The notes beneath the pieces were generated by a model. The model was not told the DNA's origin. It saw nothing but the letters and a program-made list of their open reading frames with translations, and searched no databases. This document shows, in pieces, positions 1 through 64,000 of a stretch of DNA of 64,000 nt. The translations under genes were made by a program, and so were the position numbers. The stretch is from positions 62,001 to 126,000 of the IMG/VR virus record IMGVR_UViG_3300017963_000192. One strand, given 5' to 3'. How positions within the stretch are numbered: position 1 is the stretch's first letter; the number at the start of each line of letters is the position of its first letter.

Positions 1-331
1 AAATAACATCAAATTTTATATAATCAAAATAGATTAACCCTTTCCCTGAACAATCAACTTTATGTAATTCAACATCCTTTGTATTTAAAAGATATTTACA
101 TTTATTTAGCATTTCTTCACAATTATCAACACCATAATAATTATGTCTTTTATCAGTAGATTCTATTAATTGTTTTAGAACAATTCCAGTACCACATCCT
201 ATATCCAAAAAGTTAAGTCTACCCAATGGTTTATTATCTATAATAGAATACAAAAAGAAACTTTCAAATTCTTTGTTTTTTATCCATTCCAACTTTTCAT
301 AATTGGTTGATCTTACTTTCCAGTTAGTCAT
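1..331 (-). CDS. Class I SAM-dependent methyltransferase (3' end runs off the window; not in the ORF track)
   Basis: Manual translation from ATG at 331: MTNWKVRSTNYEKLEW...FLDIGCGTG...YGVDNCEEML (motif I and acidic motif II). Confidence 0.8.
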   Translation of the reverse strand, partial: MTNWKVRSTNYEKLEWIKNKEFESFFLYSIIDNKPLGRLNFLDIGCGTGIVLKQLIESTDKRHNYYGVDNCEEMLNKCKYLLNTKDVELHKVDCSGKGLIYFDYIKFDVI

Positions 332-907
332 TTATCCTCTTGTTTCAGTAGTTGAATTATTAAAATCGTAATAATACAAAACTTTGTCTATTCTAACCTC
401 ATTTTTTATATCTAAACAAGCTCGTTTGACCCAATCAATATCTTCACCATAATTCTTATCTATATATGTATGTTTCTTTGCTATAGAGGATTTCCAAACC
501 ATTGTATGAGCGGGCTTACCTCTCCACTGATTTCCTGTTTGATTATATTCATAATTTATGCTATATTTAGAATAGGTTTGATTATCTTTATCTCCATCAA
601 TTGTAGTTATACAATCAAACACAATACAATCCGCATCTGGATTTTTATTTATACAATCAAGGATACTAATTATATAATCATCTGCTATTCTATCATCATC
701 ATCTACAAATGTTAAAAAATCTCCTTGTGCCAACTTCAATAATTCATTTCTTTTTTCACCAACAGTTCTCTTCTTGTTGTCATAAAATCCTATAATTTCA
801 ACATCATCTCTATCTCTTATTTGTTTATTTATAGAATCAAGCAAATCTGGATAGAAGTTTCGTATCCGAGATGGAACTGTTGCGATAAGTATAGATAATT
901 TAATCAT
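332..907 (-). CDS. Glycosyltransferase family 2
   Basis: N-terminal LSILIAT strand, GEKRNELL, FVDDDD (DxD) motif. Confidence 0.8.
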   Translation of the reverse strand: MIKLSILIATVPSRIRNFYPDLLDSINKQIRDRDDVEIIGFYDNKKRTVGEKRNELLKLAQGDFLTFVDDDDRIADDYIISILDCINKNPDADCIVFDCITTIDGDKDNQTYSKYSINYEYNQTGNQWRGKPAHTMVWKSSIAKKHTYIDKNYGEDIDWVKRACLDIKNEVRIDKVLYYYDFNNSTTETRG

Positions 908-1626
908 TTTTTAAACAACTTCCCTGCTAAAGCATGAGCCTTGGCATCATATTCTTTTCCCATTCTTCCCTGAAAACCATAATCGCCATTGGTGGTTTGT
1001 TCTCCGTGTATTCTGTATGATGTCAAAACTTCTGGAACTTTATAGTATAAATAATACTGTGATATTCTAACAAGCATTTCGTAATCTTCGCAAGCGACAA
1101 ATTCCTCATTAAACATGCCAACTTTGTCAAATACGCTTTTATGAACCACCATATTACTCCACATCCCAAAGTAACTTCCTATAACAAATTGTTGTTGTTC
1201 CTCTAATGTGTTAAATACTGGTTCTACATAATGTGGATCACCTATTACATCATCTTCTCCAATAGTTTGCCAATCAGCATAAATAACCATTGCTTCAGGA
1301 TGTTCTTTAGCAAAAGCAACTTGCTTTTCTAATTTGTAAGATTTCCACATATCATCAGAACTTAATCCAGCCCACCAATCTCCAGTCATATTTCTAATTC
1401 CGGTATTTAGAGCACCGCAAGTTTTCTTGTTTTCCTGATGAATGATGGTTAGTCTTTCGTTCTTTTTAAATTCTTCTAAACAATCCAATGTTTCTTTTCT
1501 TGTAGAACCATCATCAACAACTATTATTTCATACGGCTTGTAGGACTGATTCAAAATACTGTTAATACTTTTTTCCAGAAAATCTGGACGAATATTGTAT
1601 ACTGGTGAAACTACTGATATTTTCAT
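904..1626 (-). CDS. Glycosyltransferase family 2
   Basis: ISVVSPVYN, EIIVVDDGST, SSDD, EDYEM motifs typical of the GT-A fold. Confidence 0.9.
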   Translation of the reverse strand: MKISVVSPVYNIRPDFLEKSINSILNQSYKPYEIIVVDDGSTRKETLDCLEEFKKNERLTIIHQENKKTCGALNTGIRNMTGDWWAGLSSDDMWKSYKLEKQVAFAKEHPEAMVIYADWQTIGEDDVIGDPHYVEPVFNTLEEQQQFVIGSYFGMWSNMVVHKSVFDKVGMFNEEFVACEDYEMLVRISQYYLYYKVPEVLTSYRIHGEQTTNGDYGFQGRMGKEYDAKAHALAGKLFKK

Positions 1627-3707
1627 TATAAAAAATCCTCGTGTTTAATTTTTAATATTAGTTTATCCAATACAAAATTGTAATCATTATAGTAACATTT
1701 CACACACTGATTTCCATTAAAATATTTTTGTTTTTGATATATCTTTTTTAAATCTTGAATAGGCCCCATAGCCATACTATCACCACAACTTAAATCTGGT
1801 TCTTTTCTAGCATATTGCACACCGCAATTATGAAGAAGTATCCCAAATGAACTATAGAACATGTTTGTATTTTCAACTTGAATATCAAATAAGTCATCTG
1901 ACATTATTTTTTCAATTTTTTTAACTGGAACAAACATTAATCCATCTTTTTTATAAAACCCCAAAGCTCGTTTAGGACTTCGCCTAGTAACATCTAAATA
2001 TTTTATTTCAGGAAACATTGTTAATTTTAAAAGATTATAATTACCTGAAATTTTTACTCTATAGAGATCATGACAATTAACCTCTCTTTCTTCTATAACC
2101 ATCTTATCTCTTTTATGTATACTAATTGTAGCTATTATTCCTAATGTTGATAACAATAATACAAGATCACTTGCTAATTGCTTACTAATAGTAGAAAAAA
2201 TAATTCGGTATCCTTTATAACTTTTATTTGGTTTACCTAGATGCCCATCTCCGTCAAAATAACTTTTAAGAAACAATTCTTTTTGATAATTATTACAGTT
2301 AAAGATACTTGGTGGAATTCGTTTATTTAATGCATCACCACCACATTCTTTAAATATATTAAATAAGAGTTTAGAATATATATTTATCTGAAAACCTGTC
2401 CTTCTCTTATACACTTTATATTTATAATTGAATTTATTTAAAACTTTTTCTAATTTTTTTAATTTTTCTGTTGCATGTAATCCATATTTTAATTCTATAC
2501 TATATCCTTTATCACCTCTATCTGAAGAACATCCATCAGCAACATATTGTCCTTTTAACCAAACTAAATCGTCATCTATAAATGAGTCAAATCTACTAGT
2601 TTCAAAATCATTAAATTGATATTTAACTGGGATCAAATCATCAATTTCTATAGTATTTGCAAGTTTTTCTTCTAATGTATAATCATTTAACTCTTTAAAT
2701 CTTTCACTTTTAATATCTAAAGAACTACTTGTTACCATAATATGATCTTTAGATACTTCTATAAATCTATTATTCTTTAAAGTGATTCTTAAAATTTCTT
2801 CTGGAGGTTTTTTCCATACTTTTTTTATTTTACCATGTCCTAATGCCATGTCTCCTTCCTTAACTTCATTTACCCGTTTTGGAACAAGTATACCATTATC
2901 ATCAATTATAACAGTTTCATTAGAATTTAAACAACATGGATAAATATAACCATCTGCATTAATAACTGGTTTGAGTAAACTTATAAGACACTTCTCAATC
3001 CCAGGGTGAAATTCTTTTCTGCCTTGATAGATAACAATTGAATCATCTATATCGTGTGATTGAAGATACTCTTTGATAGTAGCCATTTCACTAACATCAT
3101 TTAGATTTAAAAGATTAGAAACTAATCTGACATATGCAGCACCTTTTTTATTAGAAAATTTTATGATTTTCTGTAACATTTCAAAATTTATATTGTCTGT
3201 CACAACATAACTAAAGCCCCAATCAACTGCACCACAATATTTTAAAATTTCTGCAATTTTAATTTCATAATCCCAAGTCCACTCCCGCAAATCTGAATGA
3301 CTAATTCTTAACCAGGTTATATTTTTTCGTAAATTACCAATTTTTATATTACTTAAAGCGATGCCATTAGTTGTAAGACCTACCTTCATTCCCAGATCAT
3401 TAATAATTTCAATTATTTCATTTATATTAGGATGAAGTAATGGTTCTCCACCTCCAGATATTGTTACAGCTTTACATCCCAATTCTGCGGCATCAGATAA
3501 GACTGAGATTGTATCTTGTAAAGACAATTCATCTTTTTGATTTCTATTAGCACAACTACAAAACTCACATTTGAGATTACATACATTTGTAGGATATAAT
3601 TGAATATGGTATGGTATTATTTTTCCATGTATATCAATCACTTTTTTATTTTGAATGAGTTTGGTTGGAAATGTGTCGGCTGCTGTATAAGATTCTATAA
3701 TTCCCAC
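1626..3707 (-). CDS. Radical SAM/SPASM-type enzyme interrupted by an intein (about 324 aa after splicing)
   Basis: CNLKCEFC (CxxxCxxC), SGGGEPLLHP, LTTNG; splicing would restore DGYIYPC|CGVQY with CVKCYY downstream. Confidence 0.88.
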   Translation of the reverse strand: MGIIESYTAADTFPTKLIQNKKVIDIHGKIIPYHIQLYPTNVCNLKCEFCSCANRNQKDELSLQDTISVLSDAAELGCKAVTISGGGEPLLHPNINEIIEIINDLGMKVGLTTNGIALSNIKIGNLRKNITWLRISHSDLREWTWDYEIKIAEILKYCGAVDWGFSYVVTDNINFEMLQKIIKFSNKKGAAYVRLVSNLLNLNDVSEMATIKEYLQSHDIDDSIVIYQGRKEFHPGIEKCLISLLKPVINADGYIYPCCLNSNETVIIDDNGILVPKRVNEVKEGDMALGHGKIKKVWKKPPEEILRITLKNNRFIEVSKDHIMVTSSSLDIKSERFKELNDYTLEEKLANTIEIDDLIPVKYQFNDFETSRFDSFIDDDLVWLKGQYVADGCSSDRGDKGYSIELKYGLHATEKLKKLEKVLNKFNYKYKVYKRRTGFQINIYSKLLFNIFKECGGDALNKRIPPSIFNCNNYQKELFLKSYFDGDGHLGKPNKSYKGYRIIFSTISKQLASDLVLLLSTLGIIATISIHKRDKMVIEEREVNCHDLYRVKISGNYNLLKLTMFPEIKYLDVTRRSPKRALGFYKKDGLMFVPVKKIEKIMSDDLFDIQVENTNMFYSSFGILLHNCGVQYARKEPDLSCGDSMAMGPIQDLKKIYQKQKYFNGNQCVKCYYNDYNFVLDKLILKIKHEDFL
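1827..2933 (-). mobile_element. Intein (369 aa) with LAGLIDADG homing endonuclease
   Basis: Starts CLNSNET, block B SKDH, LAGLIDADG-like WLKGQYVADG and FLKSYFDGDG, ends LLHN with Cys at +1. Confidence 0.9.
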
Positions 3708-3709
3708 TA

Positions 3710-4486
3710 TTATTCTCCTTTATAAAAATAACTTTCATAATCTTTTAGATTTAAACCAGATTTGATATATAAAGTATTTTTATCTTTTCTATATTTTGCA
3801 AGATTTTGGCCTAAAACTTTTAAACCTTCTCTTCTTTGTGTGCATTTCCAATGAAAATATGTTGCATCATTTTCTAGATCACCACCACCTTGATGATCGC
3901 CTATCTCAAGATTAGCCATATATGCAAATCTTTTGCCAATTCTTTTAACTCTCTGACAATAATCATAATCTTCTTCACTATAAAGACCATAATCTTCACA
4001 CCAATATCCAATCTGTTCTCTAGTCCTTTCAGGAATTAAAACACAAGCCCCACCAATATTACCTTCTCTAACTCGAACATCACAACCATTTATCTGACAA
4101 ACATCAGGGTTCCACCCTTCAAAACTATAACCAATTATTGCAATGTCTGGAGCATTCTCTATTAATTCAACCATTGGAGTTAACCAGCAACCTGAATTAA
4201 ATATAATATCATTATCATATTTCATATAATATTTAAAATTTTCTGTTTGCCAGGCAAGATTAGATGCTTTAGCTATCCCAATATTTTCTCTTAATAAAAT
4301 TAGATTTTTAATTTTTCCATTTTTATATATATCTTTTAAATAGTCCTGGGTTCCATCTTGACTGTTATTATCCACAACTGTTAGTGTATATGGATATTTA
4401 GTATGAGTAAGAATCGATTCTATTGAATTTTTTGTAAAACCTATTCTATTAAATGTAACCATACAAATATTTACTTTATCTTCCAT
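3710..4486 (-). CDS. Glycosyltransferase family 2
   Basis: NICMVTFNR, VVDNNSQDGT, KYDND, EEDYDY motifs. Confidence 0.85.
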   Translation of the reverse strand: MEDKVNICMVTFNRIGFTKNSIESILTHTKYPYTLTVVDNNSQDGTQDYLKDIYKNGKIKNLILLRENIGIAKASNLAWQTENFKYYMKYDNDIIFNSGCWLTPMVELIENAPDIAIIGYSFEGWNPDVCQINGCDVRVREGNIGGACVLIPERTREQIGYWCEDYGLYSEEDYDYCQRVKRIGKRFAYMANLEIGDHQGGGDLENDATYFHWKCTQRREGLKVLGQNLAKYRKDKNTLYIKSGLNLKDYESYFYKGE

Positions 4487-4499
4487 TAAACGCTCCCAA

Positions 4500-5567
4500 T
4501 TAAAATAACTTCTTTCTCCAAGTAATAGGTATTTTAGGACTATCTATCTCAAAGTCTTTAACGTATTCAAACTTCCTCGGTCCCTTTTTCTTAAAATAAT
4601 CCCACATCTCTTCAATAGCATCTTCAATTTTTGTATTATTTTTAAAACCAGTAATACGTTCTGCTTTATCGTGATTACAATACGCTTTAAAAACCTCACC
4701 TGGTCTTTTATCTACATAAATAGGATCTTTATCATAACCAGTAACTTTTCTTACTATATTATACCAATCAGTTATTGATTTATAAACATCTCCACCTATA
4801 TTAATAACTTGACCATATGTTTTTTTATTAAATAAACTTTCACATATAATAGGATTAAAATCGTTTACCCAACTAATTGCTCTTGTTTGATTACCATCTC
4901 CATATATGTAACAATCTTTATTCATTAATATAAGATTAAGCCAAATTGCTAAAAAATTTCTATATACTGAAGTATATTGATTTGGTGCAAAACAATTGTG
5001 AGGACAAAATATCGTATATGTAAAATCATATATTTTATTAAATGCTGTTATTAAGTTTTCTGTTGAAACTTTTGATACAGCATATGGATCTTGAGGAGAT
5101 GGAATATATGACTCTAAAAAAGGTACGGGTTGTTGTAATATCACATTATTATTGCCGTCTTTTACAATACCATCACCATATCTACTCATAGAAGTAAAGA
5201 AAACAAAATGTTTTATGTTATGTTTTAATGCACACGTTAACAAGTTTCTTGAGGCAACATCATTGCTGTTTGAATTTCTTATTGGTGTAAAATAGCTTCT
5301 TATCTCTTCTGCTGAAGCAGCAAGATGAACTATATATTCTATTCCAGACTTATTAAAATTTTTGTAAAAGTATTTTGATAATTTTTTATAATTGCTTAAA
5401 TCTAATTTTGTAAATTTACATTTATTGTTTATATTTTCTTTGTATCCACCACTCAAATCATCAACACCATATATATCAAATTCGCTCCCATAATTATCTA
5501 TTAAATAATTTGTGCAATGACTTCCCATCATTCCAGCAACACCAGTTACTAAAATATTTTTTTTCAT
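4500..5567 (-). CDS. NAD-dependent nucleotide-sugar epimerase/dehydratase (extended SDR)
   Basis: TGVAGMMG Rossmann motif, YAVSK catalytic YxxxK, IYGDGNQTR, RPGEV. Confidence 0.9.
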   Translation of the reverse strand: MKKNILVTGVAGMMGSHCTNYLIDNYGSEFDIYGVDDLSGGYKENINNKCKFTKLDLSNYKKLSKYFYKNFNKSGIEYIVHLAASAEEIRSYFTPIRNSNSNDVASRNLLTCALKHNIKHFVFFTSMSRYGDGIVKDGNNNVILQQPVPFLESYIPSPQDPYAVSKVSTENLITAFNKIYDFTYTIFCPHNCFAPNQYTSVYRNFLAIWLNLILMNKDCYIYGDGNQTRAISWVNDFNPIICESLFNKKTYGQVINIGGDVYKSITDWYNIVRKVTGYDKDPIYVDKRPGEVFKAYCNHDKAERITGFKNNTKIEDAIEEMWDYFKKKGPRKFEYVKDFEIDSPKIPITWRKKLF

Positions 5568-5643
5568 TTTATTTTCTCCTTATTATATTAATTACTTAAT
5601 TTGTTAGTTAACAACAATTAGGGAAAGGTGATTGACCCTCATT

Positions 5644-6885
5644 CTAAAACTTCCTTATGTAATCAACTAGTGGGGATAAAACATTACCCCAATTTAATAT
5701 TTGATGTATTCTTGCTACACTTTCATCCGGTATTTCTAATTTTTCTTTATTTTCTTTAATCTTTAATAAATCATTTACAATACTGTTACTAGAAACAGGA
5801 TGAAGGTAATCTCTTAGAAAATCAAATTCTTCATAAAGTGAATTTCCTTTGTTAATTATTACTGGGAATCCACTAGAAACCATTTCCAGTATCCTACATC
5901 TATGTGAATATTGTTCTTCTAACCAATCTCTTGCTAAAATTATTCCGGCATCATAATTAGAAAATAATTCTAGACTATCATCACAATATTCTTCAATAAC
6001 TCTTATATTTTCAGAATCTTTAATTTCATCAAAGAATTTCTTAAAATAAGAGTCATAAACTTTTTTATACCGTGGATGCTCTACCCCAACAAAATCAATT
6101 TGTATTTCTTTATTATTTTTTAGTTCTTTAAGTAAAGTTTCTGGAGAATACCAAGGATAAACAGGTCCGTACCATAGAAGTTTTAAAATGTCTGGGTTGT
6201 TTTCTTTCTTTTGTACTTTTTCGACTTTATCAACTCCGTAAGGTATTTTATGCATAGGAGAAAATTTAAAAGAACTCCAATCAAGCTTTTGTATCATATA
6301 CATTTGACCCTCGTAATAATAACGCTGTCTACTATTTGCATATAATACACAATTAGCTCTTTTTAATAAATCTTGATATTGTGGCATAAATTTTTTAGTC
6401 CAAAATATTTTTCTGTACATTCTATTATAATTTAATAATACACAGGGAAGTTCCGCTAAAAAAGGAACCCATCCATCAAGTATAAGATTCACGCTTTTTG
6501 GTAGGACTGAAGCGTTTTGAAATCCCGCTCCAGTAGTAGATTGTACTATTACAAAATCACTTTTAATGAGTTTTCTATCTAATTCTTCAGACCATTCCCA
6601 ACAAGCTGATTTAAAATTATAAGATTTTATATCAAAGTTTATGTCAGTATCATCTATATATTCCTTGTCAGGCATATTTAAATTAGGAATTAATAGAGTA
6701 ACTTCGAAATCTTCAAATTGAGATAAATATTTTGCGAACTTCCAACTTCTTTTTCCAGGGGCTGTGGTTCTTATGCATTTATCTTTTGTAAAGAACTCTT
6801 TATTCCCTTCCTTCATCTTTTCTGGAAAACCCTCTTTTAAAGGTAAAGGAACTGTCTCTGGTGAGACTATAGTGATTTTCTTCAT
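5644..6885 (-). CDS. Probable GT-B (GT4-like) glycosyltransferase
   Basis: Two Rossmann-like halves, C-terminal RILEMVSSGFPVI resembling the EAmaxGxPV motif, NW end motif; position in the glycan cluster. Confidence 0.55.
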   Translation of the reverse strand: MKKITIVSPETVPLPLKEGFPEKMKEGNKEFFTKDKCIRTTAPGKRSWKFAKYLSQFEDFEVTLLIPNLNMPDKEYIDDTDINFDIKSYNFKSACWEWSEELDRKLIKSDFVIVQSTTGAGFQNASVLPKSVNLILDGWVPFLAELPCVLLNYNRMYRKIFWTKKFMPQYQDLLKRANCVLYANSRQRYYYEGQMYMIQKLDWSSFKFSPMHKIPYGVDKVEKVQKKENNPDILKLLWYGPVYPWYSPETLLKELKNNKEIQIDFVGVEHPRYKKVYDSYFKKFFDEIKDSENIRVIEEYCDDSLELFSNYDAGIILARDWLEEQYSHRCRILEMVSSGFPVIINKGNSLYEEFDFLRDYLHPVSSNSIVNDLLKIKENKEKLEIPDESVARIHQILNWGNVLSPLVDYIRKF

Positions 6886-6951
6886 ACGGTTTCATTTCTC
6901 CTTAACAGAGTTTTAATTTGTTCTTAATTGAATATATGAGATTAGACTAAT

Positions 6952-8412
6952 TTAATTAGTCCATCTTTCTAAAGTGATTGTCCCAGGTACAGGGTACTCA
7001 TTTTTATCGAGTAATAAATCACCTTGATTTGTTAAAGTACCACCCCCAGTAGGAGTAATACTTACTGTAGTTAAATCTATATTATCAACACTAGAAAATG
7101 CTTTAGCAACACCAACCAAGTCAGCTAATTCAACTGTTCCATCGGTTTTAACATCATCAATAAAAGTTGCTAATTCTAGTTCTACAGAATCGGCAACATC
7201 ATCAAAATCTTGACCGGATAATTCTTTAAATTTCATATATACATCTACTGTAACATCAGTCATTTCTCTAATTAAATAATCTCTGTTTTGAAAGTGATTT
7301 GAGGCTGAATTTAAGTCATCATCTATTGTGTGTAATAGTTTATTATAAATATAGTTTATCTCTACTGAATCACCGTCTTCAAAGAAACCTTCATTAATTA
7401 ATCCTGTTGAAGTTAAAGTTACTTGATCAAAGCCATCAGTTGAACCTTTTAATGTTCCAGTATCCTTTGTTAACTCATAGTAATCTTGTTCTAATACTGT
7501 ACCATTAATAATAACACTAATAATACTATCAACTGGCTGATTTGCTAGTACTATTCCTGTAGAAGTATAATTTACATTAGTTCCAAGAGATAACCCATTT
7601 TCTGTTATTGTAACAACATCTTGAGTACTTTCTAAATCCTCTCCTATTATATAAATATCAACTGCACCGCCTAACCCCTCATCCCTTTCCATAAGAGGAT
7701 CATTTGCACCAACAATATTTATATAAGAAGTATAAGTACTTAAATAACTCTTAATTCCAGCACTTGGTCCTAAATCTCTACCCTGGAATTTTTCATTAAC
7801 TCTTTTTAATCTATTTACTATTGATTCGGAATCTTCTCCACCAGTTATAGAATCCTCATTAGTAACACCTTCAATTCCAGATATTGTTGTTTCTATTTCA
7901 GTAATAGCACCACTTGCTGCTCTATAATCTGGTCCAGATTCAACGGCTTGAACATTACAAGTTATTTCCCATCTTTCAGTTACTGAATTGTAATAAGAAT
8001 TTTTTGTTGCTTCATACAATGTATATGTTCCAATAACTTCAAATATAACTGGTTCAGCACTTACAGTAGTCACTCTCGTTCCAGTTGATATAACAATATC
8101 TGAAGTAGGTTCTGTTGATGTATAAAAGGTTACTTGTCCAGATGAATAAGTAGCTGGAGTTGGAATAACATTGAATGTGGAACAATATCTATCAATATCT
8201 TCTTCATCCAAATCTTCATAATATATTAGGGGAGCATGTAATTTTTGAGTATAAATAAGAGTATTCCAAAGGTTTTGTAGATTTCCAGATATTTGTGCCT
8301 CTACAAACATATCCCTTTCAGGTGTACCTTCTGTTAAATCAAGATTAGGTAGAAGTGTGTTTATTGAAGTTATTAAATCAGTTCTTATTTCAGTTAGAGA
8401 TTTGCTTTGCAT
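6952..8412 (-). CDS. Baseplate J-like wedge protein
   Basis: DLTEGTPERD, VTFY..., VQAVESG, GIEGVTNEDSITGGEDSES segments typical of Baseplate_J; position at the end of the tail module. Confidence 0.75.
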   Translation of the reverse strand: MQSKSLTEIRTDLITSINTLLPNLDLTEGTPERDMFVEAQISGNLQNLWNTLIYTQKLHAPLIYYEDLDEEDIDRYCSTFNVIPTPATYSSGQVTFYTSTEPTSDIVISTGTRVTTVSAEPVIFEVIGTYTLYEATKNSYYNSVTERWEITCNVQAVESGPDYRAASGAITEIETTISGIEGVTNEDSITGGEDSESIVNRLKRVNEKFQGRDLGPSAGIKSYLSTYTSYINIVGANDPLMERDEGLGGAVDIYIIGEDLESTQDVVTITENGLSLGTNVNYTSTGIVLANQPVDSIISVIINGTVLEQDYYELTKDTGTLKGSTDGFDQVTLTSTGLINEGFFEDGDSVEINYIYNKLLHTIDDDLNSASNHFQNRDYLIREMTDVTVDVYMKFKELSGQDFDDVADSVELELATFIDDVKTDGTVELADLVGVAKAFSSVDNIDLTTVSITPTGGGTLTNQGDLLLDKNEYPVPGTITLERWTN

Positions 8413-8413
8413 T

Positions 8414-8860
8414 TTACACTACCTCCTGTTCATATTCCCCTAAATTATACTCAACTCCTTCAGCAGTAGTGAAACGGATTGGTATGAGAAGAACACTAGG
8501 CCTATCTCTATCAAAATAAGTATCAAAATTAATATCTACTATAATTTCTCCAGAACTTAAATTGCTCCTACTCTCTTGTAAAGCCAAATAATTTTTTATA
8601 GTTGTATAGACTAAATCACTAGCAAGTTCTAAAACTTGAGTTCTTTTCATTCCAGAATTTATAGTTAATTGATTAAGTAGGCTTCCATAATTAGGATTAT
8701 ATCGTTTAAATTCTGTTATAACTGTTTTGGTCGCCTCTACATCAGTTATTAGCATTTTTCCAACATCTCGAAGACACTTTTCAGATTCCGTTACCATATC
8801 AATAGTACCACTACCATTAATAACAAAATCTCCACCTACCATTTTTATACCTTCTGCCAT
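8414..8860 (-). CDS. Baseplate wedge subunit (gp25/GPW-like)
   Basis: Size, NPNYGSLL motif and position next to the baseplate J-like gene. Confidence 0.5.
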   Translation of the reverse strand: MAEGIKMVGGDFVINGSGTIDMVTESEKCLRDVGKMLITDVEATKTVITEFKRYNPNYGSLLNQLTINSGMKRTQVLELASDLVYTTIKNYLALQESRSNLSSGEIIVDINFDTYFDRDRPSVLLIPIRFTTAEGVEYNLGEYEQEVV

Positions 8861-8875
8861 ATTTTACCTTTACCA

Positions 8876-8909
8876 ATTAAAATATAAGAAAATACTAATT
8901 AATTTTAAG
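8876..8909 (-). promoter_or_regulatory. Candidate late promoter CTTAAAAT-N14-TTATATTTTAAT (perfect copy)
   Basis: One of 8 fixed-spacing intergenic copies; upstream of the gene starting at 8860. Confidence 0.6.
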
Positions 8910-8937
8910 TAACTTTTTATAATCATATTAATAAATG

Positions 8938-9441
8938 TTATACTACTAATGGTTCGATTGAATTAATATCATTTTCTAATGTATCTAATTCTTCTACTGC
9001 TGAATCATAAAAATCTAATAATGAATTTATAGTATCTAATCTTTTTGATATTTCATCGTGTTCTCTATCATTACTTCTTATATTTCTTAATAAATCTATA
9101 ATTGATATATTTATTTTACCAACCATTTCATTCATTGTATCTGAATAAGTATTTAAATCAATTGCATTTTGTCTAAAAACATTATACTTACCTTCTATTT
9201 GAGATAAATCTACAAATTCATCATAAGTCTCTTTAAAGAAAGAGAGTCTGTTTAATTTTATTGTTAAAAATTCTTTTAATTTTTCATATTTAATTTTTCT
9301 TGCTTTTATAGATGCTCTAGCTATTGTTATCATTTCTATAAAAGTAACTGAACCATCTTTTTGTTTTTCTCCGTCGGTATAATAATAAGATTTTAAGGCT
9401 CTTATATAGTTTTCTACTTTCTCATTTCTAACGTATGCCAT
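8938..9441 (-). CDS. Hypothetical coiled-coil protein
   Basis: 167-aa ORF with an AGGAG RBS, in the operon. Confidence 0.6.
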   Translation of the reverse strand: MAYVRNEKVENYIRALKSYYYTDGEKQKDGSVTFIEMITIARASIKARKIKYEKLKEFLTIKLNRLSFFKETYDEFVDLSQIEGKYNVFRQNAIDLNTYSDTMNEMVGKINISIIDLLRNIRSNDREHDEISKRLDTINSLLDFYDSAVEELDTLENDINSIEPLVV

Positions 9442-9453
9442 AGTACGACTCCT

Positions 9454-10023
9454 TTATGCGATAGTCCCTACTCCAACACCAACCCAAGATACTGGTGGTA
9501 TAGAACCAGTATCTGTCGTATTGACCGTACATGTTTTTATAAAAGTATTTACAGCAGTAGCAATATTCATTGCTGTTTGTTCCCAAGCTTGACCAGATGA
9601 AAATGCGGTAGATAATTGTGTTGTTAATAACCCTAATCCAGTTGGTACAATAGTCCCTACCCCAATACCAGTTAAAGCACCAGCAACAGTAGTAGTTATT
9701 GTTGATGTTGAAACTAAAGTGTTAATACCATTTGCTATAATGTTTCCTGCTGTTGCCCATGATGGGCTTTTAAAAGCACTGACACAAGATGTAATTAGAG
9801 ATGGTAATCCAGTAGTTACTGGATTACCTGTTCCAGTACCTACAGCAACAAATGATGTACCTGGTGGTGGAGGTGTAACTGTGCCAGTAACAGTTGTAGT
9901 TACCATTCCAGTAATAAAAAATGTATTTATAGCTGTAGCGTATAGATTGGCCGCAACAGTCCATTCAGGGGTTTTAAATGCGCCAACTAAATCTGATGAT
10001 AATTTAGAGACTAATAAAGCCAT
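9454..10023 (-). CDS. Thr/Gly-rich virion protein with three internal repeats
   Basis: Three AF..W..A..IA..INT repeats; baseplate context. Confidence 0.55.
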   Translation of the reverse strand: MALLVSKLSSDLVGAFKTPEWTVAANLYATAINTFFITGMVTTTVTGTVTPPPPGTSFVAVGTGTGNPVTTGLPSLITSCVSAFKSPSWATAGNIIANGINTLVSTSTITTTVAGALTGIGVGTIVPTGLGLLTTQLSTAFSSGQAWEQTAMNIATAVNTFIKTCTVNTTDTGSIPPVSWVGVGVGTIA

Positions 10024-10024
10024 A

Positions 10025-10474
10025 TTATATATATATTATCCCTTTAACCCATTTTTTATTTTCATACAGACTAGTAGATTCTCCTTTATCATTTGCTGTA
10101 GGAGTGGTAGGTGTCTCTTTTTTCGTATCTTGTCCTATTGCGTCTTGATTAGCTTGGTATTCTTCTTTAGGCAACGCTGGACAATTAACGAAAAGAGGTG
10201 GAGGAACTTCTATTCTAAAACCAAACACAGGAAAATTAAATAGAGGTGGAAAAGAAAAAGAAGGTATTCCTGGAATAGATAATGTTGGTGTAGTTTTAGT
10301 ATAATCACACGGATCATCAGTTCCGCAATATGTAGAGAAAGGACAAGTGTATGATATGGTAATTGGCGGAGGTAATCCTATTCCTAAAGGAGGAGTTGTT
10401 ATTGTTGGTAATATTGGTATAGCTGGTGCTTCTACTTCTATTACAACAGGCTCGAATATTTGCATTTCAGGCAT
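10025..10474 (-). CDS. Pro-rich hypothetical protein
   Basis: 149-aa ORF, AGGAG RBS, tight packing. Confidence 0.55.
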   Translation of the reverse strand: MPEMQIFEPVVIEVEAPAIPILPTITTPPLGIGLPPPITISYTCPFSTYCGTDDPCDYTKTTPTLSIPGIPSFSFPPLFNFPVFGFRIEVPPPLFVNCPALPKEEYQANQDAIGQDTKKETPTTPTANDKGESTSLYENKKWVKGIIYI

Positions 10475-10476
10475 AA

Positions 10477-10929
10477 CTAACTCCTTTTATTAATTTGTTG
10501 ATTTATAATCTTTCCAGATGCAAAAAGATTATAAATAGAATCCACAAATTCATCTACAATATCATCCCATTCTAATCCTTTAAATTTATTACATATTTTA
10601 ATGAATTTATCTATTTCTTTTTGAGGATATTTTACAAAAACTCTATGAGGATATTCCAACGTACTAAAACCATTCAGGAATTGAAGTGTAACATTATCTA
10701 AATAATCAAATTTCTTTGATATAATCATAGAACCAAGATTTATTTGAAACTCCATTAGTCTTCCCCAATCATATCCTATATGACTAGGACTACCTTTCTT
10801 ATTAGTTATATGAAAAGTTCTAAATAAATCACCAATTAAATGAGGCACTACTTGAGATATTACCTCAAGAGAATAACCCGATGTTCTATATCCTTTAATT
10901 CCTTTTAATAAGAAATCTTTGTCTGTCAT
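10477..10929 (-). CDS. Hypothetical protein
   Basis: ATGA overlap with the upstream spike gene. Confidence 0.55.
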   Translation of the reverse strand: MTDKDFLLKGIKGYRTSGYSLEVISQVVPHLIGDLFRTFHITNKKGSPSHIGYDWGRLMEFQINLGSMIISKKFDYLDNVTLQFLNGFSTLEYPHRVFVKYPQKEIDKFIKICNKFKGLEWDDIVDEFVDSIYNLFASGKIINQQINKRS

Positions 10930-12308
10930 CCTACGTTAACTCCAGTACTTGCTATCTGTCCAGACATAACCATTGTCATCAAAGGTACTGCCGGAGGACC
11001 AGATGGACCTAAATGTATATGTGCATCTAGCATTGCGGCAGTCATCTTTGCTTTAAAAACTGTATCCCCATTAACAGCAGCCAACATTCCACCAAAGGTA
11101 AATTTTTCTGCGTCAAAATTTATTTCTTTAGCATTTAAACTTATATAAGCCTCTGCCATATTCAATGTTAATCCCATACTATTTAACTTGACGTTTCTAC
11201 CACTACCATCACTGAGATTTATTTCTGGAGCACCATCTTTGTCAGTTTTTAAATCCACAAATCCACCTTTATGTGTTAAGCTTATACCAGAATCGGAAAC
11301 ATCTATATAATTTTCTGGAGTAACTCGCAATCCCTTGCTTGAATTTGTTGTATCAGATGTTGACTTTGGAGCGGTAAATTTAGTATGACTCCTACCTAGA
11401 TTATCTAATATATAGAAAGAACTGTTTTCTGTTATAGCCATTCCACCACCATTTGTCATTCTAACAAAAAATTGAACACGCTCACCACCTATTTCCATAG
11501 GTCGTCCTTTCTCATCTATTACTTGAGATGCTAATGACATCCAACCAGTTTGTGGACTTGAATTTGCTATATCTCCTTGTTTAAAATCTAAATCTTCCCC
11601 ATCCTCATCTTGTAAAGTTCCTACTTGGACAGTAAATTCTTTATGATGTTCATAAGGTTCTATAGTCCCGTCTTCTTGTTCTATTAATTCAGATAAAGGT
11701 TTGAAAGGTTCCTCTTCATCTTCGGTTTCTACAAAATAATCTTCTTTTCTTAATGTTCCAGATAAAGATCGTCTTACATTTCCCGCTCTAATACGAACCC
11801 CATCCATTTCATATTTCATATTAGCGAAATAACCTTCGAGAGTACTAGAAAAACTATCAAGTTTAACATAAGAATTATTTGAAGATTTCATAAGAACATT
11901 ACCATCATTTGTTAAAAGAACCTCATTTCCAGAAAGTCCTAATAATTGAACCTCACCTTCTTCTAAATATCTTTGTAAGAGTATTGGTGTTGTTTTCTTT
12001 CCTAATAAATCTGACGTAAGTGAACTCAAACCATCTAATGCGTACCCTATATGAAAATAATTTTCACCGCTTTTTAATAAAAGTACAATAGAATCACGAG
12101 CTACTGGCATAATTCTTACTCCTATACCATGATATGAAATCATATTATTAATAGGTATATCTGGAATCATTTGTTCTATATCTCTTACATATACAGTCAT
12201 CGTTTGCGACTCACTATCTACACCATAAACATTAGCCCAAACTACTGTTTGGACATCTGATTCGTTTTCTATTTTTAATGAAGGAAAATTATAAATGTCT
12301 TCAGCCAT
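10926..12308 (-). CDS. Central baseplate spike (gpV/gp5/VgrG-tip-like)
   Basis: N-terminal OB-fold-like region, beta-rich C-terminus ending LDAHIHLGP (HxH metal-binding apex). Confidence 0.65.
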   Translation of the reverse strand: MAEDIYNFPSLKIENESDVQTVVWANVYGVDSESQTMTVYVRDIEQMIPDIPINNMISYHGIGVRIMPVARDSIVLLLKSGENYFHIGYALDGLSSLTSDLLGKKTTPILLQRYLEEGEVQLLGLSGNEVLLTNDGNVLMKSSNNSYVKLDSFSSTLEGYFANMKYEMDGVRIRAGNVRRSLSGTLRKEDYFVETEDEEEPFKPLSELIEQEDGTIEPYEHHKEFTVQVGTLQDEDGEDLDFKQGDIANSSPQTGWMSLASQVIDEKGRPMEIGGERVQFFVRMTNGGGMAITENSSFYILDNLGRSHTKFTAPKSTSDTTNSSKGLRVTPENYIDVSDSGISLTHKGGFVDLKTDKDGAPEINLSDGSGRNVKLNSMGLTLNMAEAYISLNAKEINFDAEKFTFGGMLAAVNGDTVFKAKMTAAMLDAHIHLGPSGPPAVPLMTMVMSGQIASTGVNVG

Positions 12309-12326
12309 TTTTACCTCTTTTCTATT

Positions 12327-15300
12327 TTATTTTTCTTCCTCACCTTGTTGTACAAAATCTTTAATATAGGCATAGAGTGGTAATTCTAATTCCCAACCAA
12401 TATCTATACTAAATTTATCAACATTTCTATCATCTAATGGTGTTATTCTATCAATAGTAATACCACTAGATACAACAATATCTATTAATTGAACATAAAG
12501 AGATTTATCTCTTCCTATAAGTTTATTTCTTTCGTACAATGAAGCAGCATCTCCAATTTCTGTTTCAGAAGGTGTCCTTTTTCCTAACGGTTTATCTGTT
12601 TTTTTGCCTTCCGTTGCTTTAGGTGCATAAACACCTTGTATTCCATAAACTTTCCAACATGCTAAACGATGTTCTTCTTTTTTCTTTTTAATATCATTAT
12701 CTATATTTTTTAAAGCTATTTTATCTTGTTTTAAATACCTACTGGTTTGTTTTACATGTCTTAATATTTCAGCAGAGTTATATTCTTCCAATAATTTTAA
12801 TGCATCTTCAGAATTTGTAATGTCAATTTGTTTCATCTCTTTTTTCTCTAATAAATCATCTAAACTTATCTCTAATTTTATTATATTATCTAGAGCTATT
12901 TGAATTGTTCTACAAATTGCTATTAAATCAACACCGACACTTGAAACCTGTTGAAGAGTATCTGGATAATCTTTAGCTATAGGATCAGTTGTAGAAGACC
13001 CTTTACTCCTAACAACATTATCTGACACTCCTTTTTTATCATATTCCATATGTCCTATCCAATCGTGAGCACAGTAAAGTCCTCCAGCAAATCCTGCACC
13101 ACTTAATTGAAAAACAGAACTTCCAATTTCTCCGCCAACTCTACCACCTATAGCATTACCTACTGCACCCCCCATAGCACCAAATCCACCACTTACAATT
13201 CCTTTTGAGAATTGATTCATTTCAGATATGGATTTGTAATAACTAATAGCAGCTTTTCCAAAATAACTATTTTTAATATTACCAGAAAGTGTATCTAATT
13301 CGCCTAAAGAATAGTTATATGTCAATGAATTTTTTCTAATATATGTTAAATCTAAAGATGTCTGAAAATCAGAACCGATACTATAACTCAAACTAAATTT
13401 TTCTAACAATCCTATTGAATCTTTTCTTTCACAGTAATAAGGTCTATTTAACATTAATTCTGGTCTTCCTATTATATCCATATGAATAACATGAGACCTC
13501 CCAAATAATCTATTAAAACTTGTTACTGCATACCTCTGTGCTTCAGCACCATTATCTATCATATTATTTCTTATTACTGGACCAGCATTATAACCATATC
13601 TTCTAACCATATCGGTTCTTGGATTATAATAACCAGATTTTTCTAAATCTCTTAATCTACCCAATGTTAACATAGTACCTGTTTTAAATAGTTTTGTATT
13701 GGCTTTTTGTATTCCAAGAGTTGTAAATTCTTCAAATTTTTCTTTTAGTGTTGTTCCTACTGCTAATATATGAACTTCATACATATCTAATAATTCAGTT
13801 GCAACTTTTTGTTTTGTTCCAGCATCTACAAAACTATTTGTTATATTTGTAGAATTAGCTTTTTGATTGCTTGTGGATATAGAAGAATCAGAATTGGCCA
13901 CAAACCAACTTTTTAATTGATCTGTTTTTTTTAATTCGACAGTTTTACTTGCTGTTGTTAGAGTTCCTTTTTTTTGAGACTGTGTTCTTTCTAAAAGATT
14001 TAATGTTTCTGGACATAATCCATTTAATATTCTATATTGTCCTCTAGTAAACCCTTCTAAACCATATCTGTTATTTCTATCTTCTGCTATTTGACCATAA
14101 ATCGTCCCATTTGTATCAGACCTAACATCAGAACATAAAAGAGTTCTCCATAAAAATCGTTCATCATATTTATCAATAGCCAAATCATAAAAATAATTAA
14201 CGGTATCTTGAAAAAAAACTTGAATAGTTGTATTCATTTGATTTTTGAAAAAATCACTTTTTAAAAGCTTAAAATAATCTTCTTTTAATTGTTGTACTCT
14301 TTCTGTAATCCATACAGGAGAGACATTAAAATCGCTTCTTCTTATTTTATACCCAAAACCATCTGCTAAATATACTCCTGGTGTAAAACCTCTTTTCTTT
14401 TTAGGATCATATATTGATTGACCAGAAAGTAATGCTATATTTTGTTCTGAAAAAGGTTTTAATGCACTTTCTTCTATACCCCCTCTTCCACTAACAGAAC
14501 CTATAACAGTTATATGGGTTTTTATATTTTCGGGTTTAAAAGTAAAGGTACATCTTATTCTATCTTTTTCCATAATGAAAAATGGATGATTAGCTTTTGG
14601 ATTAAACATATAAGCTCTGTCTTTTCTTTCTCTTTTAAGTCCAGAATATTCACTAGCATCTATTGATCTAAATCTTATTTCTTTTTCTTTTATGATAATT
14701 GACCTGCTCTCTACTTTACCTATTTTAGTAATATCTTTTGCTAAAACATAGTCGGTAGGATGAGAGTCATACATTTCTGGTTCTATAAAAATGTCCCCCA
14801 TAGGAGATGTGTAAAATTTGAATTCTATAGCAGAACATATTTCTTTTAAAGCTTCATAGCTTGTTGTTGTTGCTTCTTTTTGTAATTGAAGTTGTCCTAT
14901 TGCTGTTGCAATTAATCCTTTATTCTTATCCATAAATTTAGTAGGCATTACAACAAAAGTTCTTGGTCTAAATAAGTTTATGTTGCTACCTTTAGTTTCC
15001 TCGTTTCCTCCTGGTCTATATTCTGTAGGACTTCCAGCTACAAGTTCTCTTATTTTTTCATTAGGGGAAACGTTCAAATTGTCTAGTTTACTGCTTTGTT
15101 CAGGTGTTTCTCTCCAAATAGAGTCTCCTGCAACAGTAAAACACTCTGACCAAACATGCCCTAATACATTGAAATAATTCATAAAGTCATAAGTCAAGGC
15201 TGGATGTATTCCAGCAATACCTATTGAATTTGTACTTTTACCATCAGCCCAACCAGTAAGCTTACTTTCTTTTGCTGGTTTTCCTATTGTGGGTCTTACT

Positions 15301-16589
15301 TCCCAAAATCTAACAGATGCATTATATCTCAATGCTAACTCTTTTCCATCAAATATTGGTAAATCTATTCTATTAAGTTGTGTATATAAAGATAACCATT
15401 CTCCAAAAGGATTGGTATTTAATTTACCTCCTTGTGGACTTATTGTGCCAGAGCTTATAAGATGACCAGCATTTGAAAATGTTGTACCATCGTTTACAAA
15501 AACATTTGTATCTTTTTTACCCCATGTTAACATAAAATCATTTTCAGCACTTGTAAAACTCCAATCTTTTTTACCTATACTAAAGTTTTGTTCTAACATA
15601 TCTCTAACTTTGGCAATATCTTTTAAAGAAGCTTCTGATATTTTTGATTTTAAATTACCTAAATCTCCATAAAGAGGATTGCAGTTTTTAACTTGCATTT
15701 TTCTATATGTACTATTAGTACCAAACAATACCATACTAACCGCTCGATCTAATGTAATTCCTTTTTTACCCCAAGCTTTATCACGAATATTAAATTTCAT
15801 TTTTTGATGTATATTTCTAGTAGCAGTTTCATAATTTCCAGCATTTATTAAAGAACCTTGTTTAACATACTTATCTCTTTTAAGAAAATAAAGAATATCT
15901 TCACAATGAAGATCTAATGTCATATCTTGTCCAAACGTATCAGCATCATCCCAACTAACAAGCACGCCAGTAAAAGCAAAATACCAATAAGGACTAAACC
16001 GTCCTTTCATAAAAACCATAACAGGATCTCTATAATCAAATACTAAATCACCTACTCTTTTATCAATACCACTAAAATATTTAGTTTCAAACGCCATTCG
16101 TGTAACATTAAAAGGATACGGAACATTAGGATTCCCTGCTGAAAACCAACCAGCTACTTGATTATATTGATTTAGATAATCTTTTTTTAGAAACATCTTC
16201 ATCATATCTGGTCTGATTGGTTTAATTCTTTTAAATTGATCATATTCGTAAGTTGCTAAAATATCTTTATCTTCTCTCCAATTTTTAGACAAATCAGCTT
16301 TGCTTATTTCGTATTTTCCTCTTGGGTTGGATAATCTTATTCGGCAAGTATTACCGCTTAAACTATTATCAACAGTAACAGATTCAATATCTTTTGAAAC
16401 ATCAGCACCAAAAATAAAAACTCTACATTCTGGTACTAAATCTATAATAGAAACCCCATCATCACGAACTCTTTCAAATTCTGACGCATCATAAGAAACT
16501 CCGCCACCAGGAAATGTTCCAAAGACACTCCCCCTATCTACATCTCCCTTTGTTTGAAAAATTCTCTCTGTTCCAACTCTAACACCCAT
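12327..16589 (-). CDS. Large baseplate hub / tail-associated protein
   Basis: 1420 aa between tape measure and spike; hub-like segments (FYTSPMGDIFIE, MDIIGRPELMLNRPYY). Confidence 0.5.
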   Translation of the reverse strand: MGVRVGTERIFQTKGDVDRGSVFGTFPGGGVSYDASEFERVRDDGVSIIDLVPECRVFIFGADVSKDIESVTVDNSLSGNTCRIRLSNPRGKYEISKADLSKNWREDKDILATYEYDQFKRIKPIRPDMMKMFLKKDYLNQYNQVAGWFSAGNPNVPYPFNVTRMAFETKYFSGIDKRVGDLVFDYRDPVMVFMKGRFSPYWYFAFTGVLVSWDDADTFGQDMTLDLHCEDILYFLKRDKYVKQGSLINAGNYETATRNIHQKMKFNIRDKAWGKKGITLDRAVSMVLFGTNSTYRKMQVKNCNPLYGDLGNLKSKISEASLKDIAKVRDMLEQNFSIGKKDWSFTSAENDFMLTWGKKDTNVFVNDGTTFSNAGHLISSGTISPQGGKLNTNPFGEWLSLYTQLNRIDLPIFDGKELALRYNASVRFWEVRPTIGKPAKESKLTGWADGKSTNSIGIAGIHPALTYDFMNYFNVLGHVWSECFTVAGDSIWRETPEQSSKLDNLNVSPNEKIRELVAGSPTEYRPGGNEETKGSNINLFRPRTFVVMPTKFMDKNKGLIATAIGQLQLQKEATTTSYEALKEICSAIEFKFYTSPMGDIFIEPEMYDSHPTDYVLAKDITKIGKVESRSIIIKEKEIRFRSIDASEYSGLKRERKDRAYMFNPKANHPFFIMEKDRIRCTFTFKPENIKTHITVIGSVSGRGGIEESALKPFSEQNIALLSGQSIYDPKKKRGFTPGVYLADGFGYKIRRSDFNVSPVWITERVQQLKEDYFKLLKSDFFKNQMNTTIQVFFQDTVNYFYDLAIDKYDERFLWRTLLCSDVRSDTNGTIYGQIAEDRNNRYGLEGFTRGQYRILNGLCPETLNLLERTQSQKKGTLTTASKTVELKKTDQLKSWFVANSDSSISTSNQKANSTNITNSFVDAGTKQKVATELLDMYEVHILAVGTTLKEKFEEFTTLGIQKANTKLFKTGTMLTLGRLRDLEKSGYYNPRTDMVRRYGYNAGPVIRNNMIDNGAEAQRYAVTSFNRLFGRSHVIHMDIIGRPELMLNRPYYCERKDSIGLLEKFSLSYSIGSDFQTSLDLTYIRKNSLTYNYSLGELDTLSGNIKNSYFGKAAISYYKSISEMNQFSKGIVSGGFGAMGGAVGNAIGGRVGGEIGSSVFQLSGAGFAGGLYCAHDWIGHMEYDKKGVSDNVVRSKGSSTTDPIAKDYPDTLQQVSSVGVDLIAICRTIQIALDNIIKLEISLDDLLEKKEMKQIDITNSEDALKLLEEYNSAEILRHVKQTSRYLKQDKIALKNIDNDIKKKKEEHRLACWKVYGIQGVYAPKATEGKKTDKPLGKRTPSETEIGDAASLYERNKLIGRDKSLYVQLIDIVVSSGITIDRITPLDDRNVDKFSIDIGWELELPLYAYIKDFVQQGEEEK

Positions 16590-17341
16590 TAAGAACCGCC
16601 CCTTAAAACACTTCCTACAACAGAACCTTTACCACTACTTCCAAACATACTTAATTTTCTATCAAGTAATGTTACTGGAACTATATTTTCTATGGTGAAT
16701 TCAAAATCATAAGAGATTGTTTGAACATCATCTGAAGTTTCTGGAACATCAAATTTTGTATAATATCCTTCACAAATAACTCCATCTGGATATTGTTTTG
16801 TATATATTTTAATCATTTTCATATTATAATGCTCAACTCCTTGACTATCTATGAAATACATTGGTTCTTCAGCAATATCCCTTAACCTATTTAAGAATAC
16901 TCTTGGGGAATTGTTAGTATTATCACTTTGTAATCCACCTCTGCTTTTAGGACTCCATCTTTCAAAATTTGTTTTACCTCCAACCTCTGTATCATTTGGG
17001 TTATATTTATATCCTGTTAATGCTAAAAATGAATGACCAAAACTATCTCCATCAACTTGAGAAGGTATTCCTACCCAACCACATTGACCAGATACTGACA
17101 TTTTTGGGGTATCTTTTCTATAATGATAAGTAACAATTGAACCTGCGGTGTGTTGAGGCTTTTGTATAAAGTTAGTACTTATAGTAACTTTTTCTGGATT
17201 AATCCACATCTCATACCAACTAAAAGCGGATTGCAAAATATTTCCTGCAATCCCTCCTAGTTTAACACCTCCAAGTATTCCACTTGTTGTTTTTTCTTGT
17301 GTCATTTTTGATGAAAATTGAAACGGTGTTAGTCCTGCCAT
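16589..17341 (-). CDS. Tail tube initiator / distal tail-like protein
   Basis: WINPEKVTIS and ISYDFEFTIE motifs; directly after the tape measure gene. Confidence 0.45.
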   Translation of the reverse strand: MAGLTPFQFSSKMTQEKTTSGILGGVKLGGIAGNILQSAFSWYEMWINPEKVTISTNFIQKPQHTAGSIVTYHYRKDTPKMSVSGQCGWVGIPSQVDGDSFGHSFLALTGYKYNPNDTEVGGKTNFERWSPKSRGGLQSDNTNNSPRVFLNRLRDIAEEPMYFIDSQGVEHYNMKMIKIYTKQYPDGVICEGYYTKFDVPETSDDVQTISYDFEFTIENIVPVTLLDRKLSMFGSSGKGSVVGSVLRGGS

Positions 17342-17352
17342 ATATTAATCTC

Positions 17353-19800
17353 CTATGCGTGTTGACGAACAAGATGTGTTCTTAATTTATTTGCTATTGT
17401 ATCTGGATCTGAATCTGGTATTTGTAAGTAAATATTTGTAATGTTTCCTGCTTTTGTAACTTCTGTTTTTTCTCCTAATCCCCCTCTAGCACCTTCTTTT
17501 GATGTTACATCAACATTTCTTTTACTGTATACATACATTTCATTGTTTAATAGCTCACCGTCTTCTATTATTGCTGGAACACCACCTTTTATTGTACCAC
17601 CTCCGTGTTTTGTATCCACCCCCCACCCAGTTCTTGTCTTGAAACCTTTTTTACCTTGTTTTAATATATAATCACCAACACCAACCTTTTTAGTGAGGTC
17701 TTCCATGCCTTTTTTTATACTTAATGCACTTTGTTTGAGAGTATTTCCAACATCTATATTTTGTTTAAAACTCTTTAAATCCATATCGGCACCTTTTTTT
17801 GCTTTGTCTATGTAATCAGACCATTTTTCCATAACATTCTTTTCGCTAGAGAACCATTTTGATGGGCTAAATACTCTCATCATTGTTCCAGCCAATTTAA
17901 CAATACCTCCCGCAACCCATAATAGAGTAGGTTTTATAAATTTCCATATAACACCTATAATTGTAAAAACACTCATCATTATTCTCATTATAAGTCTTTG
18001 GATTTGCTCACCCCTTTCTTGAATAGATAGAGTTCTTTCCTGAATTTGTTTCGTTGTCATTAATTTTTTTTGAACTCTTGAGTCTTTTGCTAAAGATTTA
18101 AAATTATCTGTTTGCATCATTGTTATTCTTAATTGTTCGTCATCTACTCCAAACAATTCTTTTAACATTTTATTTTGAGTTATGAAAGCCTCTCCTTCAC
18201 TCATACCTTTAGTAGCATCTCTAACATAGCTCATCATAGATTCCATTTTAGTTGCATATACATCTGTTGTTTTTGTTCCTTCAAGTCCTTTTAAAACACC
18301 TTCTTTTGTAAAACCCATTCCCGTTGCTGTTTTATATCCAAATCGTGATGCAACAATTCCTCTACCAACACTCATTTCCTTTCCTGTTTCTTTTCTATAT
18401 TTCTCTCCATACATTCTTATTCCCATAAAGGCGTGCATACTATAATCCCATTTCTTTCCAAGAGTAGACATACCAGTAACTAATTTAGATAAACTGTCCC
18501 TTAAACTGATGCCCCAACCAGCTAAGTCTTTTTGTTTTTTAGCTAACATGTTTGTTACATTAGCAACTGAACGCATATCAACATTCATCATCCTAGCCTG
18601 TACTGATGCATCTGCAATTGCTTTTGAAAATTGTGTGGTTGATATTCCGGTAATCTTAGCCATTTTATCAGCCATTCCAAACATTGTTGACATATTTCTC
18701 ATTGCTTTTGAAGCATCTCCTGCGGATATCAGCATTTGCTCAAAATATTGTCGTGTTTGTGATGATGATAACTGCATTGTTTGACCTATTCTATACATTT
18801 GTGTTGCCATTGCAGTATTAGCTCTAGTACCTGTTTCTATAAATGCTGATGACCATTCTTCAGCTCTTTTTCTAATTCCCCCAGTAGCTTTCATCATACC
18901 ACTAAATAAATCTGCTCCACCACCTGCTCCAGTTCGTGCTTTAGCAAGAATATCAACTTTTTGTTTAGCAATCCAGTCTCCCAATGACATCATATACATC
19001 TTTACTGCCATTGTACCAAATGTTCCTATAAGATCTCCTAACATACCACCAAAAAGTGGTATTTTTTTTGCTAATCCAGAAAAGAAATCTATTGTTCCTT
19101 GATTAAGTCCTTGCAATCCGCCATCCCAAGCTTTGTGCATTAAATCCATAAATGTTGTAATTACTTTTGTTACCATTTTTGGTAAGAAAGTAATTGTACG
19201 AATAATTGCATCAATTACTAATTTCATTACATTTGCTACTGTGGATACTATTCCACCAACTCCTGGAATATTTTCTCCTAATTTTCCTATAACACTAAGA
19301 GGCCCCTTTCCAGGTGGTCCCCCTGGACCACCTGGACCACCTCCTACAAATTTAGAAATCCTTTCGAGTCTTGCTTTTTTCTTTTCTATTTCGTAAGTCT
19401 TTTCCATAATTCTTAATCTATCTTCTTCTTTTTGTAACTGTTCTTTATTTATTCCATCTATAGTTTTTAATTCTGCTTTTTGCTTTTTTAATTTTGCTAT
19501 GGCTTTGTCCATAGTTATGCCTTCTTCTTTCATTATTCTAGAAATTTGAGATTCAACTTTTAACTGTGCTAGATAAAAGCTTTTAGCCTCACGAGCCATA
19601 TCTTTATCATAGCCCATAATTTTGGCAGCTTTTTCTTTATCCGCTCCAGAAATATCTCCTAAATCTGCCATGTCTCTATGAAGACCATACGTCTCTGCTC
19701 TAGTACCTCTTGCAGTTTCAGAGGCGGCCTCCTTTCGAGATTCCTTTATACCTTCTAAATATTTCAATATGGAATCGGTTAATTTATCTAAATCTGCCAT
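17353..19800 (-). CDS. Tape measure protein
   Basis: 815-aa Ala/Gly/Met-rich helical protein following the tube gene and the frameshifted chaperone pair. Confidence 0.72.
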   Translation of the reverse strand: MADLDKLTDSILKYLEGIKESRKEAASETARGTRAETYGLHRDMADLGDISGADKEKAAKIMGYDKDMAREAKSFYLAQLKVESQISRIMKEEGITMDKAIAKLKKQKAELKTIDGINKEQLQKEEDRLRIMEKTYEIEKKKARLERISKFVGGGPGGPGGPPGKGPLSVIGKLGENIPGVGGIVSTVANVMKLVIDAIIRTITFLPKMVTKVITTFMDLMHKAWDGGLQGLNQGTIDFFSGLAKKIPLFGGMLGDLIGTFGTMAVKMYMMSLGDWIAKQKVDILAKARTGAGGGADLFSGMMKATGGIRKRAEEWSSAFIETGTRANTAMATQMYRIGQTMQLSSSQTRQYFEQMLISAGDASKAMRNMSTMFGMADKMAKITGISTTQFSKAIADASVQARMMNVDMRSVANVTNMLAKKQKDLAGWGISLRDSLSKLVTGMSTLGKKWDYSMHAFMGIRMYGEKYRKETGKEMSVGRGIVASRFGYKTATGMGFTKEGVLKGLEGTKTTDVYATKMESMMSYVRDATKGMSEGEAFITQNKMLKELFGVDDEQLRITMMQTDNFKSLAKDSRVQKKLMTTKQIQERTLSIQERGEQIQRLIMRIMMSVFTIIGVIWKFIKPTLLWVAGGIVKLAGTMMRVFSPSKWFSSEKNVMEKWSDYIDKAKKGADMDLKSFKQNIDVGNTLKQSALSIKKGMEDLTKKVGVGDYILKQGKKGFKTRTGWGVDTKHGGGTIKGGVPAIIEDGELLNNEMYVYSKRNVDVTSKEGARGGLGEKTEVTKAGNITNIYLQIPDSDPDTIANKLRTHLVRQHA

Positions 19801-19809
19801 ATAAATCTC

Positions 19810-20235
19810 CTATAAGCTTATTGCTGCTCCTGAAAAATTCTCTAACATTTCTTTATATTTTTCTTTAGGAATAAGAACATTTCCATTAGCATCAATAAGT
19901 CCAAGGTTATCATCATAACGAGTATCTGCAACTGCATGACTAACCCTAGTCTTACCATCTTGATAGCTAACGTCAAGAGGTTCTCCTGCTTTCTTCTTTT
20001 TCTCCATCTGCTCTTTCATACTTCGATACTGCTTATATATTTCGGGCTTAATTAATTGACCTATTAATTCAGCTTGTGGTTCTAAAGCTTCTTTCCAATT
20101 GACGTTATGTTGCATTCTTATCATATAAAACGACAAAAACCAATAATGGATGGGTAATCTTTTAACCTCTTCGGAGTATGGATTCCATTTATTGTAAAGA
20201 CAGACGTAGTATCTTACGAAATTCTCGTCACCCAC
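19810..20235 (-). CDS. Tail assembly chaperone, -1 frame extension (gpT-like part of gpGT)
   Basis: This frame stays open upstream to the slippery site at 20280-20286; listed GTG start lacks an obvious RBS. Confidence 0.75.
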   Translation of the reverse strand: MGDENFVRYYVCLYNKWNPYSEEVKRLPIHYWFLSFYMIRMQHNVNWKEALEPQAELIGQLIKPEIYKQYRSMKEQMEKKKKAGEPLDVSYQDGKTRVSHAVADTRYDDNLGLIDANGNVLIPKEKYKEMLENFSGAAISL

Positions 20236-20286
20236 CAGGTTGATACAATCTTCCCAGTTTTCTGATGGGTGACTTAGGAGTTTTTT
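20227..20286 (-). promoter_or_regulatory. Programmed -1 ribosomal frameshift: A AAA AAC, 6-nt spacer, 12-bp stimulatory hairpin
   Basis: TTA AAA AAC TCC TAA then GTCACCCATCAG...CTGGTGGGTGAC (one G-U pair); the -1 frame reads LLSHPSENWEDCINLVGDENF into the next ORF. Confidence 0.85.
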
Positions 20287-20993
20287 AACTCTTCAATCGC
20301 AGCTCCTCGTCTTTCTTCCATTTCGAGATATTTCTCGTATAGAATATCTATAACATTTGGAGGTAACGCTTCTAAGTATGCTCGCAAAGCTCTTCTTACA
20401 GCCACGTGATATTCCATTCTATTCATATTAAAATCTGAAAGTTTGATGTCTTCAAACCATTCATAAACAGAAACATCATCTATAGCCTCTAAAGAATAAA
20501 TAATAGTACCAAACATTACAGACATCACCCTACCGGATTGAGTGGATAGGGTGTCTTTAACTTCATCTAGAGATAAAAGAGTATCACCCTGATCTAAAGC
20601 TCTTAAAGTCCACTTATGCCCAAAAATATCAAAATCCTCTGTATGTTCTCCTTTTGAGATAAGTTGTTTTAAAACTTCTTTAGGATTTTTTGGAGCACCT
20701 TGAAATTTTGTTTTCTGTGCTTCTGCAACATCCCTTCTAATTCTATCTTCAACAGTATCAATCTTATTCATAGTCTGATCTACTTTCTGATTGATTTGTG
20801 CCCTCCTTTCAGCATTAGGAAGTTGTTCTGTTGTGTGTAAATCAGGAATAGGACTTCCCATATTTTGTTGAGGTATTGTTGTAGCAATAGGTTGTTGTGG
20901 AGGTTGGTTATTCATTTGATCAGAAGTTAATAAATCTCCACTGTGTATACCTTGCCCTTGTACGGGATTTCCCGTATTCTCTTTTGGTTTCAT
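20274..20993 (-). CDS. Tail assembly chaperone (gpG-like)
   Basis: Between tube and tape measure genes; ends at a slippery heptamer. Confidence 0.75.
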   Translation of the reverse strand: MKPKENTGNPVQGQGIHSGDLLTSDQMNNQPPQQPIATTIPQQNMGSPIPDLHTTEQLPNAERRAQINQKVDQTMNKIDTVEDRIRRDVAEAQKTKFQGAPKNPKEVLKQLISKGEHTEDFDIFGHKWTLRALDQGDTLLSLDEVKDTLSTQSGRVMSVMFGTIIYSLEAIDDVSVYEWFEDIKLSDFNMNRMEYHVAVRRALRAYLEALPPNVIDILYEKYLEMEERRGAAIEELKNS

Positions 20994-21032
20994 TTCATTT
21001 GTCTCCTTAATTTATAAATACCCTAATAATTA

Positions 21033-21722
21033 TTAGGGGTTTGCTGCTGGAGTAAGTTCGCCTGCGGTTAGAGAGTAAGGTCTTAATCTAACAGCAGTAA
21101 GTTCTCCATTTTCCAAAATAGGTTCATTTGTTTCTGCTGTTGGAATTTCTTCTCCCATAGTTGTAAACCAACACTCCTCAAATTTTCTTCCAAATACTGG
21201 TGCTCCTGTAACAGGAGAGATGTACATTTGATAAATATCAAAAGGTCTAACCTGCTGTATCAATGATACATATCTATTAACATTTACAACATCATTCACT
21301 TCAGCATTTGTTGCAACAGGATCAGCATCGTAATTGCCTGCACCACTAATCCTTGTTAATGCCGCAAGAAGATTTGAAGTATATAAAGCATATCTTTTGA
21401 GAGTTATTTTAATACCATCTATTTTACCTGGAACGCCTTCAACTGGTTCTCCTGGCCAATAAGATGATTGATGAAAATCAACTCCTCCTAGAGTTGCTTG
21501 ATTATTAAATGTCCCATCTGGATAAGGTTCTATTTGATGTAATGTTTTTACATCTCTGTCTGCCGACCATCCAAACTCTTGGATATATCCAATGGCAAAC
21601 TGCTGATCACCGATTCTTATTGCCATCGTTATTGATTGTATCGCCACTTTAGGAATGGAACCCTCAAGATTCGACTTCGTAGTTGCGTAATTTATAGGAA
21701 GAACTCTATTTGCGTTTGCCAT
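21033..21722 (-). CDS. Tail tube protein
   Basis: Follows the sheath gene; AIGYIQEFGWS, ITLKRYALY, FEECWFT typical tube-fold strands. Confidence 0.75.
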   Translation of the reverse strand: MANANRVLPINYATTKSNLEGSIPKVAIQSITMAIRIGDQQFAIGYIQEFGWSADRDVKTLHQIEPYPDGTFNNQATLGGVDFHQSSYWPGEPVEGVPGKIDGIKITLKRYALYTSNLLAALTRISGAGNYDADPVATNAEVNDVVNVNRYVSLIQQVRPFDIYQMYISPVTGAPVFGRKFEECWFTTMGEEIPTAETNEPILENGELTAVRLRPYSLTAGELTPAANP

Positions 21723-21743
21723 TTACTTAAACCTCCAAAGATA

Positions 21744-23105
21744 TTAAACTGATAATGAGTATGTTCCTTCAGTATATTTATGAACGTATACTGAATAGTA
21801 TGAGTAAAAAATATTTACTGTGTCACGCCTATCAGTTGGCAACGTAACTTTAAGCGTGTCTATTTCTTCTATTATATTATTTGCTAAATATGTTTTAAAA
21901 AGTATTTCCAAATAATTTTGTACAACACCAGTATAATTTGGTCTGTTCTTTATTAAAGAACCTTTAAATGTTCTGTCCATTTGAGCAGCTACATCTTTAG
22001 CAATGTAATCTTTTGCAGTTATTATGTTGGTGTTATTTCTTTCTACTGTAGAATTGTCAGTTGTTAAATCATCAATTACTTTTGTTAATCCACCAGATGG
22101 TGCAAGTAAGTATAGACTACTTGAACCGCAGAGTTGCAATTGATATTCCGAATAGTAGTCATCATAATCTTCATCATATAACTCTATTCCAGGAATTACT
22201 TTATTTAGTAAAGTAGTTGTAGGAGCAATAAATGAATCCCTATAAGCTGCTACTGCGGAAGCTATAAAAGAACCATCAACAACGGCAGTCATTTCTTCAT
22301 TCGTATCTAAATCATTATAGTAATATTTAGCTCTTGTTGCATTTACAAAATTAACCCTTTCATGTTGAAATGATACTGCCTTTCCTCTTAATGATCCTGA
22401 ATCAGCTTCAGTTCCAACTGCTGTTCCAACATCGGCTCCCATATAAGTAACTCTGTACCTAGCATTATCTGGAAGACTCCTTTCTTCAACATGTGCTTTA
22501 AGAAGAGCTTGAACAGCAGAGGACGTTGTTAGGCAACAAACTGTTTGAATATCTCTGTATTTTATTAAATCTAATGCATTACCATAGTCGGTTGTTGTTT
22601 CTGTAGAGGGTACTTGTACAACGGCAATTTTAGGCAGGTTATAGTATCTTAAAGCGAGTTTTGAAATCATAACTAATTGATTGGCAGGAATATCATCTCC
22701 TAAATCTTCTGTTACATCTTCGTAGCTGGTAAATTCTTTATAAACATAATCGCTACTTGGTCTGTCGTATTTATAAGTAACATAATATGTTGCTCCTGGT
22801 GTTACTATACCAGATGAAGTCCATACAATCTGATCTCCAACAAGGTCAAAATGAGTTCCTTCAATATAATCTCCCAATCCTCTTTGTGAACCACATAGTA
22901 TAACAGAATCAATTCCTTCACTAGTATATGCTAAATCATCTGCCAGTCCAACAGCTCCTCTTGTGACTTCTTCGTTAGAAACTTTAACGGTATCACTTGC
23001 AACACCTATAAAACAAGGTGTTCGCTGTGTGGATGTAGGGTTCGCTGAAGCAGGATTAGTTACTTCTTCAATAATTGTTCCAGGTAATCTATATCCTATT
23101 GCCAT
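21744..23105 (-). CDS. Contractile tail sheath protein
   Basis: YRLPGTIIEE start, PCFIG, sheath C-terminal DDLTTD...IITAKDY and final IFYSYYSVY strand. Confidence 0.8.
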   Translation of the reverse strand: MAIGYRLPGTIIEEVTNPASANPTSTQRTPCFIGVASDTVKVSNEEVTRGAVGLADDLAYTSEGIDSVILCGSQRGLGDYIEGTHFDLVGDQIVWTSSGIVTPGATYYVTYKYDRPSSDYVYKEFTSYEDVTEDLGDDIPANQLVMISKLALRYYNLPKIAVVQVPSTETTTDYGNALDLIKYRDIQTVCCLTTSSAVQALLKAHVEERSLPDNARYRVTYMGADVGTAVGTEADSGSLRGKAVSFQHERVNFVNATRAKYYYNDLDTNEEMTAVVDGSFIASAVAAYRDSFIAPTTTLLNKVIPGIELYDEDYDDYYSEYQLQLCGSSSLYLLAPSGGLTKVIDDLTTDNSTVERNNTNIITAKDYIAKDVAAQMDRTFKGSLIKNRPNYTGVVQNYLEILFKTYLANNIIEEIDTLKVTLPTDRRDTVNIFYSYYSVYVHKYTEGTYSLSV

Positions 23106-23146
23106 TTTATCACACCTCTTAAATCAAAAATATTTTTGCCTATCAG

Positions 23147-23180
23147 ATTAAAAATTAAGAAAAACCAGACAAATTTTAAG
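23147..23180 (-). promoter_or_regulatory. Candidate late promoter CTTAAAAT-N14-TTAATTTTTAAT
   Basis: Fixed-spacing copy upstream of the sheath gene. Confidence 0.55.
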
Positions 23181-23211
23181 GTTGCATTTTAATTTTTTTA
23201 GATTCATTTAT

Positions 23212-23925
23212 CTATCTTTCAAGTAATCCACTACCTTCCTCAACTTCTATGTTATTTATCTCAAATAATAAGCCATCCGTAGCAAAATCCCTAAAATGGT
23301 ACTCAATTAGGCTATTTATTCCAACATCTGTAGCATATATTATAGTTGTTGAGGATTCGTCCTTGATTTCTGTTTCAGAACCAGAATCAACTTCGTCTTT
23401 AGCTGGAACAATTGAAAATAATGAACCGTCATCCCCTTTATATATAAATTGACCTCTGTAAAAATGAGTGAAACATAGTTGAATCATTTCCGCAAACATC
23501 GATCTTTCTTCTGGAGAAGTTGTAAGTACAGCCATCATAATTCCAATATCAGCCATTCCAGCAAAAACATCTACTCCAACCAGATTTCCATCTGGATTTT
23601 CGAATACTTCTTGATATAAAAAGTTATCTGAACCAACAAAAACTTTCCTTTCTTTTGCTCTTACTATGGAAACAACTATCATAGGAAATTTTCTCTCCTC
23701 AAAAGGAAATTCCCTCATATTATTAATCTTTTTGTCTTTTTTAGGAACATTTTGAACAGCAAAGACTTCAGGTACTATTGTTCCATATAGTTTGTTTCTA
23801 GATGAGAAAAACTCATTTAAAATATTTACTATTACAGATTTAGTCTGCCTCTGTACCTTTTGAAATCCATACTCATATAAAGGTCCAGAAGAAACTTCTG
23901 AATGAGATGAAGAAAATATTCCCAT
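23212..23925 (-). CDS. Tail completion / terminator-like protein
   Basis: Position before the sheath gene; FPFEERKFPMIVVS motif. Confidence 0.5.
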   Translation of the reverse strand: MGIFSSSHSEVSSGPLYEYGFQKVQRQTKSVIVNILNEFFSSRNKLYGTIVPEVFAVQNVPKKDKKINNMREFPFEERKFPMIVVSIVRAKERKVFVGSDNFLYQEVFENPDGNLVGVDVFAGMADIGIMMAVLTTSPEERSMFAEMIQLCFTHFYRGQFIYKGDDGSLFSIVPAKDEVDSGSETEIKDESSTTIIYATDVGINSLIEYHFRDFATDGLLFEINNIEVEEGSGLLER

Positions 23926-24254
23926 TACATTACCTTACAATCAATATTTTTTGTGTAATCATCTAAGTAAAACGCTGCTCCAACAAAATAAGGACAAGTC
24001 TTACTGTTGTACATACAAGATGCATTTCCATCTTTATCGTAAAGGACATCTTGTTTTCTGCCTTTTCCAGGGCAATTTGTTGGATAAACTGATACACCCG
24101 TATTATCTATTTTTATTTCAGAAAGTAAAATCTCCACTTGAGAATTTTTTAATGTTTCGGATACGAGACGATTATACTCTTTTACCTTGTTCACTATACG
24201 GTTATAATCTTCTAAACCTCTTTTGAGTTTTTCTATTTTCTTCTCTAAAGACAT
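23925..24254 (-). CDS. Hypothetical Cys-containing protein
   Basis: Stop/start overlaps on both sides. Confidence 0.55.
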   Translation of the reverse strand: MSLEKKIEKLKRGLEDYNRIVNKVKEYNRLVSETLKNSQVEILLSEIKIDNTGVSVYPTNCPGKGRKQDVLYDKDGNASCMYNSKTCPYFVGAAFYLDDYTKNIDCKVM

Positions 24255-25000
24255 TACTTACCTTCTTTTATGTTACCTTCTTCTTCAGCTTCTACTGAAT
24301 CAATACGAATAAGATAAGGGACTTCTTGTCCATCATCTGTATATTTCATATCAATTTTCCAGAGTACATTTGCTCTTTTAGTTCTAAAAAGATTTTGACC
24401 AACTCTTTCAACAGCCTCTCTTACAGATGGAGTTAGTTTAATTCTTTTATGATGAGACATCTTGTTTAAGATTTCTGTTGCATAGTCAATTCCAAAATCT
24501 TCTTCTATGTGACCACTAACTACGTCTCTACTTATTTTATGAAGATGTTTAGCTTCAGCAAAAGATACTCTAACACCAATATCATTACCTATTTGCTGTC
24601 GTATAGCATCTGGATTAAGCCTAGCTCTTTTCCAAACTCTTAAAGCCTCCATAAAATCTAGATTTTCACTAGCATATCTCTTATTGAGATTAACAAGAAG
24701 TTCTCTTGAGCCAGAAAAAGACGATGCCATTGTTTGTGTCTGTTGTCCCATACTTTGATCGATTGCTTGTCCTAATGGGTTATTAGGCTCTTGTTGTGCT
24801 AATTGATTCAAGTGTAATGTTGCTTGTTCAACGGCTTTAGGATCTGTAGCTTGACTCATAGACTCCAATACTTTTTGAGCAGCAGCTTGTTGAACTGCTG
24901 GATCAGTAGGATTTGATTTGGAAACTTCGGAAATATATTCCTGAACTTTCTCTGGAGTAAATACAAGTTCTAAAGGGTTTTGTGCTGTTTTGTCTTCCAT
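24254..25000 (-). CDS. Hypothetical (probable virion) protein
   Basis: 248-aa ORF in the structural operon, GAGG RBS. Confidence 0.55.
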   Translation of the reverse strand: MEDKTAQNPLELVFTPEKVQEYISEVSKSNPTDPAVQQAAAQKVLESMSQATDPKAVEQATLHLNQLAQQEPNNPLGQAIDQSMGQQTQTMASSFSGSRELLVNLNKRYASENLDFMEALRVWKRARLNPDAIRQQIGNDIGVRVSFAEAKHLHKISRDVVSGHIEEDFGIDYATEILNKMSHHKRIKLTPSVREAVERVGQNLFRTKRANVLWKIDMKYTDDGQEVPYLIRIDSVEAEEEGNIKEGK

Positions 25001-25011
25001 AGTATATACCT

Positions 25012-26070
25012 CTATATTAATAAATTAAGTATTCTGATAATATCGTAATTATCTCTTAAAAACGCACTCTCAAAATCCCTATGTAAAATTTTAAGTTCTG
25101 GACCGTGAGTGTGTTCTGTTAAGTTTTTTACTTCGTATTTTTGACCTTCAAATTCCCCTTGTAAAAAAACAATAATATCACCTTCGCTAATGTTTGCCTC
25201 TGGTAATGTCCACCATCTCATAGGACGGGTTGTCTTCCATCCATGTTCTGATTGATTTATTTCTATTTTAACTTGATCTCTTGATGCTAAAAATGCTGGT
25301 ATATCAATAGTATGTCTTGGATCAAGTTCTGTTATTTTTACATGATATCTATATCTAAATCTTATAGAATTTAATTGAGGACTTGGACTTGCTGCATATC
25401 TTTTTTGAAATGTAGCTCTAAATTTTATTTGAGTAGTACCTTCTGGAAGACTGAAACCAGTAGCTTTTCTATTACCTAATTCGGTATCGGTATAATCTTC
25501 CATTGTTAACTCTGTCCAATTTCCCCCATCATCTGTAGAATAATAATATTTTATTCTGTTTGTGTCCGCATCTGTCTTATCTTTAGCTAAAAAGAAATCA
25601 ACTTCCTTAAAAGAATCTAAAGTGAAGTTTTCAGTATCCAAATATTCTTCGGTCGAACTCGCAGAACTCATCGAAAATCGATCAGGTTCCCCACTTTGAT
25701 CTTGACCCACTGATATACTATTACTAGAAAAAGAAATATCGCTAGGAGTAGATACAACGATATGATGATAACCATACTTAGTATACCCTTGAAGGTATCC
25801 TGTACCCATGCAAAGAAAGTGATCCCTGTTTGGGCTGCTTTTAATTTCTTTAGTTTCTGCATCTTCTGTTTTACTCCAACAATAACATTTTGTTAAATCA
25901 TCTGGTGCAGTACCATAAAGAGTTATTGCAGAGTTTCTATAGTAAGTACAAGGAGTTCCAGCCGCTCTCATCTTTGCCCTATTTCTGTTTAGGGTTCTTT
26001 CATATAAATGGTATTTATCTATAATGAGTCTAGGATCAACTCTAAATGGTGTAGTCCACCTCATTAACAA
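25012..26070 (-). CDS. Neck / head-closure-like protein with an inserted beta domain
   Basis: KCYCW...CMGTGYLQGY Zn-finger-like start and EGDIIVF...YEV C-terminus; the true start may be ATG 26064. Confidence 0.5.
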   Translation of the reverse strand: MLMRWTTPFRVDPRLIIDKYHLYERTLNRNRAKMRAAGTPCTYYRNSAITLYGTAPDDLTKCYCWSKTEDAETKEIKSSPNRDHFLCMGTGYLQGYTKYGYHHIVVSTPSDISFSSNSISVGQDQSGEPDRFSMSSASSTEEYLDTENFTLDSFKEVDFFLAKDKTDADTNRIKYYYSTDDGGNWTELTMEDYTDTELGNRKATGFSLPEGTTQIKFRATFQKRYAASPSPQLNSIRFRYRYHVKITELDPRHTIDIPAFLASRDQVKIEINQSEHGWKTTRPMRWWTLPEANISEGDIIVFLQGEFEGQKYEVKNLTEHTHGPELKILHRDFESAFLRDNYDIIRILNLLI

Positions 26071-26076
26071 TCTCCT

Positions 26077-26976
26077 CTATTCTCTCGATCTTACTGGTCT
26101 TTTATATTTACCTAATAATACAGAATCTTTTATTCCCTCATAAAGATAATCTATATATCCTTGGGTATAGATATCAATCTCATCTTCAGATAAACTTTCT
26201 TTCATGTATGCATAATCACTTATTTTTTGTCTTAAAACTTCATAGCATTTTTCTTTTACTGCCTCGTCATTAACATCGTATCCTTGCTCATTAATTCCTA
26301 CAAGAAATTCGTACATAGTCTCCCTTGCAATAGTACTCAATTCCTCGTTTTCTGCAATTGTTTCTTTTGAAAAAACTTCTTCTTCTGTTTCTTTTGTAAA
26401 AACTCCTTCTTCTGTTTCTTCTTCATATTCTCCAGAAGAAGAGTAGTATTCGTTTAACATTGGTCTTACTATACTTGTATATAATAATCCAAGTTCACTC
26501 ACATAATCAAAAATCGCAACATTTGATTCGTAATCCACATTAGCTAACTCTTTATCAAGTTCATCCAGATAATAATAAAAAGTATCCATTGCTTCTTCTA
26601 ATTCTGGAAACATTTCACTTTCTTCACTAGGAGGATTGCTGTTAACAACATCTACTAAATGTAAATAACTCTCTAATATGTTTTGAATTGTTTCTGTTTT
26701 AACTAAACCTCTTTCAGGTTGAGAGTATTGTTGCACGTCTCCCTGCTCACTTAAAAGCTCTTGAAACCCTGGTTCTACTTGTATGTTTTCTTGATATGTT
26801 TCATAATCCCCTAAGTTTATTAAACCATTTACTTTGTTTCCAAGCTCATTAACCAATCTTTCTATAATATCACTAGGAAAACCTTCCCAAGAAGATGACA
26901 TTGGGATTTGTGCTGTTTTAATTAATTCCTTTAAATTATTTATTCCAATATAATCCATATTACCAGTTATCCTCAT
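26077..26976 (-). CDS. Acidic hypothetical protein (possible internal head protein)
   Basis: Very acidic; N-terminal LIKTAQ motif. Confidence 0.55.
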   Translation of the reverse strand: MRITGNMDYIGINNLKELIKTAQIPMSSSWEGFPSDIIERLVNELGNKVNGLINLGDYETYQENIQVEPGFQELLSEQGDVQQYSQPERGLVKTETIQNILESYLHLVDVVNSNPPSEESEMFPELEEAMDTFYYYLDELDKELANVDYESNVAIFDYVSELGLLYTSIVRPMLNEYYSSSGEYEEETEEGVFTKETEEEVFSKETIAENEELSTIARETMYEFLVGINEQGYDVNDEAVKEKCYEVLRQKISDYAYMKESLSEDEIDIYTQGYIDYLYEGIKDSVLLGKYKRPVRSRE

Positions 26977-27295
26977 TATTATCAGTTGGTGTCGGATCGC
27001 CAGTTACAAAAACATCAGATAAACTCCAAAGAGATGCTGTTGTGCTGTCTGGAATCCTTATAGTTTTTTTAAACCCAATTAAAGGGATGTTTATAGTAAA
27101 GTTAACGTTTCTAACAAGATCTAATTCAAATTCTCCAGTACTAGTAGTAATTGCCGTTACCACTTCTGGAGATATTACTTGATCTGTTCCCTGAATTAAT
27201 GCTGGAGAATCATAGGGTGTTGCATGAATATATGCATAAGGAACAGCTTCACCACTTCCTAAAACTATAGTACCTGTTAGTTTACAAGTAGCCAT
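26960..27295 (-). CDS. Small beta-sandwich virion protein
   Basis: TTSTGEFELDL prealbumin-like pattern. Confidence 0.5.
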   Translation of the reverse strand: MATCKLTGTIVLGSGEAVPYAYIHATPYDSPALIQGTDQVISPEVVTAITTSTGEFELDLVRNVNFTINIPLIGFKKTIRIPDSTTASLWSLSDVFVTGDPTPTDNNEDNW

Positions 27296-27466
27296 TTACT
27301 TATTTCCCTTAATGTTAAACTTACCGTCTATATAAACAATCATAAGATTACGCAATGCTTCTTGCAACGTCCAGCCTTCTGATCTAATCTTTTTTACAAA
27401 TTGTTCGTATACAAAATAAGGCACTCTTGCACCAACGAACTTTATTTTTTTGTGTTTTTCAACCAT
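27296..27466 (-). CDS. Ribbon-helix-helix-like DNA-binding protein (56 aa; not in the ORF track)
   Basis: Manual translation MVEKHKKIKFVGARVPYFVYEQFVKKIRSEGWTLQEALRNLMIVYIDGKFNIKGNK fills the gap exactly. Confidence 0.6.
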   Translation of the reverse strand: MVEKHKKIKFVGARVPYFVYEQFVKKIRSEGWTLQEALRNLMIVYIDGKFNIKGNK

Positions 27467-27681
27467 CCATTCACCTTTTTTCGTAACAAAGACTCGTCTT
27501 TGTATCCTAAGTTATCTATTTTTATTTTTAAATCTTCTATTTTGATTTTTAAATCTTTCATTAGGGTGAACAAATCTAGTAATAAATCATTGTTATCTGT
27601 GATAATTTTTTCTACACCAGCCAAAAAATTAATTAAAATTTCTTGATTACTGCTGTTTGGATTTTTATCAGATTCATTCAT
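27442..27681 (-). CDS. Hypothetical coiled-coil protein
   Basis: TAATG coupling with the upstream gene. Confidence 0.5.
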   Translation of the reverse strand: MNESDKNPNSSNQEILINFLAGVEKIITDNNDLLLDLFTLMKDLKIKIEDLKIKIDNLGYKDESLLRKKVNGWLKNTKK

Positions 27682-27953
27682 TATCCCTTTTTATCATAAA
27701 CCATACCTAAAAGATTTCTTCTAGTCGATTCGTATTGTAATACTTCTACCCTCGAATCACCATTTCTTAATTTTAAAGACAACTCTTCACAAGATTTAGC
27801 ATCTCTGAACGACCAGGATTTAGAACTTGGTTCATATCCTCCAGCAAGCTTAGTACCTTTCAACGCAAGATACGTAGCTAATACAAGATCTCTGGTTGTA
27901 TATACATCTTCATTATCATAAGTTTCATTTTTGTTAATAGAATCTTGATTCAT
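27681..27953 (-). CDS. Small hypothetical protein (DUF5659-like); start trimmed to ATG 27953
   Basis: YTTRDLVLATYL motif; GGAG RBS before MNQDS. Confidence 0.5.
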   Translation of the reverse strand: MNQDSINKNETYDNEDVYTTRDLVLATYLALKGTKLAGGYEPSSKSWSFRDAKSCEELSLKLRNGDSRVEVLQYESTRRNLLGMVYDKKG

Positions 27954-27954
27954 T

Positions 27955-28869
27955 TTACATCTCCTCTGTGTTTTTCCGTTTAAAATCCTTTTTAGGATAA
28001 TAAATATGATCACGAGGCAACCCAACAGGAGGTGGTTCTATATTAGATATTTCATACCATTTTTGATCATCGGGTCTTCTATGAATGTTATCTCCAATAT
28101 TATTGTATAGATTCATTCTACCTTCATAAGGTTTGTCTATATTCATTTTCCTAAACGATACTGATTCTAACTCTTCTAGAATCTTTTCCCTTGTTATTGG
28201 TATTATTTTTATTCCTCTTTGAATGTATTGAGGATAATGTATGATACCATTTAAAATGGGAACGTCAACTTTAAAATCATATCTGTAGCCGTCATTGGGT
28301 ACAGTAATATTCACAGACACAATTGCGTCAGATACAGTACCATCGTCAAACGTTCTACTTACTTGAGTTGCTATTAAAGAATAATCAGGAATATCATAAA
28401 ATATGTTTATAAGAAGTTCATCAAGTACACGAGTTACTACCTCAAACAATCTTTCTTTATATAATCCTCCAGAATCAAAAGAACCTATTTCAGGAACTTT
28501 TCTATCTTTAAAATTATCCAACTCTGTTTTCAATTCTCTGATAGTATAATTCAATTCATCAACTAATTCATCCCTAAGATTTTTAATTTTTTGCTCAAGT
28601 TCAATATCAGTTAAACTTTGTTGGATTTGTTTAAGATCACTTTCAATAACTTCTTCATCCCCTATTTTATCAGATTCTTCTTTAATAGGTGGAGGAGTTA
28701 TAGTAGGTGTCTCCTCTTTCTTTTCTTCAACATCTGGTATATCAATTGGAGGTGCGGCTTTTTTATTCATACTAGCCAACTTCTTCTTCAAGAGTTTTTT
28801 AACATCAATACCAAGTTGATTAAAGTATTCCTCGGTATGCTTTTGTTCTTGTTCAGTTGTTCCTGCCAT
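27955..28869 (-). CDS. Hypothetical (probable virion) protein
   Basis: 304-aa ORF with RBS in the operon. Confidence 0.55.
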   Translation of the reverse strand: MAGTTEQEQKHTEEYFNQLGIDVKKLLKKKLASMNKKAAPPIDIPDVEEKKEETPTITPPPIKEESDKIGDEEVIESDLKQIQQSLTDIELEQKIKNLRDELVDELNYTIRELKTELDNFKDRKVPEIGSFDSGGLYKERLFEVVTRVLDELLINIFYDIPDYSLIATQVSRTFDDGTVSDAIVSVNITVPNDGYRYDFKVDVPILNGIIHYPQYIQRGIKIIPITREKILEELESVSFRKMNIDKPYEGRMNLYNNIGDNIHRRPDDQKWYEISNIEPPPVGLPRDHIYYPKKDFKRKNTEEM

Positions 28870-28882
28870 AAGCTTTCCTCTT

Positions 28883-29311
28883 TTAAGTTATTTGAGTAGA
28901 AACTAAAAAGTTAACGAGTTCAACTAATTGAGCATGTAATTCATGCATATCTCCATTAATCATATAAACATCCAAAACGTCCTCTTCAACTTTTTTAGTC
29001 ATTTCATACCAATTATCAAAAGTACTTTCGGTTTTGTCTGTTACCGAATTGAATCTTGCTATAAGTTCGTCAGAATATTCTTCATTAAGGACTATTTCAC
29101 CACTATCTAAAGCTTTATAAACATTTTGAAGTTCCCTCAAACAACTTTCTAAAATTTTAAGAGTTAAATTAAAAGTTTTATTGATTTTCTCAATATCAGC
29201 TTTAGGTTCAATAAAATAGGTACCTAATAAAACTAATTCATTTAGGAACTCCTCTTCAGCTATCCCAAACTTATTTTTATTAATGTCTCCAACATTATTT
29301 AACATTAGCAT
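28883..29311 (-). CDS. Hypothetical helical protein
   Basis: 142-aa ORF, tight packing. Confidence 0.5.
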   Translation of the reverse strand: MLMLNNVGDINKNKFGIAEEEFLNELVLLGTYFIEPKADIEKINKTFNLTLKILESCLRELQNVYKALDSGEIVLNEEYSDELIARFNSVTDKTESTFDNWYEMTKKVEEDVLDVYMINGDMHELHAQLVELVNFLVSTQIT

Positions 29312-29319
29312 CTACAATT

Positions 29320-29835
29320 TTATGATGAGTAAGTTTCGGATATATAATAACCGTCTTTTAAATCAGCATCAGCATCATAATCATAATAGATTACATCGTT
29401 TACTGATTTTCCAGTAAAATCACCTTTTACTAGACGATGAGCATCAAAATGAGTTGGGGTATCGCTATATTGATATGCTACTGCTACAACTTCACTAGCT
29501 CCAGGCGTTGCTGCTAGAGTAAAGTAGATTTCCAAAGCACCAGTCTCATAATTTATTGTACTCTCTTCTCCTGTAGAAGTGGATATGTCTGCTCCAGAAA
29601 TTACACCACCAGAATCTGTCGCTGCAACAGGAGTACCATCGACAAGAATTGTGAGTTCTCCTTCTTCTACAATAGTTGTCAATCCTGTTGATGATGTAAA
29701 GTATCTATTAGAAGCATCTCCTACTCCAATACCAGTACTAGTTATAACTTGGTCTTCTATCATAGCTTTTTCGTGGACTAATGCCCAATCAGCATTTTCC
29801 CCAATAAACTTTATTGTACCTTTAAAATCAGCCAT
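29320..29835 (-). CDS. Virion structural protein (beta-rich)
   Basis: STINYETGALEI motif typical of phage tail/baseplate Ig-like domains; AGGAGG RBS. Confidence 0.55.
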   Translation of the reverse strand: MADFKGTIKFIGENADWALVHEKAMIEDQVITSTGIGVGDASNRYFTSSTGLTTIVEEGELTILVDGTPVAATDSGGVISGADISTSTGEESTINYETGALEIYFTLAATPGASEVVAVAYQYSDTPTHFDAHRLVKGDFTGKSVNDVIYYDYDADADLKDGYYISETYSS

Positions 29836-29883
29836 TTCTTCCTCCTAGATATTACTGTGCCCATTGGCAATATTTTTGCTATT

Positions 29884-29917
29884 AAAAAAAGATAATGAAA
29901 TTATTGCATTTTTTAAG
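29884..29917 (-). promoter_or_regulatory. Degenerate candidate late promoter CTTAAAAA-N14-TTATCTTTTTTT
   Basis: Same spacing as the other copies; upstream of 29835. Confidence 0.4.
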
Positions 29918-29956
29918 GAATATTCACATAATATTTATAGAATTGGTTAATTACTT

Positions 29957-30721
29957 TTATATTTTAGACTTTTTAAATTCCTTTAATTTTTTCTTTTCTA
30001 TTAGAGAAATACAAGCATCAACTACGTCAGAATCATACAATTTCCCCTTATTTTTACGAATTTCTTTTATTGCTTTTTTAAATCCTAAAGAAGGTCGATA
30101 AGGTCTGTGAGAAGACATTGCTTCAAGGACATCGGCTACCGCTAAAATACGAGTCTCTATAAGTATTTCATCACCTTTTAAACCTCTAGGATAACCTGAA
30201 CCATCCATTCTTTCATGATGTTGATATACTATTTCAGCAACAGGCCAAGGAAAATCTATTTCTTTTAATATTTTGTATCCTTTTAAAGGGTGTATTTTGA
30301 TTAAATCAAACTCTGTATCAGACAAGTCAGTTGGTTTAGATAAAATATCTGAAGGTAATCCTAATTTACCAATATCATGGACTGCTGCCGCTATTCTTAT
30401 TCCCTCAAGCATTCCATCTCTATTTTTAATTCCCATTTCCTCTCCAATATTTCTTGCAATATCAGCTACTTTTGATTGATGTCCAGCAGTATAAGGGTCA
30501 CGCATTTCGACAGCAGTAGCCATAGCTTGAACAACTCCAGAAAGGGCTTTCCTGAGTTTTTCTGGTATTTTTGTTTCTAATTCTATTTTTATGACTTCTT
30601 GTTTATTTTTTATGACGTGTTCGATTATTCTATAACCATTTTCTCTTAGAATGAATTTTAAATGTTCGTCTACAATAATACTATCTTTATCTATATAAAT
30701 ACCTTTATTGATATGTTTCAT
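29957..30721 (-). CDS. HD-GYP cyclic dinucleotide phosphodiesterase
   Basis: RDPYTAGH, HDIGK, HHERMDGSGYPRGLKGDEI, AVADVLEAMSSHRPYR all intact. Confidence 0.92.
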   Translation of the reverse strand: MKHINKGIYIDKDSIIVDEHLKFILRENGYRIIEHVIKNKQEVIKIELETKIPEKLRKALSGVVQAMATAVEMRDPYTAGHQSKVADIARNIGEEMGIKNRDGMLEGIRIAAAVHDIGKLGLPSDILSKPTDLSDTEFDLIKIHPLKGYKILKEIDFPWPVAEIVYQHHERMDGSGYPRGLKGDEILIETRILAVADVLEAMSSHRPYRPSLGFKKAIKEIRKNKGKLYDSDVVDACISLIEKKKLKEFKKSKI

Positions 30722-30736
30722 ATGTAGTCCTTTTAT

Positions 30737-31117
30737 TTATTCGTCTTTTAGACTTTTTGGAATTAATTTTTCAAGTCTACTAAGTCTAACAGCATTGTCT
30801 ATTGTTGCAAAAAGCATTTCTTTATCAAAAGGTTTTACTAAATACGTCTTTGGATTGTATTTATTAGCCTTTATTATAATTTCGTCATCATTCAATCCTG
30901 TTATGTAAATCAAAGGAGTATCTTCAAAATCCTCAAAACTGTTACTAATTCCACTGTCTACCAAGATAACATCGGGACTACTCTCTTCTATAGTTTTCGA
31001 AACCAGTTCTAAATCATTTGAAATCACTATTATTTCATTTTCAGAACCGCTAGTAACATACATATCAATTATTTCATTTACATCTGCGTTTTCACTCTCA
31101 ATTACAAGTATTCTCAT
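30737..31117 (-). CDS. Stand-alone response regulator receiver (REC) domain
   Basis: RILVIE, PDVILVD (phospho-Asp), IYITG, YLVKPF. Confidence 0.85.
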   Translation of the reverse strand: MRILVIESENADVNEIIDMYVTSGSENEIIVISNDLELVSKTIEESSPDVILVDSGISNSFEDFEDTPLIYITGLNDDEIIIKANKYNPKTYLVKPFDKEMLFATIDNAVRLSRLEKLIPKSLKDE

Positions 31118-31124
31118 AATAAAC

Positions 31125-31436
31125 CTACTTCCACAAAAGTTTTAATAAGGCAAATGACACGATTATTACTGTTTGTACTACAATAAAAATCGTTACTATT
31201 TGCGTTTTAAACTTTTGAAGTTCTTTATTAGATTTTTCCAATTCTTCAACTCGATGTCTTAACCCGTTTTTGCCGTCAACACCCATAAGGACAACCTCAA
31301 TTGTTTTCATACGATCAAGCATTTCTCCAACTAGTTTGGAATTTTCTTTTTGGTTGTCGTTAAGTTCCTGGAGTTCTTTTAACACTAAATCTCTGTAAGC
31401 TTTTTCGACATCTGATTTACTATATTCGTTTGACAT
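31125..31436 (-). CDS. Coiled-coil protein with a C-terminal TM helix
   Basis: GVDGKNGL coiled coil followed by the hydrophobic IVTIFIVVQTVIIVSFALL. Confidence 0.55.
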   Translation of the reverse strand: MSNEYSKSDVEKAYRDLVLKELQELNDNQKENSKLVGEMLDRMKTIEVVLMGVDGKNGLRHRVEELEKSNKELQKFKTQIVTIFIVVQTVIIVSFALLKLLWK

Positions 31437-31439
31437 TTT

Positions 31440-32279
31440 CTATTTCCTTTTCTTCCTTCTGTCTGTTCTTTTTGAATAATTTTTTGCACATGAAACATCT
31501 TTAATAAGAATTATAGCTATAAATTTTTGCTTATCGATTGTACATCCCCTTGTTCTTATCTCTAATAATTTGCAAATATTATCCTTGTTGCAGAACTCGA
31601 CATCAAAAGATCTTCTTTCTCCTTTATCTATTGCGGATATAATGCTTTTACAGCCTTCTTCCGTTACACCAATATCATTAAGATGTACTCCAACCATATC
31701 ATTGATATTCTCACATTCTGCTATATTACAAAAACTGGGATTAACATCTTCTATAATCAAATCTTGAGAACAAATTGCAATGCCTTCAGTAGTTAATTCA
31801 ACCAAACGTTTATACCGATTTTGACTAATTCTTAATTGTTCAACTGTCTCTTTTTTAGAAGTAACATTACGTTGCATACCTCTAAATCCTATTATTCTGT
31901 TGTCATTAGAGTTTTTTAAAACATCAACAGATGTTTCGACCCATATTTTAATTCCATCTTTTCTTATAACTTGCCAATCAGTAATTTCATTTTTTTCTTC
32001 AGTTTCATAAACTTTACTAAATTCTTTATAAATTTTTTCTGCTGTTTTTTCGTCTGTATATTCTTTATAATTCATTCCAAAAAGTTCGTGTCTTGAATAT
32101 CCATACATTTCACAAAGAGCACGATTAAAAAAAGTTAAATTACCTTCTAAATCAACTTCATAGTATCCCTCATCAATACTCTCTAAAATGTTTTCATATT
32201 TATCTTTTGACTCTTCCAACCTTCTTTCTAATTTATTAAGTTGTGTTGTTATTTGTTCTATTTCATTTAAGTATGTCAT
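31440..32279 (-). CDS. PAS-PAS sensor protein without an output domain
   Basis: YENILESIDEGYYEVDLEGNLTFFN...RKDG.KIWVE...RNVT.KK; second PAS from YKRLVELTTEGI. Confidence 0.88.
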   Translation of the reverse strand: MTYLNEIEQITTQLNKLERRLEESKDKYENILESIDEGYYEVDLEGNLTFFNRALCEMYGYSRHELFGMNYKEYTDEKTAEKIYKEFSKVYETEEKNEITDWQVIRKDGIKIWVETSVDVLKNSNDNRIIGFRGMQRNVTSKKETVEQLRISQNRYKRLVELTTEGIAICSQDLIIEDVNPSFCNIAECENINDMVGVHLNDIGVTEEGCKSIISAIDKGERRSFDVEFCNKDNICKLLEIRTRGCTIDKQKFIAIILIKDVSCAKNYSKRTDRRKKRK

Positions 32280-32293
32280 TTTATATATCCTAT

Positions 32294-32587
32294 CTACATT
32301 AATTTAAAAAACTTATCAAATGAACTGATTTTTAATAAATCAAACAAACCTTTATTTATATTTATCAAAGACACTTCTTTATCAAAAGATTTTTGTTTTT
32401 TTACCAATGCTACTAAAACACCTAATCCAGAAGAGTCCATACATTTAACATTTATCATATCCACAATTATATCTCTATCATTAGGAATTTCTGTTAATAA
32501 TTCTTTTTTGATTTTCACAATATTTTCTATACATAACGCATCTTCTACCACTATTATATATTTATCGTTTTCTATTTTTATTTCCAT
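32294..32587 (-). CDS. STAS anti-sigma factor antagonist (start trimmed to ATG 32587)
   Basis: IIVDMINVKCMDSSGLGVLV, SpoIIAA/RsbV-type motif. Confidence 0.88.
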   Translation of the reverse strand: MEIKIENDKYIIVVEDALCIENIVKIKKELLTEIPNDRDIIVDMINVKCMDSSGLGVLVALVKKQKSFDKEVSLININKGLFDLLKISSFDKFFKLM

Positions 32588-32795
32588 TTTTTGATTTCCT
32601 TTTTTCTTCTGTTGAAGAAAGTTCTTCTTGATAAGCAAAAGAATTTATAAGTTGTTCGTTTGTTAGCTTACCTTGTTTTATTAATATAAAACCCAACAAA
32701 CCTCCTTCGTGTCTTTGAATGTTAAGAGCTGTACTAACATCCTCCCTTGATACATATCTAAGTTTTATTAAAATTTCCCCAACTTTTTTATTCAT
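32562..32795 (-). CDS. Stand-alone MshEN-like c-di-GMP-binding protein (start trimmed to ATG 32795)
   Basis: KVGEILIKLRYVSREDVSTALNIQ...LLGFILIKQGKLTNEQL matches the tandem RLGxxL motif; AAGGA RBS. Confidence 0.75.
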   Translation of the reverse strand: MNKKVGEILIKLRYVSREDVSTALNIQRHEGGLLGFILIKQGKLTNEQLINSFAYQEELSSTEEKRKSKNGNKNRKR

Positions 32796-32805
32796 TATTT
32801 TTTCC

Positions 32806-33393
32806 TTACTTACCATTATTATCAAAATCATTCAGATAATTAATCGCATCTTCATATTCATCATACACTTTAAATAGGTTATACACGCTTAATCTTTTTG
32901 CAATTTCATATGATCTCCCTCTAAAACCATAAAAGGCGAGAGATCTATTACATTTTTTAAAATGTTCTGAAAGATGTATAAATACACCTACTCCAGATGA
33001 ATCGAATAAACTTAATTTGGAGCAATCTAGTATTGCATGTAAAGTTGTTTCGTATTTATTACAAATTATTTTATATGTTTCGAGAATGTTTTTTAAAGTA
33101 TTAGGGGTATTGTATATTGTAAGTTCTTTGAAATTTAATTTAATATTTAGAATGTTGTTTATTTTATCAAAAGAAATTGAATTGTCTAAAGAAACATCTC
33201 TTTTTTCTTTTTTATAAGGTTCACTTAATCTTTCAAGCCAATCACATGGTTTGTTAGAATTATTAATGCTATCAATCCCATCATTAGTGAAAGCATTAAA
33301 AAAATTAGGGTGTCTTTCCCAATCATATTTATGTTCGGAAACCAGGTTGTTATTCTCAAATTTATTTTCGAGTAAAGTTTTTTCATACTTCAT
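32806..33393 (-). CDS. STAS domain protein with an N-terminal extension
   Basis: AILDCSKLSLFDSSGVGVFI. Confidence 0.8.
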   Translation of the reverse strand: MKYEKTLLENKFENNNLVSEHKYDWERHPNFFNAFTNDGIDSINNSNKPCDWLERLSEPYKKEKRDVSLDNSISFDKINNILNIKLNFKELTIYNTPNTLKNILETYKIICNKYETTLHAILDCSKLSLFDSSGVGVFIHLSEHFKKCNRSLAFYGFRGRSYEIAKRLSVYNLFKVYDEYEDAINYLNDFDNNGK

Positions 33394-33397
33394 TACT

Positions 33398-33949
33398 TTA
33401 ATCTCCCGAATTTATCTCAATTATATTTAATCTTTCACAATCAAAAAAATTAAAAGGAGCCACTTCTGCTGAAACTATGTCGGGAAACAGATAAACACCT
33501 CCGTCTATATAACTATTAACAACAAGTTCTGTACAAACAACCGCTTTTTTATCGGCATCTCCAACTCTTTTTAATTTAAATAGATATTTTATTAATAATA
33601 ATAACAACTGTTTATATGAATAATGTTCTCCTTCTCTTTTTACAGCAGATTCAAGTATTTTTCTATGTATTTCATCATTCATCCCTTTGTATCGTGCTAT
33701 ATATAAAAGTACATCCTCTTTTTTGTATTCTTGTAGTTGTTTAATCACAACTCCAATGAAAGTTGCTTCTATCGTAATCCCGTTTCCTAAATATATTAAT
33801 GCATGCGAGGCTTTGTATTTTGATTTAATTTTTTTAAAAAAGGTTTCTTGGAAATATACAATAAATCTGCTTATTATGTTTTTCTTTTTGTATATTAATA
33901 ATATATCGCTATCTTTCAATAATTCTTTATATTGTAAATACTCGCTCAT
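33398..33949 (-). CDS. Permuted papain-like NlpC/P60 (YiiX/YebB-like) enzyme
   Basis: ASHALIY (His) before VVCTELV (Cys), with a YSY motif: the permuted order. Confidence 0.75.
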   Translation of the reverse strand: MSEYLQYKELLKDSDILLIYKKKNIISRFIVYFQETFFKKIKSKYKASHALIYLGNGITIEATFIGVVIKQLQEYKKEDVLLYIARYKGMNDEIHRKILESAVKREGEHYSYKQLLLLLIKYLFKLKRVGDADKKAVVCTELVVNSYIDGGVYLFPDIVSAEVAPFNFFDCERLNIIEINSGD

Positions 33950-34030
33950 TATAATTCTCCTGAATGATTTCGTACATCATTTTTAGTACGTCATAAATAC
34001 GCAGTCTTACTTTTAATCCTTTCTTAAACA

Positions 34031-34774
34031 TCATTTAAATGTTCTCACATAAAATTCTAATTCAGCATTTATATCTTTATCATGCAATACTCTTAATCTA
34101 ACTTGATTTGCATATGGATTTTCAGAATAATATTTAACATATTTAGGAGGAGCTTCAATTTCATAATGCTGATTTTGATACCATAATCGTTTGTGTTTTA
34201 CAAATGTCCAATTTCCTCCGTATGCCGGTGGAATGTTTGGAGCCATTATAACATATACTTCTATTGGAAATTCTCCTGCTGATGAACTTATAAGTTGTAT
34301 CCCACCTCCATCTAAGTAATAGCTAAAACTTGGCGTTATAGTAATTTCTGTTACTCCTGTACTTGTTCCCAAGTGTGTTGTTCCTGTTGATGTAGTAATA
34401 GTAACATTCTCTCCCGTATCTTCTCCATAATCAAGACTGTCGGTATCTCCAGTAGTGAAATATATAAAAGTCATTGCGAGAGTGCCTTCAACTGGTCTTG
34501 GTTTTGTTTTAGGAATGCCAGTCTCAGGTTCAATGGGAGCTATTGTTTGATTAGAAGTATCTTTATAGTTTGTTTCAAAATCGATTAAACCAGTAGAGGT
34601 ATCAATACTGTTAAGATGGCATTCATATCTAAGGTTTCCGTCTGTTACAAATATTTCATAGTACTTGTCAGAGTTTTCGGTTTCCTGCCTAAAATTGTAC
34701 TGTACTTTGTTCAGTATTGATTTTGTAGTACAAATAGCAATGAATTCATCATATTCCATTAATTCTTTATACAT
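34031..34774 (-). CDS. Hypothetical virion protein
   Basis: Thr-rich, D(F/Y)ExNY motif shared with neighbours, coupled stops/starts. Confidence 0.55.
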   Translation of the reverse strand: MYKELMEYDEFIAICTTKSILNKVQYNFRQETENSDKYYEIFVTDGNLRYECHLNSIDTSTGLIDFETNYKDTSNQTIAPIEPETGIPKTKPRPVEGTLAMTFIYFTTGDTDSLDYGEDTGENVTITTSTGTTHLGTSTGVTEITITPSFSYYLDGGGIQLISSSAGEFPIEVYVIMAPNIPPAYGGNWTFVKHKRLWYQNQHYEIEAPPKYVKYYSENPYANQVRLRVLHDKDINAELEFYVRTFK

Positions 34775-35424
34775 TATTTCTTCTCCACATAACTAAGAAC
34801 ATACCCTTTAGCAGTTAAATCACCAGTACCATTTCTTCTCTGTTGAAGAATTCTAATTCTACTACCTTTTTGATAATTTAAATCTAGATAAAGTGTTGAT
34901 ATGTTGTTGACATAGCTAAAATCTATATCTTTCATTGTGATACCGTCATCATCTACAATAACTTTCTTTAGGGAATTTAAAGGAGCTTGAAGAGCAACTT
35001 CATCATCAATTTTTACTCTTATTTTCTCAAGATTATCACATTTATACACAAACTCAGAGAACCATTTTTTCTCCGACCCAAAATCTATGTCATAAAATTC
35101 TGTCCAACCATCATCAGTACATTCGTGTGTAACATCTCCACTAGTAGAATCATATTCCCTTCTAAATCTATCTGATCTAAAAACATTATCTTTTATTTGG
35201 TTGTTGGCATTGGATGTATAATTAGCTTCATAGTCAATTACACTTGAAGCATGGCGCACTTCGTCTATGTAACATATATATAATAGATGTTCTCCATCTG
35301 GAGCAAACAAGGTATAATATTTAGCTCCTCCAGTAGATGTTATTATATGCTGATATTGAAGATTCTTTGTTTCAGAATCTAATACATGAGACTTATATTC
35401 AGTATATGTTAATTTAAGTTCCAT
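34774..35424 (-). CDS. Hypothetical virion protein
   Basis: N-terminus paralogous to 34031-34774 (DYEANY). Confidence 0.55.
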   Translation of the reverse strand: MELKLTYTEYKSHVLDSETKNLQYQHIITSTGGAKYYTLFAPDGEHLLYICYIDEVRHASSVIDYEANYTSNANNQIKDNVFRSDRFRREYDSTSGDVTHECTDDGWTEFYDIDFGSEKKWFSEFVYKCDNLEKIRVKIDDEVALQAPLNSLKKVIVDDDGITMKDIDFSYVNNISTLYLDLNYQKGSRIRILQQRRNGTGDLTAKGYVLSYVEKK

Positions 35425-37988
35425 CAGTAAACTTCCCTAAATGATAATGATGCGTGCATCGTTGATGATGTTCCTAACGACTTTCCTACTAAAACCAGGA
35501 TATCTCTATCTCCAGAATAATTAGACACAAGTTTTAAAAGCATTTCTGGTACTTCGCTTGCTAACTGATTTCTATCAGCACCTTGACTAGATACAAACAT
35601 ATCTTCTATTTCTTCTCCACCGCTATACGCAGATGCTGTTATATCATATTCAGCAATTGAATTTGTACCAGCAGATACCCAGGATGCTCCAGTAAGTGTC
35701 GCTCCATGAATAAGTTTAACATGAACCAATGTATTTGATTCATTGTATGTTTTAAAGGTTAATGGTAATATTTGTGCTCGTTTATACGTTTCTTTCAATC
35801 GTAAAGCGATAATAGGTACATACGTTGCTCCAACAACACGGTCAGCGGCACCTGTCGTAACACTCCTTGTAACACCTTTGGGGTTATACCCTCCCTCACT
35901 CTCAATTTCAACACATACGTTATCCATATATGTATTACTTGCTGTAGAAGATGTATTTTCTATTTCATATCGTAGTGGTAGATTAGCTGTCTGCATATAA
36001 ACTTTATCTATAATATTAGCATGTAGAAATTGGTGGATATAGTAGAATTCTCCATCTATACTAAATCCCATACGAACACGTCCCATACCTAACCACTGAA
36101 TGTCCAATATAAATATTTGACCTTTAGATACATCTACTGTAATAGCACTTTTACCAGTACCATCTAAAGTATCTATATTCCAGTCATCTTGTTGTACTTT
36201 ATTTTCTACAACAGAGCCAGTAGTATAGCTCCTTTCTACTACATACAAACCGCCAGTAGATGTTTGTTCAAAAAATACACCATTATAATCATCAAAGTAT
36301 CCAATTCTTTTTACAACACCAGCTTTTTCAGACCCCATTATTCCTGTCATGGCAATTCTGAGAGAATTATGTTCATAAAATGATGTTAAATACGTATTAC
36401 CATCAGGTACACCTATAGCAACAGTCCATTGATATCCAATAATTTCTATAGACTCAACGATATCCCATCTTAAACTATCTTGTATATTTTTAAATAAATA
36501 TTTGAATTTAGTACTTTCTTTTCTATTTTTAATTTTATTATAGACTTTTTCTACATCTTCTTCTTTTCCGTAAATTCCAATCTCTTTATAGAATAATTCT
36601 ATATCTTTTTTTGAATGTAATGATAGTATATAAGCTCTGCTACATTCTTTACCATTACATTTAGGAATTTTTGAATGTATGTTTCCATGTATTCCAAACT
36701 TTAGTAAAAGTTCCTTTATATCTTTCACGAGTTGTTCTGAAATAGAACAATACCCAATCTCATCTTTAAACGCCCATCCATCAGTAGAATACAATCGAGA
36801 AAGAAACGTAGTTATAATTTCTTTTGGAGATTCAAATATATCATTTGGAATAAATTTATATGCGGAAGATTTCCCCAATAATTCAACTTTTCGTAAAAGT
36901 TTAGTAATTCCATTTTTTCCCTTTCTACTTCCATTTTTATAAACTACATGATAAGAATTACTATCGCCTTTCTTCTTTTTCAACACACAATCATATTGTC
37001 CTACTAAAGACTCAAATTCGTCTAATTGGCTTCCTTTGTTTTGACTAAATGTTACATGATGTGCAGATATTCCACCATCTCCTATAAGATAAGCTAAAAT
37101 TTTAGCATCTGATTCTGTTAAATTATTATTAGTTCCAAAAATTGGTAATGTATCAGCTATAGCAACAAAATCTCCTATTTTAATATTTTCAAGATTAGTC
37201 CATTCCTTAATATTGAAGTGTGGTTTATTTCCTTTTTTCCAAAAAGTTTTATAATATTTTTTTCCTACCCACAGTGGATGTTGAGCATTACCACATAATT
37301 CATTTCCAGATTTAGTTTTTATTTTATATATAGGTTCATAAGCATTCCATTCTGCTATAGCATCTACTTCTATTCTTTTTCCATCTCTAACAGTTAAAAG
37401 TTTAAACTCTGTATCAACTAAATCTTTAGCTTGTATTCTTCTACCATCAGCCAATGGTATATAATCAGAAGCTAATCTGCATTTACCTGGCTGATAATTA
37501 AAATACTCTTTAGTTTGTCGGATTACTTTATCACCATTTGCAGTTGTACATTCCAATCTTGTAGAAGCCTCGTTACTTCGATAAGTAGCTGTTCCTCCAC
37601 CAGTAAGTACGTTATTCCAAAATAATGGTTGGTCATTAAAAATTTGTGTTGAATCAAATAATGAATGAGGATTGCCAGTTCTTAATCGTGAGAAAGCATC
37701 AAGGTTAAAACTATCTGAAAACGTGGTTGTAACAGATATAGCACTATCCACACCCCTAGATGCTCCATCAGCATAATTATTTATATAGTCATCATAATCA
37801 GCAGTGCCATATTTTATTATTGTATAATAAGTAAATTCGTTAGATTGCCTTACACGAACAGTAAGATCGCTAACATCACTTTTAAGAGCGTGGTCGTATC
37901 CAAATTTAGGATTTGCATCTATTATAGCTTTTAAATCTAACCATTTTGGTATTTCTATCGATTGTACTATACTTCCTGACGCTGCCAT
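35424..37988 (-). CDS. Probable virion protein (lectin-like beta fold) interrupted by an intein (about 482 aa after splicing)
   Basis: Splicing gives FNYQPGK|SLRIAMTG; DAFSRLR, QWLGMGRVRMG, NLPLRYEI motifs seen in phage virion proteins. Confidence 0.65.
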   Translation of the reverse strand: MAASGSIVQSIEIPKWLDLKAIIDANPKFGYDHALKSDVSDLTVRVRQSNEFTYYTIIKYGTADYDDYINNYADGASRGVDSAISVTTTFSDSFNLDAFSRLRTGNPHSLFDSTQIFNDQPLFWNNVLTGGGTATYRSNEASTRLECTTANGDKVIRQTKEYFNYQPGKCRLASDYIPLADGRRIQAKDLVDTEFKLLTVRDGKRIEVDAIAEWNAYEPIYKIKTKSGNELCGNAQHPLWVGKKYYKTFWKKGNKPHFNIKEWTNLENIKIGDFVAIADTLPIFGTNNNLTESDAKILAYLIGDGGISAHHVTFSQNKGSQLDEFESLVGQYDCVLKKKKGDSNSYHVVYKNGSRKGKNGITKLLRKVELLGKSSAYKFIPNDIFESPKEIITTFLSRLYSTDGWAFKDEIGYCSISEQLVKDIKELLLKFGIHGNIHSKIPKCNGKECSRAYILSLHSKKDIELFYKEIGIYGKEEDVEKVYNKIKNRKESTKFKYLFKNIQDSLRWDIVESIEIIGYQWTVAIGVPDGNTYLTSFYEHNSLRIAMTGIMGSEKAGVVKRIGYFDDYNGVFFEQTSTGGLYVVERSYTTGSVVENKVQQDDWNIDTLDGTGKSAITVDVSKGQIFILDIQWLGMGRVRMGFSIDGEFYYIHQFLHANIIDKVYMQTANLPLRYEIENTSSTASNTYMDNVCVEIESEGGYNPKGVTRSVTTGAADRVVGATYVPIIALRLKETYKRAQILPLTFKTYNESNTLVHVKLIHGATLTGASWVSAGTNSIAEYDITASAYSGGEEIEDMFVSSQGADRNQLASEVPEMLLKLVSNYSGDRDILVLVGKSLGTSSTMHASLSFREVY
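36366..37481 (-). mobile_element. Intein (372 aa) with LAGLIDADG homing endonuclease
   Basis: Starts CRLASDYIPLADG, block B NAQHPL, ILAYLIGDGG and FLSRLYSTDG, ends YEHN with Ser at +1. Confidence 0.9.
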
Positions 37989-37989
37989 A

Positions 37990-38601
37990 TTATCCCTCTG
38001 ACCTTACAACCATACCTCTTTCAAGAGTTAGGTTTGTTTGATTGGCTTGTGCTTCTATTTTAAAATAATCTGTAAATTCCATACCACCTGGAAATGTTAG
38101 AACAAGTACCTTGCCCTGACTTTCTGTATGAATAAAATCAAGGTCAGCTACTCCTGGAATACTTGTATCAAGTTCATAGTCTCTGTAAAGTTCATCTAAA
38201 TAAAAACCATCCATTATTAAATTATCATCAACAGTTACTTTTATGTTTATATTATTATTATCAAAAACACATCTTGCCCAGATGATTTTTTGTGGTCTAG
38301 TAGATGTTGATATATTATAAATAGTATCATAAGAACCATTAGTGAGATTTTGATCTTTCGTCATCTCCTCGTATCTGAGATTCTCACCTGTGAGTTTAAC
38401 TTGAACAATACCGCTTTTAATATTACAATCTAATGAGCGAACACCTTCTCCATATTCTTCTGATTCATCTTTTGTGGTTACACCAAGTCCCTCAGAACCG
38501 ACTATACGAATAGCAAGTGATCCAGAAGATGTATCTACAAGAAGAACATCTCCTGTTGATGAGTTTATTAGTATGGCTTCTACTTCTACTACTGGTGTCA
38601 T
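37990..38601 (-). CDS. Hypothetical virion protein
   Basis: 203-aa beta-rich ORF in the operon. Confidence 0.55.
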   Translation of the reverse strand: MTPVVEVEAILINSSTGDVLLVDTSSGSLAIRIVGSEGLGVTTKDESEEYGEGVRSLDCNIKSGIVQVKLTGENLRYEEMTKDQNLTNGSYDTIYNISTSTRPQKIIWARCVFDNNNINIKVTVDDNLIMDGFYLDELYRDYELDTSIPGVADLDFIHTESQGKVLVLTFPGGMEFTDYFKIEAQANQTNLTLERGMVVRSEG

Positions 38602-38605
38602 AAAT

Positions 38606-39256
38606 TTAAATTAGTATGATTGAATACACTATCAAAAATTGTCCGATAGCATATGTACTCCATACCACAACTCCCTCATATTTAATTGTTTTTATATATT
38701 TATCTATTATTATAATTAAGTCAGAAATCCAAAATAATAATGCACCTATTCCAATAAATAATCCTGTTGCTTTCATAGAACCATAATATATATCTATAGC
38801 TAAAGATGTCATAATACTAATAGTAACCATATATACTGCTATGCCTATTTTCTCTTGTAGAGTTAATAACTTTGGATATATTTTTTGATATATTAATACT
38901 AAAATTCCAAGTAAAATAATAAGTACAAATATGACTTTAAAATTCCATTGTAAAAGAAGTATGAAAGCTATTACGTAGCATATATGTGTTATTATAAAGA
39001 AAACTCCACCCTCCAATAGAGACTTAGATAGTAAGAACATATCTCCTATTAAAGAAAAAAGAAGTCCCAACATTATGCAAAACATAAAAACAGTTGGATG
39101 TGTTATCATATGTAATATAGCAATAACAAGAAGTACTCCTACAACAAAAGGAGTAATCATATTCTCAAGTATTGGAACTGGTTTTATCTTAGTAAATATT
39201 TTAATGCCAAAAGAACTAAAAAATAAAATCAATAATATTATTAATGTTGCAGTCAT
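38606..39256 (-). CDS. YhhN/TMEM86 family (lysoplasmalogenase-like) membrane protein
   Basis: Multi-TM; GLLFSLIGDMFLL, FFIITHICY, GALLFWISD, TYAIGQ family motifs. Confidence 0.82.
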   Translation of the reverse strand: MTATLIILLILFFSSFGIKIFTKIKPVPILENMITPFVVGVLLVIAILHMITHPTVFMFCIMLGLLFSLIGDMFLLSKSLLEGGVFFIITHICYVIAFILLLQWNFKVIFVLIILLGILVLIYQKIYPKLLTLQEKIGIAVYMVTISIMTSLAIDIYYGSMKATGLFIGIGALLFWISDLIIIIDKYIKTIKYEGVVVWSTYAIGQFLIVYSIILI

Positions 39257-39270
39257 TCACATTCCTTATT

Positions 39271-39567
39271 CTATAAAGCTTTTTGCCAATATTTCCATCG
39301 TTTGTCTTTAACAATTCTATCTGTATCGCATTCCCAAACTCTTTTTACAACTTTACAGTCATATCGTCTCATAGCTTCTCGTCTCTTAAAATAAGAATCT
39401 TCGCCTTTGTATTTTACAAAAGTTCCATCTTCACAAACATAACAAGCTGTATAACCTTTGTTACGTCCATTAACCTCGTCAGAAAAAACCAAAGTGTATA
39501 CAAGCATAAACAAAATACCTAGAACAAATATAAGTATCATTGTCCTAAATATATTACTTTCAAACAT
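39271..39567 (-). CDS. Hypothetical protein with an N-terminal TM/signal
   Basis: Hydrophobic N-terminus, Cys-containing tail. Confidence 0.5.
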   Translation of the reverse strand: MFESNIFRTMILIFVLGILFMLVYTLVFSDEVNGRNKGYTACYVCEDGTFVKYKGEDSYFKRREAMRRYDCKVVKRVWECDTDRIVKDKRWKYWQKAL

Positions 39568-39935
39568 TATCTATTACTCCTTTTTATTCTATAAAGAGAT
39601 CTTTGTAGTTCCTTAATATCTTGTCTAAATTCTTGTTCTCTCTTTTCTGAATTTCTAAATTTCTCTTTAAATAAAATTTCAATTTTTTCAATCTCTTTAT
39701 AAAGAGAAGTTTTAATTTTAAAAATTTCATCATTGATATGTTTTTGCATATCTTTAACAGTACCCAGAGATTTTATTGAAACAATATCTTTTTTAAGTTG
39801 TTCAACATCCTTAAAGGACTGCTCCATCTTATAAGTCATCCTCACACCATAAGCAAAACCACCAGCAACAACAATAATAAGTGATATTATACTAAATATA
39901 TTAGCTTTCCACCAAGGTTCTTTTTTTGTTGTCAT
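39567..39935 (-). CDS. Membrane-anchored coiled-coil protein (possible lysis accessory)
   Basis: N-terminal TM followed by a coiled coil. Confidence 0.5.
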   Translation of the reverse strand: MTTKKEPWWKANIFSIISLIIVVAGGFAYGVRMTYKMEQSFKDVEQLKKDIVSIKSLGTVKDMQKHINDEIFKIKTSLYKEIEKIEILFKEKFRNSEKREQEFRQDIKELQRSLYRIKRSNR

Positions 39936-40148
39936 TTATCTTCCTCGTTTACTGTTATTTCGACCTATTCCCAATCCTGGACCTTTTCCTTGTCCTCTAC
40001 CATCGAATGGTCTATTAGGTATTTTTGGTCCTTTATCAAAATAGCCCATATCCTTAAATGTTTTCATATCTTCTTTGGAACAACCACCAAGTCCTCCACC
40101 AGTCATTGGTCCTTTTCCTCTCGGTCCTGTTTTATCTCTATTTGGCAT
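39936..40148 (-). CDS. DUF5320-like Gly-rich small protein
   Basis: MPNRDKTGPRGKGPMTGGGLGGC signature; GGAGG RBS. Confidence 0.7.
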   Translation of the reverse strand: MPNRDKTGPRGKGPMTGGGLGGCSKEDMKTFKDMGYFDKGPKIPNRPFDGRGQGKGPGLGIGRNNSKRGR

Positions 40149-40171
40149 TTTAATACCTCCTATATTATTAT

Positions 40172-40723
40172 TTAAGTTCTAACCCATTCTATTGAAGAAG
40201 TTCTCCCACTTGTCCTTGTTATTGTACCAGTAAGAGTTTCTCCAATTATTACATTACCATCATCATCATATTGTTTATAAACTATTTGACTTATTCTTCC
40301 ACTTGTTCTAGTGTACTCAACACTTCTAATTTTAGTGCTTTTACCAGAATCGGTGTAATATATAACAGAAGAAATTCTTCCTCCAATCCTTTCTATTTCA
40401 CAGTAGCTGTCTTCTGCTATATTATGTACTAATTGGTCAAGTGACCTATGCTGACTGGCTGTTATACCACCAGTACTCGAATTAAAATTTATTGTTACTG
40501 CCCCAGTACCTTCTGTACCACCCGTCCATTCTATTGATATATCATCTCCAGCTATTATATTTGTAACTAATGCCTCTCCTGTAGAAGAAGTTATATTTAT
40601 ATCTGAACGACCTATTGTACCATCTTTTATATCTTCAGTTTCTAAAGAATCATCTTGGACTTGAGTACCAGTAACGGTCTCGTCCATAATTTGACGGTCT
40701 CCCCTGATTTTACTTCTAGACAA
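40172..40723 (-). CDS. Virion protein, N-terminus paralogous to 43191-45233 (start trimmed to TTG 40723)
   Basis: MSRSKIRGDRQIMD versus MASTKIRGNTQIMD; GGAG 9 nt upstream. Confidence 0.6.
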   Translation of the reverse strand: MSRSKIRGDRQIMDETVTGTQVQDDSLETEDIKDGTIGRSDINITSSTGEALVTNIIAGDDISIEWTGGTEGTGAVTINFNSSTGGITASQHRSLDQLVHNIAEDSYCEIERIGGRISSVIYYTDSGKSTKIRSVEYTRTSGRISQIVYKQYDDDGNVIIGETLTGTITRTSGRTSSIEWVRT

Positions 40724-41870
40724 TTCTTTTATCTCCCAAAAGAAATTCCATACATTCAAATATAGATTTTTCCTTATTAGTTAAATAATGTTTTTTTGTA
40801 ATTCTATATATCTTTACCCCTTGTAAGGAATCTTTTATTTCAACTTCTCTTATATAATCTTTAGTTTGTTGAGATTCTTTAATGTGATACTCTTCGTCAA
40901 ATTCAATTATTTTGTTAAGTTCTTCTACATAAAAGTCTAAATATCTAAATCCATGTTTACTATTAACAGGAACAATATATTCATTATTTTCTTCATTTAC
41001 TCCATTTGTTGAATAATAAACAGTATAATCATTTAAGTACTCTTCTAAACTATTAAAAAGTTCTTGTGATTCAATTGAAAATCTTGGTGCATAATGCATC
41101 CATTTACCATATTTCATTTTTGTAGTTTGTATTACTTTTCGCCTAATTTCTTTTGAAGACATTGGAGTGTCTCCACCATATCTTCTATTATTTGTAGCTT
41201 TAACTTTCTCTTTTATCTCTTCACATTTTAATGGGTTATCTACACCATAATTATTTATATAAGATTCTCTTTTCTTTAATTTTATATTTTCGTTTTGAGA
41301 TGGATTCTCCACTCCATATTTATCTATCATAGTTGTTTTTATTTTATCTTTAATTTCTTTTGATTGAAAGACATTAGTTACCCCGTATCTGTCTTTGCAA
41401 GTTTTAGCGTGTTTGTCTTTAATTACTTTCGATTGCATTGGGTGGGTAACGCCATAGTTTTTAATTAGTGATTTTCTTATAGTAGTTTTAACTTCTTCAG
41501 ATTGGAATACATTATCAACACCATATTTACTCTTAACACTATTTATAGCATTATCTGTAAAAAATCCAGTTGTAACACCATGATTCCTTAAACACGTCTC
41601 TCGTTTTTTATCTTTTATTTCCTCTAATTGAGATATATTTTCAACTCCATACTTTTCTAATGTTGTTCTCTTTCTCTTCTCCTTATTATTATAACTTAAA
41701 CTCCCATATTTTTCTATTTTAGACTTCCTTGCCTTTTCCTGTACTAATTTATTGTGCATTGGAAAACAAGAAACACAAATGGAATAAACTCTACCATTTT
41801 TGTCTTCCTTTAGATTATCTGAAGTATTACAATATTTACACTTTTTATTCATGTTACTAATATGACTCAT
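40716..41870 (-). CDS. Putative free-standing endonuclease with YGVxN repeats and a PD-(D/E)XK/Vsr-like C-terminus
   Basis: Many KYGVENxSQ-type repeats; RYLDFYVEELNKIIEFDEEYH. Confidence 0.7.
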   Translation of the reverse strand: MSHISNMNKKCKYCNTSDNLKEDKNGRVYSICVSCFPMHNKLVQEKARKSKIEKYGSLSYNNKEKRKRTTLEKYGVENISQLEEIKDKKRETCLRNHGVTTGFFTDNAINSVKSKYGVDNVFQSEEVKTTIRKSLIKNYGVTHPMQSKVIKDKHAKTCKDRYGVTNVFQSKEIKDKIKTTMIDKYGVENPSQNENIKLKKRESYINNYGVDNPLKCEEIKEKVKATNNRRYGGDTPMSSKEIRRKVIQTTKMKYGKWMHYAPRFSIESQELFNSLEEYLNDYTVYYSTNGVNEENNEYIVPVNSKHGFRYLDFYVEELNKIIEFDEEYHIKESQQTKDYIREVEIKDSLQGVKIYRITKKHYLTNKEKSIFECMEFLLGDKRIV

Positions 41871-42230
41871 TTATTCCTCTAACAACAAAAGTTTACCTTG
41901 TTGCGTTTTATTATTATCCTTAGTATCAACCTGTATGTGTAAAAACAAATCATGTACTTCTCTAAACTTCTCATCATACCAGACTACACGAAACACAGTA
42001 TTACTGTCAATACTCTGATAAACTCTTATTCTACCACTCAACTCAGCATCACGAATCATAATCATTAGGTTTGCCATTTGAAGTGTGTATACTAAATTTT
42101 TAAGTGGTAGGGTACGAACACATTTCTCCCCTCTGAATATTCGTATAGTCTCCGAGTCATACTTCTTTTTCTTAACAGACGAACAAGAGAGTATAAGAAT
42201 AGAAATTAAAAATGTTATAATCTTTTTCAT
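41871..42230 (-). CDS. Lipoprotein
   Basis: MKKIITFLISILILSC lipobox. Confidence 0.6.
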   Translation of the reverse strand: MKKIITFLISILILSCSSVKKKKYDSETIRIFRGEKCVRTLPLKNLVYTLQMANLMIMIRDAELSGRIRVYQSIDSNTVFRVVWYDEKFREVHDLFLHIQVDTKDNNKTQQGKLLLLEE

Positions 42231-42260
42231 CTAAAACCCTTTAAAAAAAGGGCTTGGCTT

Positions 42261-43064
42261 TTACAATATTTTCCAACCATTTGGAAATTCGCCCTTTTCT
42301 TCATATCTTCTAAATCTACCATATAAAGTAGCAGGCTTTATACCTATATCTATAGCTGCGTCTTTTATACAATCATATACAATATTATTAATCATAACTT
42401 TTTTTGCTGTAGGATTTTTACCGCCACAGAAATCTCTGTTTTCAAAATCACCCCTTCTCCATCTATTATACATATTATCAGAACTTTTTTTCAATCTATC
42501 TTCTGTCCAAGCTTCCTTACGTTTTTTGAGCATAGTATTTCTATAAGTTTTATTACTCCATATTCTTTTTTGAGCATTACTCATATTAAGTTTAGATTCT
42601 TTTGAAAATTTTCTATCTTTATTGGGTCCCTCATTACTAGTATAATAATTATATAATCCTAAACTTATTTTATTCCTTGTTTCTTTTGATGGAATTCTAC
42701 CTTTAGATTTTTTACCGCTTTTCTTTAACTTCTCTATAACCTCTTCAGATGGTTCTTGTAACCCTTCTCCACCTTTAGTAGAATTATATCCATATATTTT
42801 ATTATTACTATTATAAAATTTTATACCCTCTATCTCACATTTAATTAGTTCTTCTTTAGAGTAAGTATAACCTAGTATCTCCCATTTGAAATTTCTCCAC
42901 CCATACTTTCTAATAGCATTATAAAAATATGTGTTTCTTTTGGATTTAAGAGCATTTCTTTTATGTTTAGATTTTCGCTCATATAACTTTTGTCTAGTTT
43001 GACCTATATAAATTTTATTATTCAATAAATTAGTAGCCTTATATATTAAACCATAGATTTCCAT
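42261..43064 (-). CDS. GIY-YIG homing endonuclease with NUMOD3-like repeats
   Basis: GLIYKATNLLNNKIYIGQT, GYN, SKETRNKIS repeats, HTH-like tail. Confidence 0.9.
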   Translation of the reverse strand: MEIYGLIYKATNLLNNKIYIGQTRQKLYERKSKHKRNALKSKRNTYFYNAIRKYGWRNFKWEILGYTYSKEELIKCEIEGIKFYNSNNKIYGYNSTKGGEGLQEPSEEVIEKLKKSGKKSKGRIPSKETRNKISLGLYNYYTSNEGPNKDRKFSKESKLNMSNAQKRIWSNKTYRNTMLKKRKEAWTEDRLKKSSDNMYNRWRRGDFENRDFCGGKNPTAKKVMINNIVYDCIKDAAIDIGIKPATLYGRFRRYEEKGEFPNGWKIL

Positions 43065-43190
43065 AATAAATTAATTATAAAAATATTTTCGGGGTTAGAT
43101 TTTATCTAAATAAAATCAATGATACTAATCACTGTCCCCCGTTAATATTAAAACTAAATTACATAATCTACGCCTATAATTATTATTTTA

Positions 43191-45233
43191 TTAATAACGA
43201 TAGTCGCAGATGACCTCATCTTCCTGACCAGGTGTGTTGAGAAGAGGACTACTAAAGGTAATAGTTGTTCCACTGATTGTATAATCAGCACCAGCACCTT
43301 CAACTTGTCTTAATCCATTTAAGTATACTCTAACTTCGCTGTTACTTGTTGGCGTATTAGCTAAAGTAACATTTGCATTGTTATGAGTAACTGCTGGGTT
43401 TTCTCCCCAAACTTCTGTATAACCAATTCCAGGAGTAGAAGCAGCAAGTTCTTGTAATGCACCCTCAACACCAGTAGATGTAAAGTATCCACCAACATCT
43501 ATTATAGGCACATCATCAGCATTAACTTGATTTGCACCAAGACCCCAATCAATATGGGTATCATTAATACCATCAGCACCGATATCGAAAGTAATTGTGT
43601 CTGGGTCAGAACCTGTGATAGTAATAGGACCACCACTTGCTAATACTAGAGTATCAGAAATTGAATCAGCTACTGGATCTGTTCCAGTAGGAACATCAAT
43701 TGTGGTGAATGCTGTAGTTGCGTAAGTTCCACTGTGGTCGTGATCATCAATTGTTTCTAATGCTGTTTGTATGTCAGAATCACCAGCACTTAAAATACCA
43801 TCAAAATTGGTAGTATCTGTTGGCACATCACCAGCACTAACTTGATCAGCACCAGTACCCCAATCGATATGATAATCTTTGATTCCATCAGTAGCAATAT
43901 CGAAATCTACACTATCTGCTGTCGCATCACCAGTAATTACTATTACACCACTACTGCTTTGTAGAGTGAGGGTATCAGTATTACTATCTGCTTCAGGATT
44001 TGTTCCAAAATCAGTTGCTATTGTTCGGAATGTGTATGTTCCTGCAAGACCAATACCAAGTTCTTGTAATGCTCCTTCTACTTCTGTTGCGGTATAATAA
44101 CCACCAGAATCCACTATAGGAACATCAACAGCACTTACTTGTCCAGCACCAGTACCCCAATCGATGTGAGTATCTTTAATTCCGTCAACAGATACGTCAA
44201 AATCAATTGTATCACCAGCAAGACCAGTAATTGTTAATGCTCCACTTGAAGTTTGAAGTGTTAGTGTGTCTCCTTGTTGATCTGAAACAGCATTAGAACC
44301 ATTAGGTACAGCAACTGTTCCAAAGTCATTTGGATAATTCACAACAGGAATACTTGCTTCAATTTCTTCTAATGCATCCTGAACATTTGTTGCAGAACCG
44401 CCGTATGTTCCACCAGTATCTAATGGTACGCTTGTAGCATCTACTTGATTTGCTCCTGAACCCCAATCGATATGAGTTTCATCTATCCCATCAGCCTTAA
44501 CTTGTAGGGTATCACTAGATATTTCAATAGTATCGTTATCAACATTAACTGATATTGTCATACCAGTTATATCAATACCATCACCGCCAATGTATGTTCC
44601 AACACCAGAAAATTGTGCCCAAGGAATATCGTGGGTATTAAGAGTAAGTTCTCCGTCTCCACTATATCCAGAAGGCTTGGTTACTACCCAATGCGTACTT
44701 TCGTGATCATATCCATTCTCAACAAAAGTAGCATTACCTATAGAAACTTCAGAAGAAGGTTGACCGTCTTGGTCATCAGCTCTTACCATTCCTCCAGCAG
44801 CACCAGTACTGGTTACTATGTATATACCATTCTGTTTCTCATCAGCCTGGTCTTTAACAAGTACTCTATCGTCAACAGCAACTGTATGTCCTCCTAAATC
44901 AAAAACAGAAGCTCCAGTAAAGTCAACATCCGTGAATGACCCAGTACTGTTACCACCTCCAGAGGCGTTGTATGTACCTACACCTCCAGTAGAAGTAGTA
45001 AACTGTACAGATTCTTTCCACTCAATTCCCCAAGCTGCTTGCTGATCGACATACCATTTTGACGCTACATCTGAATCATTAGAGGGCTGTAATTTTATAC
45101 CAGTTATGAGTGCGTCTTGATTTCCATTTGTAATATCCCAATCTGAACCATTGAGAAAATCTTGTTCGAGACGACCTACATCTACAGTATAATCCATTAT
45201 CTGGGTGTTACCCCTGATTTTCGTACTCGCCAT
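43191..45233 (-). CDS. Fibre-like virion protein with four approximately 100-aa repeats
   Basis: Four GIxDxHIDWGxGAxQV repeats; C-terminal VYLNGL..DYTISG domain. Confidence 0.65.
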   Translation of the reverse strand: MASTKIRGNTQIMDYTVDVGRLEQDFLNGSDWDITNGNQDALITGIKLQPSNDSDVASKWYVDQQAAWGIEWKESVQFTTSTGGVGTYNASGGGNSTGSFTDVDFTGASVFDLGGHTVAVDDRVLVKDQADEKQNGIYIVTSTGAAGGMVRADDQDGQPSSEVSIGNATFVENGYDHESTHWVVTKPSGYSGDGELTLNTHDIPWAQFSGVGTYIGGDGIDITGMTISVNVDNDTIEISSDTLQVKADGIDETHIDWGSGANQVDATSVPLDTGGTYGGSATNVQDALEEIEASIPVVNYPNDFGTVAVPNGSNAVSDQQGDTLTLQTSSGALTITGLAGDTIDFDVSVDGIKDTHIDWGTGAGQVSAVDVPIVDSGGYYTATEVEGALQELGIGLAGTYTFRTIATDFGTNPEADSNTDTLTLQSSSGVIVITGDATADSVDFDIATDGIKDYHIDWGTGADQVSAGDVPTDTTNFDGILSAGDSDIQTALETIDDHDHSGTYATTAFTTIDVPTGTDPVADSISDTLVLASGGPITITGSDPDTITFDIGADGINDTHIDWGLGANQVNADDVPIIDVGGYFTSTGVEGALQELAASTPGIGYTEVWGENPAVTHNNANVTLANTPTSNSEVRVYLNGLRQVEGAGADYTISGTTITFSSPLLNTPGQEDEVICDYRY

Positions 45234-45367
45234 AATTTTATCTCCTATAAAAAATTTATCTAAATTTTTTAGTTCATATAGGTCATCTCATCTTATATTA
45301 ATTTAATTTGTCTGTATTAATGTATGAATTGGTTTCATATATTAACACAAATTTTTTCTTATTCAAT

Positions 45368-45401
45368 CTTAAATAATAAAAAGATTTTACTGGATTTTAA
45401 G
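45368..45401 (-). promoter_or_regulatory. Candidate late promoter CTTAAAAT-N14-TTATTATTTAAG
   Basis: Fixed-spacing copy upstream of 45233. Confidence 0.55.
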
Positions 45402-45416
45402 GCAAGTGCAGTAATA

Positions 45417-46250
45417 CTAGACTGTTTTTTCGTACTTAACTACTAAATAATCGCCTACCGTTAACTCTAAATCATTACCAAAAGTTATCAATGTTCCACT
45501 AATAGTGTAATCCCAAGAAACATCATTAACTAAATCTAATCCATTCAATTTAACAGTTTCTGAATTGTTTATTGGAGTATAGGTTAAATCAACCTGACCC
45601 GTTGAGGTTATTGCTTGTGTTACCGGAAATTTTTCAACATACCATTCAGCATCACCTGTAGAAGAGACTATTCCAGTAGCACCAATATATCTATAACCAT
45701 ATATCCACAAACCATTTATATCATAAAAAGTTGTTTTAAAATGATTTGCCTCATCTCCAGAAATGAACAATATTCCAGAAGTGTAACTATATGCCCAACA
45801 CGGAGCACCTCCAGTTCCAGCATGATAAATTGTTGATATTTCTGTTCCACCAGAATCTGGATCACCATGAAATAATTTTGCCACATAACCATTAGATGGA
45901 TCACCACCATCTCTTATTAAAGCTGGTTGAATCCAGTTTTCGTATATCGGACTAGAATTATCATTATATGTTGTTCTAGCAACATAAGCACCATAATTAC
46001 TTGTAACATCAGCAGTAAGCCTTATTTTTCTTTTTTCTAATATGGTGGGATTATTAGTTACATTTGTGTCAGCTTCAGAAGGATTTGTAGCTGGAGGTAT
46101 ATCATTAAAGCTCTGCCAAATTTTATTAAGCGGAGTAATAGGTGCCCATCCAAATAATTCGTTGAACCAGTATTTGCTGTCTGTGGTACTTTCTATTTGT
46201 TGAGTTAATTTACTAACAATTGATAGTTTTTCTGAATCAGAAAAAGCCAT
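45417..46250 (-). CDS. Virion protein sharing its C-terminal domain with 43191-45233
   Basis: VKLNGLDL..DYTISGTLITF. Confidence 0.6.
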   Translation of the reverse strand: MAFSDSEKLSIVSKLTQQIESTTDSKYWFNELFGWAPITPLNKIWQSFNDIPPATNPSEADTNVTNNPTILEKRKIRLTADVTSNYGAYVARTTYNDNSSPIYENWIQPALIRDGGDPSNGYVAKLFHGDPDSGGTEISTIYHAGTGGAPCWAYSYTSGILFISGDEANHFKTTFYDINGLWIYGYRYIGATGIVSSTGDAEWYVEKFPVTQAITSTGQVDLTYTPINNSETVKLNGLDLVNDVSWDYTISGTLITFGNDLELTVGDYLVVKYEKTV

Positions 46251-46253
46251 TGA

Positions 46254-46412
46254 TTATTTTTCCTCTAAAACTTCCTCTAGATCAATATATAGTTGTTCCA
46301 AACTCTTTTTAGAAAGAGTCTTTACTATTAGTGTTGAATCTGAAGTAGCTATACTTATAGTGAATTCGTTATCTGATTTTTTATTAACTTTTATAGGTTC
46401 ATCAAATATCAT
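46254..46412 (-). CDS. Small hypothetical protein (52 aa; not in the ORF track)
   Basis: MIFDEPIKVNKKSDNEF...EEK with an AGGA RBS; fills the gap. Confidence 0.5.
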   Translation of the reverse strand: MIFDEPIKVNKKSDNEFTISIATSDSTLIVKTLSKKSLEQLYIDLEEVLEEK

Positions 46413-46423
46413 ATTATTGTCCT

Positions 46424-46888
46424 TTATAAAGATTCTATTTCATAAGAGAAAGCCAGCCAACTGTTTTTAAGAAGTTCCTGATTACGGCTTTCTTCCCAAT
46501 ATCTAACAATGAGTGCTGGTTTACTAAATAAATAATCTCGTACAGTAAAGAAATGATCTAAATTTGCTACTAATCTTTCCATAGCTACAATGTCCTCTTC
46601 CTCTAATTCACGAGCATCTATTCCGACATAAGGTTGACCCATTTCATCCTTTGGTTTATCTAAATGATCTTCATTTAAGCCAGAACAAGAGACTAATGTA
46701 GGATAACCTTTTTCATTTAATTTATATATAATATCTAATATACCATTATCTATTTCAGCATCTAAATTTTTATTCACAACATTTTGTAGACTTTCTGGAA
46801 ATTCTTCTACATCAACATCTATAACATCTTTTCCAGTATCTGCTATCTTAATAAGATTTTTAATGTTTTTTATGTTTCTAAAATTCAT
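46424..46888 (-). CDS. Hypothetical phage protein
   Basis: LNEKGYPTLVSCSGL motif; AGGAG RBS. Confidence 0.55.
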   Translation of the reverse strand: MNFRNIKNIKNLIKIADTGKDVIDVDVEEFPESLQNVVNKNLDAEIDNGILDIIYKLNEKGYPTLVSCSGLNEDHLDKPKDEMGQPYVGIDARELEEEDIVAMERLVANLDHFFTVRDYLFSKPALIVRYWEESRNQELLKNSWLAFSYEIESL

Positions 46889-46897
46889 AAAAATCTC

Positions 46898-48556
46898 CTA
46901 ATTAAAAGTAATACTAAAACTTGTTATTCTCTCACTTCCAGTAAATCCAACTCTAATGTATACTGTATCAGAACAGTTTACAATATTGTTTGTCCCAAAA
47001 GTGCAATCAATATACCCAGAACCAGATCCCACTCTACACCCACCAGAGACAGGGTTTCCGTTATTCCAATCACTTGCGTTATAATCATCTAAACAATCTA
47101 TCCAAACAGTTCCTCCACCGCTAGTTCCATCCCAAGCTTTTGCAAGTTTCATCTCAAGTGAGTTATAACTTCCAACTATATTTATTCTAAAATTAGCACT
47201 TGCTGTACCATCGTGTTCAAACTGTCTCCATAAGAATACTTCAGTATTCATATAAGAACCAGAGTAATCTGGTTGACTTGTTAGGTTTGGGGAATATATC
47301 GTAAAATCTGTAGTATTTCTCTCACATCCACCACATCTAAAAACGGCATCCATTATCCCCACATCAACAGTAGAATCCCAGGATTTCGCACCGCCCGAAT
47401 CAAAGTTTGCTGTAGAAGGACATCTCCAATCTTCATAATCAAATCTTTCTATTAATCTGGTACTAGAATTTGTTCTTGTATTTACAAGTATGTTTGCATT
47501 GCTAGATGGAACCCATGAACCATTTGTCCAATCTATAGGTCTTGCATTTATATTTGCAGTTGTTGTTACAGAACAAAAATTGGATGCATTAATAGCCCAA
47601 TTCGTCTTATTATAAGAATCGTTTGCATCATCATATGCATAAGTCCATCCAGTTAAATCCGAGCCAGATAAATCTAATGTTGGTAATCCATATTCACTAC
47701 CTTCAATATCTACTTGATTAAGAGGATATGTATGATAATTTAAATTATCAATATCAGTAATATCAACCGTAAATTGACTTCCAGTTGTATAATACTCAAC
47801 GCCAGACAAAAATCTTGTTACAACACTTCCAGCAGTTTCTACTATAGTAACACCGGACAATGTTGCAATAGTTGGATTAGGATCATAAAAAGTAGCTGTT
47901 TGTGTTTTGGTATAATCAATGTCATTATGATGAATCATTTCTACCGTAATTCTTCCACCACTTGATATTATTAAACTTATAGATATTGTTATAGTAACAA
48001 TACCTTTATACTTGATATAATCCGTATCCCAGGAAGTTACTTGTATTCTAATGTTATCTGAAGTATCATCATAATTTCCTGTTATTGCCGGAGTTGTTTT
48101 AGTAGCTACTTTTGTAATCTCATCAGCATCATAAACATTCACCTCTAAGGTGGAAGTTAAACTATCAAAAAGACATTGATTTGTTGTTGTATAACTCCAA
48201 GTCGTTGATTGCGTTGCAGGATGAAGTGTTCCAGCCACCCAATCTCCTTTACTAAAAGGAGTTCCTTCAGATGCTGGATTTGATATATACCTATTTGTAG
48301 TTGATATACTACCCACAGAGCAATTGTTATTACCATCACTTGTATTAAAATGAGAAACGAAGTCTACTTCTGGAGCAAATATTGTAACCTCATTAGGACC
48401 TGTTTTCATTGCATTATGACCTGTCCCAACAATGTTGACGGTTGTAATGCCCGTACCTATTACAACTCCTTCATCTTCAAAAGTAATACCTGTACTAGTA
48501 GGGGTTTGTTGTCCTCTTTTTCGTTCAAGAAGAATTTTAGGTTCTCTAAATCCCAT
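46898..48556 (-). CDS. Beta-rich virion / fibre-associated protein
   Basis: 552 aa, Thr/Ser/Gly/Asn-rich; EDEG..I...TTVNIVG motif. Confidence 0.55.
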   Translation of the reverse strand: MGFREPKILLERKRGQQTPTSTGITFEDEGVVIGTGITTVNIVGTGHNAMKTGPNEVTIFAPEVDFVSHFNTSDGNNNCSVGSISTTNRYISNPASEGTPFSKGDWVAGTLHPATQSTTWSYTTTNQCLFDSLTSTLEVNVYDADEITKVATKTTPAITGNYDDTSDNIRIQVTSWDTDYIKYKGIVTITISISLIISSGGRITVEMIHHNDIDYTKTQTATFYDPNPTIATLSGVTIVETAGSVVTRFLSGVEYYTTGSQFTVDITDIDNLNYHTYPLNQVDIEGSEYGLPTLDLSGSDLTGWTYAYDDANDSYNKTNWAINASNFCSVTTTANINARPIDWTNGSWVPSSNANILVNTRTNSSTRLIERFDYEDWRCPSTANFDSGGAKSWDSTVDVGIMDAVFRCGGCERNTTDFTIYSPNLTSQPDYSGSYMNTEVFLWRQFEHDGTASANFRINIVGSYNSLEMKLAKAWDGTSGGGTVWIDCLDDYNASDWNNGNPVSGGCRVGSGSGYIDCTFGTNNIVNCSDTVYIRVGFTGSERITSFSITFN

Positions 48557-48563
48557 TATTTTC

Positions 48564-48935
48564 CTATTTTGACATTAATGCTAATTCAACAATAGAGTCT
48601 TCAATAAAGTATATGCCAATCTGTCTAACCGAATCTTGAATATATAAAACATCTCCTGCTTTGAGGGTTTTAGCTCCATCTATAGAACTTGATAAATCCA
48701 TACCCTTTTTGTTAAATGCTATTCTTACTGAACCATCTCCAATATTATCAACTAATAAATACTCAAATGATTGTGTTATTGTAGTCTCAAAATAGGTGAG
48801 ACTACCATCCATAAAATCATATTCGTAAGAAGTTGCTGTAGTGCCACTTCTTACCAAGAATATTGTTTTCTGTACTTGATGTTCACTACTTGGAGAGGGT
48901 ATACCATCTCCTATGACTATCTTTTTTCTAGGCAT
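48564..48935 (-). CDS. Hypothetical virion protein
   Basis: 123-aa ORF heading the operon. Confidence 0.5.
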   Translation of the reverse strand: MPRKKIVIGDGIPSPSSEHQVQKTIFLVRSGTTATSYEYDFMDGSLTYFETTITQSFEYLLVDNIGDGSVRIAFNKKGMDLSSSIDGAKTLKAGDVLYIQDSVRQIGIYFIEDSIVELALMSK

Positions 48936-48960
48936 AATTTATCTCTATTGAATAATTTAT

Positions 48961-48994
48961 ATTAAAATATAAATGTATTTTGAGTAATTTTAAG
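48961..48994 (-). promoter_or_regulatory. Candidate late promoter CTTAAAAT-N14-TTATATTTTAAT (perfect copy)
   Basis: Upstream of 48935. Confidence 0.6.
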
Positions 48995-49044
48995 GAAAGT
49001 TTTCTAATTAAAAGGGGAGTAATCAATACTTCTTTGTATATTAA

Positions 49045-49344
49045 TCATAAACCTTTATCGCATTTTTTACGACAAAGTTTGATACAAAGATTTTTTGTAT
49101 TGATTTCTTTTGTTTCTAGCATATTTGCATCATCAACAGATTTGACTTTATGAAGAATTTCCCAACTGAAGTTATCTTCACCATACTTAGCTATAGCTTT
49201 GTGTATGTAACTGTGATTTCTAGATGTCTTTTTTCTAGCTAAATGGTTATGTTGCACTCTCCTTTTGTTTAATGATAGTGATGTTTTGCCTATGTAACAT
49301 TTTCCATTAATTATATTTGTTGCCTTATATACTAAATAACTCAT
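49045..49344 (-). pseudogene. Truncated GIY-YIG endonuclease (catalytic domain only)
   Basis: MSYLVYKATNIINGKCYIGKT...AIAKYG...WEIL, then an early stop with no DNA-binding tail. Confidence 0.6.
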
Positions 49345-49360
49345 TAAGTTTTCCATGTAT

Positions 49361-49849
49361 CTAGAAATAATTGCTTCTACCATAATCATCTTTAAGTCTA
49401 ACTATATCGTTTTCATCATTCTCATCTCCATCTTCTACTCCTAATGCAACGTCCAATATCATTCCATATTTTTTATTCCCATTATAAATTGCTCTGTGTA
49501 CAACATGTTTTTTAAATCCAAAAATGTCTCCTTTTTTTGCTTTTATTGTAATTAAATTATTATTTAAAAATTCCTCAAGTAATTTAAATTTAGGTTCTAC
49601 ATCTGGCATATTAAGTATTTTTTTAGAAACAGGCTTTTTGCTATACTTTATTATAAAATCATTATCTAATATTAAATATAACTGATATCTTTTAAAATGA
49701 AATTGGAGAGATAATGATTGCTTCGGTTTTACATATAATACTTTTGTTGTACTTTTAACATTATCAGCATATAATCCATAGTGCCCCCACGGTCTTTCTA
49801 CTTCTAATGTTGAAAATGGTTTAATGAATTTATTTCTCTTTAATTTCAT
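49361..49849 (-). CDS. Mannose-6-phosphate isomerase type II-like cupin
   Basis: VERPWG, VKPKQSLSLQFH, DIVRLKDDYGR, as in the C-terminal domain of ManC/AlgA. Confidence 0.8.
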   Translation of the reverse strand: MKLKRNKFIKPFSTLEVERPWGHYGLYADNVKSTTKVLYVKPKQSLSLQFHFKRYQLYLILDNDFIIKYSKKPVSKKILNMPDVEPKFKLLEEFLNNNLITIKAKKGDIFGFKKHVVHRAIYNGNKKYGMILDVALGVEDGDENDENDIVRLKDDYGRSNYF

Positions 49850-49864
49850 CTTTTTCTCACCTCC

Positions 49865-50221
49865 CTAGCACATGTTATTCCATCTTCTGACTGCATCAAT
49901 TTCTTCTTCTGTCTTTGGACCACTTGCCTTACAAGTTTCGCATTTAACTTGTTTATATTTAGTATCATGATATACATATATAAGAACATGTGTTGATTTA
50001 CAATATGGACAAGGTTTTAAATTCAAGTCTATATCCCAAAACATAATATCTTCAGTATAGGGGATAAAACAGGATGTACTACCATGTCTCCCTACATATC
50101 TGTATATCCATCCACTAGGAACTCTTATAAACGTTCCTTCATAATTATTCTTTTTTTGGATGTTTACTGACTCTCCAATTTTCATTTTAAATAATCTTTT
50201 TGCTAATTTATTTTCTTTCAT
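49865..50221 (-). CDS. Protein with a C-terminal Lar-like (restriction alleviation) Zn finger
   Basis: LKPCPYC...CETCKASGP...AVRRWN. Confidence 0.65.
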   Translation of the reverse strand: MKENKLAKRLFKMKIGESVNIQKKNNYEGTFIRVPSGWIYRYVGRHGSTSCFIPYTEDIMFWDIDLNLKPCPYCKSTHVLIYVYHDTKYKQVKCETCKASGPKTEEEIDAVRRWNNMC

Positions 50222-50571
50222 ATCTCTTTTTTAAGACTTTCTAAAGCCTCCTCCAAATTATCGTGTATGTCTATTAATTTATCAAAATTAGTAATAGCCA
50301 ACACTTGTTTACATAGTTCGTTTGGGTTGAACACTTTAAAGGCTAATCCCTCCTTATCTAGTTTTCTTTTATTTATAATAAACACTTTTAATGCAGAACT
50401 ACCTATGAATTCCACATCTTCAAGATCAACCAAAATATTGGCTTTTTTATGTTTTTTCATAATTTCTTCAAGAACATTCTCAAAACTGTCCGATAAATCT
50501 AAATCCATTTTTCCAGACAATTCTACAACAATGATGTTTTCCTCTACTTCTTGATATTCTACACTACCCAT
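50218..50571 (-). CDS. STAS anti-sigma factor antagonist
   Basis: LSGKMD, ILVDLEDVEFIGSSAL. Confidence 0.88.
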   Translation of the reverse strand: MGSVEYQEVEENIIVVELSGKMDLDLSDSFENVLEEIMKKHKKANILVDLEDVEFIGSSALKVFIINKRKLDKEGLAFKVFNPNELCKQVLAITNFDKLIDIHDNLEEALESLKKEI

Positions 50572-50609
50572 TCTAACCCTCCATTATTAAATTTGGTAAG
50601 GTTTCATAT

Positions 50610-50936
50610 TTATAATTCATATAATTTTTTTAATTTCCATTGCAAATGGAACCATGACCATAAAGGGTTACGTTCTCCTGGAATGAAGTTATCTTCTCTC
50701 CAACTCATCCACATATTTCTGTACTGAAAAAATTTAAACTTAACTTCTTTAATGGTTTCCCACAACATTATCCACTCAATTCTAGGGTAACTTATAAACC
50801 ATGCTACTCCTGTATACTTTTTCAACTCCCACGTCCAAAACAAGAATCTTCCCATAGCATCTGGTAATCCACACATTATTATTTCTGCGTTCTCTGTTTT
50901 AATAAATAAACAAGCCATCCTTTCTCCTACACACAC
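50610..50936 (-). CDS. Trp-rich hypothetical protein
   Basis: 108-aa ORF in the operon. Confidence 0.45.
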   Translation of the reverse strand: MCVGERMACLFIKTENAEIIMCGLPDAMGRFLFWTWELKKYTGVAWFISYPRIEWIMLWETIKEVKFKFFQYRNMWMSWREDNFIPGERNPLWSWFHLQWKLKKLYEL

Positions 50937-50943
50937 CTATAAA

Positions 50944-51303
50944 TTAATCTAATAAATCTTTAAAATCAAGCCAATCTTTTTCTATACACAATAAAAACAA
51001 ATAACCTATCATATCAGAAGTATCATTTTTTCTCAATTCATTTGCATTTTGAATTCTTTTAAGCTTATCATCTAATCTTATACAAATAGAACTTCCAGCA
51101 TCGTGTTTTGAAAAAACATTCAAAGGATTTAATGCACTATCACCGTATCTTTTATTCTTCTCAAGAAGGAAATCTCTAAAATTGTCACAAGCTTTTATAA
51201 TTTTCCCTTGAGTCTCAGTATATAATTTAGGTTCATCATTTTTATTTTTGTAACTAACAATTAAATCCTCTTTTTTAATATCCATTCCTATAGGATTTGC
51301 CAT
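50944..51303 (-). CDS. DUF1599 / nucleotide-modification-associated-like small protein
   Basis: LLEKNKRYGDS, IRLDDKLKRI, DMIGY motifs. Confidence 0.55.
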   Translation of the reverse strand: MANPIGMDIKKEDLIVSYKNKNDEPKLYTETQGKIIKACDNFRDFLLEKNKRYGDSALNPLNVFSKHDAGSSICIRLDDKLKRIQNANELRKNDTSDMIGYLFLLCIEKDWLDFKDLLD

Positions 51304-51657
51304 TTATTTCTCCTTTGATTTAATAAATTCTACCGCCTCTTCTTCATTATTACAAACTTTTATAACCTCATCAATACCTGTAATGTTAAACACTTTTTTA
51401 CAAGTAGCATTTGCATCAAATAATACAAGTTTCAGCTTATTGCAAATCAATTCTTTATATGCAATTATAAAAACTTTTATAGCATAACTATTTAAATATC
51501 CTACATCGAATAAATCCATTAGTATGTGACAATTAGGATTATCTTCTATAGCCTCATTTACCATATCTTCAAAGTCTTTATCTAATGTTATATCAATATT
51601 TCCAGATGGTGTCAATATAATTATATCGTCTCCTATCTTTTTATATGCTGATTTCAT
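51304..51657 (-). CDS. STAS anti-sigma factor antagonist
   Basis: PSGNID, ILMDLFDVGYLNSYAI. Confidence 0.85.
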   Translation of the reverse strand: MKSAYKKIGDDIIILTPSGNIDITLDKDFEDMVNEAIEDNPNCHILMDLFDVGYLNSYAIKVFIIAYKELICNKLKLVLFDANATCKKVFNITGIDEVIKVCNNEEEAVEFIKSKEK

Positions 51658-52385
51658 TAAGTACCGCCTTCAAATTTTCCTTTTAACCTTTTATATTCTT
51701 TATATTCAGGGTCATCTTGGAATTTCTTTTTAAGAGCTTGATATTCCGCTCTTAATATTTTATTGGCTTCATATTCATATTTAGATGACGGATTTATTTC
51801 ATATAATTCTATTTTTTCTATTTGCCATTCTCTATAATGTTCAAAATCTTCTGGACTATCAAACTCCCTAAAATCTGTTTCTGAAAAATCATCTAATATT
51901 TTATCTATTGCCTGCTTTGGAGATTCCCCACCTACAATTTCAAAATTAATATTACATCCCATCGTATAATCACAACCCTCTCCAATACCATATATCAATG
52001 CAATATATTTTTTAAAAGGTTCACTTCCTGTCCTTCCTTGAATAATATTCTCTGGACAAGTATATACAACGTCTCCAATTTCATTAAATAATATAAATCC
52101 TAATTTTTCATCCTTATAGAATTCTTTAACTTTATTCCACACAATCATTGCTTTTTCTTCTGATTTGAATGCTATTAAACCATATCCATCATTTTCTACA
52201 CTTTCCATCATTTTTGTTTCAACAAACTCTCTATCAAAACATTTAGATAAAAGGTCAATATAATTTGTTAATTCCACATTAACATGTGGAATTACTACTA
52301 TACAATAACTTTTAATGTCCTCTTTAATCCTATCCTGAAGAATGGTAAATAAATTAATCTTTTTCATATCATTTCTCCTATACAA
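51657..52385 (-). CDS. Hypothetical protein
   Basis: 242-aa ORF, TAATG coupling. Confidence 0.5.
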   Translation of the reverse strand: MYRRNDMKKINLFTILQDRIKEDIKSYCIVVIPHVNVELTNYIDLLSKCFDREFVETKMMESVENDGYGLIAFKSEEKAMIVWNKVKEFYKDEKLGFILFNEIGDVVYTCPENIIQGRTGSEPFKKYIALIYGIGEGCDYTMGCNINFEIVGGESPKQAIDKILDDFSETDFREFDSPEDFEHYREWQIEKIELYEINPSSKYEYEANKILRAEYQALKKKFQDDPEYKEYKRLKGKFEGGT

Positions 52386-52495
52386 ACGTTCTAAAATTAG
52401 AGCAATCTTGACATTGCCAAGATTTATCTTCTTGTCTTTTATGCATTGTCACTCTTTTGCAATTATTACAATATAAATAATCCATATTATACATA

Positions 52496-52687
52496 TTACA
52501 CCAACTTATTAGCTTTGTAATAAACCATAATTCCTCCCTCAACATCTTGAACGGATATTACATCATCTATATCTATATTATTTTTAGATAAAGTATCATT
52601 TAAAAGATCCATATCGTATCGATGTGTCCCAAAACCTTTAGGAATATGCATAGACTCTATTATTCTTTTAAAACTTTTCATAATCAT
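52496..52687 (-). CDS. Small hypothetical protein
   Basis: 63-aa ORF. Confidence 0.4.
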   Translation of the reverse strand: MIMKSFKRIIESMHIPKGFGTHRYDMDLLNDTLSKNNIDIDDVISVQDVEGGIMVYYKANKLV

Positions 52688-52725
52688 TTTTTATTGGTGG
52701 GGGTTTCCCCCCACCAAAGTATTAA

Positions 52726-53898
52726 TTAAACTCTAAAAAGAGTAAGATGTATAATCTTGTTATTAAATTCAACAGCTTCACCGATTAATTTGGTAGAACT
52801 CTTGTCTTTTTCATCTTTCTCTTCCCTAAATTCAATTATCTTGTAAGGCTGCCCTTGAGCCTCACCATAGATAACCTTCTCCTTAAACTTCTTCAAAAGT
52901 TCCTTTCCCAGAAGCCCTTTAACTTTTTTAGGATTAAACTCAAACAAGTTGTTTTCTTCTTTTTTCATAAAAGAACTGCCCTCTTTCTCAACAACATCGT
53001 CCTTAACAGACTGCCAAGAATCTGGAAGATTATAAATATCCATACCCTTAACTTTGTTTTCTGTGATAAAGATAGCTCCAACTTGGTTTTCGATAGGTGG
53101 GATTTTCTTCATAGCTTCTCTAATGCTTGAAGACAAATCATCTAATGTTGCTGCTAAATCATCAGATGCCGGAACGTCTCTTGTAGGCTCATCTGGTTCT
53201 GATGAAAGTGAATCCATACTTGCAAACATCATATCTACTCCATTATCAATACTGTCATTAAGATTGACAGATGAAGATGTAGTAAATGTACTAGATGCTT
53301 CTGATGTAACACCACTAGTTTCATCAGACACATTAGATGCATATACATTTTGACTTTCTACACCACGACTTTTTAAACCACTTTTCTTGGTTAATCGCCT
53401 ATTGCTCAGTTTAACTTGAGCATTTTGTGGTTCTCCATACACAGAACAGCTATAAAGATTAACACTATTCCAGGTACTGCCTTGATTAGAAAGATCAATA
53501 TCATATGGGGTTCTACCACCATATTTCATATCTGCTCCTTTTTGTATCCCTTTGCTTTGGTGAATACATCTAACAGCAACTCGCTGCCCTTTTCCAGCCA
53601 ATACAATGTGACCGTGAATAGCAGCCCTTTCTTGAGTTTTACCTCTGAAGATTTCACCTCTACTGATAAGTAGAGGTACATCCTCATTGTTTTTGACATA
53701 AACGTAGTCGATCATACCTGTGTCTTCTACTTTTACATCCTGTGCTTCTGCAAACGTGATATAATCACGTTTCTCGTCAACTTCCCTTTTAACAGGTACG
53801 ATGACGTTTAGAGATTCTTCACTCATTCTCCAAGGCTCGTCTAGAACGAATCCATCCTTTTCCTCTATGACAGCCCCAATAAATTTTTGAATCTTCAT
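52726..53898 (-). CDS. ARPP-1 / DUF6569-like protein
   Basis: VKNNEDVPLLISRGEIFRGKTQERA...VAVRCIH; AAGGAGG RBS. Confidence 0.6.
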   Translation of the reverse strand: MKIQKFIGAVIEEKDGFVLDEPWRMSEESLNVIVPVKREVDEKRDYITFAEAQDVKVEDTGMIDYVYVKNNEDVPLLISRGEIFRGKTQERAAIHGHIVLAGKGQRVAVRCIHQSKGIQKGADMKYGGRTPYDIDLSNQGSTWNSVNLYSCSVYGEPQNAQVKLSNRRLTKKSGLKSRGVESQNVYASNVSDETSGVTSEASSTFTTSSSVNLNDSIDNGVDMMFASMDSLSSEPDEPTRDVPASDDLAATLDDLSSSIREAMKKIPPIENQVGAIFITENKVKGMDIYNLPDSWQSVKDDVVEKEGSSFMKKEENNLFEFNPKKVKGLLGKELLKKFKEKVIYGEAQGQPYKIIEFREEKDEKDKSSTKLIGEAVEFNNKIIHLTLFRV

Positions 53899-53946
53899 GG
53901 AACTTCCTCCTTAAAATATATTTAGTAACCCTTATGGGAATACTAT

Positions 53947-54222
53947 CTATAATACTGCAAGGATTTGTCCACCCTGAATAATAAAAAGCTCCTCGCCCTC
54001 TACTGTTATTGGCACTTTTGGTGTGTTATTATATAAAACTTTATCTCCAACTTCCACATCTAAAGGAATTATTTTACTTCCAGATATAACTCCTCTACCT
54101 TTACTTACTACTATACCCGTATCAAAATGTTGGTCAGCAGTTCCAGGCACGAAAATAGAACCTATCTTCTTCTGTCCTTCTTCTATTTCTCTTACAATTA
54201 CAGCATCACCTAATGCTCTCAT
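53947..54222 (-). CDS. groES: Co-chaperonin GroES (Cpn10)
   Basis: RALGDAVIV, GSIFVP, GIVVSKG, VEVGDKVLY. Confidence 0.88.
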   Translation of the reverse strand: MRALGDAVIVREIEEGQKKIGSIFVPGTADQHFDTGIVVSKGRGVISGSKIIPLDVEVGDKVLYNNTPKVPITVEGEELFIIQGGQILAVL

Positions 54223-54241
54223 ATTTCATCTCCTCCATTTT

Positions 54242-54475
54242 TTAAAAATTTAAATCTCTTTCTTTTATTATTCTTGTTTTAATATCTAAGAAAGGTAAAT
54301 TTTCCTCTTTTTTTATAAATTTTATTATCTCAAGTATTCCAAGATTATCTGAAAGAGTCTCAAATATCTTTATAGGATAATTTTTAACTTTTTTATAGGA
54401 AACTATTTTCTTATTCTCAAATTCTACATCTTTTATTAATTCATAGCTTTTTGTTCTTTGAATAACATAGTGCAT
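54242..54475 (-). CDS. Small hypothetical protein
   Basis: AAGGAG RBS. Confidence 0.45.
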   Translation of the reverse strand: MHYVIQRTKSYELIKDVEFENKKIVSYKKVKNYPIKIFETLSDNLGILEIIKFIKKEENLPFLDIKTRIIKERDLNF

Positions 54476-54501
54476 ATCTTATACTCCTTTAACTAAAAAA
54501 A

Positions 54502-54855
54502 TTAAGGTTTAACAATTTTATATTTATCATCTTTACTCATAAGAGGATATATTAATATATACTTATTTCCTTTTTCATTTATGATTATTTTAGAAAAAAA
54601 GGATTGAATAGGACTTAAATTGCCCATTACATCCTTAATTTCATCTATTGTCATTTCCTTTATTTCCCAATCATTTGGTAATTCTCTCATTAAAAGAGAG
54701 ACAACTATTTGTGCTTGAGATTGGTTTTGGTATTGATATTGTTCATTATGGTATGTATTATTAATCTTTATTCCACCACCGATTATGAAGAAAAGATTAC
54801 CAGCAACAGACAAACTAAGCAGTACTATTAATAATATAATAAGTTTTTTCACCAT
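54502..54855 (-). CDS. Membrane-anchored hypothetical protein
   Basis: N-terminal TM; ATGG/TGA overlap with the upstream ORF. Confidence 0.5.
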   Translation of the reverse strand: MVKKLIILLIVLLSLSVAGNLFFIIGGGIKINNTYHNEQYQYQNQSQAQIVVSLLMRELPNDWEIKEMTIDEIKDVMGNLSPIQSFFSKIIINEKGNKYILIYPLMSKDDKYKIVKP

Positions 54856-55091
54856 TTACCGCTCTTTTTTAGAAATTTTTTAATCCCTGGTTCTTCCTCT
54901 CCAGATATCTCCTTTAAAAGGAGGTCAATTTTAGGAATATCTTCTTTTTTTAAGTAGTCAGCACTTTTTATGAATTGTAAAAATAAAATAGCAACTTGTC
55001 TTAATCTTAATAATTCTTTTTCTAAATCTTCTACGGTATCATATTCATTACTAAAATTATGCCTATTGATATATCTTTCTCTAGTATTCAA
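54849..55091 (-). CDS. Small hypothetical protein
   Basis: 80-aa ORF. Confidence 0.4.
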   Translation of the reverse strand: MNTRERYINRHNFSNEYDTVEDLEKELLRLRQVAILFLQFIKSADYLKKEDIPKIDLLLKEISGEEEPGIKKFLKKSGKW

Positions 55092-55201
55092 AACAGAAAC
55101 CTTTCTTTCATTTTATCTTAATATCTGCGGGATTTCCCAATTAATGAAGTCCATTTATATATGTTATTAATTTTATTTCAATAAAAAAACGACAAAAACA
55201 T

Positions 55202-55232
55202 AAAAAAGCGGAAGACAGATAAAGCCTCCCGC
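55202..55232 (-). terminator. Rho-independent terminator
   Basis: GCGGGAGGC...GTCTTCCGC followed by T6. Confidence 0.65.
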
Positions 55233-55272
55233 AAATTTCAAATTAGAATACGATTTTTTAATAAAAGAACTA

Positions 55273-55485
55273 TTACTTTTTAAATTTATTGTAATCTTCT
55301 GCTAACTTAAATATTACGTCAACCCTATTGTCGTGCTTTTGTAACTCATAACTAACAATATTTCCGTATTGATTTATGTCATCAGCAATTTTATCCACTT
55401 CTGTAAGAGTTCCTTCGAATTTTGAATGCAATTGAACAACTGCTGTTTTTGAATTAGGAAAGAAATGTTTCATAATATTCTCCAT
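55273..55485 (-). CDS. Small hypothetical protein
   Basis: 70-aa ORF between a candidate promoter and a terminator; the true start may be ATG 55473. Confidence 0.5.
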   Translation of the reverse strand: MENIMKHFFPNSKTAVVQLHSKFEGTLTEVDKIADDINQYGNIVSYELQKHDNRVDVIFKLAEDYNKFKK

Positions 55486-55497
55486 TTAATTGGTATT

Positions 55498-55531
55498 TTA
55501 AAATAATAAAAGGTTTTTGCTAAATGTTAAG
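55498..55531 (-). promoter_or_regulatory. Degenerate candidate late promoter CTTAACAT-N14-TTATTATTTTAA
   Basis: Same spacing as the other copies. Confidence 0.45.
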
Positions 55532-55670
55532 GCTCAATACCTGCTTTTTTATTTTTAATTTTATTATTCATTTTGCACTTTAGTGTAATGTCTTACAAGA
55601 CATAATACAGCAATATGAGACATAAGTTATTAATTTTTTGTAAAAAATTAATAATTATTAACTTTTGTTA

Positions 55671-55699
55671 TTGAATTTTTACTATGATTGTGTTATATT
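55671..55699 (+). promoter_or_regulatory. Sigma70-type promoter TTGAAT-N17-TATATT with TG extension
   Basis: Upstream of the single plus-strand gene, which has an AAGGAGG RBS. Confidence 0.55.
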
Positions 55700-55782
55700 G
55701 TTTGTATCTCTAACTAAAAAAGTATTTGGCAACATTTTTATTTCCGTGAAGAATTTAAACAAACATAAGGAGGAACATTTCT

Positions 55783-56520
55783 ATGAACACTGTAAGTGGT
55801 TCAAAAGAAGGGTTGAGGTTAAAACAGTATTTCAAGTACAATAACCTTCTGTCAGAAATCACAAAGGTAAAAGAGGATTTACCCGATTTGGAAACTAAAA
55901 GAATTAAGCTTTTAGGAGATTTATACACCCTTCACGAAAAGAGTGGTTGGTTAATAGGAGAACTATTAATTCAACAAAGAAAAATTTTAAAGGATCGTTA
56001 CCAAGATTGGCAACAATATCAAAGAGAAAACGGTGGTAATGGTGAGTCCTACACCCAAATCAAATCAATTTATGATTGGGCAGAAGCCAATAAAGATGAA
56101 TTGGGATTTGGCGAAAGAACTGCAAGAAGATACATAAGATTGCGAGAGGAAACTACACCAGAAATAGGAAATCAATTAGGGATAAAAAAAGCAGAGATTA
56201 TAAAAAAAGCTCCAAAGCCTATTCAACAAGAATTGAGGAAAATGGCTGTAAAAGAAAACTGGAGTACTCCTAAAGTAGAACAGGTTGTCAACATCGTCAA
56301 GAACAAAAAATCTAAAAACGTATCTATTAAGGATATAGATTTTGATAATGTAATAAAAGCCAACCTTCCAAAGATAAGTGTTAAACTTCATCCAAGGAAC
56401 AAGAGTCAAATAATTATTGAAGTTGCTCCAAAATACAGAGATTCCCTCAATAATTTACTCCAAGAAAGATATATCCCTAAATTGAAACATTCTTTACACC
56501 TCTCCATGCATTCCCATTAA
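55783..56520 (+). CDS. Putative DNA-binding protein (DUF3102/HTH-like)
   Basis: Strong RBS; IGELLI...LGFGERTARRYIRL motif; own promoter and terminator. Confidence 0.6.
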   Translation: MNTVSGSKEGLRLKQYFKYNNLLSEITKVKEDLPDLETKRIKLLGDLYTLHEKSGWLIGELLIQQRKILKDRYQDWQQYQRENGGNGESYTQIKSIYDWAEANKDELGFGERTARRYIRLREETTPEIGNQLGIKKAEIIKKAPKPIQQELRKMAVKENWSTPKVEQVVNIVKNKKSKNVSIKDIDFDNVIKANLPKISVKLHPRNKSQIIIEVAPKYRDSLNNLLQERYIPKLKHSLHLSMHSH

Positions 56521-56525
56521 TTAAA

Positions 56526-56567
56526 AAAATCGGACACCAGTGTCCTCATTTGCTGGTGTCCGATTTT
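56526..56567. terminator. Bidirectional terminator between convergent genes
   Basis: 15-bp inverted repeat AAAATCGGACACCAG / CTGGTGTCCGATTTT. Confidence 0.8.
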
Positions 56568-56609
56568 CTATTATTAAGATATTAATAAGAAATTTTTATG
56601 TGTGTATAT

Positions 56610-57539
56610 TTATAATGGCACGTTGCCACGTAATCCGAATCCTAGCATACTTGATAATGGTGTAATACCAGATTGAGTAACCTGGTTGAGGGCTGCTCCA
56701 ACCCATCCCATTGACGCAAATGGGTAAGATCCTACACCAACACCAAAACTATTTATGCTGTTCATTTTAACGAGATACATTTGCTCTTTGTAAGAATTTA
56801 AAAGATTTTGCATCCAACTCGCAATGTTTCCAACACGCTCGTAAGTAATACTTAATCCAGAATCTGTTGTTGAGAAGTTTATATCTATTTCTAAAATTCC
56901 CCACGCATATAAGCATCTTATAACAGCTCCTTGAACAATTAAGTCAACCATTTCATAGGGTATTCCACCCATTAATCTATGATAAGGATTAGTTAATTTG
57001 TCTTTGCTTTCTTCAACATATTGCCACCAATATTCAGTAGTTGGAGGACTTATGTTTATTTCTATTAAAGCACCTTGAACCATTTGTTCAAGTTCATATA
57101 AACTAAATTTCTTGTCCCATCCTCCAGCGAATGATACAACGCCCCCTTCTCCTACACCATCTACATCAGAAATAGTTGTTCCTGGATTAGGAAACCTTCT
57201 TCTCACTAAATCTATTCTTGTTAATAACATCTCTATAATATAATGCTCTGCCCATGTCATAACCTTAAATAAGGCAGGGTCAAAAACAGTATAATCTGTT
57301 ATACTTCCAGATGTTTTTGGATAGACATTTGTGTTATCTATTTGAATATCAAAAATATCCTCATCCCCTGTTGATGTTGTTAATGCTCTCCAAGAATAAT
57401 AATCTTTCAAGTCAGTTATGCCAGTACTAGTATCATACATAACATAAGCAACTCTATCTGGATTTTCTATTTCTTCAGTAGCTATTGTAACGTGAGTTAA
57501 ATCTTGCTCCGTTATATCAATTAATCTTAACATAGTCAC
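56610..57539 (-). CDS. Head-tail adaptor / head completion-like protein
   Basis: Helical adaptor-like ALIEINISPP..., GAVIRCL segments. Confidence 0.5.
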   Translation of the reverse strand: MTMLRLIDITEQDLTHVTIATEEIENPDRVAYVMYDTSTGITDLKDYYSWRALTTSTGDEDIFDIQIDNTNVYPKTSGSITDYTVFDPALFKVMTWAEHYIIEMLLTRIDLVRRRFPNPGTTISDVDGVGEGGVVSFAGGWDKKFSLYELEQMVQGALIEINISPPTTEYWWQYVEESKDKLTNPYHRLMGGIPYEMVDLIVQGAVIRCLYAWGILEIDINFSTTDSGLSITYERVGNIASWMQNLLNSYKEQMYLVKMNSINSFGVGVGSYPFASMGWVGAALNQVTQSGITPLSSMLGFGLRGNVPL

Positions 57540-57548
57540 CTACTTCCA

Positions 57549-58037
57549 TTATTCTGGAATAGTTTCTTCAAATAAATCTTCTTCTCCTATTTCCTCAATA
57601 GGTCCTTCTGACATTAAGCTTTCTTCCGTTTCAGTCGTTTTTTCTGGCTTACTTTCCAATATTTCTTTTATCTTTTCGATGATTTTCATTTCAGCAGAAC
57701 CATCTTTTAAATAAAATTCAGATGCTCTTATAAAATCTTCAATAGACATCTTTCCTGCCCAAGCATCTAATGTTGGTTGTAACCAGTTTCTTAATTGTTT
57801 TTTATCTAAAGAATCAATATCTTCTAAATCTATTGATCTTAATATATTAAAACAAACTTCTGCACCACCAGTTGATTCAGCAATCACGAATCTTATTAAC
57901 CCTTCGTCTTTAGATAACTTAATATCAACACCCATTACATCTTTAATTTCATTTTCAGAAGCAATCTTTTTAATAATATTTTCAAGTTCTTTATAAGACT
58001 CTCCTTCCAAAGTAAAAGTATTACTATTAAGTTTCAT
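57549..58037 (-). CDS. Paralog 1 of a family with a shared N-terminal module
   Basis: MKLNSNTF...IIKKIASENEIKDVMGVDIKLS. Confidence 0.6.
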   Translation of the reverse strand: MKLNSNTFTLEGESYKELENIIKKIASENEIKDVMGVDIKLSKDEGLIRFVIAESTGGAEVCFNILRSIDLEDIDSLDKKQLRNWLQPTLDAWAGKMSIEDFIRASEFYLKDGSAEMKIIEKIKEILESKPEKTTETEESLMSEGPIEEIGEEDLFEETIPE

Positions 58038-58048
58038 TTTTTACTCCT

Positions 58049-58468
58049 TTATTTATATTTTAAACTTTCAACATATCTCATAATTTCTTCTTCCCTAAAA
58101 TAGTAATTATGATCTTCTACATATTCTAATAGAATTTTTGCTATATCTTCAGAAGACCACTTAATTATTGGTCCTCCTATATATCCCTTTTCTTCTAAAA
58201 AGCTCTCTACTTCCGAATCATGATTTAATTGAGTCTTAGAAAAATTAATTAATATATCTTTTAAATCATCAATTTCATAAACCCAACCTTCATCACTTTG
58301 CTGTGCCTTTTTTATAGAAAAGTTTATTGTTCCTTCTTTTTGAGAAAGTTTGATATTAACTCCAGAAACATTTTTAATTTCATTTTCAGAAGCAATCTTT
58401 TTAATAATATTTTCTAATTTTTTGTATTCTTCTTTTTCAAAAGAAAAAGTATTACTATTAATCTTCAT
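58049..58468 (-). CDS. Paralog 2 of a family with a shared N-terminal module
   Basis: MKINSNTF...IIKKIASENEIKNVSGVNIKLS. Confidence 0.6.
   Translation of the reverse strand: MKINSNTFSFEKEEYKKLENIIKKIASENEIKNVSGVNIKLSQKEGTINFSIKKAQQSDEGWVYEIDDLKDILINFSKTQLNHDSEVESFLEEKGYIGGPIIKWSSEDIAKILLEYVEDHNYYFREEEIMRYVESLKYK
58344..58396. repeat. 53-bp exact direct repeat, second copy at 59101-59153
   Basis: gaaagtttgatattaactccagaaacatttttaatttcattttcagaagcaat occurs at both positions. Confidence 0.85.
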
Positions 58469-58505
58469 TTTTTACTCCTTATTTTTATACTAAAAATATA
58501 TCACA

Positions 58506-59210
58506 TTAAAAAATTCTACTAATAAAGATATTAACATCAAATATCATAGAAAATTCTCCGTATTTTATATATCTTTCTCCTTCATTAGTAGGGTTTTCAA
58601 ACTCTAAATCTATAAAACTTGAATCTATTTCTTCAAAAGGATGTTTATTACCAGAGTACATAGCCTGAAATCCTTTTACAAATTCTGGTAATTTCATTTT
58701 AATAATTTCTTTTACAGCTTCATTAAATCCCTGTTCATCCATAGAAATATTATTTATTAAATAATTGTACATGTCTTCTTTAGCAAATTCAATTATTTTT
58801 CCTTCATTTACTATTGGCTCTCTATCTTCATTAAAAAATTCTTCCCTTTCCTCATAAGGTATTGGACTTACATCTATACTTATAGAAATTTTTCCTATTT
58901 CATATGGATCTGGGTTCATAGTACCTTCACTTGAATAATAATCAAAATATTCTTCAACTTCTTGTTCCCAATTTTTATCAAAATTAACATCAAAAATCTC
59001 TATGTATTCATCCAAAGATCTACTTCTACCAAATTTGTTATAAATTGGAAATCTTGTTTTATTTTTGTCTATTGCAAACTTAATAAGTCCTTTTTCTTTT
59101 GAAAGTTTGATATTAACTCCAGAAACATTTTTAATTTCATTTTCAGAAGCAATTTTCTTAACTACCTCTTCTATACTTTTGTAATCCTCAATTTTCAGAT
59201 CGAGTTTCAT
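58506..59210 (-). CDS. Paralog 3 of a family with a shared N-terminal module
   Basis: VVKKIASENEIKNVSGVNIKLS. Confidence 0.6.
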   Translation of the reverse strand: MKLDLKIEDYKSIEEVVKKIASENEIKNVSGVNIKLSKEKGLIKFAIDKNKTRFPIYNKFGRSRSLDEYIEIFDVNFDKNWEQEVEEYFDYYSSEGTMNPDPYEIGKISISIDVSPIPYEEREEFFNEDREPIVNEGKIIEFAKEDMYNYLINNISMDEQGFNEAVKEIIKMKLPEFVKGFQAMYSGNKHPFEEIDSSFIDLEFENPTNEGERYIKYGEFSMIFDVNIFISRIF

Positions 59211-59252
59211 TTTTAAATCTCCTGAATTATAGTATAGTAGGTTTCATTTCAT

Positions 59253-59603
59253 TTACACATAATCCATACAATAAATATCTAAATCGGCAGTAGCGACTCC
59301 GGCCTCCACTTTTGCAATAAGTATATAATCAATCTCTCTGTCTGGATCAAATTCTATCAAATCTTTACTAGAAAAAGAATCTCCATCATCAATTCCTATA
59401 CCTACAAAATTAGTAGGGTCATTAGTAAACTCCATCATTTCTTCTTGAGAGATAAAGTTGATTTCAACCTTTTTACCGCAACCATTTTTTACATAGATAT
59501 TTTTAGGAGTCGAATTTCCTATCTTACATGTTTCCACATATTGATAACCCGTACTCGTTGTATTCAACTCTGCTATAGTAACGGTGACTTTTTTGTTCTT
59601 CAC
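59253..59603 (-). CDS. Small virion (head decoration-like) protein
   Basis: GTG start with AGGAGG RBS; beta-rich. Confidence 0.5.
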   Translation of the reverse strand: MKNKKVTVTIAELNTTSTGYQYVETCKIGNSTPKNIYVKNGCGKKVEINFISQEEMMEFTNDPTNFVGIGIDDGDSFSSKDLIEFDPDREIDYILIAKVEAGVATADLDIYCMDYV

Positions 59604-59614
59604 TGAATTTCCTC

Positions 59615-60529
59615 CTACATTTTACTTCTTTTATCGTATAGTGCAGTCCTTATTTCACTATTTTGAACAACGTTAGGATGAGTTATAATAAAATCAAGTT
59701 CCTCAACATTCAAGTCTTCTGTTAAAGCCCATTGAGTAAACTCAATAGAGGTCATCCCAAGATGAGCACTTTCTGGAACACTTGAAAGTCTGAGCTTTTC
59801 CAATTTACTTAAAACAGTAGGTCTAATCCTTGGTGTTGTAGGCTGTAAAGGAGGAGGATTATGTGGAAGATTAACCTGTTGTTGGTTTTGGGCTTGCTGT
59901 GCTTGTTGCGATACTTGTGCTTGACTGATTTTCATTTGCTCAATTCTTCTCTTATTATCAAGCTCTATCTTTTTAGCTTCAAGATATTCTTCTGGAGTAA
60001 GTCTTTGCAACATTGATTTTCCTAAATCACCAGCCAACATGTTCCTTAAATCCCTAGACTTTTTAAGATCATCAAGAGTAGCATATCTTAATAAGTCCTC
60101 ACTCTTTCCCCTCAACACGTTCATGTCTAAATCAGATATTACAACGTGTCCGTTTGAATTGTTTTTAACATAAAATGTTTCGTTACCGTACTCATCCATA
60201 AAAACTTTGGCTTTAGCTGTTACTTCAGTAACACTTTTAGAGGATTCTCCGAGTTCTCTCTCTATCTCCTCTATTTTAGACTTGGTATCACTTTGAGAAG
60301 TATCTACAGCAACTGGTTGTTGTGGAACTTCTCCGCTAACATTCCCCTGAACTTGTTGTGTTGTTTGAAATTCAGGAGTAATTGTTTGACTTGTTTGAGT
60401 CGCTTGTAGATTTTGGGCATCAGTTGGAACAACGTAACCGTTAACTCCATCTTGAGTGATGTCCCTACCAACTAACTCACTTTGTTTTTGAGCCTTTCTC
60501 ATTAGCTCTTCTTGTAAATTTGGATTCAT
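59615..60529 (-). CDS. Gln-rich hypothetical protein
   Basis: 304-aa ORF with an AAGGAG RBS downstream of a candidate late promoter. Confidence 0.55.
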   Translation of the reverse strand: MNPNLQEELMRKAQKQSELVGRDITQDGVNGYVVPTDAQNLQATQTSQTITPEFQTTQQVQGNVSGEVPQQPVAVDTSQSDTKSKIEEIERELGESSKSVTEVTAKAKVFMDEYGNETFYVKNNSNGHVVISDLDMNVLRGKSEDLLRYATLDDLKKSRDLRNMLAGDLGKSMLQRLTPEEYLEAKKIELDNKRRIEQMKISQAQVSQQAQQAQNQQQVNLPHNPPPLQPTTPRIRPTVLSKLEKLRLSSVPESAHLGMTSIEFTQWALTEDLNVEELDFIITHPNVVQNSEIRTALYDKRSKM

Positions 60530-60558
60530 TTCATATCTCCTTAATATTATATTAATAC

Positions 60559-60592
60559 ATTAAAATATAACTATAATCAGTAAAATTTTAAG
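60559..60592 (-). promoter_or_regulatory. Candidate late promoter CTTAAAAT-N14-TTATATTTTAAT (perfect copy)
   Basis: Upstream of 60529. Confidence 0.6.
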
Positions 60593-61304
60593 TATTCTTT
60601 GACTTATTTATTTCTAATAAATCAGGATTGCTTTCAAGAAAATGTACAACTTCTTCTATAGAAAAAGGCTTTTTTTTATACAATTCACCATATATCATTT
60701 TAGCAAGTACATAATCCTCCTCATAATCAACTGTCAATCGAGGATATCCTAAAGGGCTTTGTAATCCAGCATTATAAAATTCAACATTGAATTTATCTCT
60801 ATTATTTTTAATGTAAGTTGTTACATGTTCTCTATCAGATTTTTTCGTTACTTCATTGTATGTTCTTTGAATGGCTTCACTTTTGAATATTTCTATGCCT
60901 GTTCCTATAGGAAGTCCAACCATAGCAAGTAAATCAAATTTTTTTTCAATTTCTCTTTTAATGGCAAAAGAACCGTAATTAACGTCAATAAAAGGGTTAT
61001 CCCCCGTTATTCTTGCTATGTATTTACTAGGATATTCCTCTGAAATTATGTAAAATCTCTCTAAAACATCCTCTATAGCACCTACAAAAACATTACATCT
61101 CATTTCAAATGCTAAATCTATTATAGGTTTATTAGAACCACAGTAACTTGTAGCTACAAACACCTCATCTACGTTCTCAAAAGCTTGAACTCTTTCAATT
61201 ACGTGTGCTAACAAAGGTTTTCCAGCCAAATCAAGCATAGCTTTATCTGGTAGCCTATTAGATTTCATTCTTGCCTGTATAACAGCTATTACGTTTTTTC
61301 TCAT
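60588..61304 (-). CDS. SpsF-like acylneuraminate/sugar cytidylyltransferase
   Basis: IQARMKSNRLPDKAM, RITGDNP, DREHVT, RLTVDYEED. Confidence 0.88.
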   Translation of the reverse strand: MRKNVIAVIQARMKSNRLPDKAMLDLAGKPLLAHVIERVQAFENVDEVFVATSYCGSNKPIIDLAFEMRCNVFVGAIEDVLERFYIISEEYPSKYIARITGDNPFIDVNYGSFAIKREIEKKFDLLAMVGLPIGTGIEIFKSEAIQRTYNEVTKKSDREHVTTYIKNNRDKFNVEFYNAGLQSPLGYPRLTVDYEEDYVLAKMIYGELYKKKPFSIEEVVHFLESNPDLLEINKSKNT

Positions 61305-61339
61305 ACGGTAGGAATATTCTTCATCTCATTTTTAATATT

Positions 61340-61373
61340 ATAAAATGATAATGAATTTAGCAAAAATTTTAAG
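61340..61373 (-). promoter_or_regulatory. Candidate late promoter CTTAAAAT-N14-TTATCATTTTAT
   Basis: Upstream of 61304. Confidence 0.5.
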
Positions 61374-61400
61374 GATATTTTTTTATTGGTTTATAAAATT

Positions 61401-61472
61401 CGTCCCTGACAGGAATCGAACCTGCTATACATAGTTTTAGAGACTATTGCCTAGCCATTTGGCTTCAGGGAC
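61401..61472 (-). tRNA. tRNA with anticodon CUA (amber suppressor-type), no encoded CCA
   Basis: GTCCCTG AA GCC AAATGGCTA GGC A ATAGT CTCTAAA ACTAT GTATA GCAGG TTCGATT CCTGT CAGGGAC G: full cloverleaf. Confidence 0.92.
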
Positions 61473-61480
61473 GAGTAACT

Positions 61481-61915
61481 TTACGCTACTTTTTCTTCAA
61501 TCCAATGTCTTTTAACACTAACAATTGTCATATTATCAACTTCAAACTCCAATTCGTACTTTTCACAGAGTTTTATGACTCTTGCATTGACCATATATAC
61601 TGTTGAGGTATCATTTACTCTGTTAGGTTCGATTTGGTCAAGGGTTTTCCCCCTACACATACTTAAAAATATGTGATTTGACCGAAATTCAAGGTAAGGG
61701 TAGTCCAAATTGCCTTTTTCACGTTCAATTTGCATCTCTTTTTGGATTTCTTGATAAGAAGAGTCTTTATCTTTCATAAATTCGGGCAAATTGCTCTTAT
61801 TTAGACATTTTGCAAGCCTACTTTCAAATTTTCGGCTTAAATGTTTCGAAATTCTTAATTTTTTTGCTAAATTCTTGTTATGTTCTCGTAATTCGATGTA
61901 TTCTTCTCTAATCAT
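61481..61915 (-). CDS. Hypothetical protein
   Basis: AAGGAG RBS; ends 8 nt before the tRNA. Confidence 0.6.
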   Translation of the reverse strand: MIREEYIELREHNKNLAKKLRISKHLSRKFESRLAKCLNKSNLPEFMKDKDSSYQEIQKEMQIEREKGNLDYPYLEFRSNHIFLSMCRGKTLDQIEPNRVNDTSTVYMVNARVIKLCEKYELEFEVDNMTIVSVKRHWIEEKVA

Positions 61916-61937
61916 TGTAAATCTCCTTATAATTAAT

Positions 61938-62033
61938 TTATAAATTGTGGTTGGTAGGTAAATTAATCATAGGAGGTGAGCGAGAACCTCTATTGGCGGG
62001 AAATTTTCTTAATATTTTGATAATCTAGGTCAT
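61938..62033 (-). other. Leader mini-ORF with an amber stop at codon 3 (MT*IIKILRK...; 31 codons if read through)
   Basis: AAGGAGG-CAAAAA-ATG ACC TAG ATT ATC ... TTA TAA. Confidence 0.4.
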
Positions 62034-62060
62034 TTTTTGCCTCCTTAACTTATAAGGTTC

Positions 62061-62089
62061 AATTTATTATAAAAGTTACAGTTTGTCAA
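62061..62089 (-). promoter_or_regulatory. Sigma70-type promoter TTGACA-N17-TAAATT
   Basis: Perfect -35 box; precedes the leader ORF, the 61481-61915 gene and the tRNA. Confidence 0.5.
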
Positions 62090-62129
62090 TAAAAAAACCC
62101 TTCTAAAAATAAGGAGGGTTTTTTTATTG
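62087..62129. terminator. Intrinsic terminator closing the pentamer array
   Basis: 15-bp inverted repeat CAATAAAAAAACCCT / AGGGTTTTTTTATTG. Confidence 0.8.
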
Positions 62130-62130
62130 G

Positions 62131-62686
62131 TTTTCTGTTCAATTCTGCTCAATTCTTATCTCTTCTGTTCAGTTCTCGTCATATCTTTTCAGCTCTTGCC
62201 ACCTCACTTCTTTTAACTAATTTGACCAGCTAAGTAATGAACTTAGAAAACTTCTTTAAAAGTTCTGGTCTTTTCTACTCTTAACTTCTCAGATCTAAAC
62301 TATTCAAATCTCGTCTACTCTTAACTTGCCTGATCTAGTCTGTTCCTATCTTATAACTAATTTGGGCAGTTAGGTAACGAACCTAATTAATTTCTTTAAA
62401 AATTCTGCCCTCCTCTGTTCTGGACAATTCTTTTCTTTCCTATTCTTTACTCATCAAAACTATCCTACTCTACTCATGTCTGCTCTTTTCTTCTCTCCTC
62501 TTTCCATTTAACTAATTAGGGCAGCCAAGTAATGAACTTGAACAATTCCTTTAAGAATTCTGCCCTCTTTGCTATTCTTGTCTTCTCAGATCTAAACTAT
62601 TCAATTCTCGTCTATTCTTAACTTGCCTGATCTAACCTGATCTTATCTTATAACTAATTTGGGCAGTGGAGGATTAGAACCTCCAC
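62131..62686 (-). ncRNA. Putative guide-RNA array: 4 phased pentamer tracts (15, 19, 16, 16 units of consensus AGA-NN) separated by structured 57-nt repeats
   Basis: Repeats at 62214-62270, 62354-62410, 62509-62565 and a half repeat at 62651-62686; all 66 pentamers have an invariant G. Confidence 0.85.
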
Positions 62687-62704
62687 TAACAAACCAAAGT
62701 TATA

Positions 62705-63448
62705 TTAACCAACCTTTGCCCAATTCTTATCTTTGATAACTGGATTAAATGGTTCAATGGTGTCTGATGCAACAATGCCTTTAATTGAATATGTTCCATA
62801 TGTTCCAGAATTTTCCGGTCTCCAGGCACCGTATCCAGATAATGCTCCAGCTTTTACTATTATCTCAGTCATTTGTTCTGGACTAATAACGTTTTCATCA
62901 AAAGCAACTCTTAAATTTAAAGTCCAATCAGAAAACATTGCTCTGTAAAAAGGCACCAAACTCCCTTTCTTACCACCGAGATTTCCAAGTTCAATGCTTT
63001 TATCGTACTTTTTATATTTAATTGGAATTAAACCTCTCCTTGCTGTAGGAACTACAAAAATAGCCGCCTCTAATGCTTTTTTCATTTTTCTTCCTAGGAG
63101 ATTTTGACCAACATTTACAAACGATTTTTTAAATCCTATTGCAGGTACTCCTACTAAACCTTTTTTTTCATCGAGCCAATGAGCCTTTCCTTTACATTCC
63201 TCATCAGGGTCAACTGCTTTGGTTCTTTTAAGGATTTTATTTTTTTCTTTTTCAAAATCTTCTCTTCGCTCTTTTAAAAGATTTTTTGATTTTGCGTTTT
63301 GAAGAAGCTCTGTTTGCCCTTCAATAACAAACTCAATCCACGAAATAAATCGAGATGGCTCTATAATATTTAGATTATCTTTTACAGAGCCTCCCTTTTT
63401 TTCTGCTTTTTTGCCTAATTCTTGTACACTATCCTTTTTCTTTGGCAT
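62705..63448 (-). CDS. RAMP/Cas7-like RRM-fold protein, candidate effector of the pentamer array
   Basis: FVIEGQTELL first strand, VGVPAIGFKKSF (like the RAMP IPgssiKG motif), YRAMFSDWTL, Gly-rich C-terminal loop AGALSGYGAWRPENSGTYGTY. Confidence 0.7.
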   Translation of the reverse strand: MPKKKDSVQELGKKAEKKGGSVKDNLNIIEPSRFISWIEFVIEGQTELLQNAKSKNLLKERREDFEKEKNKILKRTKAVDPDEECKGKAHWLDEKKGLVGVPAIGFKKSFVNVGQNLLGRKMKKALEAAIFVVPTARRGLIPIKYKKYDKSIELGNLGGKKGSLVPFYRAMFSDWTLNLRVAFDENVISPEQMTEIIVKAGALSGYGAWRPENSGTYGTYSIKGIVASDTIEPFNPVIKDKNWAKVG

Positions 63449-63474
63449 AATTAATTCCTCCTGCTAATTTAATA

Positions 63475-64000
63475 TTAAATCAAAGGCTCATATTCATTCA
63501 CAATTTCTTGTAAAATACTAATCACCTTTTTTAATCTTTTTTCTATTGCTATAAAATGTAAATTTGCTTCACAATCATTTATAAGTGCTTTAGCTAATTT
63601 AACATATTGTAATGCTTGTTTCTTATCATCTATAATTATATCCGATAAATATTGAATCCTTTTATATTTTTTGTTAGATGTTGTTTTTACTCCATGAGAG
63701 CTATATTGAACAGGTATCTCTTTAAGAGAGTGTTTTATTATTTTATTGGCTGGTGCTTTTATTCTTGGTATAGGAACAAATGTAATAGACCTTTCTAATT
63801 GAGATATTTCTCTTGAAACATAAAGCAAATGCCCTTTCTTTTTATCCATAGTTAGAAGCTTGTGTATTTCTCTAAAATTATTAGAATCATATTGCTTTAT
63901 TAACATCTTTGCTATTTCTTTTGTAGTTTCTGCTCCAGTTTCATTTAAAAATTTGTAATAATCTTCTATACAAAGATTTTCATCAATATTTTTGCTTATC
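63475..64000 (-). CDS. Hypothetical protein; 5' end lies beyond the window
   Basis: The frame of the listed ORF (ATG 63906) stays open to the window edge (ISKNIDENL...EIAKMLIK). Confidence 0.55.
   Translation of the reverse strand, partial: ISKNIDENLCIEDYYKFLNETGAETTKEIAKMLIKQYDSNNFREIHKLLTMDKKKGHLLYVSREISQLERSITFVPIPRIKAPANKIIKHSLKEIPVQYSSHGVKTTSNKKYKRIQYLSDIIIDDKKQALQYVKLAKALINDCEANLHFIAIEKRLKKVISILQEIVNEYEPLI

What the first reader, a model, noticed from the sequence alone, without database searches (positions are those of the whole stretch)
8876..61373. Bipartite fixed-spacing motif CTTAAAAT-N14-TTATATTTTAAT in 8 intergenic gaps: candidate phage late promoter
Seen on the coding strand at 8876-8909, 48961-48994 and 60559-60592 (both boxes perfect), 23147-23180, 45368-45401 and 61340-61373 (first box perfect), and 29884-29917 and 55498-55531 (degenerate). 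The 14-nt spacers are unrelated in sequence. Most copies lie upstream of virion operons (baseplate, sheath, fibre genes). The motif is not a sigma70 consensus. Inference: it is recognised by a phage-encoded or alternative host sigma factor, which may tie in with the phage's anti-anti-sigma proteins.
Basis: partly seen in the sequence, partly recalled or inferred. Interest (0 to 1): 0.62.

Follow-up and report, generated by a model that had tools for sequence, protein, structure and literature searches.

The report
Phage late-gene promoter motif
A two-box DNA motif with fixed spacing sits in front of the tail, baseplate and DNA-packaging genes of an uncultured 218-kb marine-sediment phage and its relatives, and is most likely the late promoter read by a sigma factor the phage encodes: a familiar strategy with a new consensus sequence.

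Summary
All eight copies are at the stated coordinates, on the minus (coding) strand, in intergenic gaps 13-135 nt upstream of start codons. Across the 217,703-bp phage genome there are 16 intergenic copies, all pointing the same way as the gene downstream. Only the 14-nt spacing is enriched.

The motif is conserved upstream of orthologous genes (tail sheath, terminase and others) in four or more related metagenomic phages, and the spacers differ between them.

The invariant bases read as a sigma-70-family promoter. The -35 box is CTTAAA. The -10 box has invariant T-12, A-11 and T-7. The two hexamers are 17 nt apart. A separate class (TTGACw, then TG-TATATT) marks host-type early promoters.

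The phage encodes two paralogous sigma-70-family proteins, both outside the window, and no detectable RNA polymerase. Sigma1 folds as a sigma factor and is modelled onto the beta-prime clamp helices.

The best reading is a late promoter that depends on a phage sigma, as in SPO1. No RNA data exist, so the transcription start, the timing and the choice of sigma are inferred. The suggested link to the phage's STAS proteins has no support. This is a new member of a known kind, of moderate interest.

The parts
8876..8909 (-). Class L promoter-like site, both boxes perfect; 16 nt upstream of ORF 8414-8860
   Evidence: Variant sites stand upstream of the orthologues in G001 and G003.
6952..8860 (-). 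Downstream genes: a 148-aa ORF with a weak sheath-initiator match (8414-8860) and the baseplate wedge subunit (6952-8412)
   Evidence: PHROG phrog_6 baseplate wedge, E 2e-27. Pfam Sheath_initiator E 0.006, below the cut-off.
23147..23180 (-). Class L site 42 nt upstream of the tail sheath gene
   Evidence: The same boxes with different spacers stand upstream of the sheath orthologues in G001 (73% aa identity) and G003 (63%).
21744..23105 (-). Tail sheath gene (453 aa)
   Evidence: PHROG tail sheath families, E 1e-18. tblastn hits to annotated sheath genes.
29884..29917 (-).
   Evidence: A site is conserved upstream of the G001 orthologue.
45368..45401 (-). Class L site 135 nt upstream of ORF 43191-45233 (680 aa, resembles virion structural proteins)
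   Evidence: PHROG hits include a virion structural protein. This is the longest leader of the set.
48961..48994 (-). Class L site, both boxes perfect; 26 nt upstream of ORF 48564-48935 (123 aa), which is followed by ORF 46898-48556 (552 aa)
   Evidence: In G001 a site precedes the gene just upstream of the orthologue.
55498..55531 (-). Class L site (first box CTTAACAT) 13 nt upstream of a 70-aa ORF (55273-55485)
   Evidence: Also scored as TTAACA-16-TATTAT, 10 of 12, by the generic scan.
55208..55232 (-). Terminator-like hairpin with a T run, closing the short unit of promoter, 70-aa ORF and terminator
   Evidence: 9 pairs, 6 of them G-C.
60559..60592 (-). Class L site, both boxes perfect; 30 nt upstream of ORF 59615-60529 (304 aa, unknown). 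The first box overlaps the stop codon of the upstream gene.
   Evidence: Sites are conserved upstream of the orthologues in G001 and G002.
61340..61373 (-). Class L site 36 nt upstream of the cytidylyltransferase gene 60588-61304
   Evidence: Pfam CTP_transf_3, E 7e-29.
55671..55699 (+). Contrast class: a host-type promoter-like site (TTGAAT, 17 nt, TG-extended TATATT). It points away from the class L site in the same gap, towards the only plus-strand gene (55783-56520).
   Evidence: Same architecture as the TTGACw / TG-TATATT sites elsewhere in the genome.
62061..62089 (-). Contrast class: a host-type promoter-like site (TTGACA, 17 nt, TAAATT) upstream of ORF 61481-61915

Best explanation
The motif is the late-gene promoter of this phage lineage. 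I call it class L. Its consensus is c-CTTAAAAttt, then TTATnTTTTaA starting 14 nt after the first 8-mer.

Read as a sigma-70-family promoter, CTTAAA is the -35 hexamer. T24-A25-t-n-w-T29 is the -10 hexamer, so the invariant bases fall at -12, -11 and -7. The hexamers are 17 nt apart. Transcription should start about 2 nt after the motif ends.

Host core RNA polymerase is directed to the motif by a phage-encoded sigma-70-family protein. The most likely one is sigma1 (260 aa, genome 195043-195825, outside the window). Sigma1 is made from the replication-gene block, which carries host-type TTGACw / TG-TATATT promoters. Its paralogue sigma2 (335 aa, genome 7955-8962) is the alternative reader.

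Shown: the motif, its placement, its conservation, the sigma genes, and the sigma fold.

Inferred: that transcription starts there, that it is late, and which sigma reads it.
For: 1. Placement. There are 16 intergenic sites in the genome, each co-oriented with the next gene and 13-135 nt from its start codon. They stand in front of the sheath, baseplate wedge and terminase large subunit genes, among others. None lies in the small-gene blocks at 0-20 kb and 200-217 kb, and only one (genome 166268) lies inside the plus-strand replication block.

2. Fixed spacing. Only a 14-nt spacer is enriched.

3. Conservation of bases. C1 T2 T3 A4 A5, T23 T24 A25 and T29 T30 T31 are invariant in 16 of 16 sites. 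G001 has the same core in 11 of 11 sites, with C instead of T at position 23. Invariance at -12, -11 and -7 is the pattern of sigma-70-family -10 elements (established knowledge).

4. Phylogenetic footprint. The boxes are kept and the spacers differ upstream of orthologues of the sheath gene, ORF 29320, ORF 59615, the 677-aa ORF at genome 128179, and the terminase (or its operon). This holds in G001, G002, G003, L160 and L162.

5. A separate host-type class. TTGACw followed by TG-TATATT is present in this genome, G001 and L160. The lineage therefore uses two promoter classes.

6. Sigma1 is a sigma factor.
- Pfam Sigma70_r2 scores above its cut-off; TIGR02937 scores 40 bits.
- It has 26 metagenomic relatives.
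- The AlphaFold model has mean pLDDT 81, and all top PDB fold matches are sigma factors at probability 1.0.
- The best solved-structure sequence hit is FliA, E 1e-5.
- The complex model with B. subtilis beta-prime residues 1-420 scores ipSAE 0.81. The best of 3 controls scores 0.00. This mark was reached by 51 of 78 solved complexes and 2 of 108 mismatched pairs. The runs share at least 46% of their contacts, and the partner pLDDT is at least 70. Sigma1 residues 81-101 sit on beta-prime 248-287, the clamp helices. Because sigma-RNAP complexes have been solved, this pass shows likeness, not binding.

7. Synteny. The order helicase, sigma1, small ORF, terminase (or its operon) is conserved. A class L site follows sigma1 in G000, G001 and L162.

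8. No phage RNA polymerase was found by Pfam families.
Against: - There is no transcript evidence of any kind. Only sediment and seawater DNA runs hold this sequence.
- The -10 half is nearly the same hexamer (TATATT) as in the host-type promoters of this phage, so host primary sigma plus a factor acting at -35 is not excluded.
- Two sigma paralogues exist in G000, G001 and G002, but I found only one phage-specific motif class, so the assignment to sigma1 is a guess.
- One site precedes a cytidylyltransferase and several precede unknown genes, so 'late = virion' holds only in part.
- Some leaders would be very short (11-14 nt).
- The motif has partial dyad symmetry, TTAAA ... TTTAA, which a dimeric DNA-binding protein could also use.
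- The T7-type RNAP search had no positive control.
Confidence: 0.6

Rival explanations
1. Host primary sigma with a phage factor at -35 (sigma appropriation, as at T4 middle promoters). The -10 half is read by the host's own sigma A. CTTAAAAT is the box of a phage activator that replaces the -35 contact.
For: The -10 hexamer of class L (TATATT, or TAtnwT) equals the -10 of this phage's host-type promoters. Hexamer spacing is 16-17 nt. The generic sigma-70 scan scores the sites 9-10 of 12.
Against: Class L lacks the TG extension that the phage's host-type promoters carry, because positions -15 and -14 are not conserved. Conservation continues past the hexamer (T30, T31, A32/A33 and T23), which is unusual for primary-sigma promoters. 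The phage encodes two full sigma-like proteins whose presence this model leaves unexplained. MotA and AsiA families were not searched, so this rival is not excluded.
Confidence: 0.15
2. A host alternative sigma reads the motif, for example a flagellar sigma-28 type, or a sigma released from its anti-sigma by the phage's STAS proteins.
For: The first box with its 3' flank (TAAAAttt) matches 7 of 8 positions of the sigma-28 -35 consensus TAAAGTTT. The relative G002 carries at least six canonical sigma-28-type promoters. Five STAS ORFs have no phage kinase partner.
Against: The -10 half is not GCCGATAA. The critical CG is TT or CT in every site, and the best register is 1 nt shorter. G002's sigma-28-type sites precede genes with no homologues in this genome. 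The host is unknown, so nothing could be tested against its sigma set.
Confidence: 0.1
3. The motif is not a promoter but an operator. A dimeric phage regulator binds the partly palindromic arms (TTAAA ... TTTAA) to repress or time genes that are driven from elsewhere.
For: Positions 2-6 are complementary to positions 33-29 in most sites of both genomes.
Against: The strongest conservation (C1, and T23 T24 A25) is asymmetric. The half-site centres are about 25 bp apart, which is not a whole number of helical turns. Every site has one orientation relative to the gene. The gaps hold no other promoter-like signal, and several of them are only 58-77 nt long.
Confidence: 0.05
4. The motif is the promoter of an undetected, highly divergent phage RNA polymerase.
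For: This is a jumbo phage with many ORFs of unknown function. The T7-type RNAP family search had no positive control.
Against: There are no hits to the multisubunit RNAP domains, although the controls matched in all 14 reference genomes. A two-box layout with an unconserved spacer and a sigma-like -10 is typical of sigma holoenzymes, not of single-subunit polymerases (established knowledge).
Confidence: 0.05

Closest known systems
Bacillus phage SPO1 sigma cascade (gp28 for middle genes, gp34 for late genes)
   Same: A large virulent myovirus with no polymerase of its own. Early genes use host sigma A promoters. Later genes use two-box promoters read by small phage-encoded sigma-70-family proteins on host core polymerase (PMC13401047). 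Here too there are two phage sigmas, a host-type class and a phage-specific class.
   Different: There is no detectable sequence relation: tblastn of sigma1 against 50,697 phage records finds nothing. The consensus differs. As I recall, SPO1's boxes are AGGAGA / TTTnTTT and CGTTAGA / GATATT; this is from memory, not tested. I found only one phage-specific class here. Timing is not measured.
Sigma-28 (FliA / SigD) promoters, TAAAGTTT-n11-GCCGATAA
   Same: The -35 core TAAA is shared, and 7 of 8 positions match over TAAAAttt. The overall length is similar. Sigma1's best solved-structure sequence match is FliA. Sigma1 is the size of a group-3 sigma (260 aa) and has a helical middle domain.
   Different: The -10 box lacks the defining GCCGA. 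The register is 1 nt shorter. The FliA family model scores far below its cut-off (21.5 against 189.6 bits).
T4 middle promoters (MotA box plus sigma-70 -10, with AsiA)
   Same: A host-like -10 is combined with a non-host upstream box at the -35 position.
   Different: T4 uses an activator and a sigma remodeller, not a new sigma. This phage encodes complete sigma-like proteins. MotA and AsiA homologues were not searched.
T4-type late promoters (gp55/gp33; single TATAAATA box)
   Same: A late, AT-rich -10 element in front of virion genes of a large myovirus.
   Different: T4 late promoters have no -35 element, and gp55 is a minimal sigma. Here the upstream box is invariant, and sigma1 has a C-terminal helix-turn-helix domain.

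Membership tests
Sigma-70-family two-box promoter | Two conserved boxes separated by an unconserved spacer of fixed length | tested here: met
   Only the 14-nt spacer is enriched. Spacer columns carry little information.
Sigma-70-family two-box promoter | A -10 element with conserved T-12, A-11 and T-7 | tested here: met
   T24, A25 and T29 are invariant in 16/16 (G000) and 11/11 (G001) sites. The positions between them vary.
Sigma-70-family two-box promoter | Lies upstream of genes and points the same way as them | tested here: met
   13 of 14 sites with at most 1 mismatch are intergenic and co-oriented.
Sigma-70-family two-box promoter | Transcription starts 5-9 nt downstream of the -10 element and depends on a sigma | not testable with these tools
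   No RNA run holds this DNA. The phage is uncultured.
Host primary-sigma promoter (TTGACA-17-TATAAT) | -35 hexamer TTGACA | tested here: not met
   The hexamer is CTTAAA or TTAAAA, with no G or C at the consensus positions in any site. True TTGACw sites form a separate class.
Host primary-sigma promoter (TTGACA-17-TATAAT) | -10 hexamer TATAAT, TG-extended in this phage's own host-type sites | tested here: inconclusive
   The hexamer TATATT/TAtnwT matches 5 of 6 positions, but there is no TG at -15/-14.
Sigma-28 / FliA promoter | -35 box TAAAGTTT | tested here: inconclusive
   TAAAAttt matches 7 of 8. The G is A in 15 of 16 sites.
Sigma-28 / FliA promoter | -10 box GCCGATAA, 11 nt after the -35 box | tested here: not met
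   The box is TTATnT (G000) or CTATnw (G001), and its best register is n10.
T4-type late promoter | A single -10 box with no -35 element | tested here: not met
   The upstream box is invariant and at a fixed distance.
Sigma-70-family sigma factor (sigma1, genome 195043-195825) | Region 2 (core binding and -10 recognition) | tested here: met
   Pfam Sigma70_r2 scores 27.4-29.4 bits against a cut-off of 24. Modelled on the beta-prime clamp helices with ipSAE 0.81; the best control scored 0.00.
Sigma-70-family sigma factor (sigma1, genome 195043-195825) | Region 4 helix-turn-helix (-35 recognition) | tested here: inconclusive
   Sigma70_r4 scores 12 bits, below its cut-off. TIGR02937 spans residues 58-228 at 40 bits against a cut-off of 42.9. 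The model has helices at 185-232, and whole-length fold matches are to sigma factors.
Partner-switching module (anti-anti-sigma STAS + anti-sigma kinase + PP2C phosphatase) | STAS protein | tested here: met
   Five ORFs score above the Pfam cut-off.
Partner-switching module (anti-anti-sigma STAS + anti-sigma kinase + PP2C phosphatase) | Anti-sigma serine kinase (HATPase_c_2) and SpoIIE-type phosphatase | tested here: not met
   No match in the genome at E up to 1, although the controls matched. The record is 88% complete.

The most novel reading that the evidence does not exclude
The phage's sigma pair descends from the flagellar sigma-28 family and has split its specificity. One branch keeps TAAA at -35 but has moved to a TTAT-type -10; this is class L. 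A relative (G002) still carries canonical sigma-28-type promoters on its accessory genes. The five kinase-less STAS proteins made from the late operons would then act on the host's partner-switching anti-sigma factors, to remodel the host sigma pool in favour of the phage sigmas. This would be a phage takeover of a bacterial partner-switching circuit together with an orthogonal sigma/promoter pair.
Probability: 0.1. Interest if true: 0.7.

Novelty: new member of a known kind. Interest (0 to 1): 0.45.

Why it matters
The motif gives a transcription map (host-type early class against phage-specific late class) for a lineage of uncultured sediment jumbo phages that has no cultured relative. That map helps to mark operons and likely virion genes among ORFs that are mostly unannotatable.

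The pair of a small, divergent sigma factor and a sharply defined 34-bp promoter could serve as an orthogonal expression module.

The resemblance of the -35 box to sigma-28 promoters offers a testable case of how phage sigmas diverge in specificity.

It does not change what is known about how phages time their genes.

Tried and rejected
- Cultured relatives. Megablast of 6 kb against 50,697 phage records found nothing. tblastn of sigma1 found nothing. The sheath protein has only 24-35% matches. No annotation could be borrowed.
- RNA evidence. Only DNA runs from sediment and seawater hold the stretch.
- Exact-pattern scan of IMG/VR (17 fixed bases). It returned 88 stretches, each with a single match, and no new multi-copy contig. 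The pattern was too strict to trace the family, so protein-anchored relatives were used instead.
- Generic sigma-70 scan of the window. It found 101 and 84 sites, against 100.7 and 92.5 in shuffles. It is uninformative in DNA of 31% GC.
- Second phage-specific promoter class, which two sigmas would predict. Dyad counting found none in G000.
- G002's sigma-28-type class. It precedes genes with no G000 homologues, so it is not the counterpart of class L.
- Two same-strand matches inside coding regions (genome 49364 and 46656). The first lies in a conserved stretch of an MptE-like/DUF115 gene, and the same place matches in G001. I treat it as a by-product of coding sequence, not as a counted site. 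The second is undecided.
- Phage RNA polymerase families, and anti-sigma kinase and phosphatase families: no hits.
- Bacterial genomes searched with the sigma1 profile. One distant hit (24% identity) in an uncultured Clostridia MAG. This is not enough to name a host.
- Which sigma reads the motif. The regions upstream of the sigma2 genes show no clear promoter, so this stays unresolved.

Full report
**Setting.** The window is bases 62001-126000 of a single 217,703-bp virus record. It has 31% G+C, is estimated 88% complete, and has linear ends. Nearly all window genes are on the minus strand. Identifiable products include tail sheath, baseplate wedge and proteins that resemble virion structural proteins. 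The phage has no close cultured relative. Its DNA is found only in sediment and seawater metagenomes. Strong Shine-Dalgarno sequences are the most enriched words upstream of genes.

**Observation.** All eight sites exist at the stated coordinates, on the minus (coding) strand.
- The stated pattern with up to 3 mismatches gives 7 matches, against 0.33 expected.
- The two degenerate copies are recovered at 4 mismatches and by a position matrix.
- No other minus-strand copy exists in the window.
- The one plus-strand match (39385-39418) is antisense within a gene.

Across the genome there are 16 intergenic copies, every one co-oriented with the next gene. Two of them sit on the plus strand in front of plus-strand genes. 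Thirteen of the 14 sites with at most 1 mismatch lie in the 6.6% of the genome that is intergenic. The spacing is truly fixed: a 14-nt spacer gives 24 sites (17 intergenic), other spacers give 4-13, and Markov simulations give 5.5. Unsupervised dyad counting finds this motif first.

**Anatomy.** In the 16 sites, C1 T2 T3 A4 A5, T23 T24 A25 and T29 T30 T31 never vary. A6, A7, T8, T9, T20, T26, A32 and A33 are preferred. The base before C1 is C or A. The spacer is otherwise free.

Read as a sigma-70-family promoter:
- CTTAAA occupies the -35 hexamer.
- T24-A25-t-n-w-T29 occupies the -10 hexamer, 17 nt away.
- The invariant bases then fall at -12, -11 and -7, the positions that sigma-70-family proteins read most stringently (established knowledge).
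- The predicted start is about 2 nt after the motif, which gives leaders of about 11 to 133 nt.

The generic scan scores these sites as weak sigma-70 matches, 9-10 of 12. So 'not sigma70' is correct for the -35 half only.

**A second, host-type class.** Intergenic gaps elsewhere carry TTGACw, about 14-15 nt, then TG-TATATT. These sites are at genome 126132, 130926, 147583, near 191000, 208727, 212614 and near 23300, and in the window at 55671-55699 (plus strand) and 62061-62089 (minus strand). They head the replication block and the small-gene blocks. In the complete relative G001, dyad counting returns exactly these two classes.

**Conservation.** Relatives were found through the sheath and sigma proteins:
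- G001: 252,876 bp, terminal repeats, complete.
- G002: 161 kb.
- G003 and G004: fragments.
- L160 and L162: contigs that carry sigma1 relatives of 43% and 65% identity.

Class L boxes, with unrelated spacers, stand upstream of orthologues of these genes:
- the sheath gene, in G001 and G003;
- ORF 29320-29835, in G001;
- ORF 59615-60529, in G001 and G002;
- the 677-aa ORF at genome 128179, in G001 and G002;
- the 148-aa ORF at 8414-8860, as variants in G001 and G003;
- the terminase large subunit or its operon, in G001, L162 and L160.

G001 uses C instead of T at position 23 in 10 of 11 sites. This is the behaviour of a functional cis element, not of chance AT-rich matches.

**Candidate reader.** The genome holds no detectable RNA polymerase (the T7-type search had no positive control). 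It holds two paralogous sigma-70-family ORFs outside the window.

Sigma1 (genome 195043-195825):
- It passes the Pfam region-2 cut-off.
- It has 26 metagenomic relatives.
- Its model has mean pLDDT 81, and the best PDB fold matches are all sigma factors.
- It is nearest by sequence to FliA and SigH among solved structures.
- In a controlled complex prediction it sits on the beta-prime clamp helices of B. subtilis RpoC. The score was 0.81 and the best of 3 controls 0.00. The mark was reached by 51 of 78 solved complexes and 2 of 108 mismatched pairs. The runs share at least 46% of their contacts, and the partner pLDDT is at least 70. Sigma-polymerase complexes are solved, so this shows likeness, not binding.

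Sigma2 (genome 7955-8962) scores weakly as a sigma. It matches sigma1 orthologues at 26-27% identity over about 240 residues.

Both paralogues occur in G000, G001 and G002, and G001 has a third sigma-like ORF.

Sigma1 lies at the end of the replication module, in the order RecA, primase, DnaB, tubulin, helicase, sigma1, followed by a small ORF and then the terminase or its operon. A class L site stands between sigma1 and the terminase.

**Mechanism proposed.**
1. Host holoenzyme transcribes the blocks that carry TTGACw promoters, including sigma1.
2. The phage sigma then takes host core polymerase to class L sites in front of the virion, packaging and some sugar-metabolism genes.

Shown: steps up to and including the existence and fold of the sigmas. 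Inferred: the transcription start, the late timing and the sigma1 assignment. Confidence is about 0.85 that this is a promoter, and about 0.6 for the whole statement.

**Rivals.**
- Host sigma A plus a phage factor at -35. It is supported by the shared TATATT hexamer. It is weakened by the missing TG extension, by conservation beyond the hexamer, and by the presence of phage sigmas.
- A host alternative sigma. TAAAAttt matches 7 of 8 positions of the sigma-28 -35 box, but the -10 box is not GCCGATAA.
- An operator for a dimeric regulator. There is partial dyad symmetry, but the strongest conservation is asymmetric.
- A hidden phage polymerase.

**The STAS idea.** Five STAS-domain ORFs exist, four of them in the window. 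The genome has no anti-sigma kinase and no PP2C phosphatase. Nothing connects the STAS ORFs to the motif other than that they lie in operons it may drive.

**Verdict.** This is a real, conserved, promoter-like element. It is most likely a late promoter that depends on a phage sigma, comparable in logic to SPO1 (PMC13401047), with a new consensus in an uncharacterised jumbo-phage lineage. It is a new member of a known kind, of moderate interest.

Noticed in passing
window 61400-61473 (-): A tRNA with anticodon CUA (reads the amber codon UAG; ARAGORN labels it tRNA-Pyl) lies directly upstream of the class L site at 61340-61373. TAG still ends 55 of 283 ORFs, so there is no genome-wide recoding. 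A few TAG-terminated ORFs run in frame into the next ORF (for example 19810-20235 into 17353-19800, and 26077-26976 into 25012-26070), which may be chance.
   Followed up: partly
window 32294-32638, 32806-33393, 50218-50571, 51304-51657 (all -); also genome 10900-11223: Five STAS-domain (SpoIIAA-like, anti-anti-sigma type) ORFs in one phage, with no anti-sigma kinase or SpoIIE-type phosphatase in the genome. Their function is unknown.
   Followed up: partly
G002 (loci L063-L064), about 130-158 kb, minus strand: The relative G002 carries at least six canonical sigma-28-type promoters (CTAAAGTTTT, about 12 nt, GCCGATA), each about 22 nt upstream of a gene. They lie in an 80-gene block that has almost no homologues in this genome.
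   Followed up: partly
genome 191615-192694 (+), outside the window (L018:11615-12694): A tubulin/FtsZ-family gene (Pfam Tubulin, E 3e-16) sits two genes upstream of sigma1. It is conserved in that position in all relatives examined.
   Followed up: no
window 1626-3707, 35424-37988, 40716-41870, 42261-43064 (all -); genome 196753-199770 (+): The genome has many selfish elements. Inteins with LAGLIDADG domains interrupt a radical-SAM protein, a virion structural protein and the terminase large subunit. Two free-standing homing endonuclease genes are also present.
   Followed up: no
window 4500-5567, 5644-6885, 60588-61304 (-); genome 48588-49589 (-): Sugar-modification genes: a nucleotide-sugar epimerase, a glycosyltransferase-like ORF (weak match), a CMP-sugar-type cytidylyltransferase and an MptE-like/DUF115 protein. 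This set recalls nonulosonic-acid glycosylation islands (from memory, not tested). The cytidylyltransferase has its own class L site.
   Followed up: no
genome 30589-31389 (-), outside the window (L012:10589-11389): A DUF481 protein is preceded by a class L site. As I recall, DUF481 is a family of predicted outer-membrane beta-barrels, which would hint at a diderm host; this conflicts with nothing found here but was not tested.
   Followed up: no
window 52694-52717 and 62085-62131: Strong palindromic hairpins flanked by T and A runs, likely bidirectional terminators. They lie after the 390-aa ORF 52726-53898 (Pfam ARPP-1 domain) and next to the host-type promoter-like site at 62061-62089.
   Followed up: no
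genome 16970-24000 (-), outside the window: Intergenic gaps here contain tRNA-like sequences, apparently a tRNA gene array. This was seen only in the printed upstream regions and was not scanned with ARAGORN.
   Followed up: no

What the first reader, a model, noticed from the sequence alone, without database searches (positions are those of the whole stretch)
29957..33393. Phage-encoded second-messenger and partner-switching island inserted among virion genes
Seen: six signalling genes in 3.4 kb, co-oriented: STAS, MshEN-like, STAS, PAS-PAS, (TM protein), REC, HD-GYP with intact catalytic motifs. Established: HD-GYP enzymes hydrolyse c-di-GMP and some hydrolyse cGAMP, MshEN binds c-di-GMP, and REC, PAS and HD-GYP are usually fused in one bacterial protein. 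Here they are separate modules, and no kinase or cyclase is in the window. Inference: the phage rewires host c-di-GMP state (motility, biofilm, receptor display) or degrades immune cyclic nucleotides.
Basis: partly seen in the sequence, partly recalled or inferred. Interest (0 to 1): 0.75.

Follow-up and report, generated by a model that had tools for sequence, protein, structure and literature searches.

The report
Conserved phage signalling operon: STAS, MshEN, HD-GYP
A large uncultured sediment phage carries a conserved eight-gene operon of single-domain bacterial signalling proteins ending in a cyclic-di-GMP-degrading enzyme, which most likely lets the virus reset its host's second-messenger and stress-switch circuits, though no function has been tested.

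Summary
Window 29957-33949 (minus strand) is a tightly packed operon: C92/NlpC-like hydrolase, STAS, a 77-aa MshEN-type c-di-GMP-binding mini-protein, STAS, PAS-PAS, a tail-anchored membrane protein, a degenerate REC, and an HD-GYP with every metal ligand and the GYP motif.

The record is a 217.7-kb IMG/VR phage. It also holds three more STAS genes, a canonical REC and a sigma factor. No STAS kinase, PP2C phosphatase, histidine kinase or GGDEF cyclase was found.

It is not a recent host fragment:
- Composition matches the rest of the phage.
- The cassette recurs in the same order in at least two divergent relatives, once beside the same flanking gene.
- Cassette genes are under purifying selection (dN/dS 0.11-0.34).
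- The eight phage HD-GYPs form one old clade (support 100/99).

Bacterial relatives are fused REC-PAS-HD-GYP proteins, so the phage version is a disaggregated form.

Best reading: a regulated c-di-GMP drain plus STAS, REC and MshEN modules that depend on host kinases. Degradation of immune nucleotides is a weaker rival. Expression, substrate and host are unknown. Phage HD-GYPs were already reported. The STAS/MshEN/PAS cassette appears unreported.

The parts
33398..33949 (-). First gene of the operon: 183-aa permuted papain-like (Peptidase_C92 / NlpC-P60 clan) hydrolase
   Evidence: Atlas structure matches to C92/NlpC_P60 clusters, TM 0.80-0.86. Weak Pfam NLPC_P60 hit and phrog_1128 at 2.7e-13. 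Its orthologue (30% id) lies inside the cassette of L129. An 81-nt gap lies upstream and only 4 nt separate it from STAS1.
32806..33393 (-). STAS1: 195 aa, about 65-aa N-terminal extension plus STAS domain with a DSSG motif
   Evidence: Pfam STAS 1.2e-8. The Atlas structure places the STAS fold at residues 63-195. Orthologues in L129 and L003 are 27-29% identical.
32562..32795 (-). 77-aa stand-alone MshEN-type (53-residue) c-di-GMP-binding motif protein with a basic tail
   Evidence: NCBIfam NF053729 at 48.5 bits, above the cut-off of 38. PDB hits are PilF GSPII and MshE-N. Read directly: two 24-residue motifs with a 5-residue spacer. The first Arg is Lys in motif I and Leu in motif II. The single-sequence AF2 model is low-confidence but has four helices.
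32294..32587 (-). STAS2: 97-aa single-domain anti-sigma-antagonist-like protein (DS52SG); its start overlaps the MshEN gene by 26 nt
   Evidence: Pfam STAS 1.3e-11. TIGR00377 at 45.4 bits, below the cut-off of 53.45. S52 is the only invariant column among 64 homologues. The nearest of 1.84 billion representatives is 38% identical.
31440..32279 (-). PAS-PAS sensor protein, 279 aa, with an N-terminal helical leader
   Evidence: PAS_9 2.9e-18 in two stretches. The N-terminal PAS is up to 44% identical to PAS repeats fused upstream of bacterial HD-GYPs. Its TAG stop is followed in frame by the next gene.
31125..31436 (-). 103-aa coiled-coil protein with a C-terminal transmembrane helix (tail-anchored)
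   Evidence: A homologue lies between PAS and HD-GYP in every cassette seen: L003, L008, L102, L129. The wider family has 431 members, mostly phage. 29 of 50 members hit phrog_1103, of unknown function. XhlA-like is only a lead.
30737..31117 (-). 126-aa REC domain with a degenerate acidic pocket (E7-S8); D54, T73 and K95 kept; alpha-3 shortened
   Evidence: Pfam Response_reg at 26.5 bits, below the cut-off of 30.2. It aligns with the REC of bacterial REC-PAS-HD-GYP proteins. A 68%-identical copy lies directly upstream of the HD-GYP in L103. REC is absent from the L003, L008, L102 and L129 cassettes.
29957..30721 (-). 254-aa stand-alone HD-GYP phosphodiesterase, the enzymatic output of the operon
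   Evidence: HD_5 1.4e-40. All metal ligands and the GYP motif are invariant across 70 homologues. AF2 pLDDT 87.7. Best structural match is DvhD HD-GYP bound to c-di-GMP. It has DPYTAGH, with Tyr where PmGH has the third-metal Glu.
50218..50571 (-). Extra STAS gene (117 aa) outside the island, next to a Lar-like restriction-alleviation gene
   Evidence: TIGR00377 at 72.9 bits, above the cut-off. Found by the genome search. The Lar hit is on 49865-50221.
51304..51657 (-). Extra STAS gene (117 aa) outside the island
   Evidence: TIGR00377 at 61.9 bits, above the cut-off.

Best explanation
Window 33949-29957 (minus strand) is one operon that belongs to a clade of low-GC, uncultured sediment phages.

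Shown:
- It encodes a signal-transduction pathway taken apart into single-domain proteins.
- Its only recognisable enzyme with a signalling substrate is an HD-GYP phosphodiesterase. That enzyme descends from bacterial REC-PAS-HD-GYP or multi-PAS-HD-GYP enzymes and keeps a complete catalytic site.
- A PAS-PAS protein and a small tail-anchored membrane protein always accompany the HD-GYP. This lineage adds a degenerate REC.
- Upstream lie two STAS proteins with the conserved phosphorylatable serine. They flank a 77-aa MshEN-type c-di-GMP-binding motif protein.

Inferred:
- During infection the HD-GYP hydrolyses host c-di-GMP, under control of the PAS protein and the membrane protein.
- The MshEN mini-protein binds c-di-GMP, either as a sensor for the STAS pair or as a sponge.
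- The STAS and REC proteins have no phage kinase or phosphatase. They therefore act on or through host anti-sigma-type Ser kinases and histidine kinases, as decoys or adaptors.
- The net effect would be a low-c-di-GMP host state (pili, motility, matrix, receptor display) and a perturbed stress or sigma-factor programme that favours the phage.
For: - Domain calls.
- Operon packing: 4-15 nt gaps or overlaps, with 81-nt and 121-nt gaps at the borders, and an SD-like motif before each gene.
- No GGDEF, HATPase_c, HATPase_c_2 or SpoIIE in the 217.7-kb record. Nothing of the kind was on record in 8.7 kb beyond its right end.
- The genome holds five STAS genes, two RECs and a sigma factor.
- Cassette order is conserved in L003 and L129. 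It is partly seen in L008, L102 and L103. L129 has the same flanking gene.
- dN/dS is 0.11-0.34 for every cassette gene between L003 and L129. pN is about a third of pS between the window and L103.
- GC, GC3 and codon use are typical of the phage.
- The phage HD-GYP clade is monophyletic (100/99) on a long stem.
- Bacterial relatives are fused REC-PAS-HD-GYP proteins.
- The nearest solved structure is c-di-GMP-bound DvhD PAS/HD-GYP.
- An isolated MshEN four-helix bundle can bind c-di-GMP (PMC12002112).
Against: - No expression data: no RNA run was listed.
- Substrate is untested. By sequence the top PDB hit is the cGAMP-specific V-cGAP3, and the enzyme has Tyr where PmGH has its third-metal Glu.
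- The MshEN motif II starts with Leu instead of Arg, and Arg-to-Ser at that position abolishes binding in PilF GSPII-A. Motif I has Lys for Arg, and Arg for the turn Gly.
- MshEN is absent from the L003 and L129 cassettes, which carry Cys-rich mini-proteins there instead.
- The REC lacks one Mg-binding Asp, and sister cassettes have no REC.
- The island STAS proteins score below NCBIfam's anti-sigma-antagonist cut-off.
- The complex prediction of STAS2 with B. subtilis SpoIIAB gave no answer.
- The host is unknown, so whether it uses c-di-GMP or partner switching cannot be checked.
Confidence: 0.5

Rival explanations
1. Counter-defence nuclease of immune nucleotides. The HD-GYP destroys 3'3'-cGAMP or other CBASS or type III CRISPR signals, and the stand-alone STAS proteins act as decoy substrates for STAS-kinase regulators of immune operons (CapK/CapS-like or VapK/VapS-like).
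For: - V-cGAP3 (a 3'3'-cGAMP-specific enzyme) is the best sequence hit in the PDB, and both share the PYTAGH motif.
- Iyer et al. 2021 predicted jumbo-phage HD-GYPs to be counter-nucleotide defences (PMC7824862).
- Microcystis phage MaAM05 has an HD-GYP annotated as a cGAMP phosphodiesterase.
- STAS-kinase pairs control immune operons (bioRxiv 10.64898/2026.02.02.703251).
- One extra STAS gene lies next to a Lar-like anti-restriction gene.
Against: - The enzyme sits among sensor and regulator genes (PAS, REC, STAS, MshEN). I judge that an odd setting for a scavenger that should act at once.
- Structural best matches are c-di-GMP enzymes, with V-cGAP3 at rank 15.
- The operon carries a c-di-GMP-binding motif.
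- It lies in the virion-gene block, co-oriented with structural genes.
- No PADLOC-related family matched.
Confidence: 0.2
2. A phage-internal timing circuit. The STAS proteins and RECs regulate the phage's own sigma factor or its lysis machinery, using the membrane protein and the C92/NlpC-like hydrolase. c-di-GMP and the PAS-sensed signal would report host state to set late transcription or lysis time.
For: - The phage encodes a sigma-70-family protein.
- Every cassette contains a small tail-anchored membrane protein of a large phage family, with an XhlA-like lead.
- A C92/NlpC-like hydrolase lies in or next to the cassette, and L129 has a membrane-anchored NlpC/P60-like gene just after the HD-GYP.
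Against: - No anti-sigma kinase was found in the phage.
- The sigma gene is about 100 kb away on the other strand.
- The XhlA likeness is a language-model lead only. Pfam gives nothing and phrog_1103 has no known function.
- The C92 protein is not shown to be a lysin.
Confidence: 0.15
3. A recently captured, non-functional piece of host DNA, or an assembly chimera.
For: All domains are typical bacterial signalling domains. They have no PHROG family, apart from a REC hit. No RNA evidence exists.
Against: - GC, GC3 and codon use match the phage, not the 45-55% GC relatives.
- All reading frames are intact with SD-like motifs.
- The cassette is conserved in divergent phages.
- dN/dS is 0.11-0.34.
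- The nearest STAS2 relative among 1.84 billion representatives is 38% identical.
- The phage HD-GYP clade is monophyletic.
- The same sequence occurs in several assemblies, in one contig without differences.
Confidence: 0.02

Closest known systems
Bacterial REC-PAS-HD-GYP and multi-PAS-HD-GYP c-di-GMP phosphodiesterases (RpfG-like; DvhD, PDB 9rbz/9rc0; PmGH, 4mcw)
   Same: The catalytic domain is 57-64% identical to many bacterial enzymes. All metal ligands and the GYP motif are present. The phage REC and PAS align with the REC and PAS of those proteins.
   Different: In the phage the REC, PAS and HD-GYP are three separate genes in a different order, with a membrane-protein gene between them. 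The HD-GYP keeps only a short beta-alpha-beta-beta remnant before its linker helix. The REC acidic pocket is degenerate.
HD-GYP genes of jumbo phages (Iyer et al. 2021, Viruses 13:63) and other IMG/VR phage HD-GYPs
   Same: A phage-encoded HD-GYP. The kind has been noted before and predicted to target cyclic nucleotides. About 20 IMG/VR loci and 29 GenBank phage records carry one.
   Different: The other viral HD-GYPs are mostly fused REC-HD-GYP proteins. They branch elsewhere in the tree, which points to independent captures. They have no STAS within 6 kb, and only 1 of 12 such records has any STAS. None has the MshEN motif.
Partner-switching anti-sigma antagonists (SpoIIAA, RsbV; HsbA of Pseudomonas, which links STAS to a diguanylate cyclase)
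   Same: Single-domain STAS proteins with the conserved Ser in a DSSG motif. Best NCBIfam hits are 'anti-sigma factor antagonist' and SpoIIAA. The HsbA link is from my own knowledge, not tested here.
   Different: No cognate kinase, phosphatase or anti-sigma factor is encoded in the phage. The island copies score below the NCBIfam cut-off. No binding partner is known.
MshEN / GSPII c-di-GMP receptor domain of MshE, PilB/PilF and NfrB
   Same: The 53-residue double motif with a 5-residue spacer scores above the curated NCBIfam cut-off and aligns to MshE residues 7-64.
   Different: It stands alone at 77 aa, with no ATPase or glycosyltransferase and no C-terminal subdomain. The two stacking Arg residues are Lys and Leu, so binding is uncertain.
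V-cGAP3 (VCA0931), the 3'3'-cGAMP-specific HD-GYP of Vibrio cholerae (PDB 5z7c)
   Same: Top sequence hit in the PDB, E 6.8e-39. Both share the PYTAGH motif and lack the third-metal Glu.
   Different: V-cGAP3 has a tandem HD-GYP architecture. Structural similarity is lower than to c-di-GMP enzymes. Substrate cannot be read from sequence.

Membership tests
HD-GYP phosphodiesterases (Pfam HD_5) | Profile match above the curated cut-off | tested here: met
   HD_5 at 139.2 bits against a cut-off of 27.2, E 1.4e-40.
HD-GYP phosphodiesterases (Pfam HD_5) | Metal-ligand set H...HD...H...HH...D and the HHExxDGxGYP motif | tested here: met
   H81, H115, D116, H144, H168, H169, D197 and G174-S-G-Y-P178 are present. 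They are invariant or nearly so in 70 homologues.
HD-GYP phosphodiesterases (Pfam HD_5) | Hydrolysis of c-di-GMP (or of another cyclic dinucleotide) | not testable with these tools
   Needs an enzyme assay. The nearest structures are c-di-GMP enzymes. The nearest PDB sequence is a cGAMP enzyme.
HD-GYP trinuclear subgroup (PmGH type) | Glu ligand of the third metal in the DPExxxH motif | tested here: not met
   The phage has DPYTAGH, with Tyr in place of Glu, as V-cGAP3 does (alignment).
MshEN c-di-GMP-binding domain | Two 24-residue motifs separated by 5 residues; profile match above the curated cut-off | tested here: met
   NF053729 at 48.5 bits against 38, covering model positions 2-53 of 53. 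Spacer RHEGG is read directly. The older Pfam MshEN model gave no hit.
MshEN c-di-GMP-binding domain | Conserved Arg at the start of each motif, plus the Gly and Gln contacts | tested here: inconclusive
   The Gly at motif position 3 and the terminal Gln are kept in both motifs. Arg is Lys in motif I, which the relaxed motif allows, and Leu in motif II, which it does not. Arg-to-Ser there kills binding in PilF GSPII-A.
MshEN c-di-GMP-binding domain | Measured c-di-GMP binding | not testable with these tools
   Needs ITC or DRaCALA.
STAS anti-sigma-factor antagonists (partner switching) | STAS fold or profile | tested here: met
   Pfam STAS is above its cut-off for both island proteins. TIGR00377 is above its cut-off for three other STAS genes of the genome but below it for the two island copies.
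STAS anti-sigma-factor antagonists (partner switching) | Conserved phosphorylatable Ser (DS*SG) | tested here: met
   The Ser is present in all five STAS proteins of the genome and in the two L003 STAS proteins in that alignment. It is the only invariant column in 64 homologues.
STAS anti-sigma-factor antagonists (partner switching) | Cognate GHKL Ser kinase/anti-sigma factor and PP2C phosphatase in the same genome | tested here: not met
   No HATPase_c_2, HATPase_c or SpoIIE match in the 217.7-kb record. The record is about 88% complete.
STAS anti-sigma-factor antagonists (partner switching) | Binding to an anti-sigma kinase | tested here: inconclusive
   The complex prediction with B. subtilis SpoIIAB scored 0.01. 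The tool's verdict was 'no answer'.
Response-regulator receiver (REC) | Profile match and the D-D / D / T / K residue set | tested here: inconclusive
   26.5 bits against a cut-off of 30.2. D54, T73 and K95 are kept. The acidic pair is E7-S8 and alpha-3 is shortened. The second REC of the genome is canonical at 65.5 bits.
XhlA-type lysis-associated membrane proteins | Profile match to PF10779 | tested here: not met
   No Pfam XhlA hit for 50 family members. 29 of 50 hit phrog_1103, of unknown function. Only an Atlas feature lead exists.

The most novel reading that the evidence does not exclude
This would be the first viral partner-switching module. The phage would deploy stand-alone STAS, REC and MshEN domains as decoys, together with a regulated HD-GYP. 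The decoys would capture host anti-sigma-type Ser kinases (including STAS-kinase regulators of immune operons), phosphorelays and the c-di-GMP pool at once. A c-di-GMP-gated interaction between the MshEN mini-protein and the flanking STAS proteins would be its core.
Probability: 0.2. Interest if true: 0.85.

Novelty: new variant of a known kind. Interest (0 to 1): 0.62.

Why it matters
Phages are known to carry single host-takeover genes, and HD-GYPs in jumbo phages have been noted before. A conserved, selected operon that assembles five kinds of bacterial signalling domains as separate small proteins, with no kinase or cyclase of its own, suggests something further. It suggests that some phages plug into host second-messenger and partner-switching networks rather than only destroying a signal.

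If confirmed, it would give:
- a natural set of minimal domain-level inhibitors or adaptors for c-di-GMP and STAS-kinase signalling;
- a test case for how fused sensor-enzyme proteins work when split;
- a possible link between c-di-GMP state and phage decisions such as receptor display, superinfection exclusion, lysis timing or defence suppression.

Tried and rejected
- blastn of the region against GenBank phages: no match.
- tblastn of STAS2 against GenBank phages: no match.
- PHROGs: no family for STAS, MshEN, PAS or HD-GYP.
- PADLOC: nothing relevant.
- The Pfam MshEN model missed the 77-aa protein. NCBIfam and PDB searches found it.
- The metagenome and genome scans with the HD-GYP alignment used generic motifs. 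They returned ordinary bacterial HD-GYPs, useful for the tree and for architectures but not for finding more cassettes.
- The word-based homologue search for the REC found only itself.
- RNA runs: none was listed.
- Complex prediction of STAS2 with SpoIIAB: no answer, so it is not evidence either way.
- The single-sequence AF2 model of the MshEN protein was too poor (pLDDT 59) for a fold search.
- The promoter and terminator scan was at chance level in this AT-rich DNA.
- TAG read-through: I considered it because of a CUA-anticodon tRNA and an in-frame PAS-TAG-TM junction, and rejected it as a designed fusion. TAG-as-sense does not raise coding density. In-frame juxtaposition is as common after TAA. 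PAS and TM are out of frame in L003 and L008.
- I called the Cys-rich mini-proteins of L003 and L129 'two-CW-like' by eye. Pfam gave no support, so I make no such claim.
- Host or donor identification failed. The phage HD-GYP clade joins an unresolved polytomy of many phyla.

Full report
**What the sequence is.**
The window is bases 62001-126000 of a single 217,703-base IMG/VR virus record. The record is linear and CheckV estimates it 88% complete. GC is about 31% and nearly all window genes lie on the minus strand. PHROGs finds a tail sheath (21744-23105), a baseplate wedge subunit (6952-8412) and a virion structural protein (35424-37988). That last gene carries a LAGLIDADG insert. So this is a large tailed phage, and the finding lies in its structural-gene block.

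The same sequence occurs without a single difference in other assemblies. In two sequencing runs, which may be one data set filed twice, it lies as one piece in a 56-kb contig. It is therefore not an assembly chimera.

**Checking the observation.**
- STAS1, 32806-33393: Pfam STAS E 1.2e-8.
- STAS2, 32294-32587: 1.3e-11.
- PAS-PAS, 31440-32279: PAS_9 2.9e-18, two stretches.
- A coiled-coil protein with a C-terminal membrane helix, 31125-31436.
- REC, 30737-31117: 26.5 bits, under Pfam's 30.2 cut-off.
- HD-GYP, 29957-30721: HD_5 1.4e-40.

The 'MshEN-like' call was the least secure, because Pfam gave nothing. It holds up in three ways.
- phmmer against the PDB finds the GSPII domains of Thermus PilF (6.6e-14) and the N-domain of V. 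cholerae MshE (6.4e-5). It aligns residues 2-59 to MshE 7-64.
- NCBIfam's 53-position model 'c-di-GMP_motif, MshE-related' scores 48.5 bits against a curated cut-off of 38.
- Read directly, the protein is two 24-residue motifs joined by the expected five residues.

The HD-GYP has H81, H115-D116, H144, H168-H169, D197 and the HHERMDGSGYP motif. These are invariant or nearly so in 70 homologues.

**The unit is larger than the finding.**
Gene spacing inside is 4-15 bases or overlapping. The first real gaps are 81 bases upstream of the 183-aa gene at 33398-33949 and 121 bases after the HD-GYP. That 183-aa protein is a permuted papain-like hydrolase of the Peptidase_C92 / NlpC-P60 kind. Atlas structure matches give TM 0.80-0.86. 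Its orthologue sits inside the cassette of a related phage. I therefore read 33949-29957 as one eight-gene operon. Each gene has a purine-rich Shine-Dalgarno-like motif upstream.

**The rest of the genome.**
Family searches over the whole record find five STAS genes:
- the two island copies;
- window 50218-50571 and 51304-51657;
- one at record position 10900-11223.

They also find a second, canonical REC at record position 11558-11965, next to that last STAS. Three of the STAS proteins pass NCBIfam's anti-sigma-factor-antagonist cut-off. The two island copies do not. The phage also encodes a sigma-70-family protein.

There is no match to GGDEF, HATPase_c, HATPase_c_2 (the RsbW/SpoIIAB kinase type) or SpoIIE/PP2C. 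None was on record in 8.7 kb that another contig adds beyond the record's right end. The phage thus has many substrates and adaptors of signalling and none of the enzymes that would drive them.

**Is it a recent, dead capture? No.**
- GC, GC3 and codon usage of the island genes fall within the spread of the phage's other genes.
- The HD-GYP belongs to a group of eight stand-alone proteins of 241-254 aa, 62-71% identical. They share an N-terminal extension that bacterial enzymes lack.
- Their contigs show the same gene order.
  - L003: STAS, two Cys-rich mini-proteins, STAS, PAS, membrane protein, 42-aa membrane peptide, HD-GYP.
  - L129: as L003, with a third STAS and the C92-like gene inside. 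The cassette sits two genes (a Metallophos gene intervening) downstream of a homologue (42% identical) of the window's 247-aa gene at 34031-34774, which in the window directly precedes the operon.
  - L008 and L102: PAS, membrane protein, HD-GYP.
  - L103: a 68%-identical REC directly before the HD-GYP.
- Between the window and those relatives the HD-GYP is about 70% identical, but the STAS and PAS orthologues only 26-31%.
- Between L003 and L129, every cassette gene has dN/dS of 0.11-0.34. Between the window and L103, pN is about a third of pS.
- STAS2 has no relative closer than 38% identity among 1.84 billion representative proteins.
- In a maximum-likelihood tree the eight phage HD-GYPs form one clade (support 100/99) on a long stem. 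That stem rises from an unresolved set of bacterial enzymes of many phyla. Other viral HD-GYPs fall elsewhere.

The cassette is old, inherited within a phage clade, and kept by selection.

**Where the parts came from.**
The closest bacterial proteins are REC-PAS-HD-GYP enzymes of about 460 aa and multi-PAS-HD-GYP enzymes. They come mostly from Thermodesulfobacteriota (Syntrophales, Smithella) and other sediment anaerobes, and are 57-64% identical in the catalytic domain.
- The phage REC aligns with their REC.
- The N-terminal PAS of the phage PAS protein is up to 44% identical to their PAS repeats.
- The first ~50 residues of the phage HD-GYP align with the end of their PAS and the linker helix.
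- In the AlphaFold model (pLDDT 87.7) those residues form a small beta-alpha-beta-beta unit before the long helix.

The split is a stable, conserved state, not a frameshift.

**What the parts can probably do.**
- HD-GYP. The best structural matches are DvhD HD-GYP bound to c-di-GMP (TM 0.84 by target), PmGH and PA4781. V-cGAP3 ranks 15th. By sequence alone V-cGAP3 and PmGH score alike. The enzyme has Tyr where PmGH has its third-metal glutamate, as V-cGAP3 does. Substrate cannot be settled here.
- MshEN mini-protein. It keeps the glycine and glutamine contacts of both motifs. It has Lys for the first stacking arginine and Leu for the second. In PilF GSPII-A a serine at that second position abolishes binding, while an isolated four-helix bundle with a good motif binds well (PMC12002112; PMC5013675). 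Binding is plausible but uncertain.
- REC. It keeps the phospho-acceptor Asp54, Thr73 and Lys95. It has Glu-Ser in place of the acidic pair and a shortened alpha-3.
- STAS. All seven phage STAS proteins aligned keep the serine that anti-sigma kinases phosphorylate. It is the only invariant column in a 64-sequence alignment.
- A complex prediction of STAS2 with B. subtilis SpoIIAB returned 'no answer' and counts neither way.

**Most likely mechanism (about 0.5).**
The operon is a regulated c-di-GMP drain with attached adaptor modules. The HD-GYP lowers host c-di-GMP. The PAS protein, the membrane protein and, in this lineage, the REC tune it. The MshEN mini-protein reads or soaks up c-di-GMP. 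The STAS and REC proteins work through host kinases, since the phage has none.

The steps that are shown are the gene content, the conservation, the selection and the descent from fused enzymes. Every functional step is inferred.

Three points favour c-di-GMP over immune nucleotides:
- the c-di-GMP-binding motif in the same operon;
- the sensor-rich setting;
- the structural neighbours.

**Rivals.**
- Counter-defence by degrading cGAMP or oligoadenylates, as Iyer et al. predicted for jumbo-phage HD-GYPs (PMC7824862). STAS decoys against STAS-kinase regulators of immune operons would fit here too (CapK/CapS). One extra STAS gene lies beside a Lar-like anti-restriction gene. Confidence about 0.2.
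- A phage-internal circuit for its sigma factor or for lysis. The cassette always holds a small membrane protein of a large phage family, and hydrolase genes lie close by. Confidence about 0.15.
- Dead host DNA: about 0.02.

**Novelty.**
Phage HD-GYPs are on record. GenBank phages hold 29 and IMG/VR about 20. Those are mostly fused REC-HD-GYP proteins with no STAS within 6 kb. Of 12 other viral records tested, most of them carrying an HD-GYP, one had a STAS and none the MshEN motif. Full-text searches found no paper describing phage STAS or partner-switching genes. I rate it a new variant of a known kind.

**Limits.**
- The host is unknown.
- There are no expression data.
- The record is incomplete. 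A 234.7-kb contig that carries the identical HD-GYP protein is on record.
- The relatives are short metagenome contigs.

Noticed in passing
window 61400-61473 (-): A tRNA with anticodon CUA, an amber suppressor that ARAGORN labels 'Pyl'. It lies apart from the phage's cluster of 13 tRNAs. TAG-as-sense does not raise coding density, and in-frame gene pairs are no commoner after TAG than after TAA, so there is no sign of genome-wide recoding. Occasional read-through is not excluded.
   Followed up: partly
window 31436-31442 (-): The PAS gene ends in TAG and is followed by AAA ATG of the membrane-protein gene in the same frame. With the suppressor tRNA this could yield a membrane-anchored PAS-PAS fusion. 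In L003 and L008 the two genes are out of frame, so it is probably chance.
   Followed up: yes
window 50218-50571 and 51304-51657 (-); record G000 10900-11965 (outside the window): Three further STAS genes and a canonical REC. The REC is separated from its STAS by a Cys-rich 69-aa gene. The STAS at 50218-50571 abuts a Lar-like restriction-alleviation gene (49865-50221).
   Followed up: partly
window 35424-37988 (-): An 854-aa virion structural protein (phrog_1645) is interrupted by an intein-like insert with a LAGLIDADG homing-endonuclease domain. A separate homing-endonuclease gene lies at 40716-41870 and a GIY-YIG (SegE-like) gene at 49045-49389.
   Followed up: no
record G000 195043-195825 (+), outside the window (locus L124:1321-2103): A divergent sigma-70-family protein of 260 aa encoded by the phage. 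Region 2 is above the Pfam cut-off and region 4 is weak.
   Followed up: partly
L003:8338-8761 and L129:3022-3406: In the sister cassettes the position of the MshEN gene, between the two STAS genes, is held by two small Cys-rich proteins (79-85 and 55-63 aa). They match no Pfam family and are under strong purifying selection (pN about 0.10-0.17, pS saturated).
   Followed up: partly
L002 / L105 (IMGVR_UViG_3300002446_000948): An 11.7-kb viral contig of higher GC carries a fused 741-aa multi-PAS-HD-GYP gene next to an IS200-like transposase gene and portal, protease and capsid genes. It may be a prophage edge or a separate capture.
   Followed up: no
window 34031-35424 (-): Two adjacent genes (216 and 247 aa) both resemble the same 232-aa protein of L129, and no family matches either. 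They are the conserved upstream neighbours of the cassette.
   Followed up: no
window 1626-3707 (-): A 693-aa protein with a radical-SAM N-terminus and similarity to the anaerobic ribonucleotide reductase large subunit. This hints at an anaerobic host.
   Followed up: no
L129:1775-2518 and L129:6744-7496: In the relative L129 the cassette is preceded by a calcineurin-like phosphoesterase (Metallophos) gene. After one intervening gene (160 aa, L129:6241-6723) it is followed by a membrane-anchored NlpC/P60-like gene. The window phage has Metallophos genes only far from the island (record 149 kb and 165 kb).
   Followed up: partly

What the first reader, a model, noticed from the sequence alone, without database searches (positions are those of the whole stretch)
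32562..32795. Stand-alone 77-aa MshEN-like domain: possible c-di-GMP sponge
Seen: two tandem copies of the RLGxxLxxxGxI/LxxxxL pattern (KVGEILIKLRYVSREDVSTAL and LLGFILIKQGKLTNEQL) with no attached ATPase or output domain. Established: MshEN is a high-affinity c-di-GMP receptor, normally fused to pilus or T2SS ATPases. Inference: a nucleotide sponge or a dominant-negative regulator of pilus assembly (superinfection exclusion). The leading Arg residues are substituted, so binding is uncertain.
Basis: partly seen in the sequence, partly recalled or inferred. Interest (0 to 1): 0.6.

Follow-up and report, generated by a model that had tools for sequence, protein, structure and literature searches.

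The report
Phage-encoded minimal c-di-GMP receptor (mini-MshEN)
A jumbo phage carries a 77-residue gene that is just the c-di-GMP-binding core of the bacterial MshEN domain, with the residue pattern of the tightest known binder, inside a phage signalling operon that also has a c-di-GMP-degrading enzyme, so the phage probably reads or removes this host second messenger.

Summary
Window 32565..32795 (-), stop 32562-32564, encodes a 77-aa protein. Residues 4-56 are two 24-residue MshEN motifs joined by a 5-residue spacer. It passes NCBIfam NF053729 (E 5.5e-13, above cut-off), although Pfam MshEN does not match. The AlphaFold2 model superposes on c-di-GMP-bound MshE and Thermus PilF GSPII-B at 0.7-0.9 A.

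K at motif I and L at motif II is the pattern of PilF GSPII-B (KD 6 nM). Isolated 57-63-residue N-subdomains also bind on their own. The one real deviation is Arg13 at the helix-turn glycine.

The gene lies in a tight operon: STAS, mini-MshEN, STAS, PAS, coiled-coil/TM, REC, HD-GYP. The 218-kb phage record has no pilus/T2SS ATPase, GGDEF, PilZ, STAS kinase or STAS phosphatase. In a related phage the same slot holds a two-CW sensor domain.

My best reading is a c-di-GMP-sensing subunit of a phage STAS/HD-GYP module (0.4). A plain sponge comes second (0.25). Ligand binding and all partners are untested. Stand-alone mini-MshEN proteins also occur in bacteria and apparently in other phages, all uncharacterised.

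The parts
32565..32795 (-). CDS of the 77-aa stand-alone MshEN_N-type protein (P0001); the TAA stop is at 32562-32564
   Evidence: ORF, RBS; NF053729 E 5.5e-13; same gene call in metagenome assemblies
32715..32786 (-). Motif I, residues K4-Q27 (KVGEILIKLRYVSREDVSTALNIQ). K4 is the stacking residue, V5-G6 is the backbone H-bond element, V20/L24 belong to the hydrophobic triad and Q27 is conserved. R13 replaces the turn Gly.
   Evidence: direct reading against the motif in PMC5013675 and PMC11731258; residue frequencies
32700..32714 (-). 5-residue spacer R28-G32 (RHEGG)
   Evidence: direct reading; the spacer length is as defined in PMC5013675
32628..32699 (-). Motif II, residues L33-Q56 (LLGFILIKQGKLTNEQLINSFAYQ). 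L33 is the stacking residue, followed by L34-G35, turn G42, L49/F53 and Q56.
   Evidence: direct reading
32565..32627 (-). C-terminal tail, residues 57-77, acidic then strongly basic (EELSSTEEKRKSKNGNKNRKR). It is modelled as a continuation of helix 4 at lower confidence. Its last 8 codons overlap the start of the next gene.
32806..33393 (-). Upstream gene: 195-aa protein with an N-terminal extension of unknown function and a C-terminal STAS domain (DSSGVG motif). Its stop is 10 nt before the mini-MshEN start.
32294..32587 (-). Downstream gene: 97-aa STAS protein of anti-sigma-antagonist type (DSSGLG motif). Its ATG lies 26 nt inside the mini-MshEN ORF, which suggests translational coupling.
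31440..32279 (-). 279-aa PAS-domain sensor protein
31125..31436 (-). 103-aa coiled-coil protein with a C-terminal hydrophobic segment; a counterpart is present in the related phage L021
30737..31117 (-). 126-aa receiver (REC)-like protein; its Pfam score is just under the cut-off
29957..30721 (-). 254-aa HD-GYP protein (predicted c-di-GMP phosphodiesterase) with the HD, HHE and GYP motifs intact; the only one in the phage record
   Evidence: (HD_5 E 1.4e-40)
33398..33949 (-). 183-aa YaeF-family permuted papain-like protein at the head of the gene string; also present in the L021 cassette

Best explanation
The gene encodes a natural minimal MshEN_N (GSPII N-subdomain) four-helix bundle that binds one c-di-GMP molecule with sub-micromolar, possibly nanomolar, affinity. 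Proposed binding mode: the guanines stack on K4 and L33 on one face. On the other face they stack on the V5/V20/L24 and L34/L49/F53 hydrophobic clusters. The backbone amides of G6 and G35 contact the guanine Hoogsteen edges, and Q27 and Q56 complete the site. The protein has no output domain. I propose it is the c-di-GMP-sensing subunit of a phage signalling operon (STAS, mini-MshEN, STAS, PAS, coiled-coil/TM, REC, HD-GYP). Ligand loading would change its contacts with one or both flanking STAS proteins. This would couple the host c-di-GMP level, which the phage HD-GYP lowers, to a STAS partner switch acting on host targets. Shown here: the gene, the motif, the fold and the operon context. Inferred from characterised homologues: ligand binding. 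Inferred from gene order and one comparator phage: partnership with STAS. Unknown: the output.
For: Domain identity rests on NF053729 above cut-off, PDB sequence hits to PilF and MshE, an AF2 model with core pLDDT 94-95 and four helices, and Foldseek top hits 5htl and the PilF GSPII-B c-di-GMP complexes at rmsd 0.7-0.9 A over 53-54 columns with probability 1.00. Binding competence is supported by the K4/L33 pair, which reproduces K167/L196 of PilF GSPII-B (KD 6 nM; the K167L variant binds at 2 nM). Isolated N-subdomains bind alone: PilF159-221 at 54 nM and MshEN without its C-subdomain at 350 nM. Only 3 residues precede motif I, so there is no extended N-capped helix of the kind that blocks binding in PilF GSPII-A. 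R at the turn position occurs in 11% of 234 related core domains. The context is seven or eight same-strand genes with gaps of 3-15 nt or overlaps, including a 26-nt overlap with the STAS gene and an intact HD-GYP in the same string. The phage has 5 STAS genes but no STAS kinase or phosphatase, so their targets must be host proteins. In the related phage contig L021 (same 31% GC, HD-GYP 69% identical) the slot between the N-extended STAS and the next STAS holds a stand-alone two-CW sensor domain instead. MshEN_N-like modules also occur as N-terminal input domains of histidine kinases, cyclases and sugar transferases.
Against: No ligand binding was measured. No characterised binder has Arg at the motif-I turn glycine, which falls outside the relaxed motif [GAS] of PMC5013675. 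The frequencies come from hits selected by similarity to the query. The STAS partnership rests on gene order and one sequenced comparator, plus one contig known by gene sizes only. The complex prediction gave no verdict. No STAS-MshEN fusion was seen among 112 relatives. No MshEN gene lies near HD-GYP genes in the 160 metagenome and bacterial-genome loci examined. Only identical copies of the gene were found, so there is no test of selection. Promoter and terminator scans were no better than chance, so the operon is inferred from spacing alone.
Confidence: 0.4

Rival explanations
1. Sponge or buffer. The protein has no partner and simply sequesters free c-di-GMP. It would complement the catalytic HD-GYP, so that host c-di-GMP drops quickly after infection. 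The benefit could be a reset of host physiology (motility, pili, exopolysaccharide, biofilm) or the blunting of a c-di-GMP-signalling defence.
For: It is a minimal ligand-binding core without an output domain. It has the K/L signature linked to nanomolar affinity. It is co-encoded with a c-di-GMP phosphodiesterase. The phage has no GGDEF or PilZ, so it only removes or reads the messenger. Phages are known to pair nucleotide-cleaving enzymes with sponge proteins (introduction of bioRxiv 10.1101/2025.07.12.664507). Atlas and BFVD searches point to other small viral proteins of this type.
Against: Binding is 1:1, so a sponge would need high expression, yet the gene is embedded mid-operon and overlaps the next gene. 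The equivalent slot in L021 holds a Cys-rich two-CW domain, which is not a nucleotide sponge. A stoichiometric binder adds little next to an enzyme unless the enzyme is slow. No oligomer or multi-site architecture of the kind seen in known sponges is evident.
Confidence: 0.25
2. Degenerate, non-binding MshEN_N fold. It would serve as a structural adaptor or helical docking module for a neighbouring protein, as the non-binding GSPII-A domain of PilF or the XpsE N-domain do in their proteins.
For: Arg13 replaces the conserved turn glycine and Lys43 replaces a hydrophobic position of motif II (direct reading; for the motif). Small deviations are enough to abolish binding in PilF GSPII-A. Pfam MshEN gives no hit.
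Against: Every position shown to matter in mutagenesis is conserved or conservatively replaced: the position-3 Gly, the hydrophobic triad and both Gln. By helix topology (my inference), the turn lies at the end of the bundle opposite the ligand site. R or K at that turn occurs in 22% of related domains. The model matches ligand-bound structures at under 1 A. The N-terminus is short, which favours binding.
Confidence: 0.2
3. Decoy or dominant-negative regulator of a host type IV pilus or T2SS ATPase, mimicking its N-terminal domain to block pilus assembly and give superinfection exclusion.
For: It is homologous to the N-terminal domains of PilB, PilF, MshE and GspE.
Against: The nearest relatives are mostly not ATPases (1 of 112 carries T2SSE). 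The protein lacks the C-terminal subdomain of the full MshEN domain. No pilus-related gene lies nearby or anywhere in the phage record. The host is unknown. Nothing in the context points to pili.
Confidence: 0.05

Closest known systems
Thermus thermophilus PilF GSPII-B domain, N-terminal subdomain (PilF159-221; PDB 8pdk, 8pkz)
   Same: It has the same 24+5+24 core and the same four-helix bundle (rmsd 0.7-0.9 A, about 40% identity). It has the same Lys (motif I) and Leu (motif II) in place of the MshEN arginines. The isolated 63-residue piece folds and binds c-di-GMP at 54 nM.
   Different: PilF GSPII-B is an internal domain of an 889-aa pilus ATPase and has a C-terminal subdomain that adds a contact, giving 6 nM. 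The phage protein is a free-standing gene with a charged tail, has Arg instead of Gly at the motif-I turn, and its motif II is not shortened.
Vibrio cholerae MshE N-terminal domain (MshEN; PDB 5htl)
   Same: It is the founding member of the 53-residue c-di-GMP-binding motif. It is the best structural match (rmsd 0.8 A over 54 columns, 39% identity). The hydrophobic triads, the position-3 Gly and both Gln are all conserved.
   Different: MshEN uses Arg at both stacking positions (KD 0.5 uM). It carries a C-terminal subdomain and is fused to a T2SSE ATPase. Pfam PF05157, built on this full domain, does not match the phage protein.
Uncharacterised stand-alone MshEN_N proteins of bacteria and metagenomic viruses. 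Examples: P0239 (60 aa, beside rho/rpmE/lgt), P0209 (65 aa), an Atlas 71-aa bacterial cluster, Atlas viral clusters of 75 and 84 aa, and BFVD A0A516LYM6 (90 aa).
   Same: They are single-unit 53-residue cores with no other domain. Several have K/L or L/L at the stacking positions, and some have short basic tails. The viral clusters were found by language-model features and by fold.
   Different: Identity is 42% or less. None is characterised. P0239 is an isolated gene with no signalling neighbours. The viral clusters are leads only, because I could not retrieve their sequences or contexts. None is known to sit in a STAS/HD-GYP cassette.
NfrB-type c-di-GMP-activated glycosyltransferases (C-terminal MshEN domain)
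   Same: Residues 2-62 match the MshEN region of NF012033 and NF008411 (E 8e-9 and 1e-4). These proteins show that the module works as a portable c-di-GMP input (PMC8669469, listed).
   Different: There the domain is fused to its output enzyme. Here any output must be reached in trans.
Streptomyces RsiG, a c-di-GMP-armed anti-sigma factor (functional analogy recalled from my own knowledge, not tested here)
   Same: It is a small helical protein whose c-di-GMP loading controls a sigma/anti-sigma partner interaction. This is the kind of logic proposed here for mini-MshEN plus STAS.
   Different: The fold and binding motif are unrelated, no STAS domain is involved, and it is a cellular protein rather than a phage one.
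Phage nucleotide sponges (Tad1, Tad2, Acb2, Acb4)
   Same: They are small phage proteins that act purely by sequestering a host nucleotide signal.
   Different: Their folds are unrelated, they are typically oligomeric with several sites, and they target defence signals (gcADPR, cGAMP, cA3). I found no MshEN-type or c-di-GMP-dedicated phage sponge in the paper searches.

Membership tests
MshEN / GSPII c-di-GMP-binding domain (53-residue core, NCBIfam NF053729) | Two tandem 24-residue motifs separated by a 5-residue spacer | tested here: met
   K4-Q27, R28-G32, L33-Q56 by direct reading. NF053729 scores 48.5 bits against a cut-off of 38 and covers profile positions 2-53 of 53.
MshEN / GSPII c-di-GMP-binding domain (53-residue core, NCBIfam NF053729) | Compact four-helix bundle | tested here: met
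   The AF2 model has helices 5-11, 17-30, 34-40 and 46-75, with core pLDDT 94-95. Foldseek aligns it to 5htl and 8pdk at rmsd 0.7-0.9 A with probability 1.00.
MshEN / GSPII c-di-GMP-binding domain (53-residue core, NCBIfam NF053729) | Guanine-stacking residue R, K or L at position 1 of each motif | tested here: met
   K4 and L33 are identical to K167 and L196 of PilF GSPII-B; the extended consensus is (R/K/L)LG (PMC11731258).
MshEN / GSPII c-di-GMP-binding domain (53-residue core, NCBIfam NF053729) | Hydrophobic residue then Gly at positions 2-3, LxxxLxxQ at positions 17-24 (hydrophobic triads, backbone H-bonds, Gln) | tested here: met
   V5-G6, V20, L24 and Q27 in motif I; L34-G35, L49, F53 and Q56 in motif II. 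The substitutions V-for-L and F-for-L are conservative. Ile-for-Leu changes cost only 2.4-fold in PilF9-65.
MshEN / GSPII c-di-GMP-binding domain (53-residue core, NCBIfam NF053729) | Gly at position 10 of each motif (helix-helix turn) | tested here: inconclusive
   Motif II has G42. Motif I has R13, which lies outside the relaxed [GAS] of PMC5013675. R occurs at this position in 11% and K in 11% of 234 related domains. No characterised binder with R here is known to me.
MshEN / GSPII c-di-GMP-binding domain (53-residue core, NCBIfam NF053729) | Binds c-di-GMP specifically | not testable with these tools
   Needs ITC, DRaCALA or NMR with purified protein.
Full-length MshEN domain (Pfam PF05157, about 110-145 residues) as in MshE, PilB, GspE | C-terminal alpha/beta subdomain following the four-helix bundle | tested here: not met
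   The protein ends 21 residues after the core. There is no PF05157 hit at E<=1. Structural alignments cover only 53-57 columns of targets 137-146 residues long.
Full-length MshEN domain (Pfam PF05157, about 110-145 residues) as in MshE, PilB, GspE | Fusion to a T2SSE-type ATPase or other output domain | tested here: not met
   It is a stand-alone 77-aa ORF. PF00437 has no match in the phage record.
Phage nucleotide-sponge proteins (functional class) | Sequesters a host nucleotide signal and thereby changes host signalling or defence | not testable with these tools
   No sequence or fold relation to known sponges appeared. BFVD top hits other than the 90-aa protein A0A516LYM6 are insignificant.
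STAS partner-switching module (RsbV / SpoIIAA type), as the proposed partner system | STAS proteins with the phosphorylatable Ser motif (DSSG) | tested here: met
   STAS97 carries DSSGLG and STAS195 carries DSSGVG. PF01740 and TIGR00377 match both.
STAS partner-switching module (RsbV / SpoIIAA type), as the proposed partner system | Cognate anti-sigma kinase (HATPase_c_2) and PP2C phosphatase encoded with it | tested here: not met
   There are no PF13581, PF02518 or PF07228 matches in the 217,703-bp record, which is 88% complete. Any kinase or phosphatase would have to be the host's.

The most novel reading that the evidence does not exclude
The phage runs a two-part anti-c-di-GMP weapon: a nanomolar mini-MshEN sponge plus an HD-GYP hydrolase under PAS/REC/STAS control. 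Its purpose would be to erase host c-di-GMP, either to neutralise a c-di-GMP-signalling defence (bacterial TIR-STING CBASS uses c-di-GMP; this is my own knowledge and was not tested here) or to force the host out of a biofilm or pilus state. Mini-MshEN proteins would then be a new, widespread family of phage second-messenger sponges, represented by the viral Atlas clusters of 52 and 138 members.
Probability: 0.12. Interest if true: 0.85.

Novelty: new variant of a known kind. Interest (0 to 1): 0.6.

Why it matters
c-di-GMP is the main lifestyle switch of bacteria, yet phage manipulation of it is barely documented. This gene would be a natural version of the minimal c-di-GMP-binding module that structural biologists so far obtained only by truncating PilF and MshE. 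It carries the K/L signature proposed to predict nanomolar affinity. If it binds, three things follow. It extends the MshEN receptor family to phages. It offers a 6-9 kDa genetically encodable c-di-GMP sensor or sink. With its STAS, PAS, REC and HD-GYP neighbours, it points to phage-encoded signalling circuits that read and rewrite host second-messenger state. It also draws attention to an uncharacterised population of stand-alone mini-MshEN proteins in bacteria and viromes.

Tried and rejected
- **Family scans:** Pfam-A and PHROGs on the 77/89-aa protein gave no hit. Only NCBIfam recognises it.
- **Single-sequence word search:** it found only the protein itself.
- **Exact-peptide scans with P0001:** Viral contigs gave only an identical copy and genome contigs gave no relative.
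- **Profile scans of viral contigs (A1, A2):** I therefore did no sensitive census of IMG/VR.
- **tblastn of GenBank phages:** P0001 found one hit, a full-length GspE-type ATPase on a 63% GC 'UNVERIFIED Bacteriophage sp.' scaffold, probably bacterial. The consensus-like P0209 found nothing.
- **Search for a diverged orthologue through the HD-GYP gene:**
  - The 16-kb ENA contig with the syntenic cassette has no retrievable DNA.
  - L017 is too short.
  - L018, a 545-kb viral contig, and L014 have HD-GYP but no MshEN.
  - Of 80 metagenome loci, only L021 shares the cassette, and it has a two-CW protein in the slot.
- **Bacterial HD-GYP loci:** 80 loci (625 kb) have no MshEN-like ORF nearby.
- **Complex prediction (STAS195 + STAS97 + P0001):** no verdict, score 0.20 against a mark of 0.34. 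This is evidence neither for nor against binding.
- **Promoter and terminator scan:** counts were at chance level.
- **P0237 (61 aa):** rejected as a stand-alone example because it is the first piece of a split or frameshifted PilB-like gene.

Full report
**Where the window lies.** The window is bases 62001-126000 of a 217,703-bp IMG/VR virus record. CheckV estimates it as 88% complete and classes its ends as linear. GC content is 31%. All long ORFs around the finding are on the minus strand and include virion genes. One is a structural protein interrupted by a LAGLIDADG intein, and it resembles structural proteins of cyanomyoviruses and of phage HMO-2011. This is a jumbo phage of unknown host.

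**The observation.**
- The ORF runs from ATG 32795 to TAA 32564-32562 on the minus strand and encodes 77 aa (P0001).
- An AAGGAA ribosome-binding site lies 8 nt upstream and spans the stop of the preceding gene.
- The next gene's ATG (32587) lies 26 nt inside the ORF.
- Independent metagenome gene calls give the same 77-aa and 97-aa products.
- Residues K4-Q27 and L33-Q56 are two copies of the 24-residue MshEN motif, and R28-G32 is a 5-residue spacer. This is the 53-residue architecture defined from the MshE-c-di-GMP crystal structure (PMC5013675).

**Statistical support.**
- NCBIfam NF053729 ('c-di-GMP_motif, MshE-related') matches end to end at E 5.5e-13, 48.5 bits against a cut-off of 38.
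- It is the only such site in a six-frame scan of the phage record.
- phmmer against PDB sequences finds Thermus PilF (E 6.6e-14) and V. cholerae MshE (E 6.4e-5).
- Pfam's MshEN model, which includes the C-terminal subdomain, and PHROGs give nothing.

**Fold.** I built an alignment of P0001 with 89 core segments from the exhaustive search (A1). With it, AlphaFold2 gives a four-helix bundle: helices 5-11, 17-30, 34-40 and 46-75. The core pLDDT is 94-95 and the tail 63-70. [quoted passage not shown] All have probability 1.00. The E-values are modest only because the domain is small.

The literature reverses this concern.
- In Thermus PilF GSPII-B the same two positions are Lys167 and Leu196. In the alignment these correspond to K4 and L33.
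[quoted passage not shown] The K167R variant is weaker and K167L binds at 2 nM.
- The authors extend the consensus to (R/K/L)LG and propose that a hydrophobic first residue predicts very high affinity (PMC11731258).
- The positions that mutagenesis shows to matter are present here. These are the hydrophobic triads (V5/V20/L24 and L34/L49/F53), the position-3 glycines (G6, G35) and both glutamines (Q27, Q56).
- A stand-alone core is sufficient. PilF159-221 (63 residues) binds at 54 nM, and MshEN without its C-subdomain at 350 nM. An engineered PilF9-65 binds at about 0.7 uM.
- An extended, N-capped first helix blocks binding in the non-binding GSPII-A domain. The phage protein has only three residues before motif I.
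- The genuine deviation is Arg13 at the turn glycine of motif I, which lies outside the relaxed [GAS] class.
- Among 234 related core domains, this position is G in 60%, R in 11% and K in 11%. That sample was selected by similarity to the query.
- From the helix topology I infer that the turn sits at the end of the bundle opposite the ligand site.
- I put ligand binding at about 0.7-0.75.

**Relatives.**
- The exhaustive HMMER search of 1.84 billion representatives found 576 proteins at E<=1e-3. None is closer than 49% identity, and the best 150 are all 126 aa or longer.
- Of the 112 relatives of 480 aa or less, 95 match DUF4388/PatA_N-type repeats, 15 match full MshEN, 1 matches T2SSE and none matches STAS. 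The nearest kin are therefore mostly repeat-only proteins, not ATPases.
- A profile word search restricted to 42-135 aa found 609 short proteins.
- Some are true single-unit genes. One example is P0239 (60 aa), embedded between rpmE and lgt in a 169-kb bacterial contig.
- Others are fragments. P0237 is the first piece of a split PilB-like gene.
- In phages, GenBank tblastn found no stand-alone homologue.
- However, the ESM Atlas feature search returns two all-viral clusters of 84 aa (52 members, auto-named GspE N-terminal domain-containing) and 75 aa (138 members) at scores 0.90-0.91.
- BFVD contains one 90-aa viral protein with the same fold, A0A516LYM6 (TM 0.78, probability 1.00).
- These are leads that I could not inspect. 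They suggest the phage mini-MshEN is not a one-off.

**Context.**
- The gene sits in a tight same-strand string:
  - YaeF-like permuted papain protein, 183 aa
  - STAS with an N-terminal extension, 195 aa
  - mini-MshEN, 77 aa
  - STAS, 97 aa
  - PAS protein, 279 aa
  - coiled-coil/TM protein, 103 aa
  - REC-like protein, 126 aa
  - HD-GYP protein, 254 aa
- Gaps between these genes are 3-15 nt, or the genes overlap.
- The HD-GYP has intact HD, HHE and GYP motifs and is the only one in the record.
- The record encodes five STAS proteins. It has no GGDEF, PilZ, T2SSE ATPase, HATPase_c or HATPase_c_2 kinase, or SpoIIE/PP2C phosphatase.
- The phage can therefore degrade and (probably) bind c-di-GMP but cannot make it. 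Its STAS proteins would have to engage host partners.

**Comparator phage.**
- Contig L021 has 31.5% GC and an HD-GYP 69% identical. It shares structural, STAS and YaeF-like genes at 28-42% identity.
- It carries a rearranged version of the cassette.
- Between the N-extended STAS and the next STAS it has a 79-aa stand-alone two-CW domain protein (NF045718, 45.6 bits against a cut-off of 35) and a 55-aa Cys-containing ORF. It has no MshEN.
- A 16-kb ENA contig shows the same gene-size pattern (STAS151, 85 aa, 63 aa, STAS106, PAS, 82 aa, 42 aa, HD-GYP), but its DNA was not retrievable.
- The slot between the STAS genes therefore appears to hold exchangeable small sensor domains.
- In addition, Atlas structure matches show MshEN_N-like modules as N-terminal input domains of histidine kinases, REC-cyclases and sugar transferases.

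**Interpretation.**
- *Best reading (0.4).* The protein is a stand-alone, probably high-affinity c-di-GMP receptor. It serves as the ligand-sensing subunit of the phage STAS/PAS/REC/HD-GYP module.
- *Sponge (0.25).* A pure sponge that cooperates with the HD-GYP is the main rival. The minimal architecture and the K/L signature favour it. Its mid-operon coupling to STAS and the two-CW swap count against it.
- *Non-binding adaptor (0.2).* This cannot be excluded because of Arg13.
- *Pilus-ATPase decoy (0.05).* This idea has no contextual support.
- *Host.* The host is unknown. The nearest cellular HD-GYPs (57-63% identity) are in Syntrophaceae, Smithella and Desulfobacterales MAGs, and the related contigs come from JGI metagenomes.

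**Limits.**
- There is no biochemical evidence.
- Only identical copies of the gene were found, so there is no test of selection.
- There is one sequenced comparator cassette.
- The complex prediction gave no verdict.
- The profile census of IMG/VR could not be run.

Noticed in passing
window 61400..61473 (-): A tRNA with anticodon CTA (amber-suppressor type; ARAGORN labels it tRNA-Pyl). It may mean the jumbo phage recodes TAG in some genes. The genes discussed here end in TAA, so they are unaffected.
   Followed up: no
window 50218..50571 and 51304..51657 (-); G000:C1:10909-11190 (-): There are three more STAS-domain genes, making five in the phage record, with no cognate kinase or phosphatase. 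One (50218..50571) overlaps by 4 nt a downstream 118-aa protein with a Lar restriction-alleviation zinc-ribbon domain (49865..50221).
   Followed up: partly
window 35424..37988 (-): An 854-aa virion structural protein is interrupted by a LAGLIDADG-type intein. Homologues in cyanophages and in phage HMO-2011 align in two pieces around the insert.
   Followed up: no
window 52726..53898 (-), 49045..49389 (-): An ARPP-1 domain protein (PF20208, E 2e-24) and a SegE-like GIY-YIG homing endonuclease lie near the second STAS cluster.
   Followed up: no
window 34031..34774 and 34774..35424 (-): These are tandem paralogues (247 and 216 aa) of unknown function just upstream of the signalling operon. One L021 protein matches both, at 42% and 35% identity.
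   Followed up: no
L021:3022-3261 (+) and L021:3239-3406 (+): A related phage has a stand-alone two-CW domain protein (79 aa) and a 55-aa Cys-containing ORF between its STAS genes, in the slot that mini-MshEN occupies in the window. The same contig also has a calcineurin-like phosphoesterase and a third STAS gene.
   Followed up: partly
L014:342-2567 (+); L018:10001-10546 (+): Other viral contigs carry HD-GYP genes. One is a 741-aa multi-PAS-HD-GYP fusion beside portal, protease and capsid genes on an 11.7-kb contig. Another is an HD-GYP (58% identity to P0274) on a 545-kb viral contig. Neither has an MshEN-like ORF within reach.
   Followed up: partly
L099:1497-3200 (+): A PilB/GspE-type ATPase gene appears split into 61-aa, 107-aa and 413-aa ORFs next to ftsZ. 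This is either frameshift errors or a genuinely split gene. It shows that some 'stand-alone' short MshEN hits are fragments.
   Followed up: no
L102 (MT836441.1:244-6402), ORF 2896-4680 (+): A scaffold labelled 'UNVERIFIED Bacteriophage sp.' from a faecal virome carries a full-length GspE/PilB-like ATPase with an N-terminal MshEN domain at 63% GC. It is probably bacterial DNA rather than phage.
   Followed up: partly
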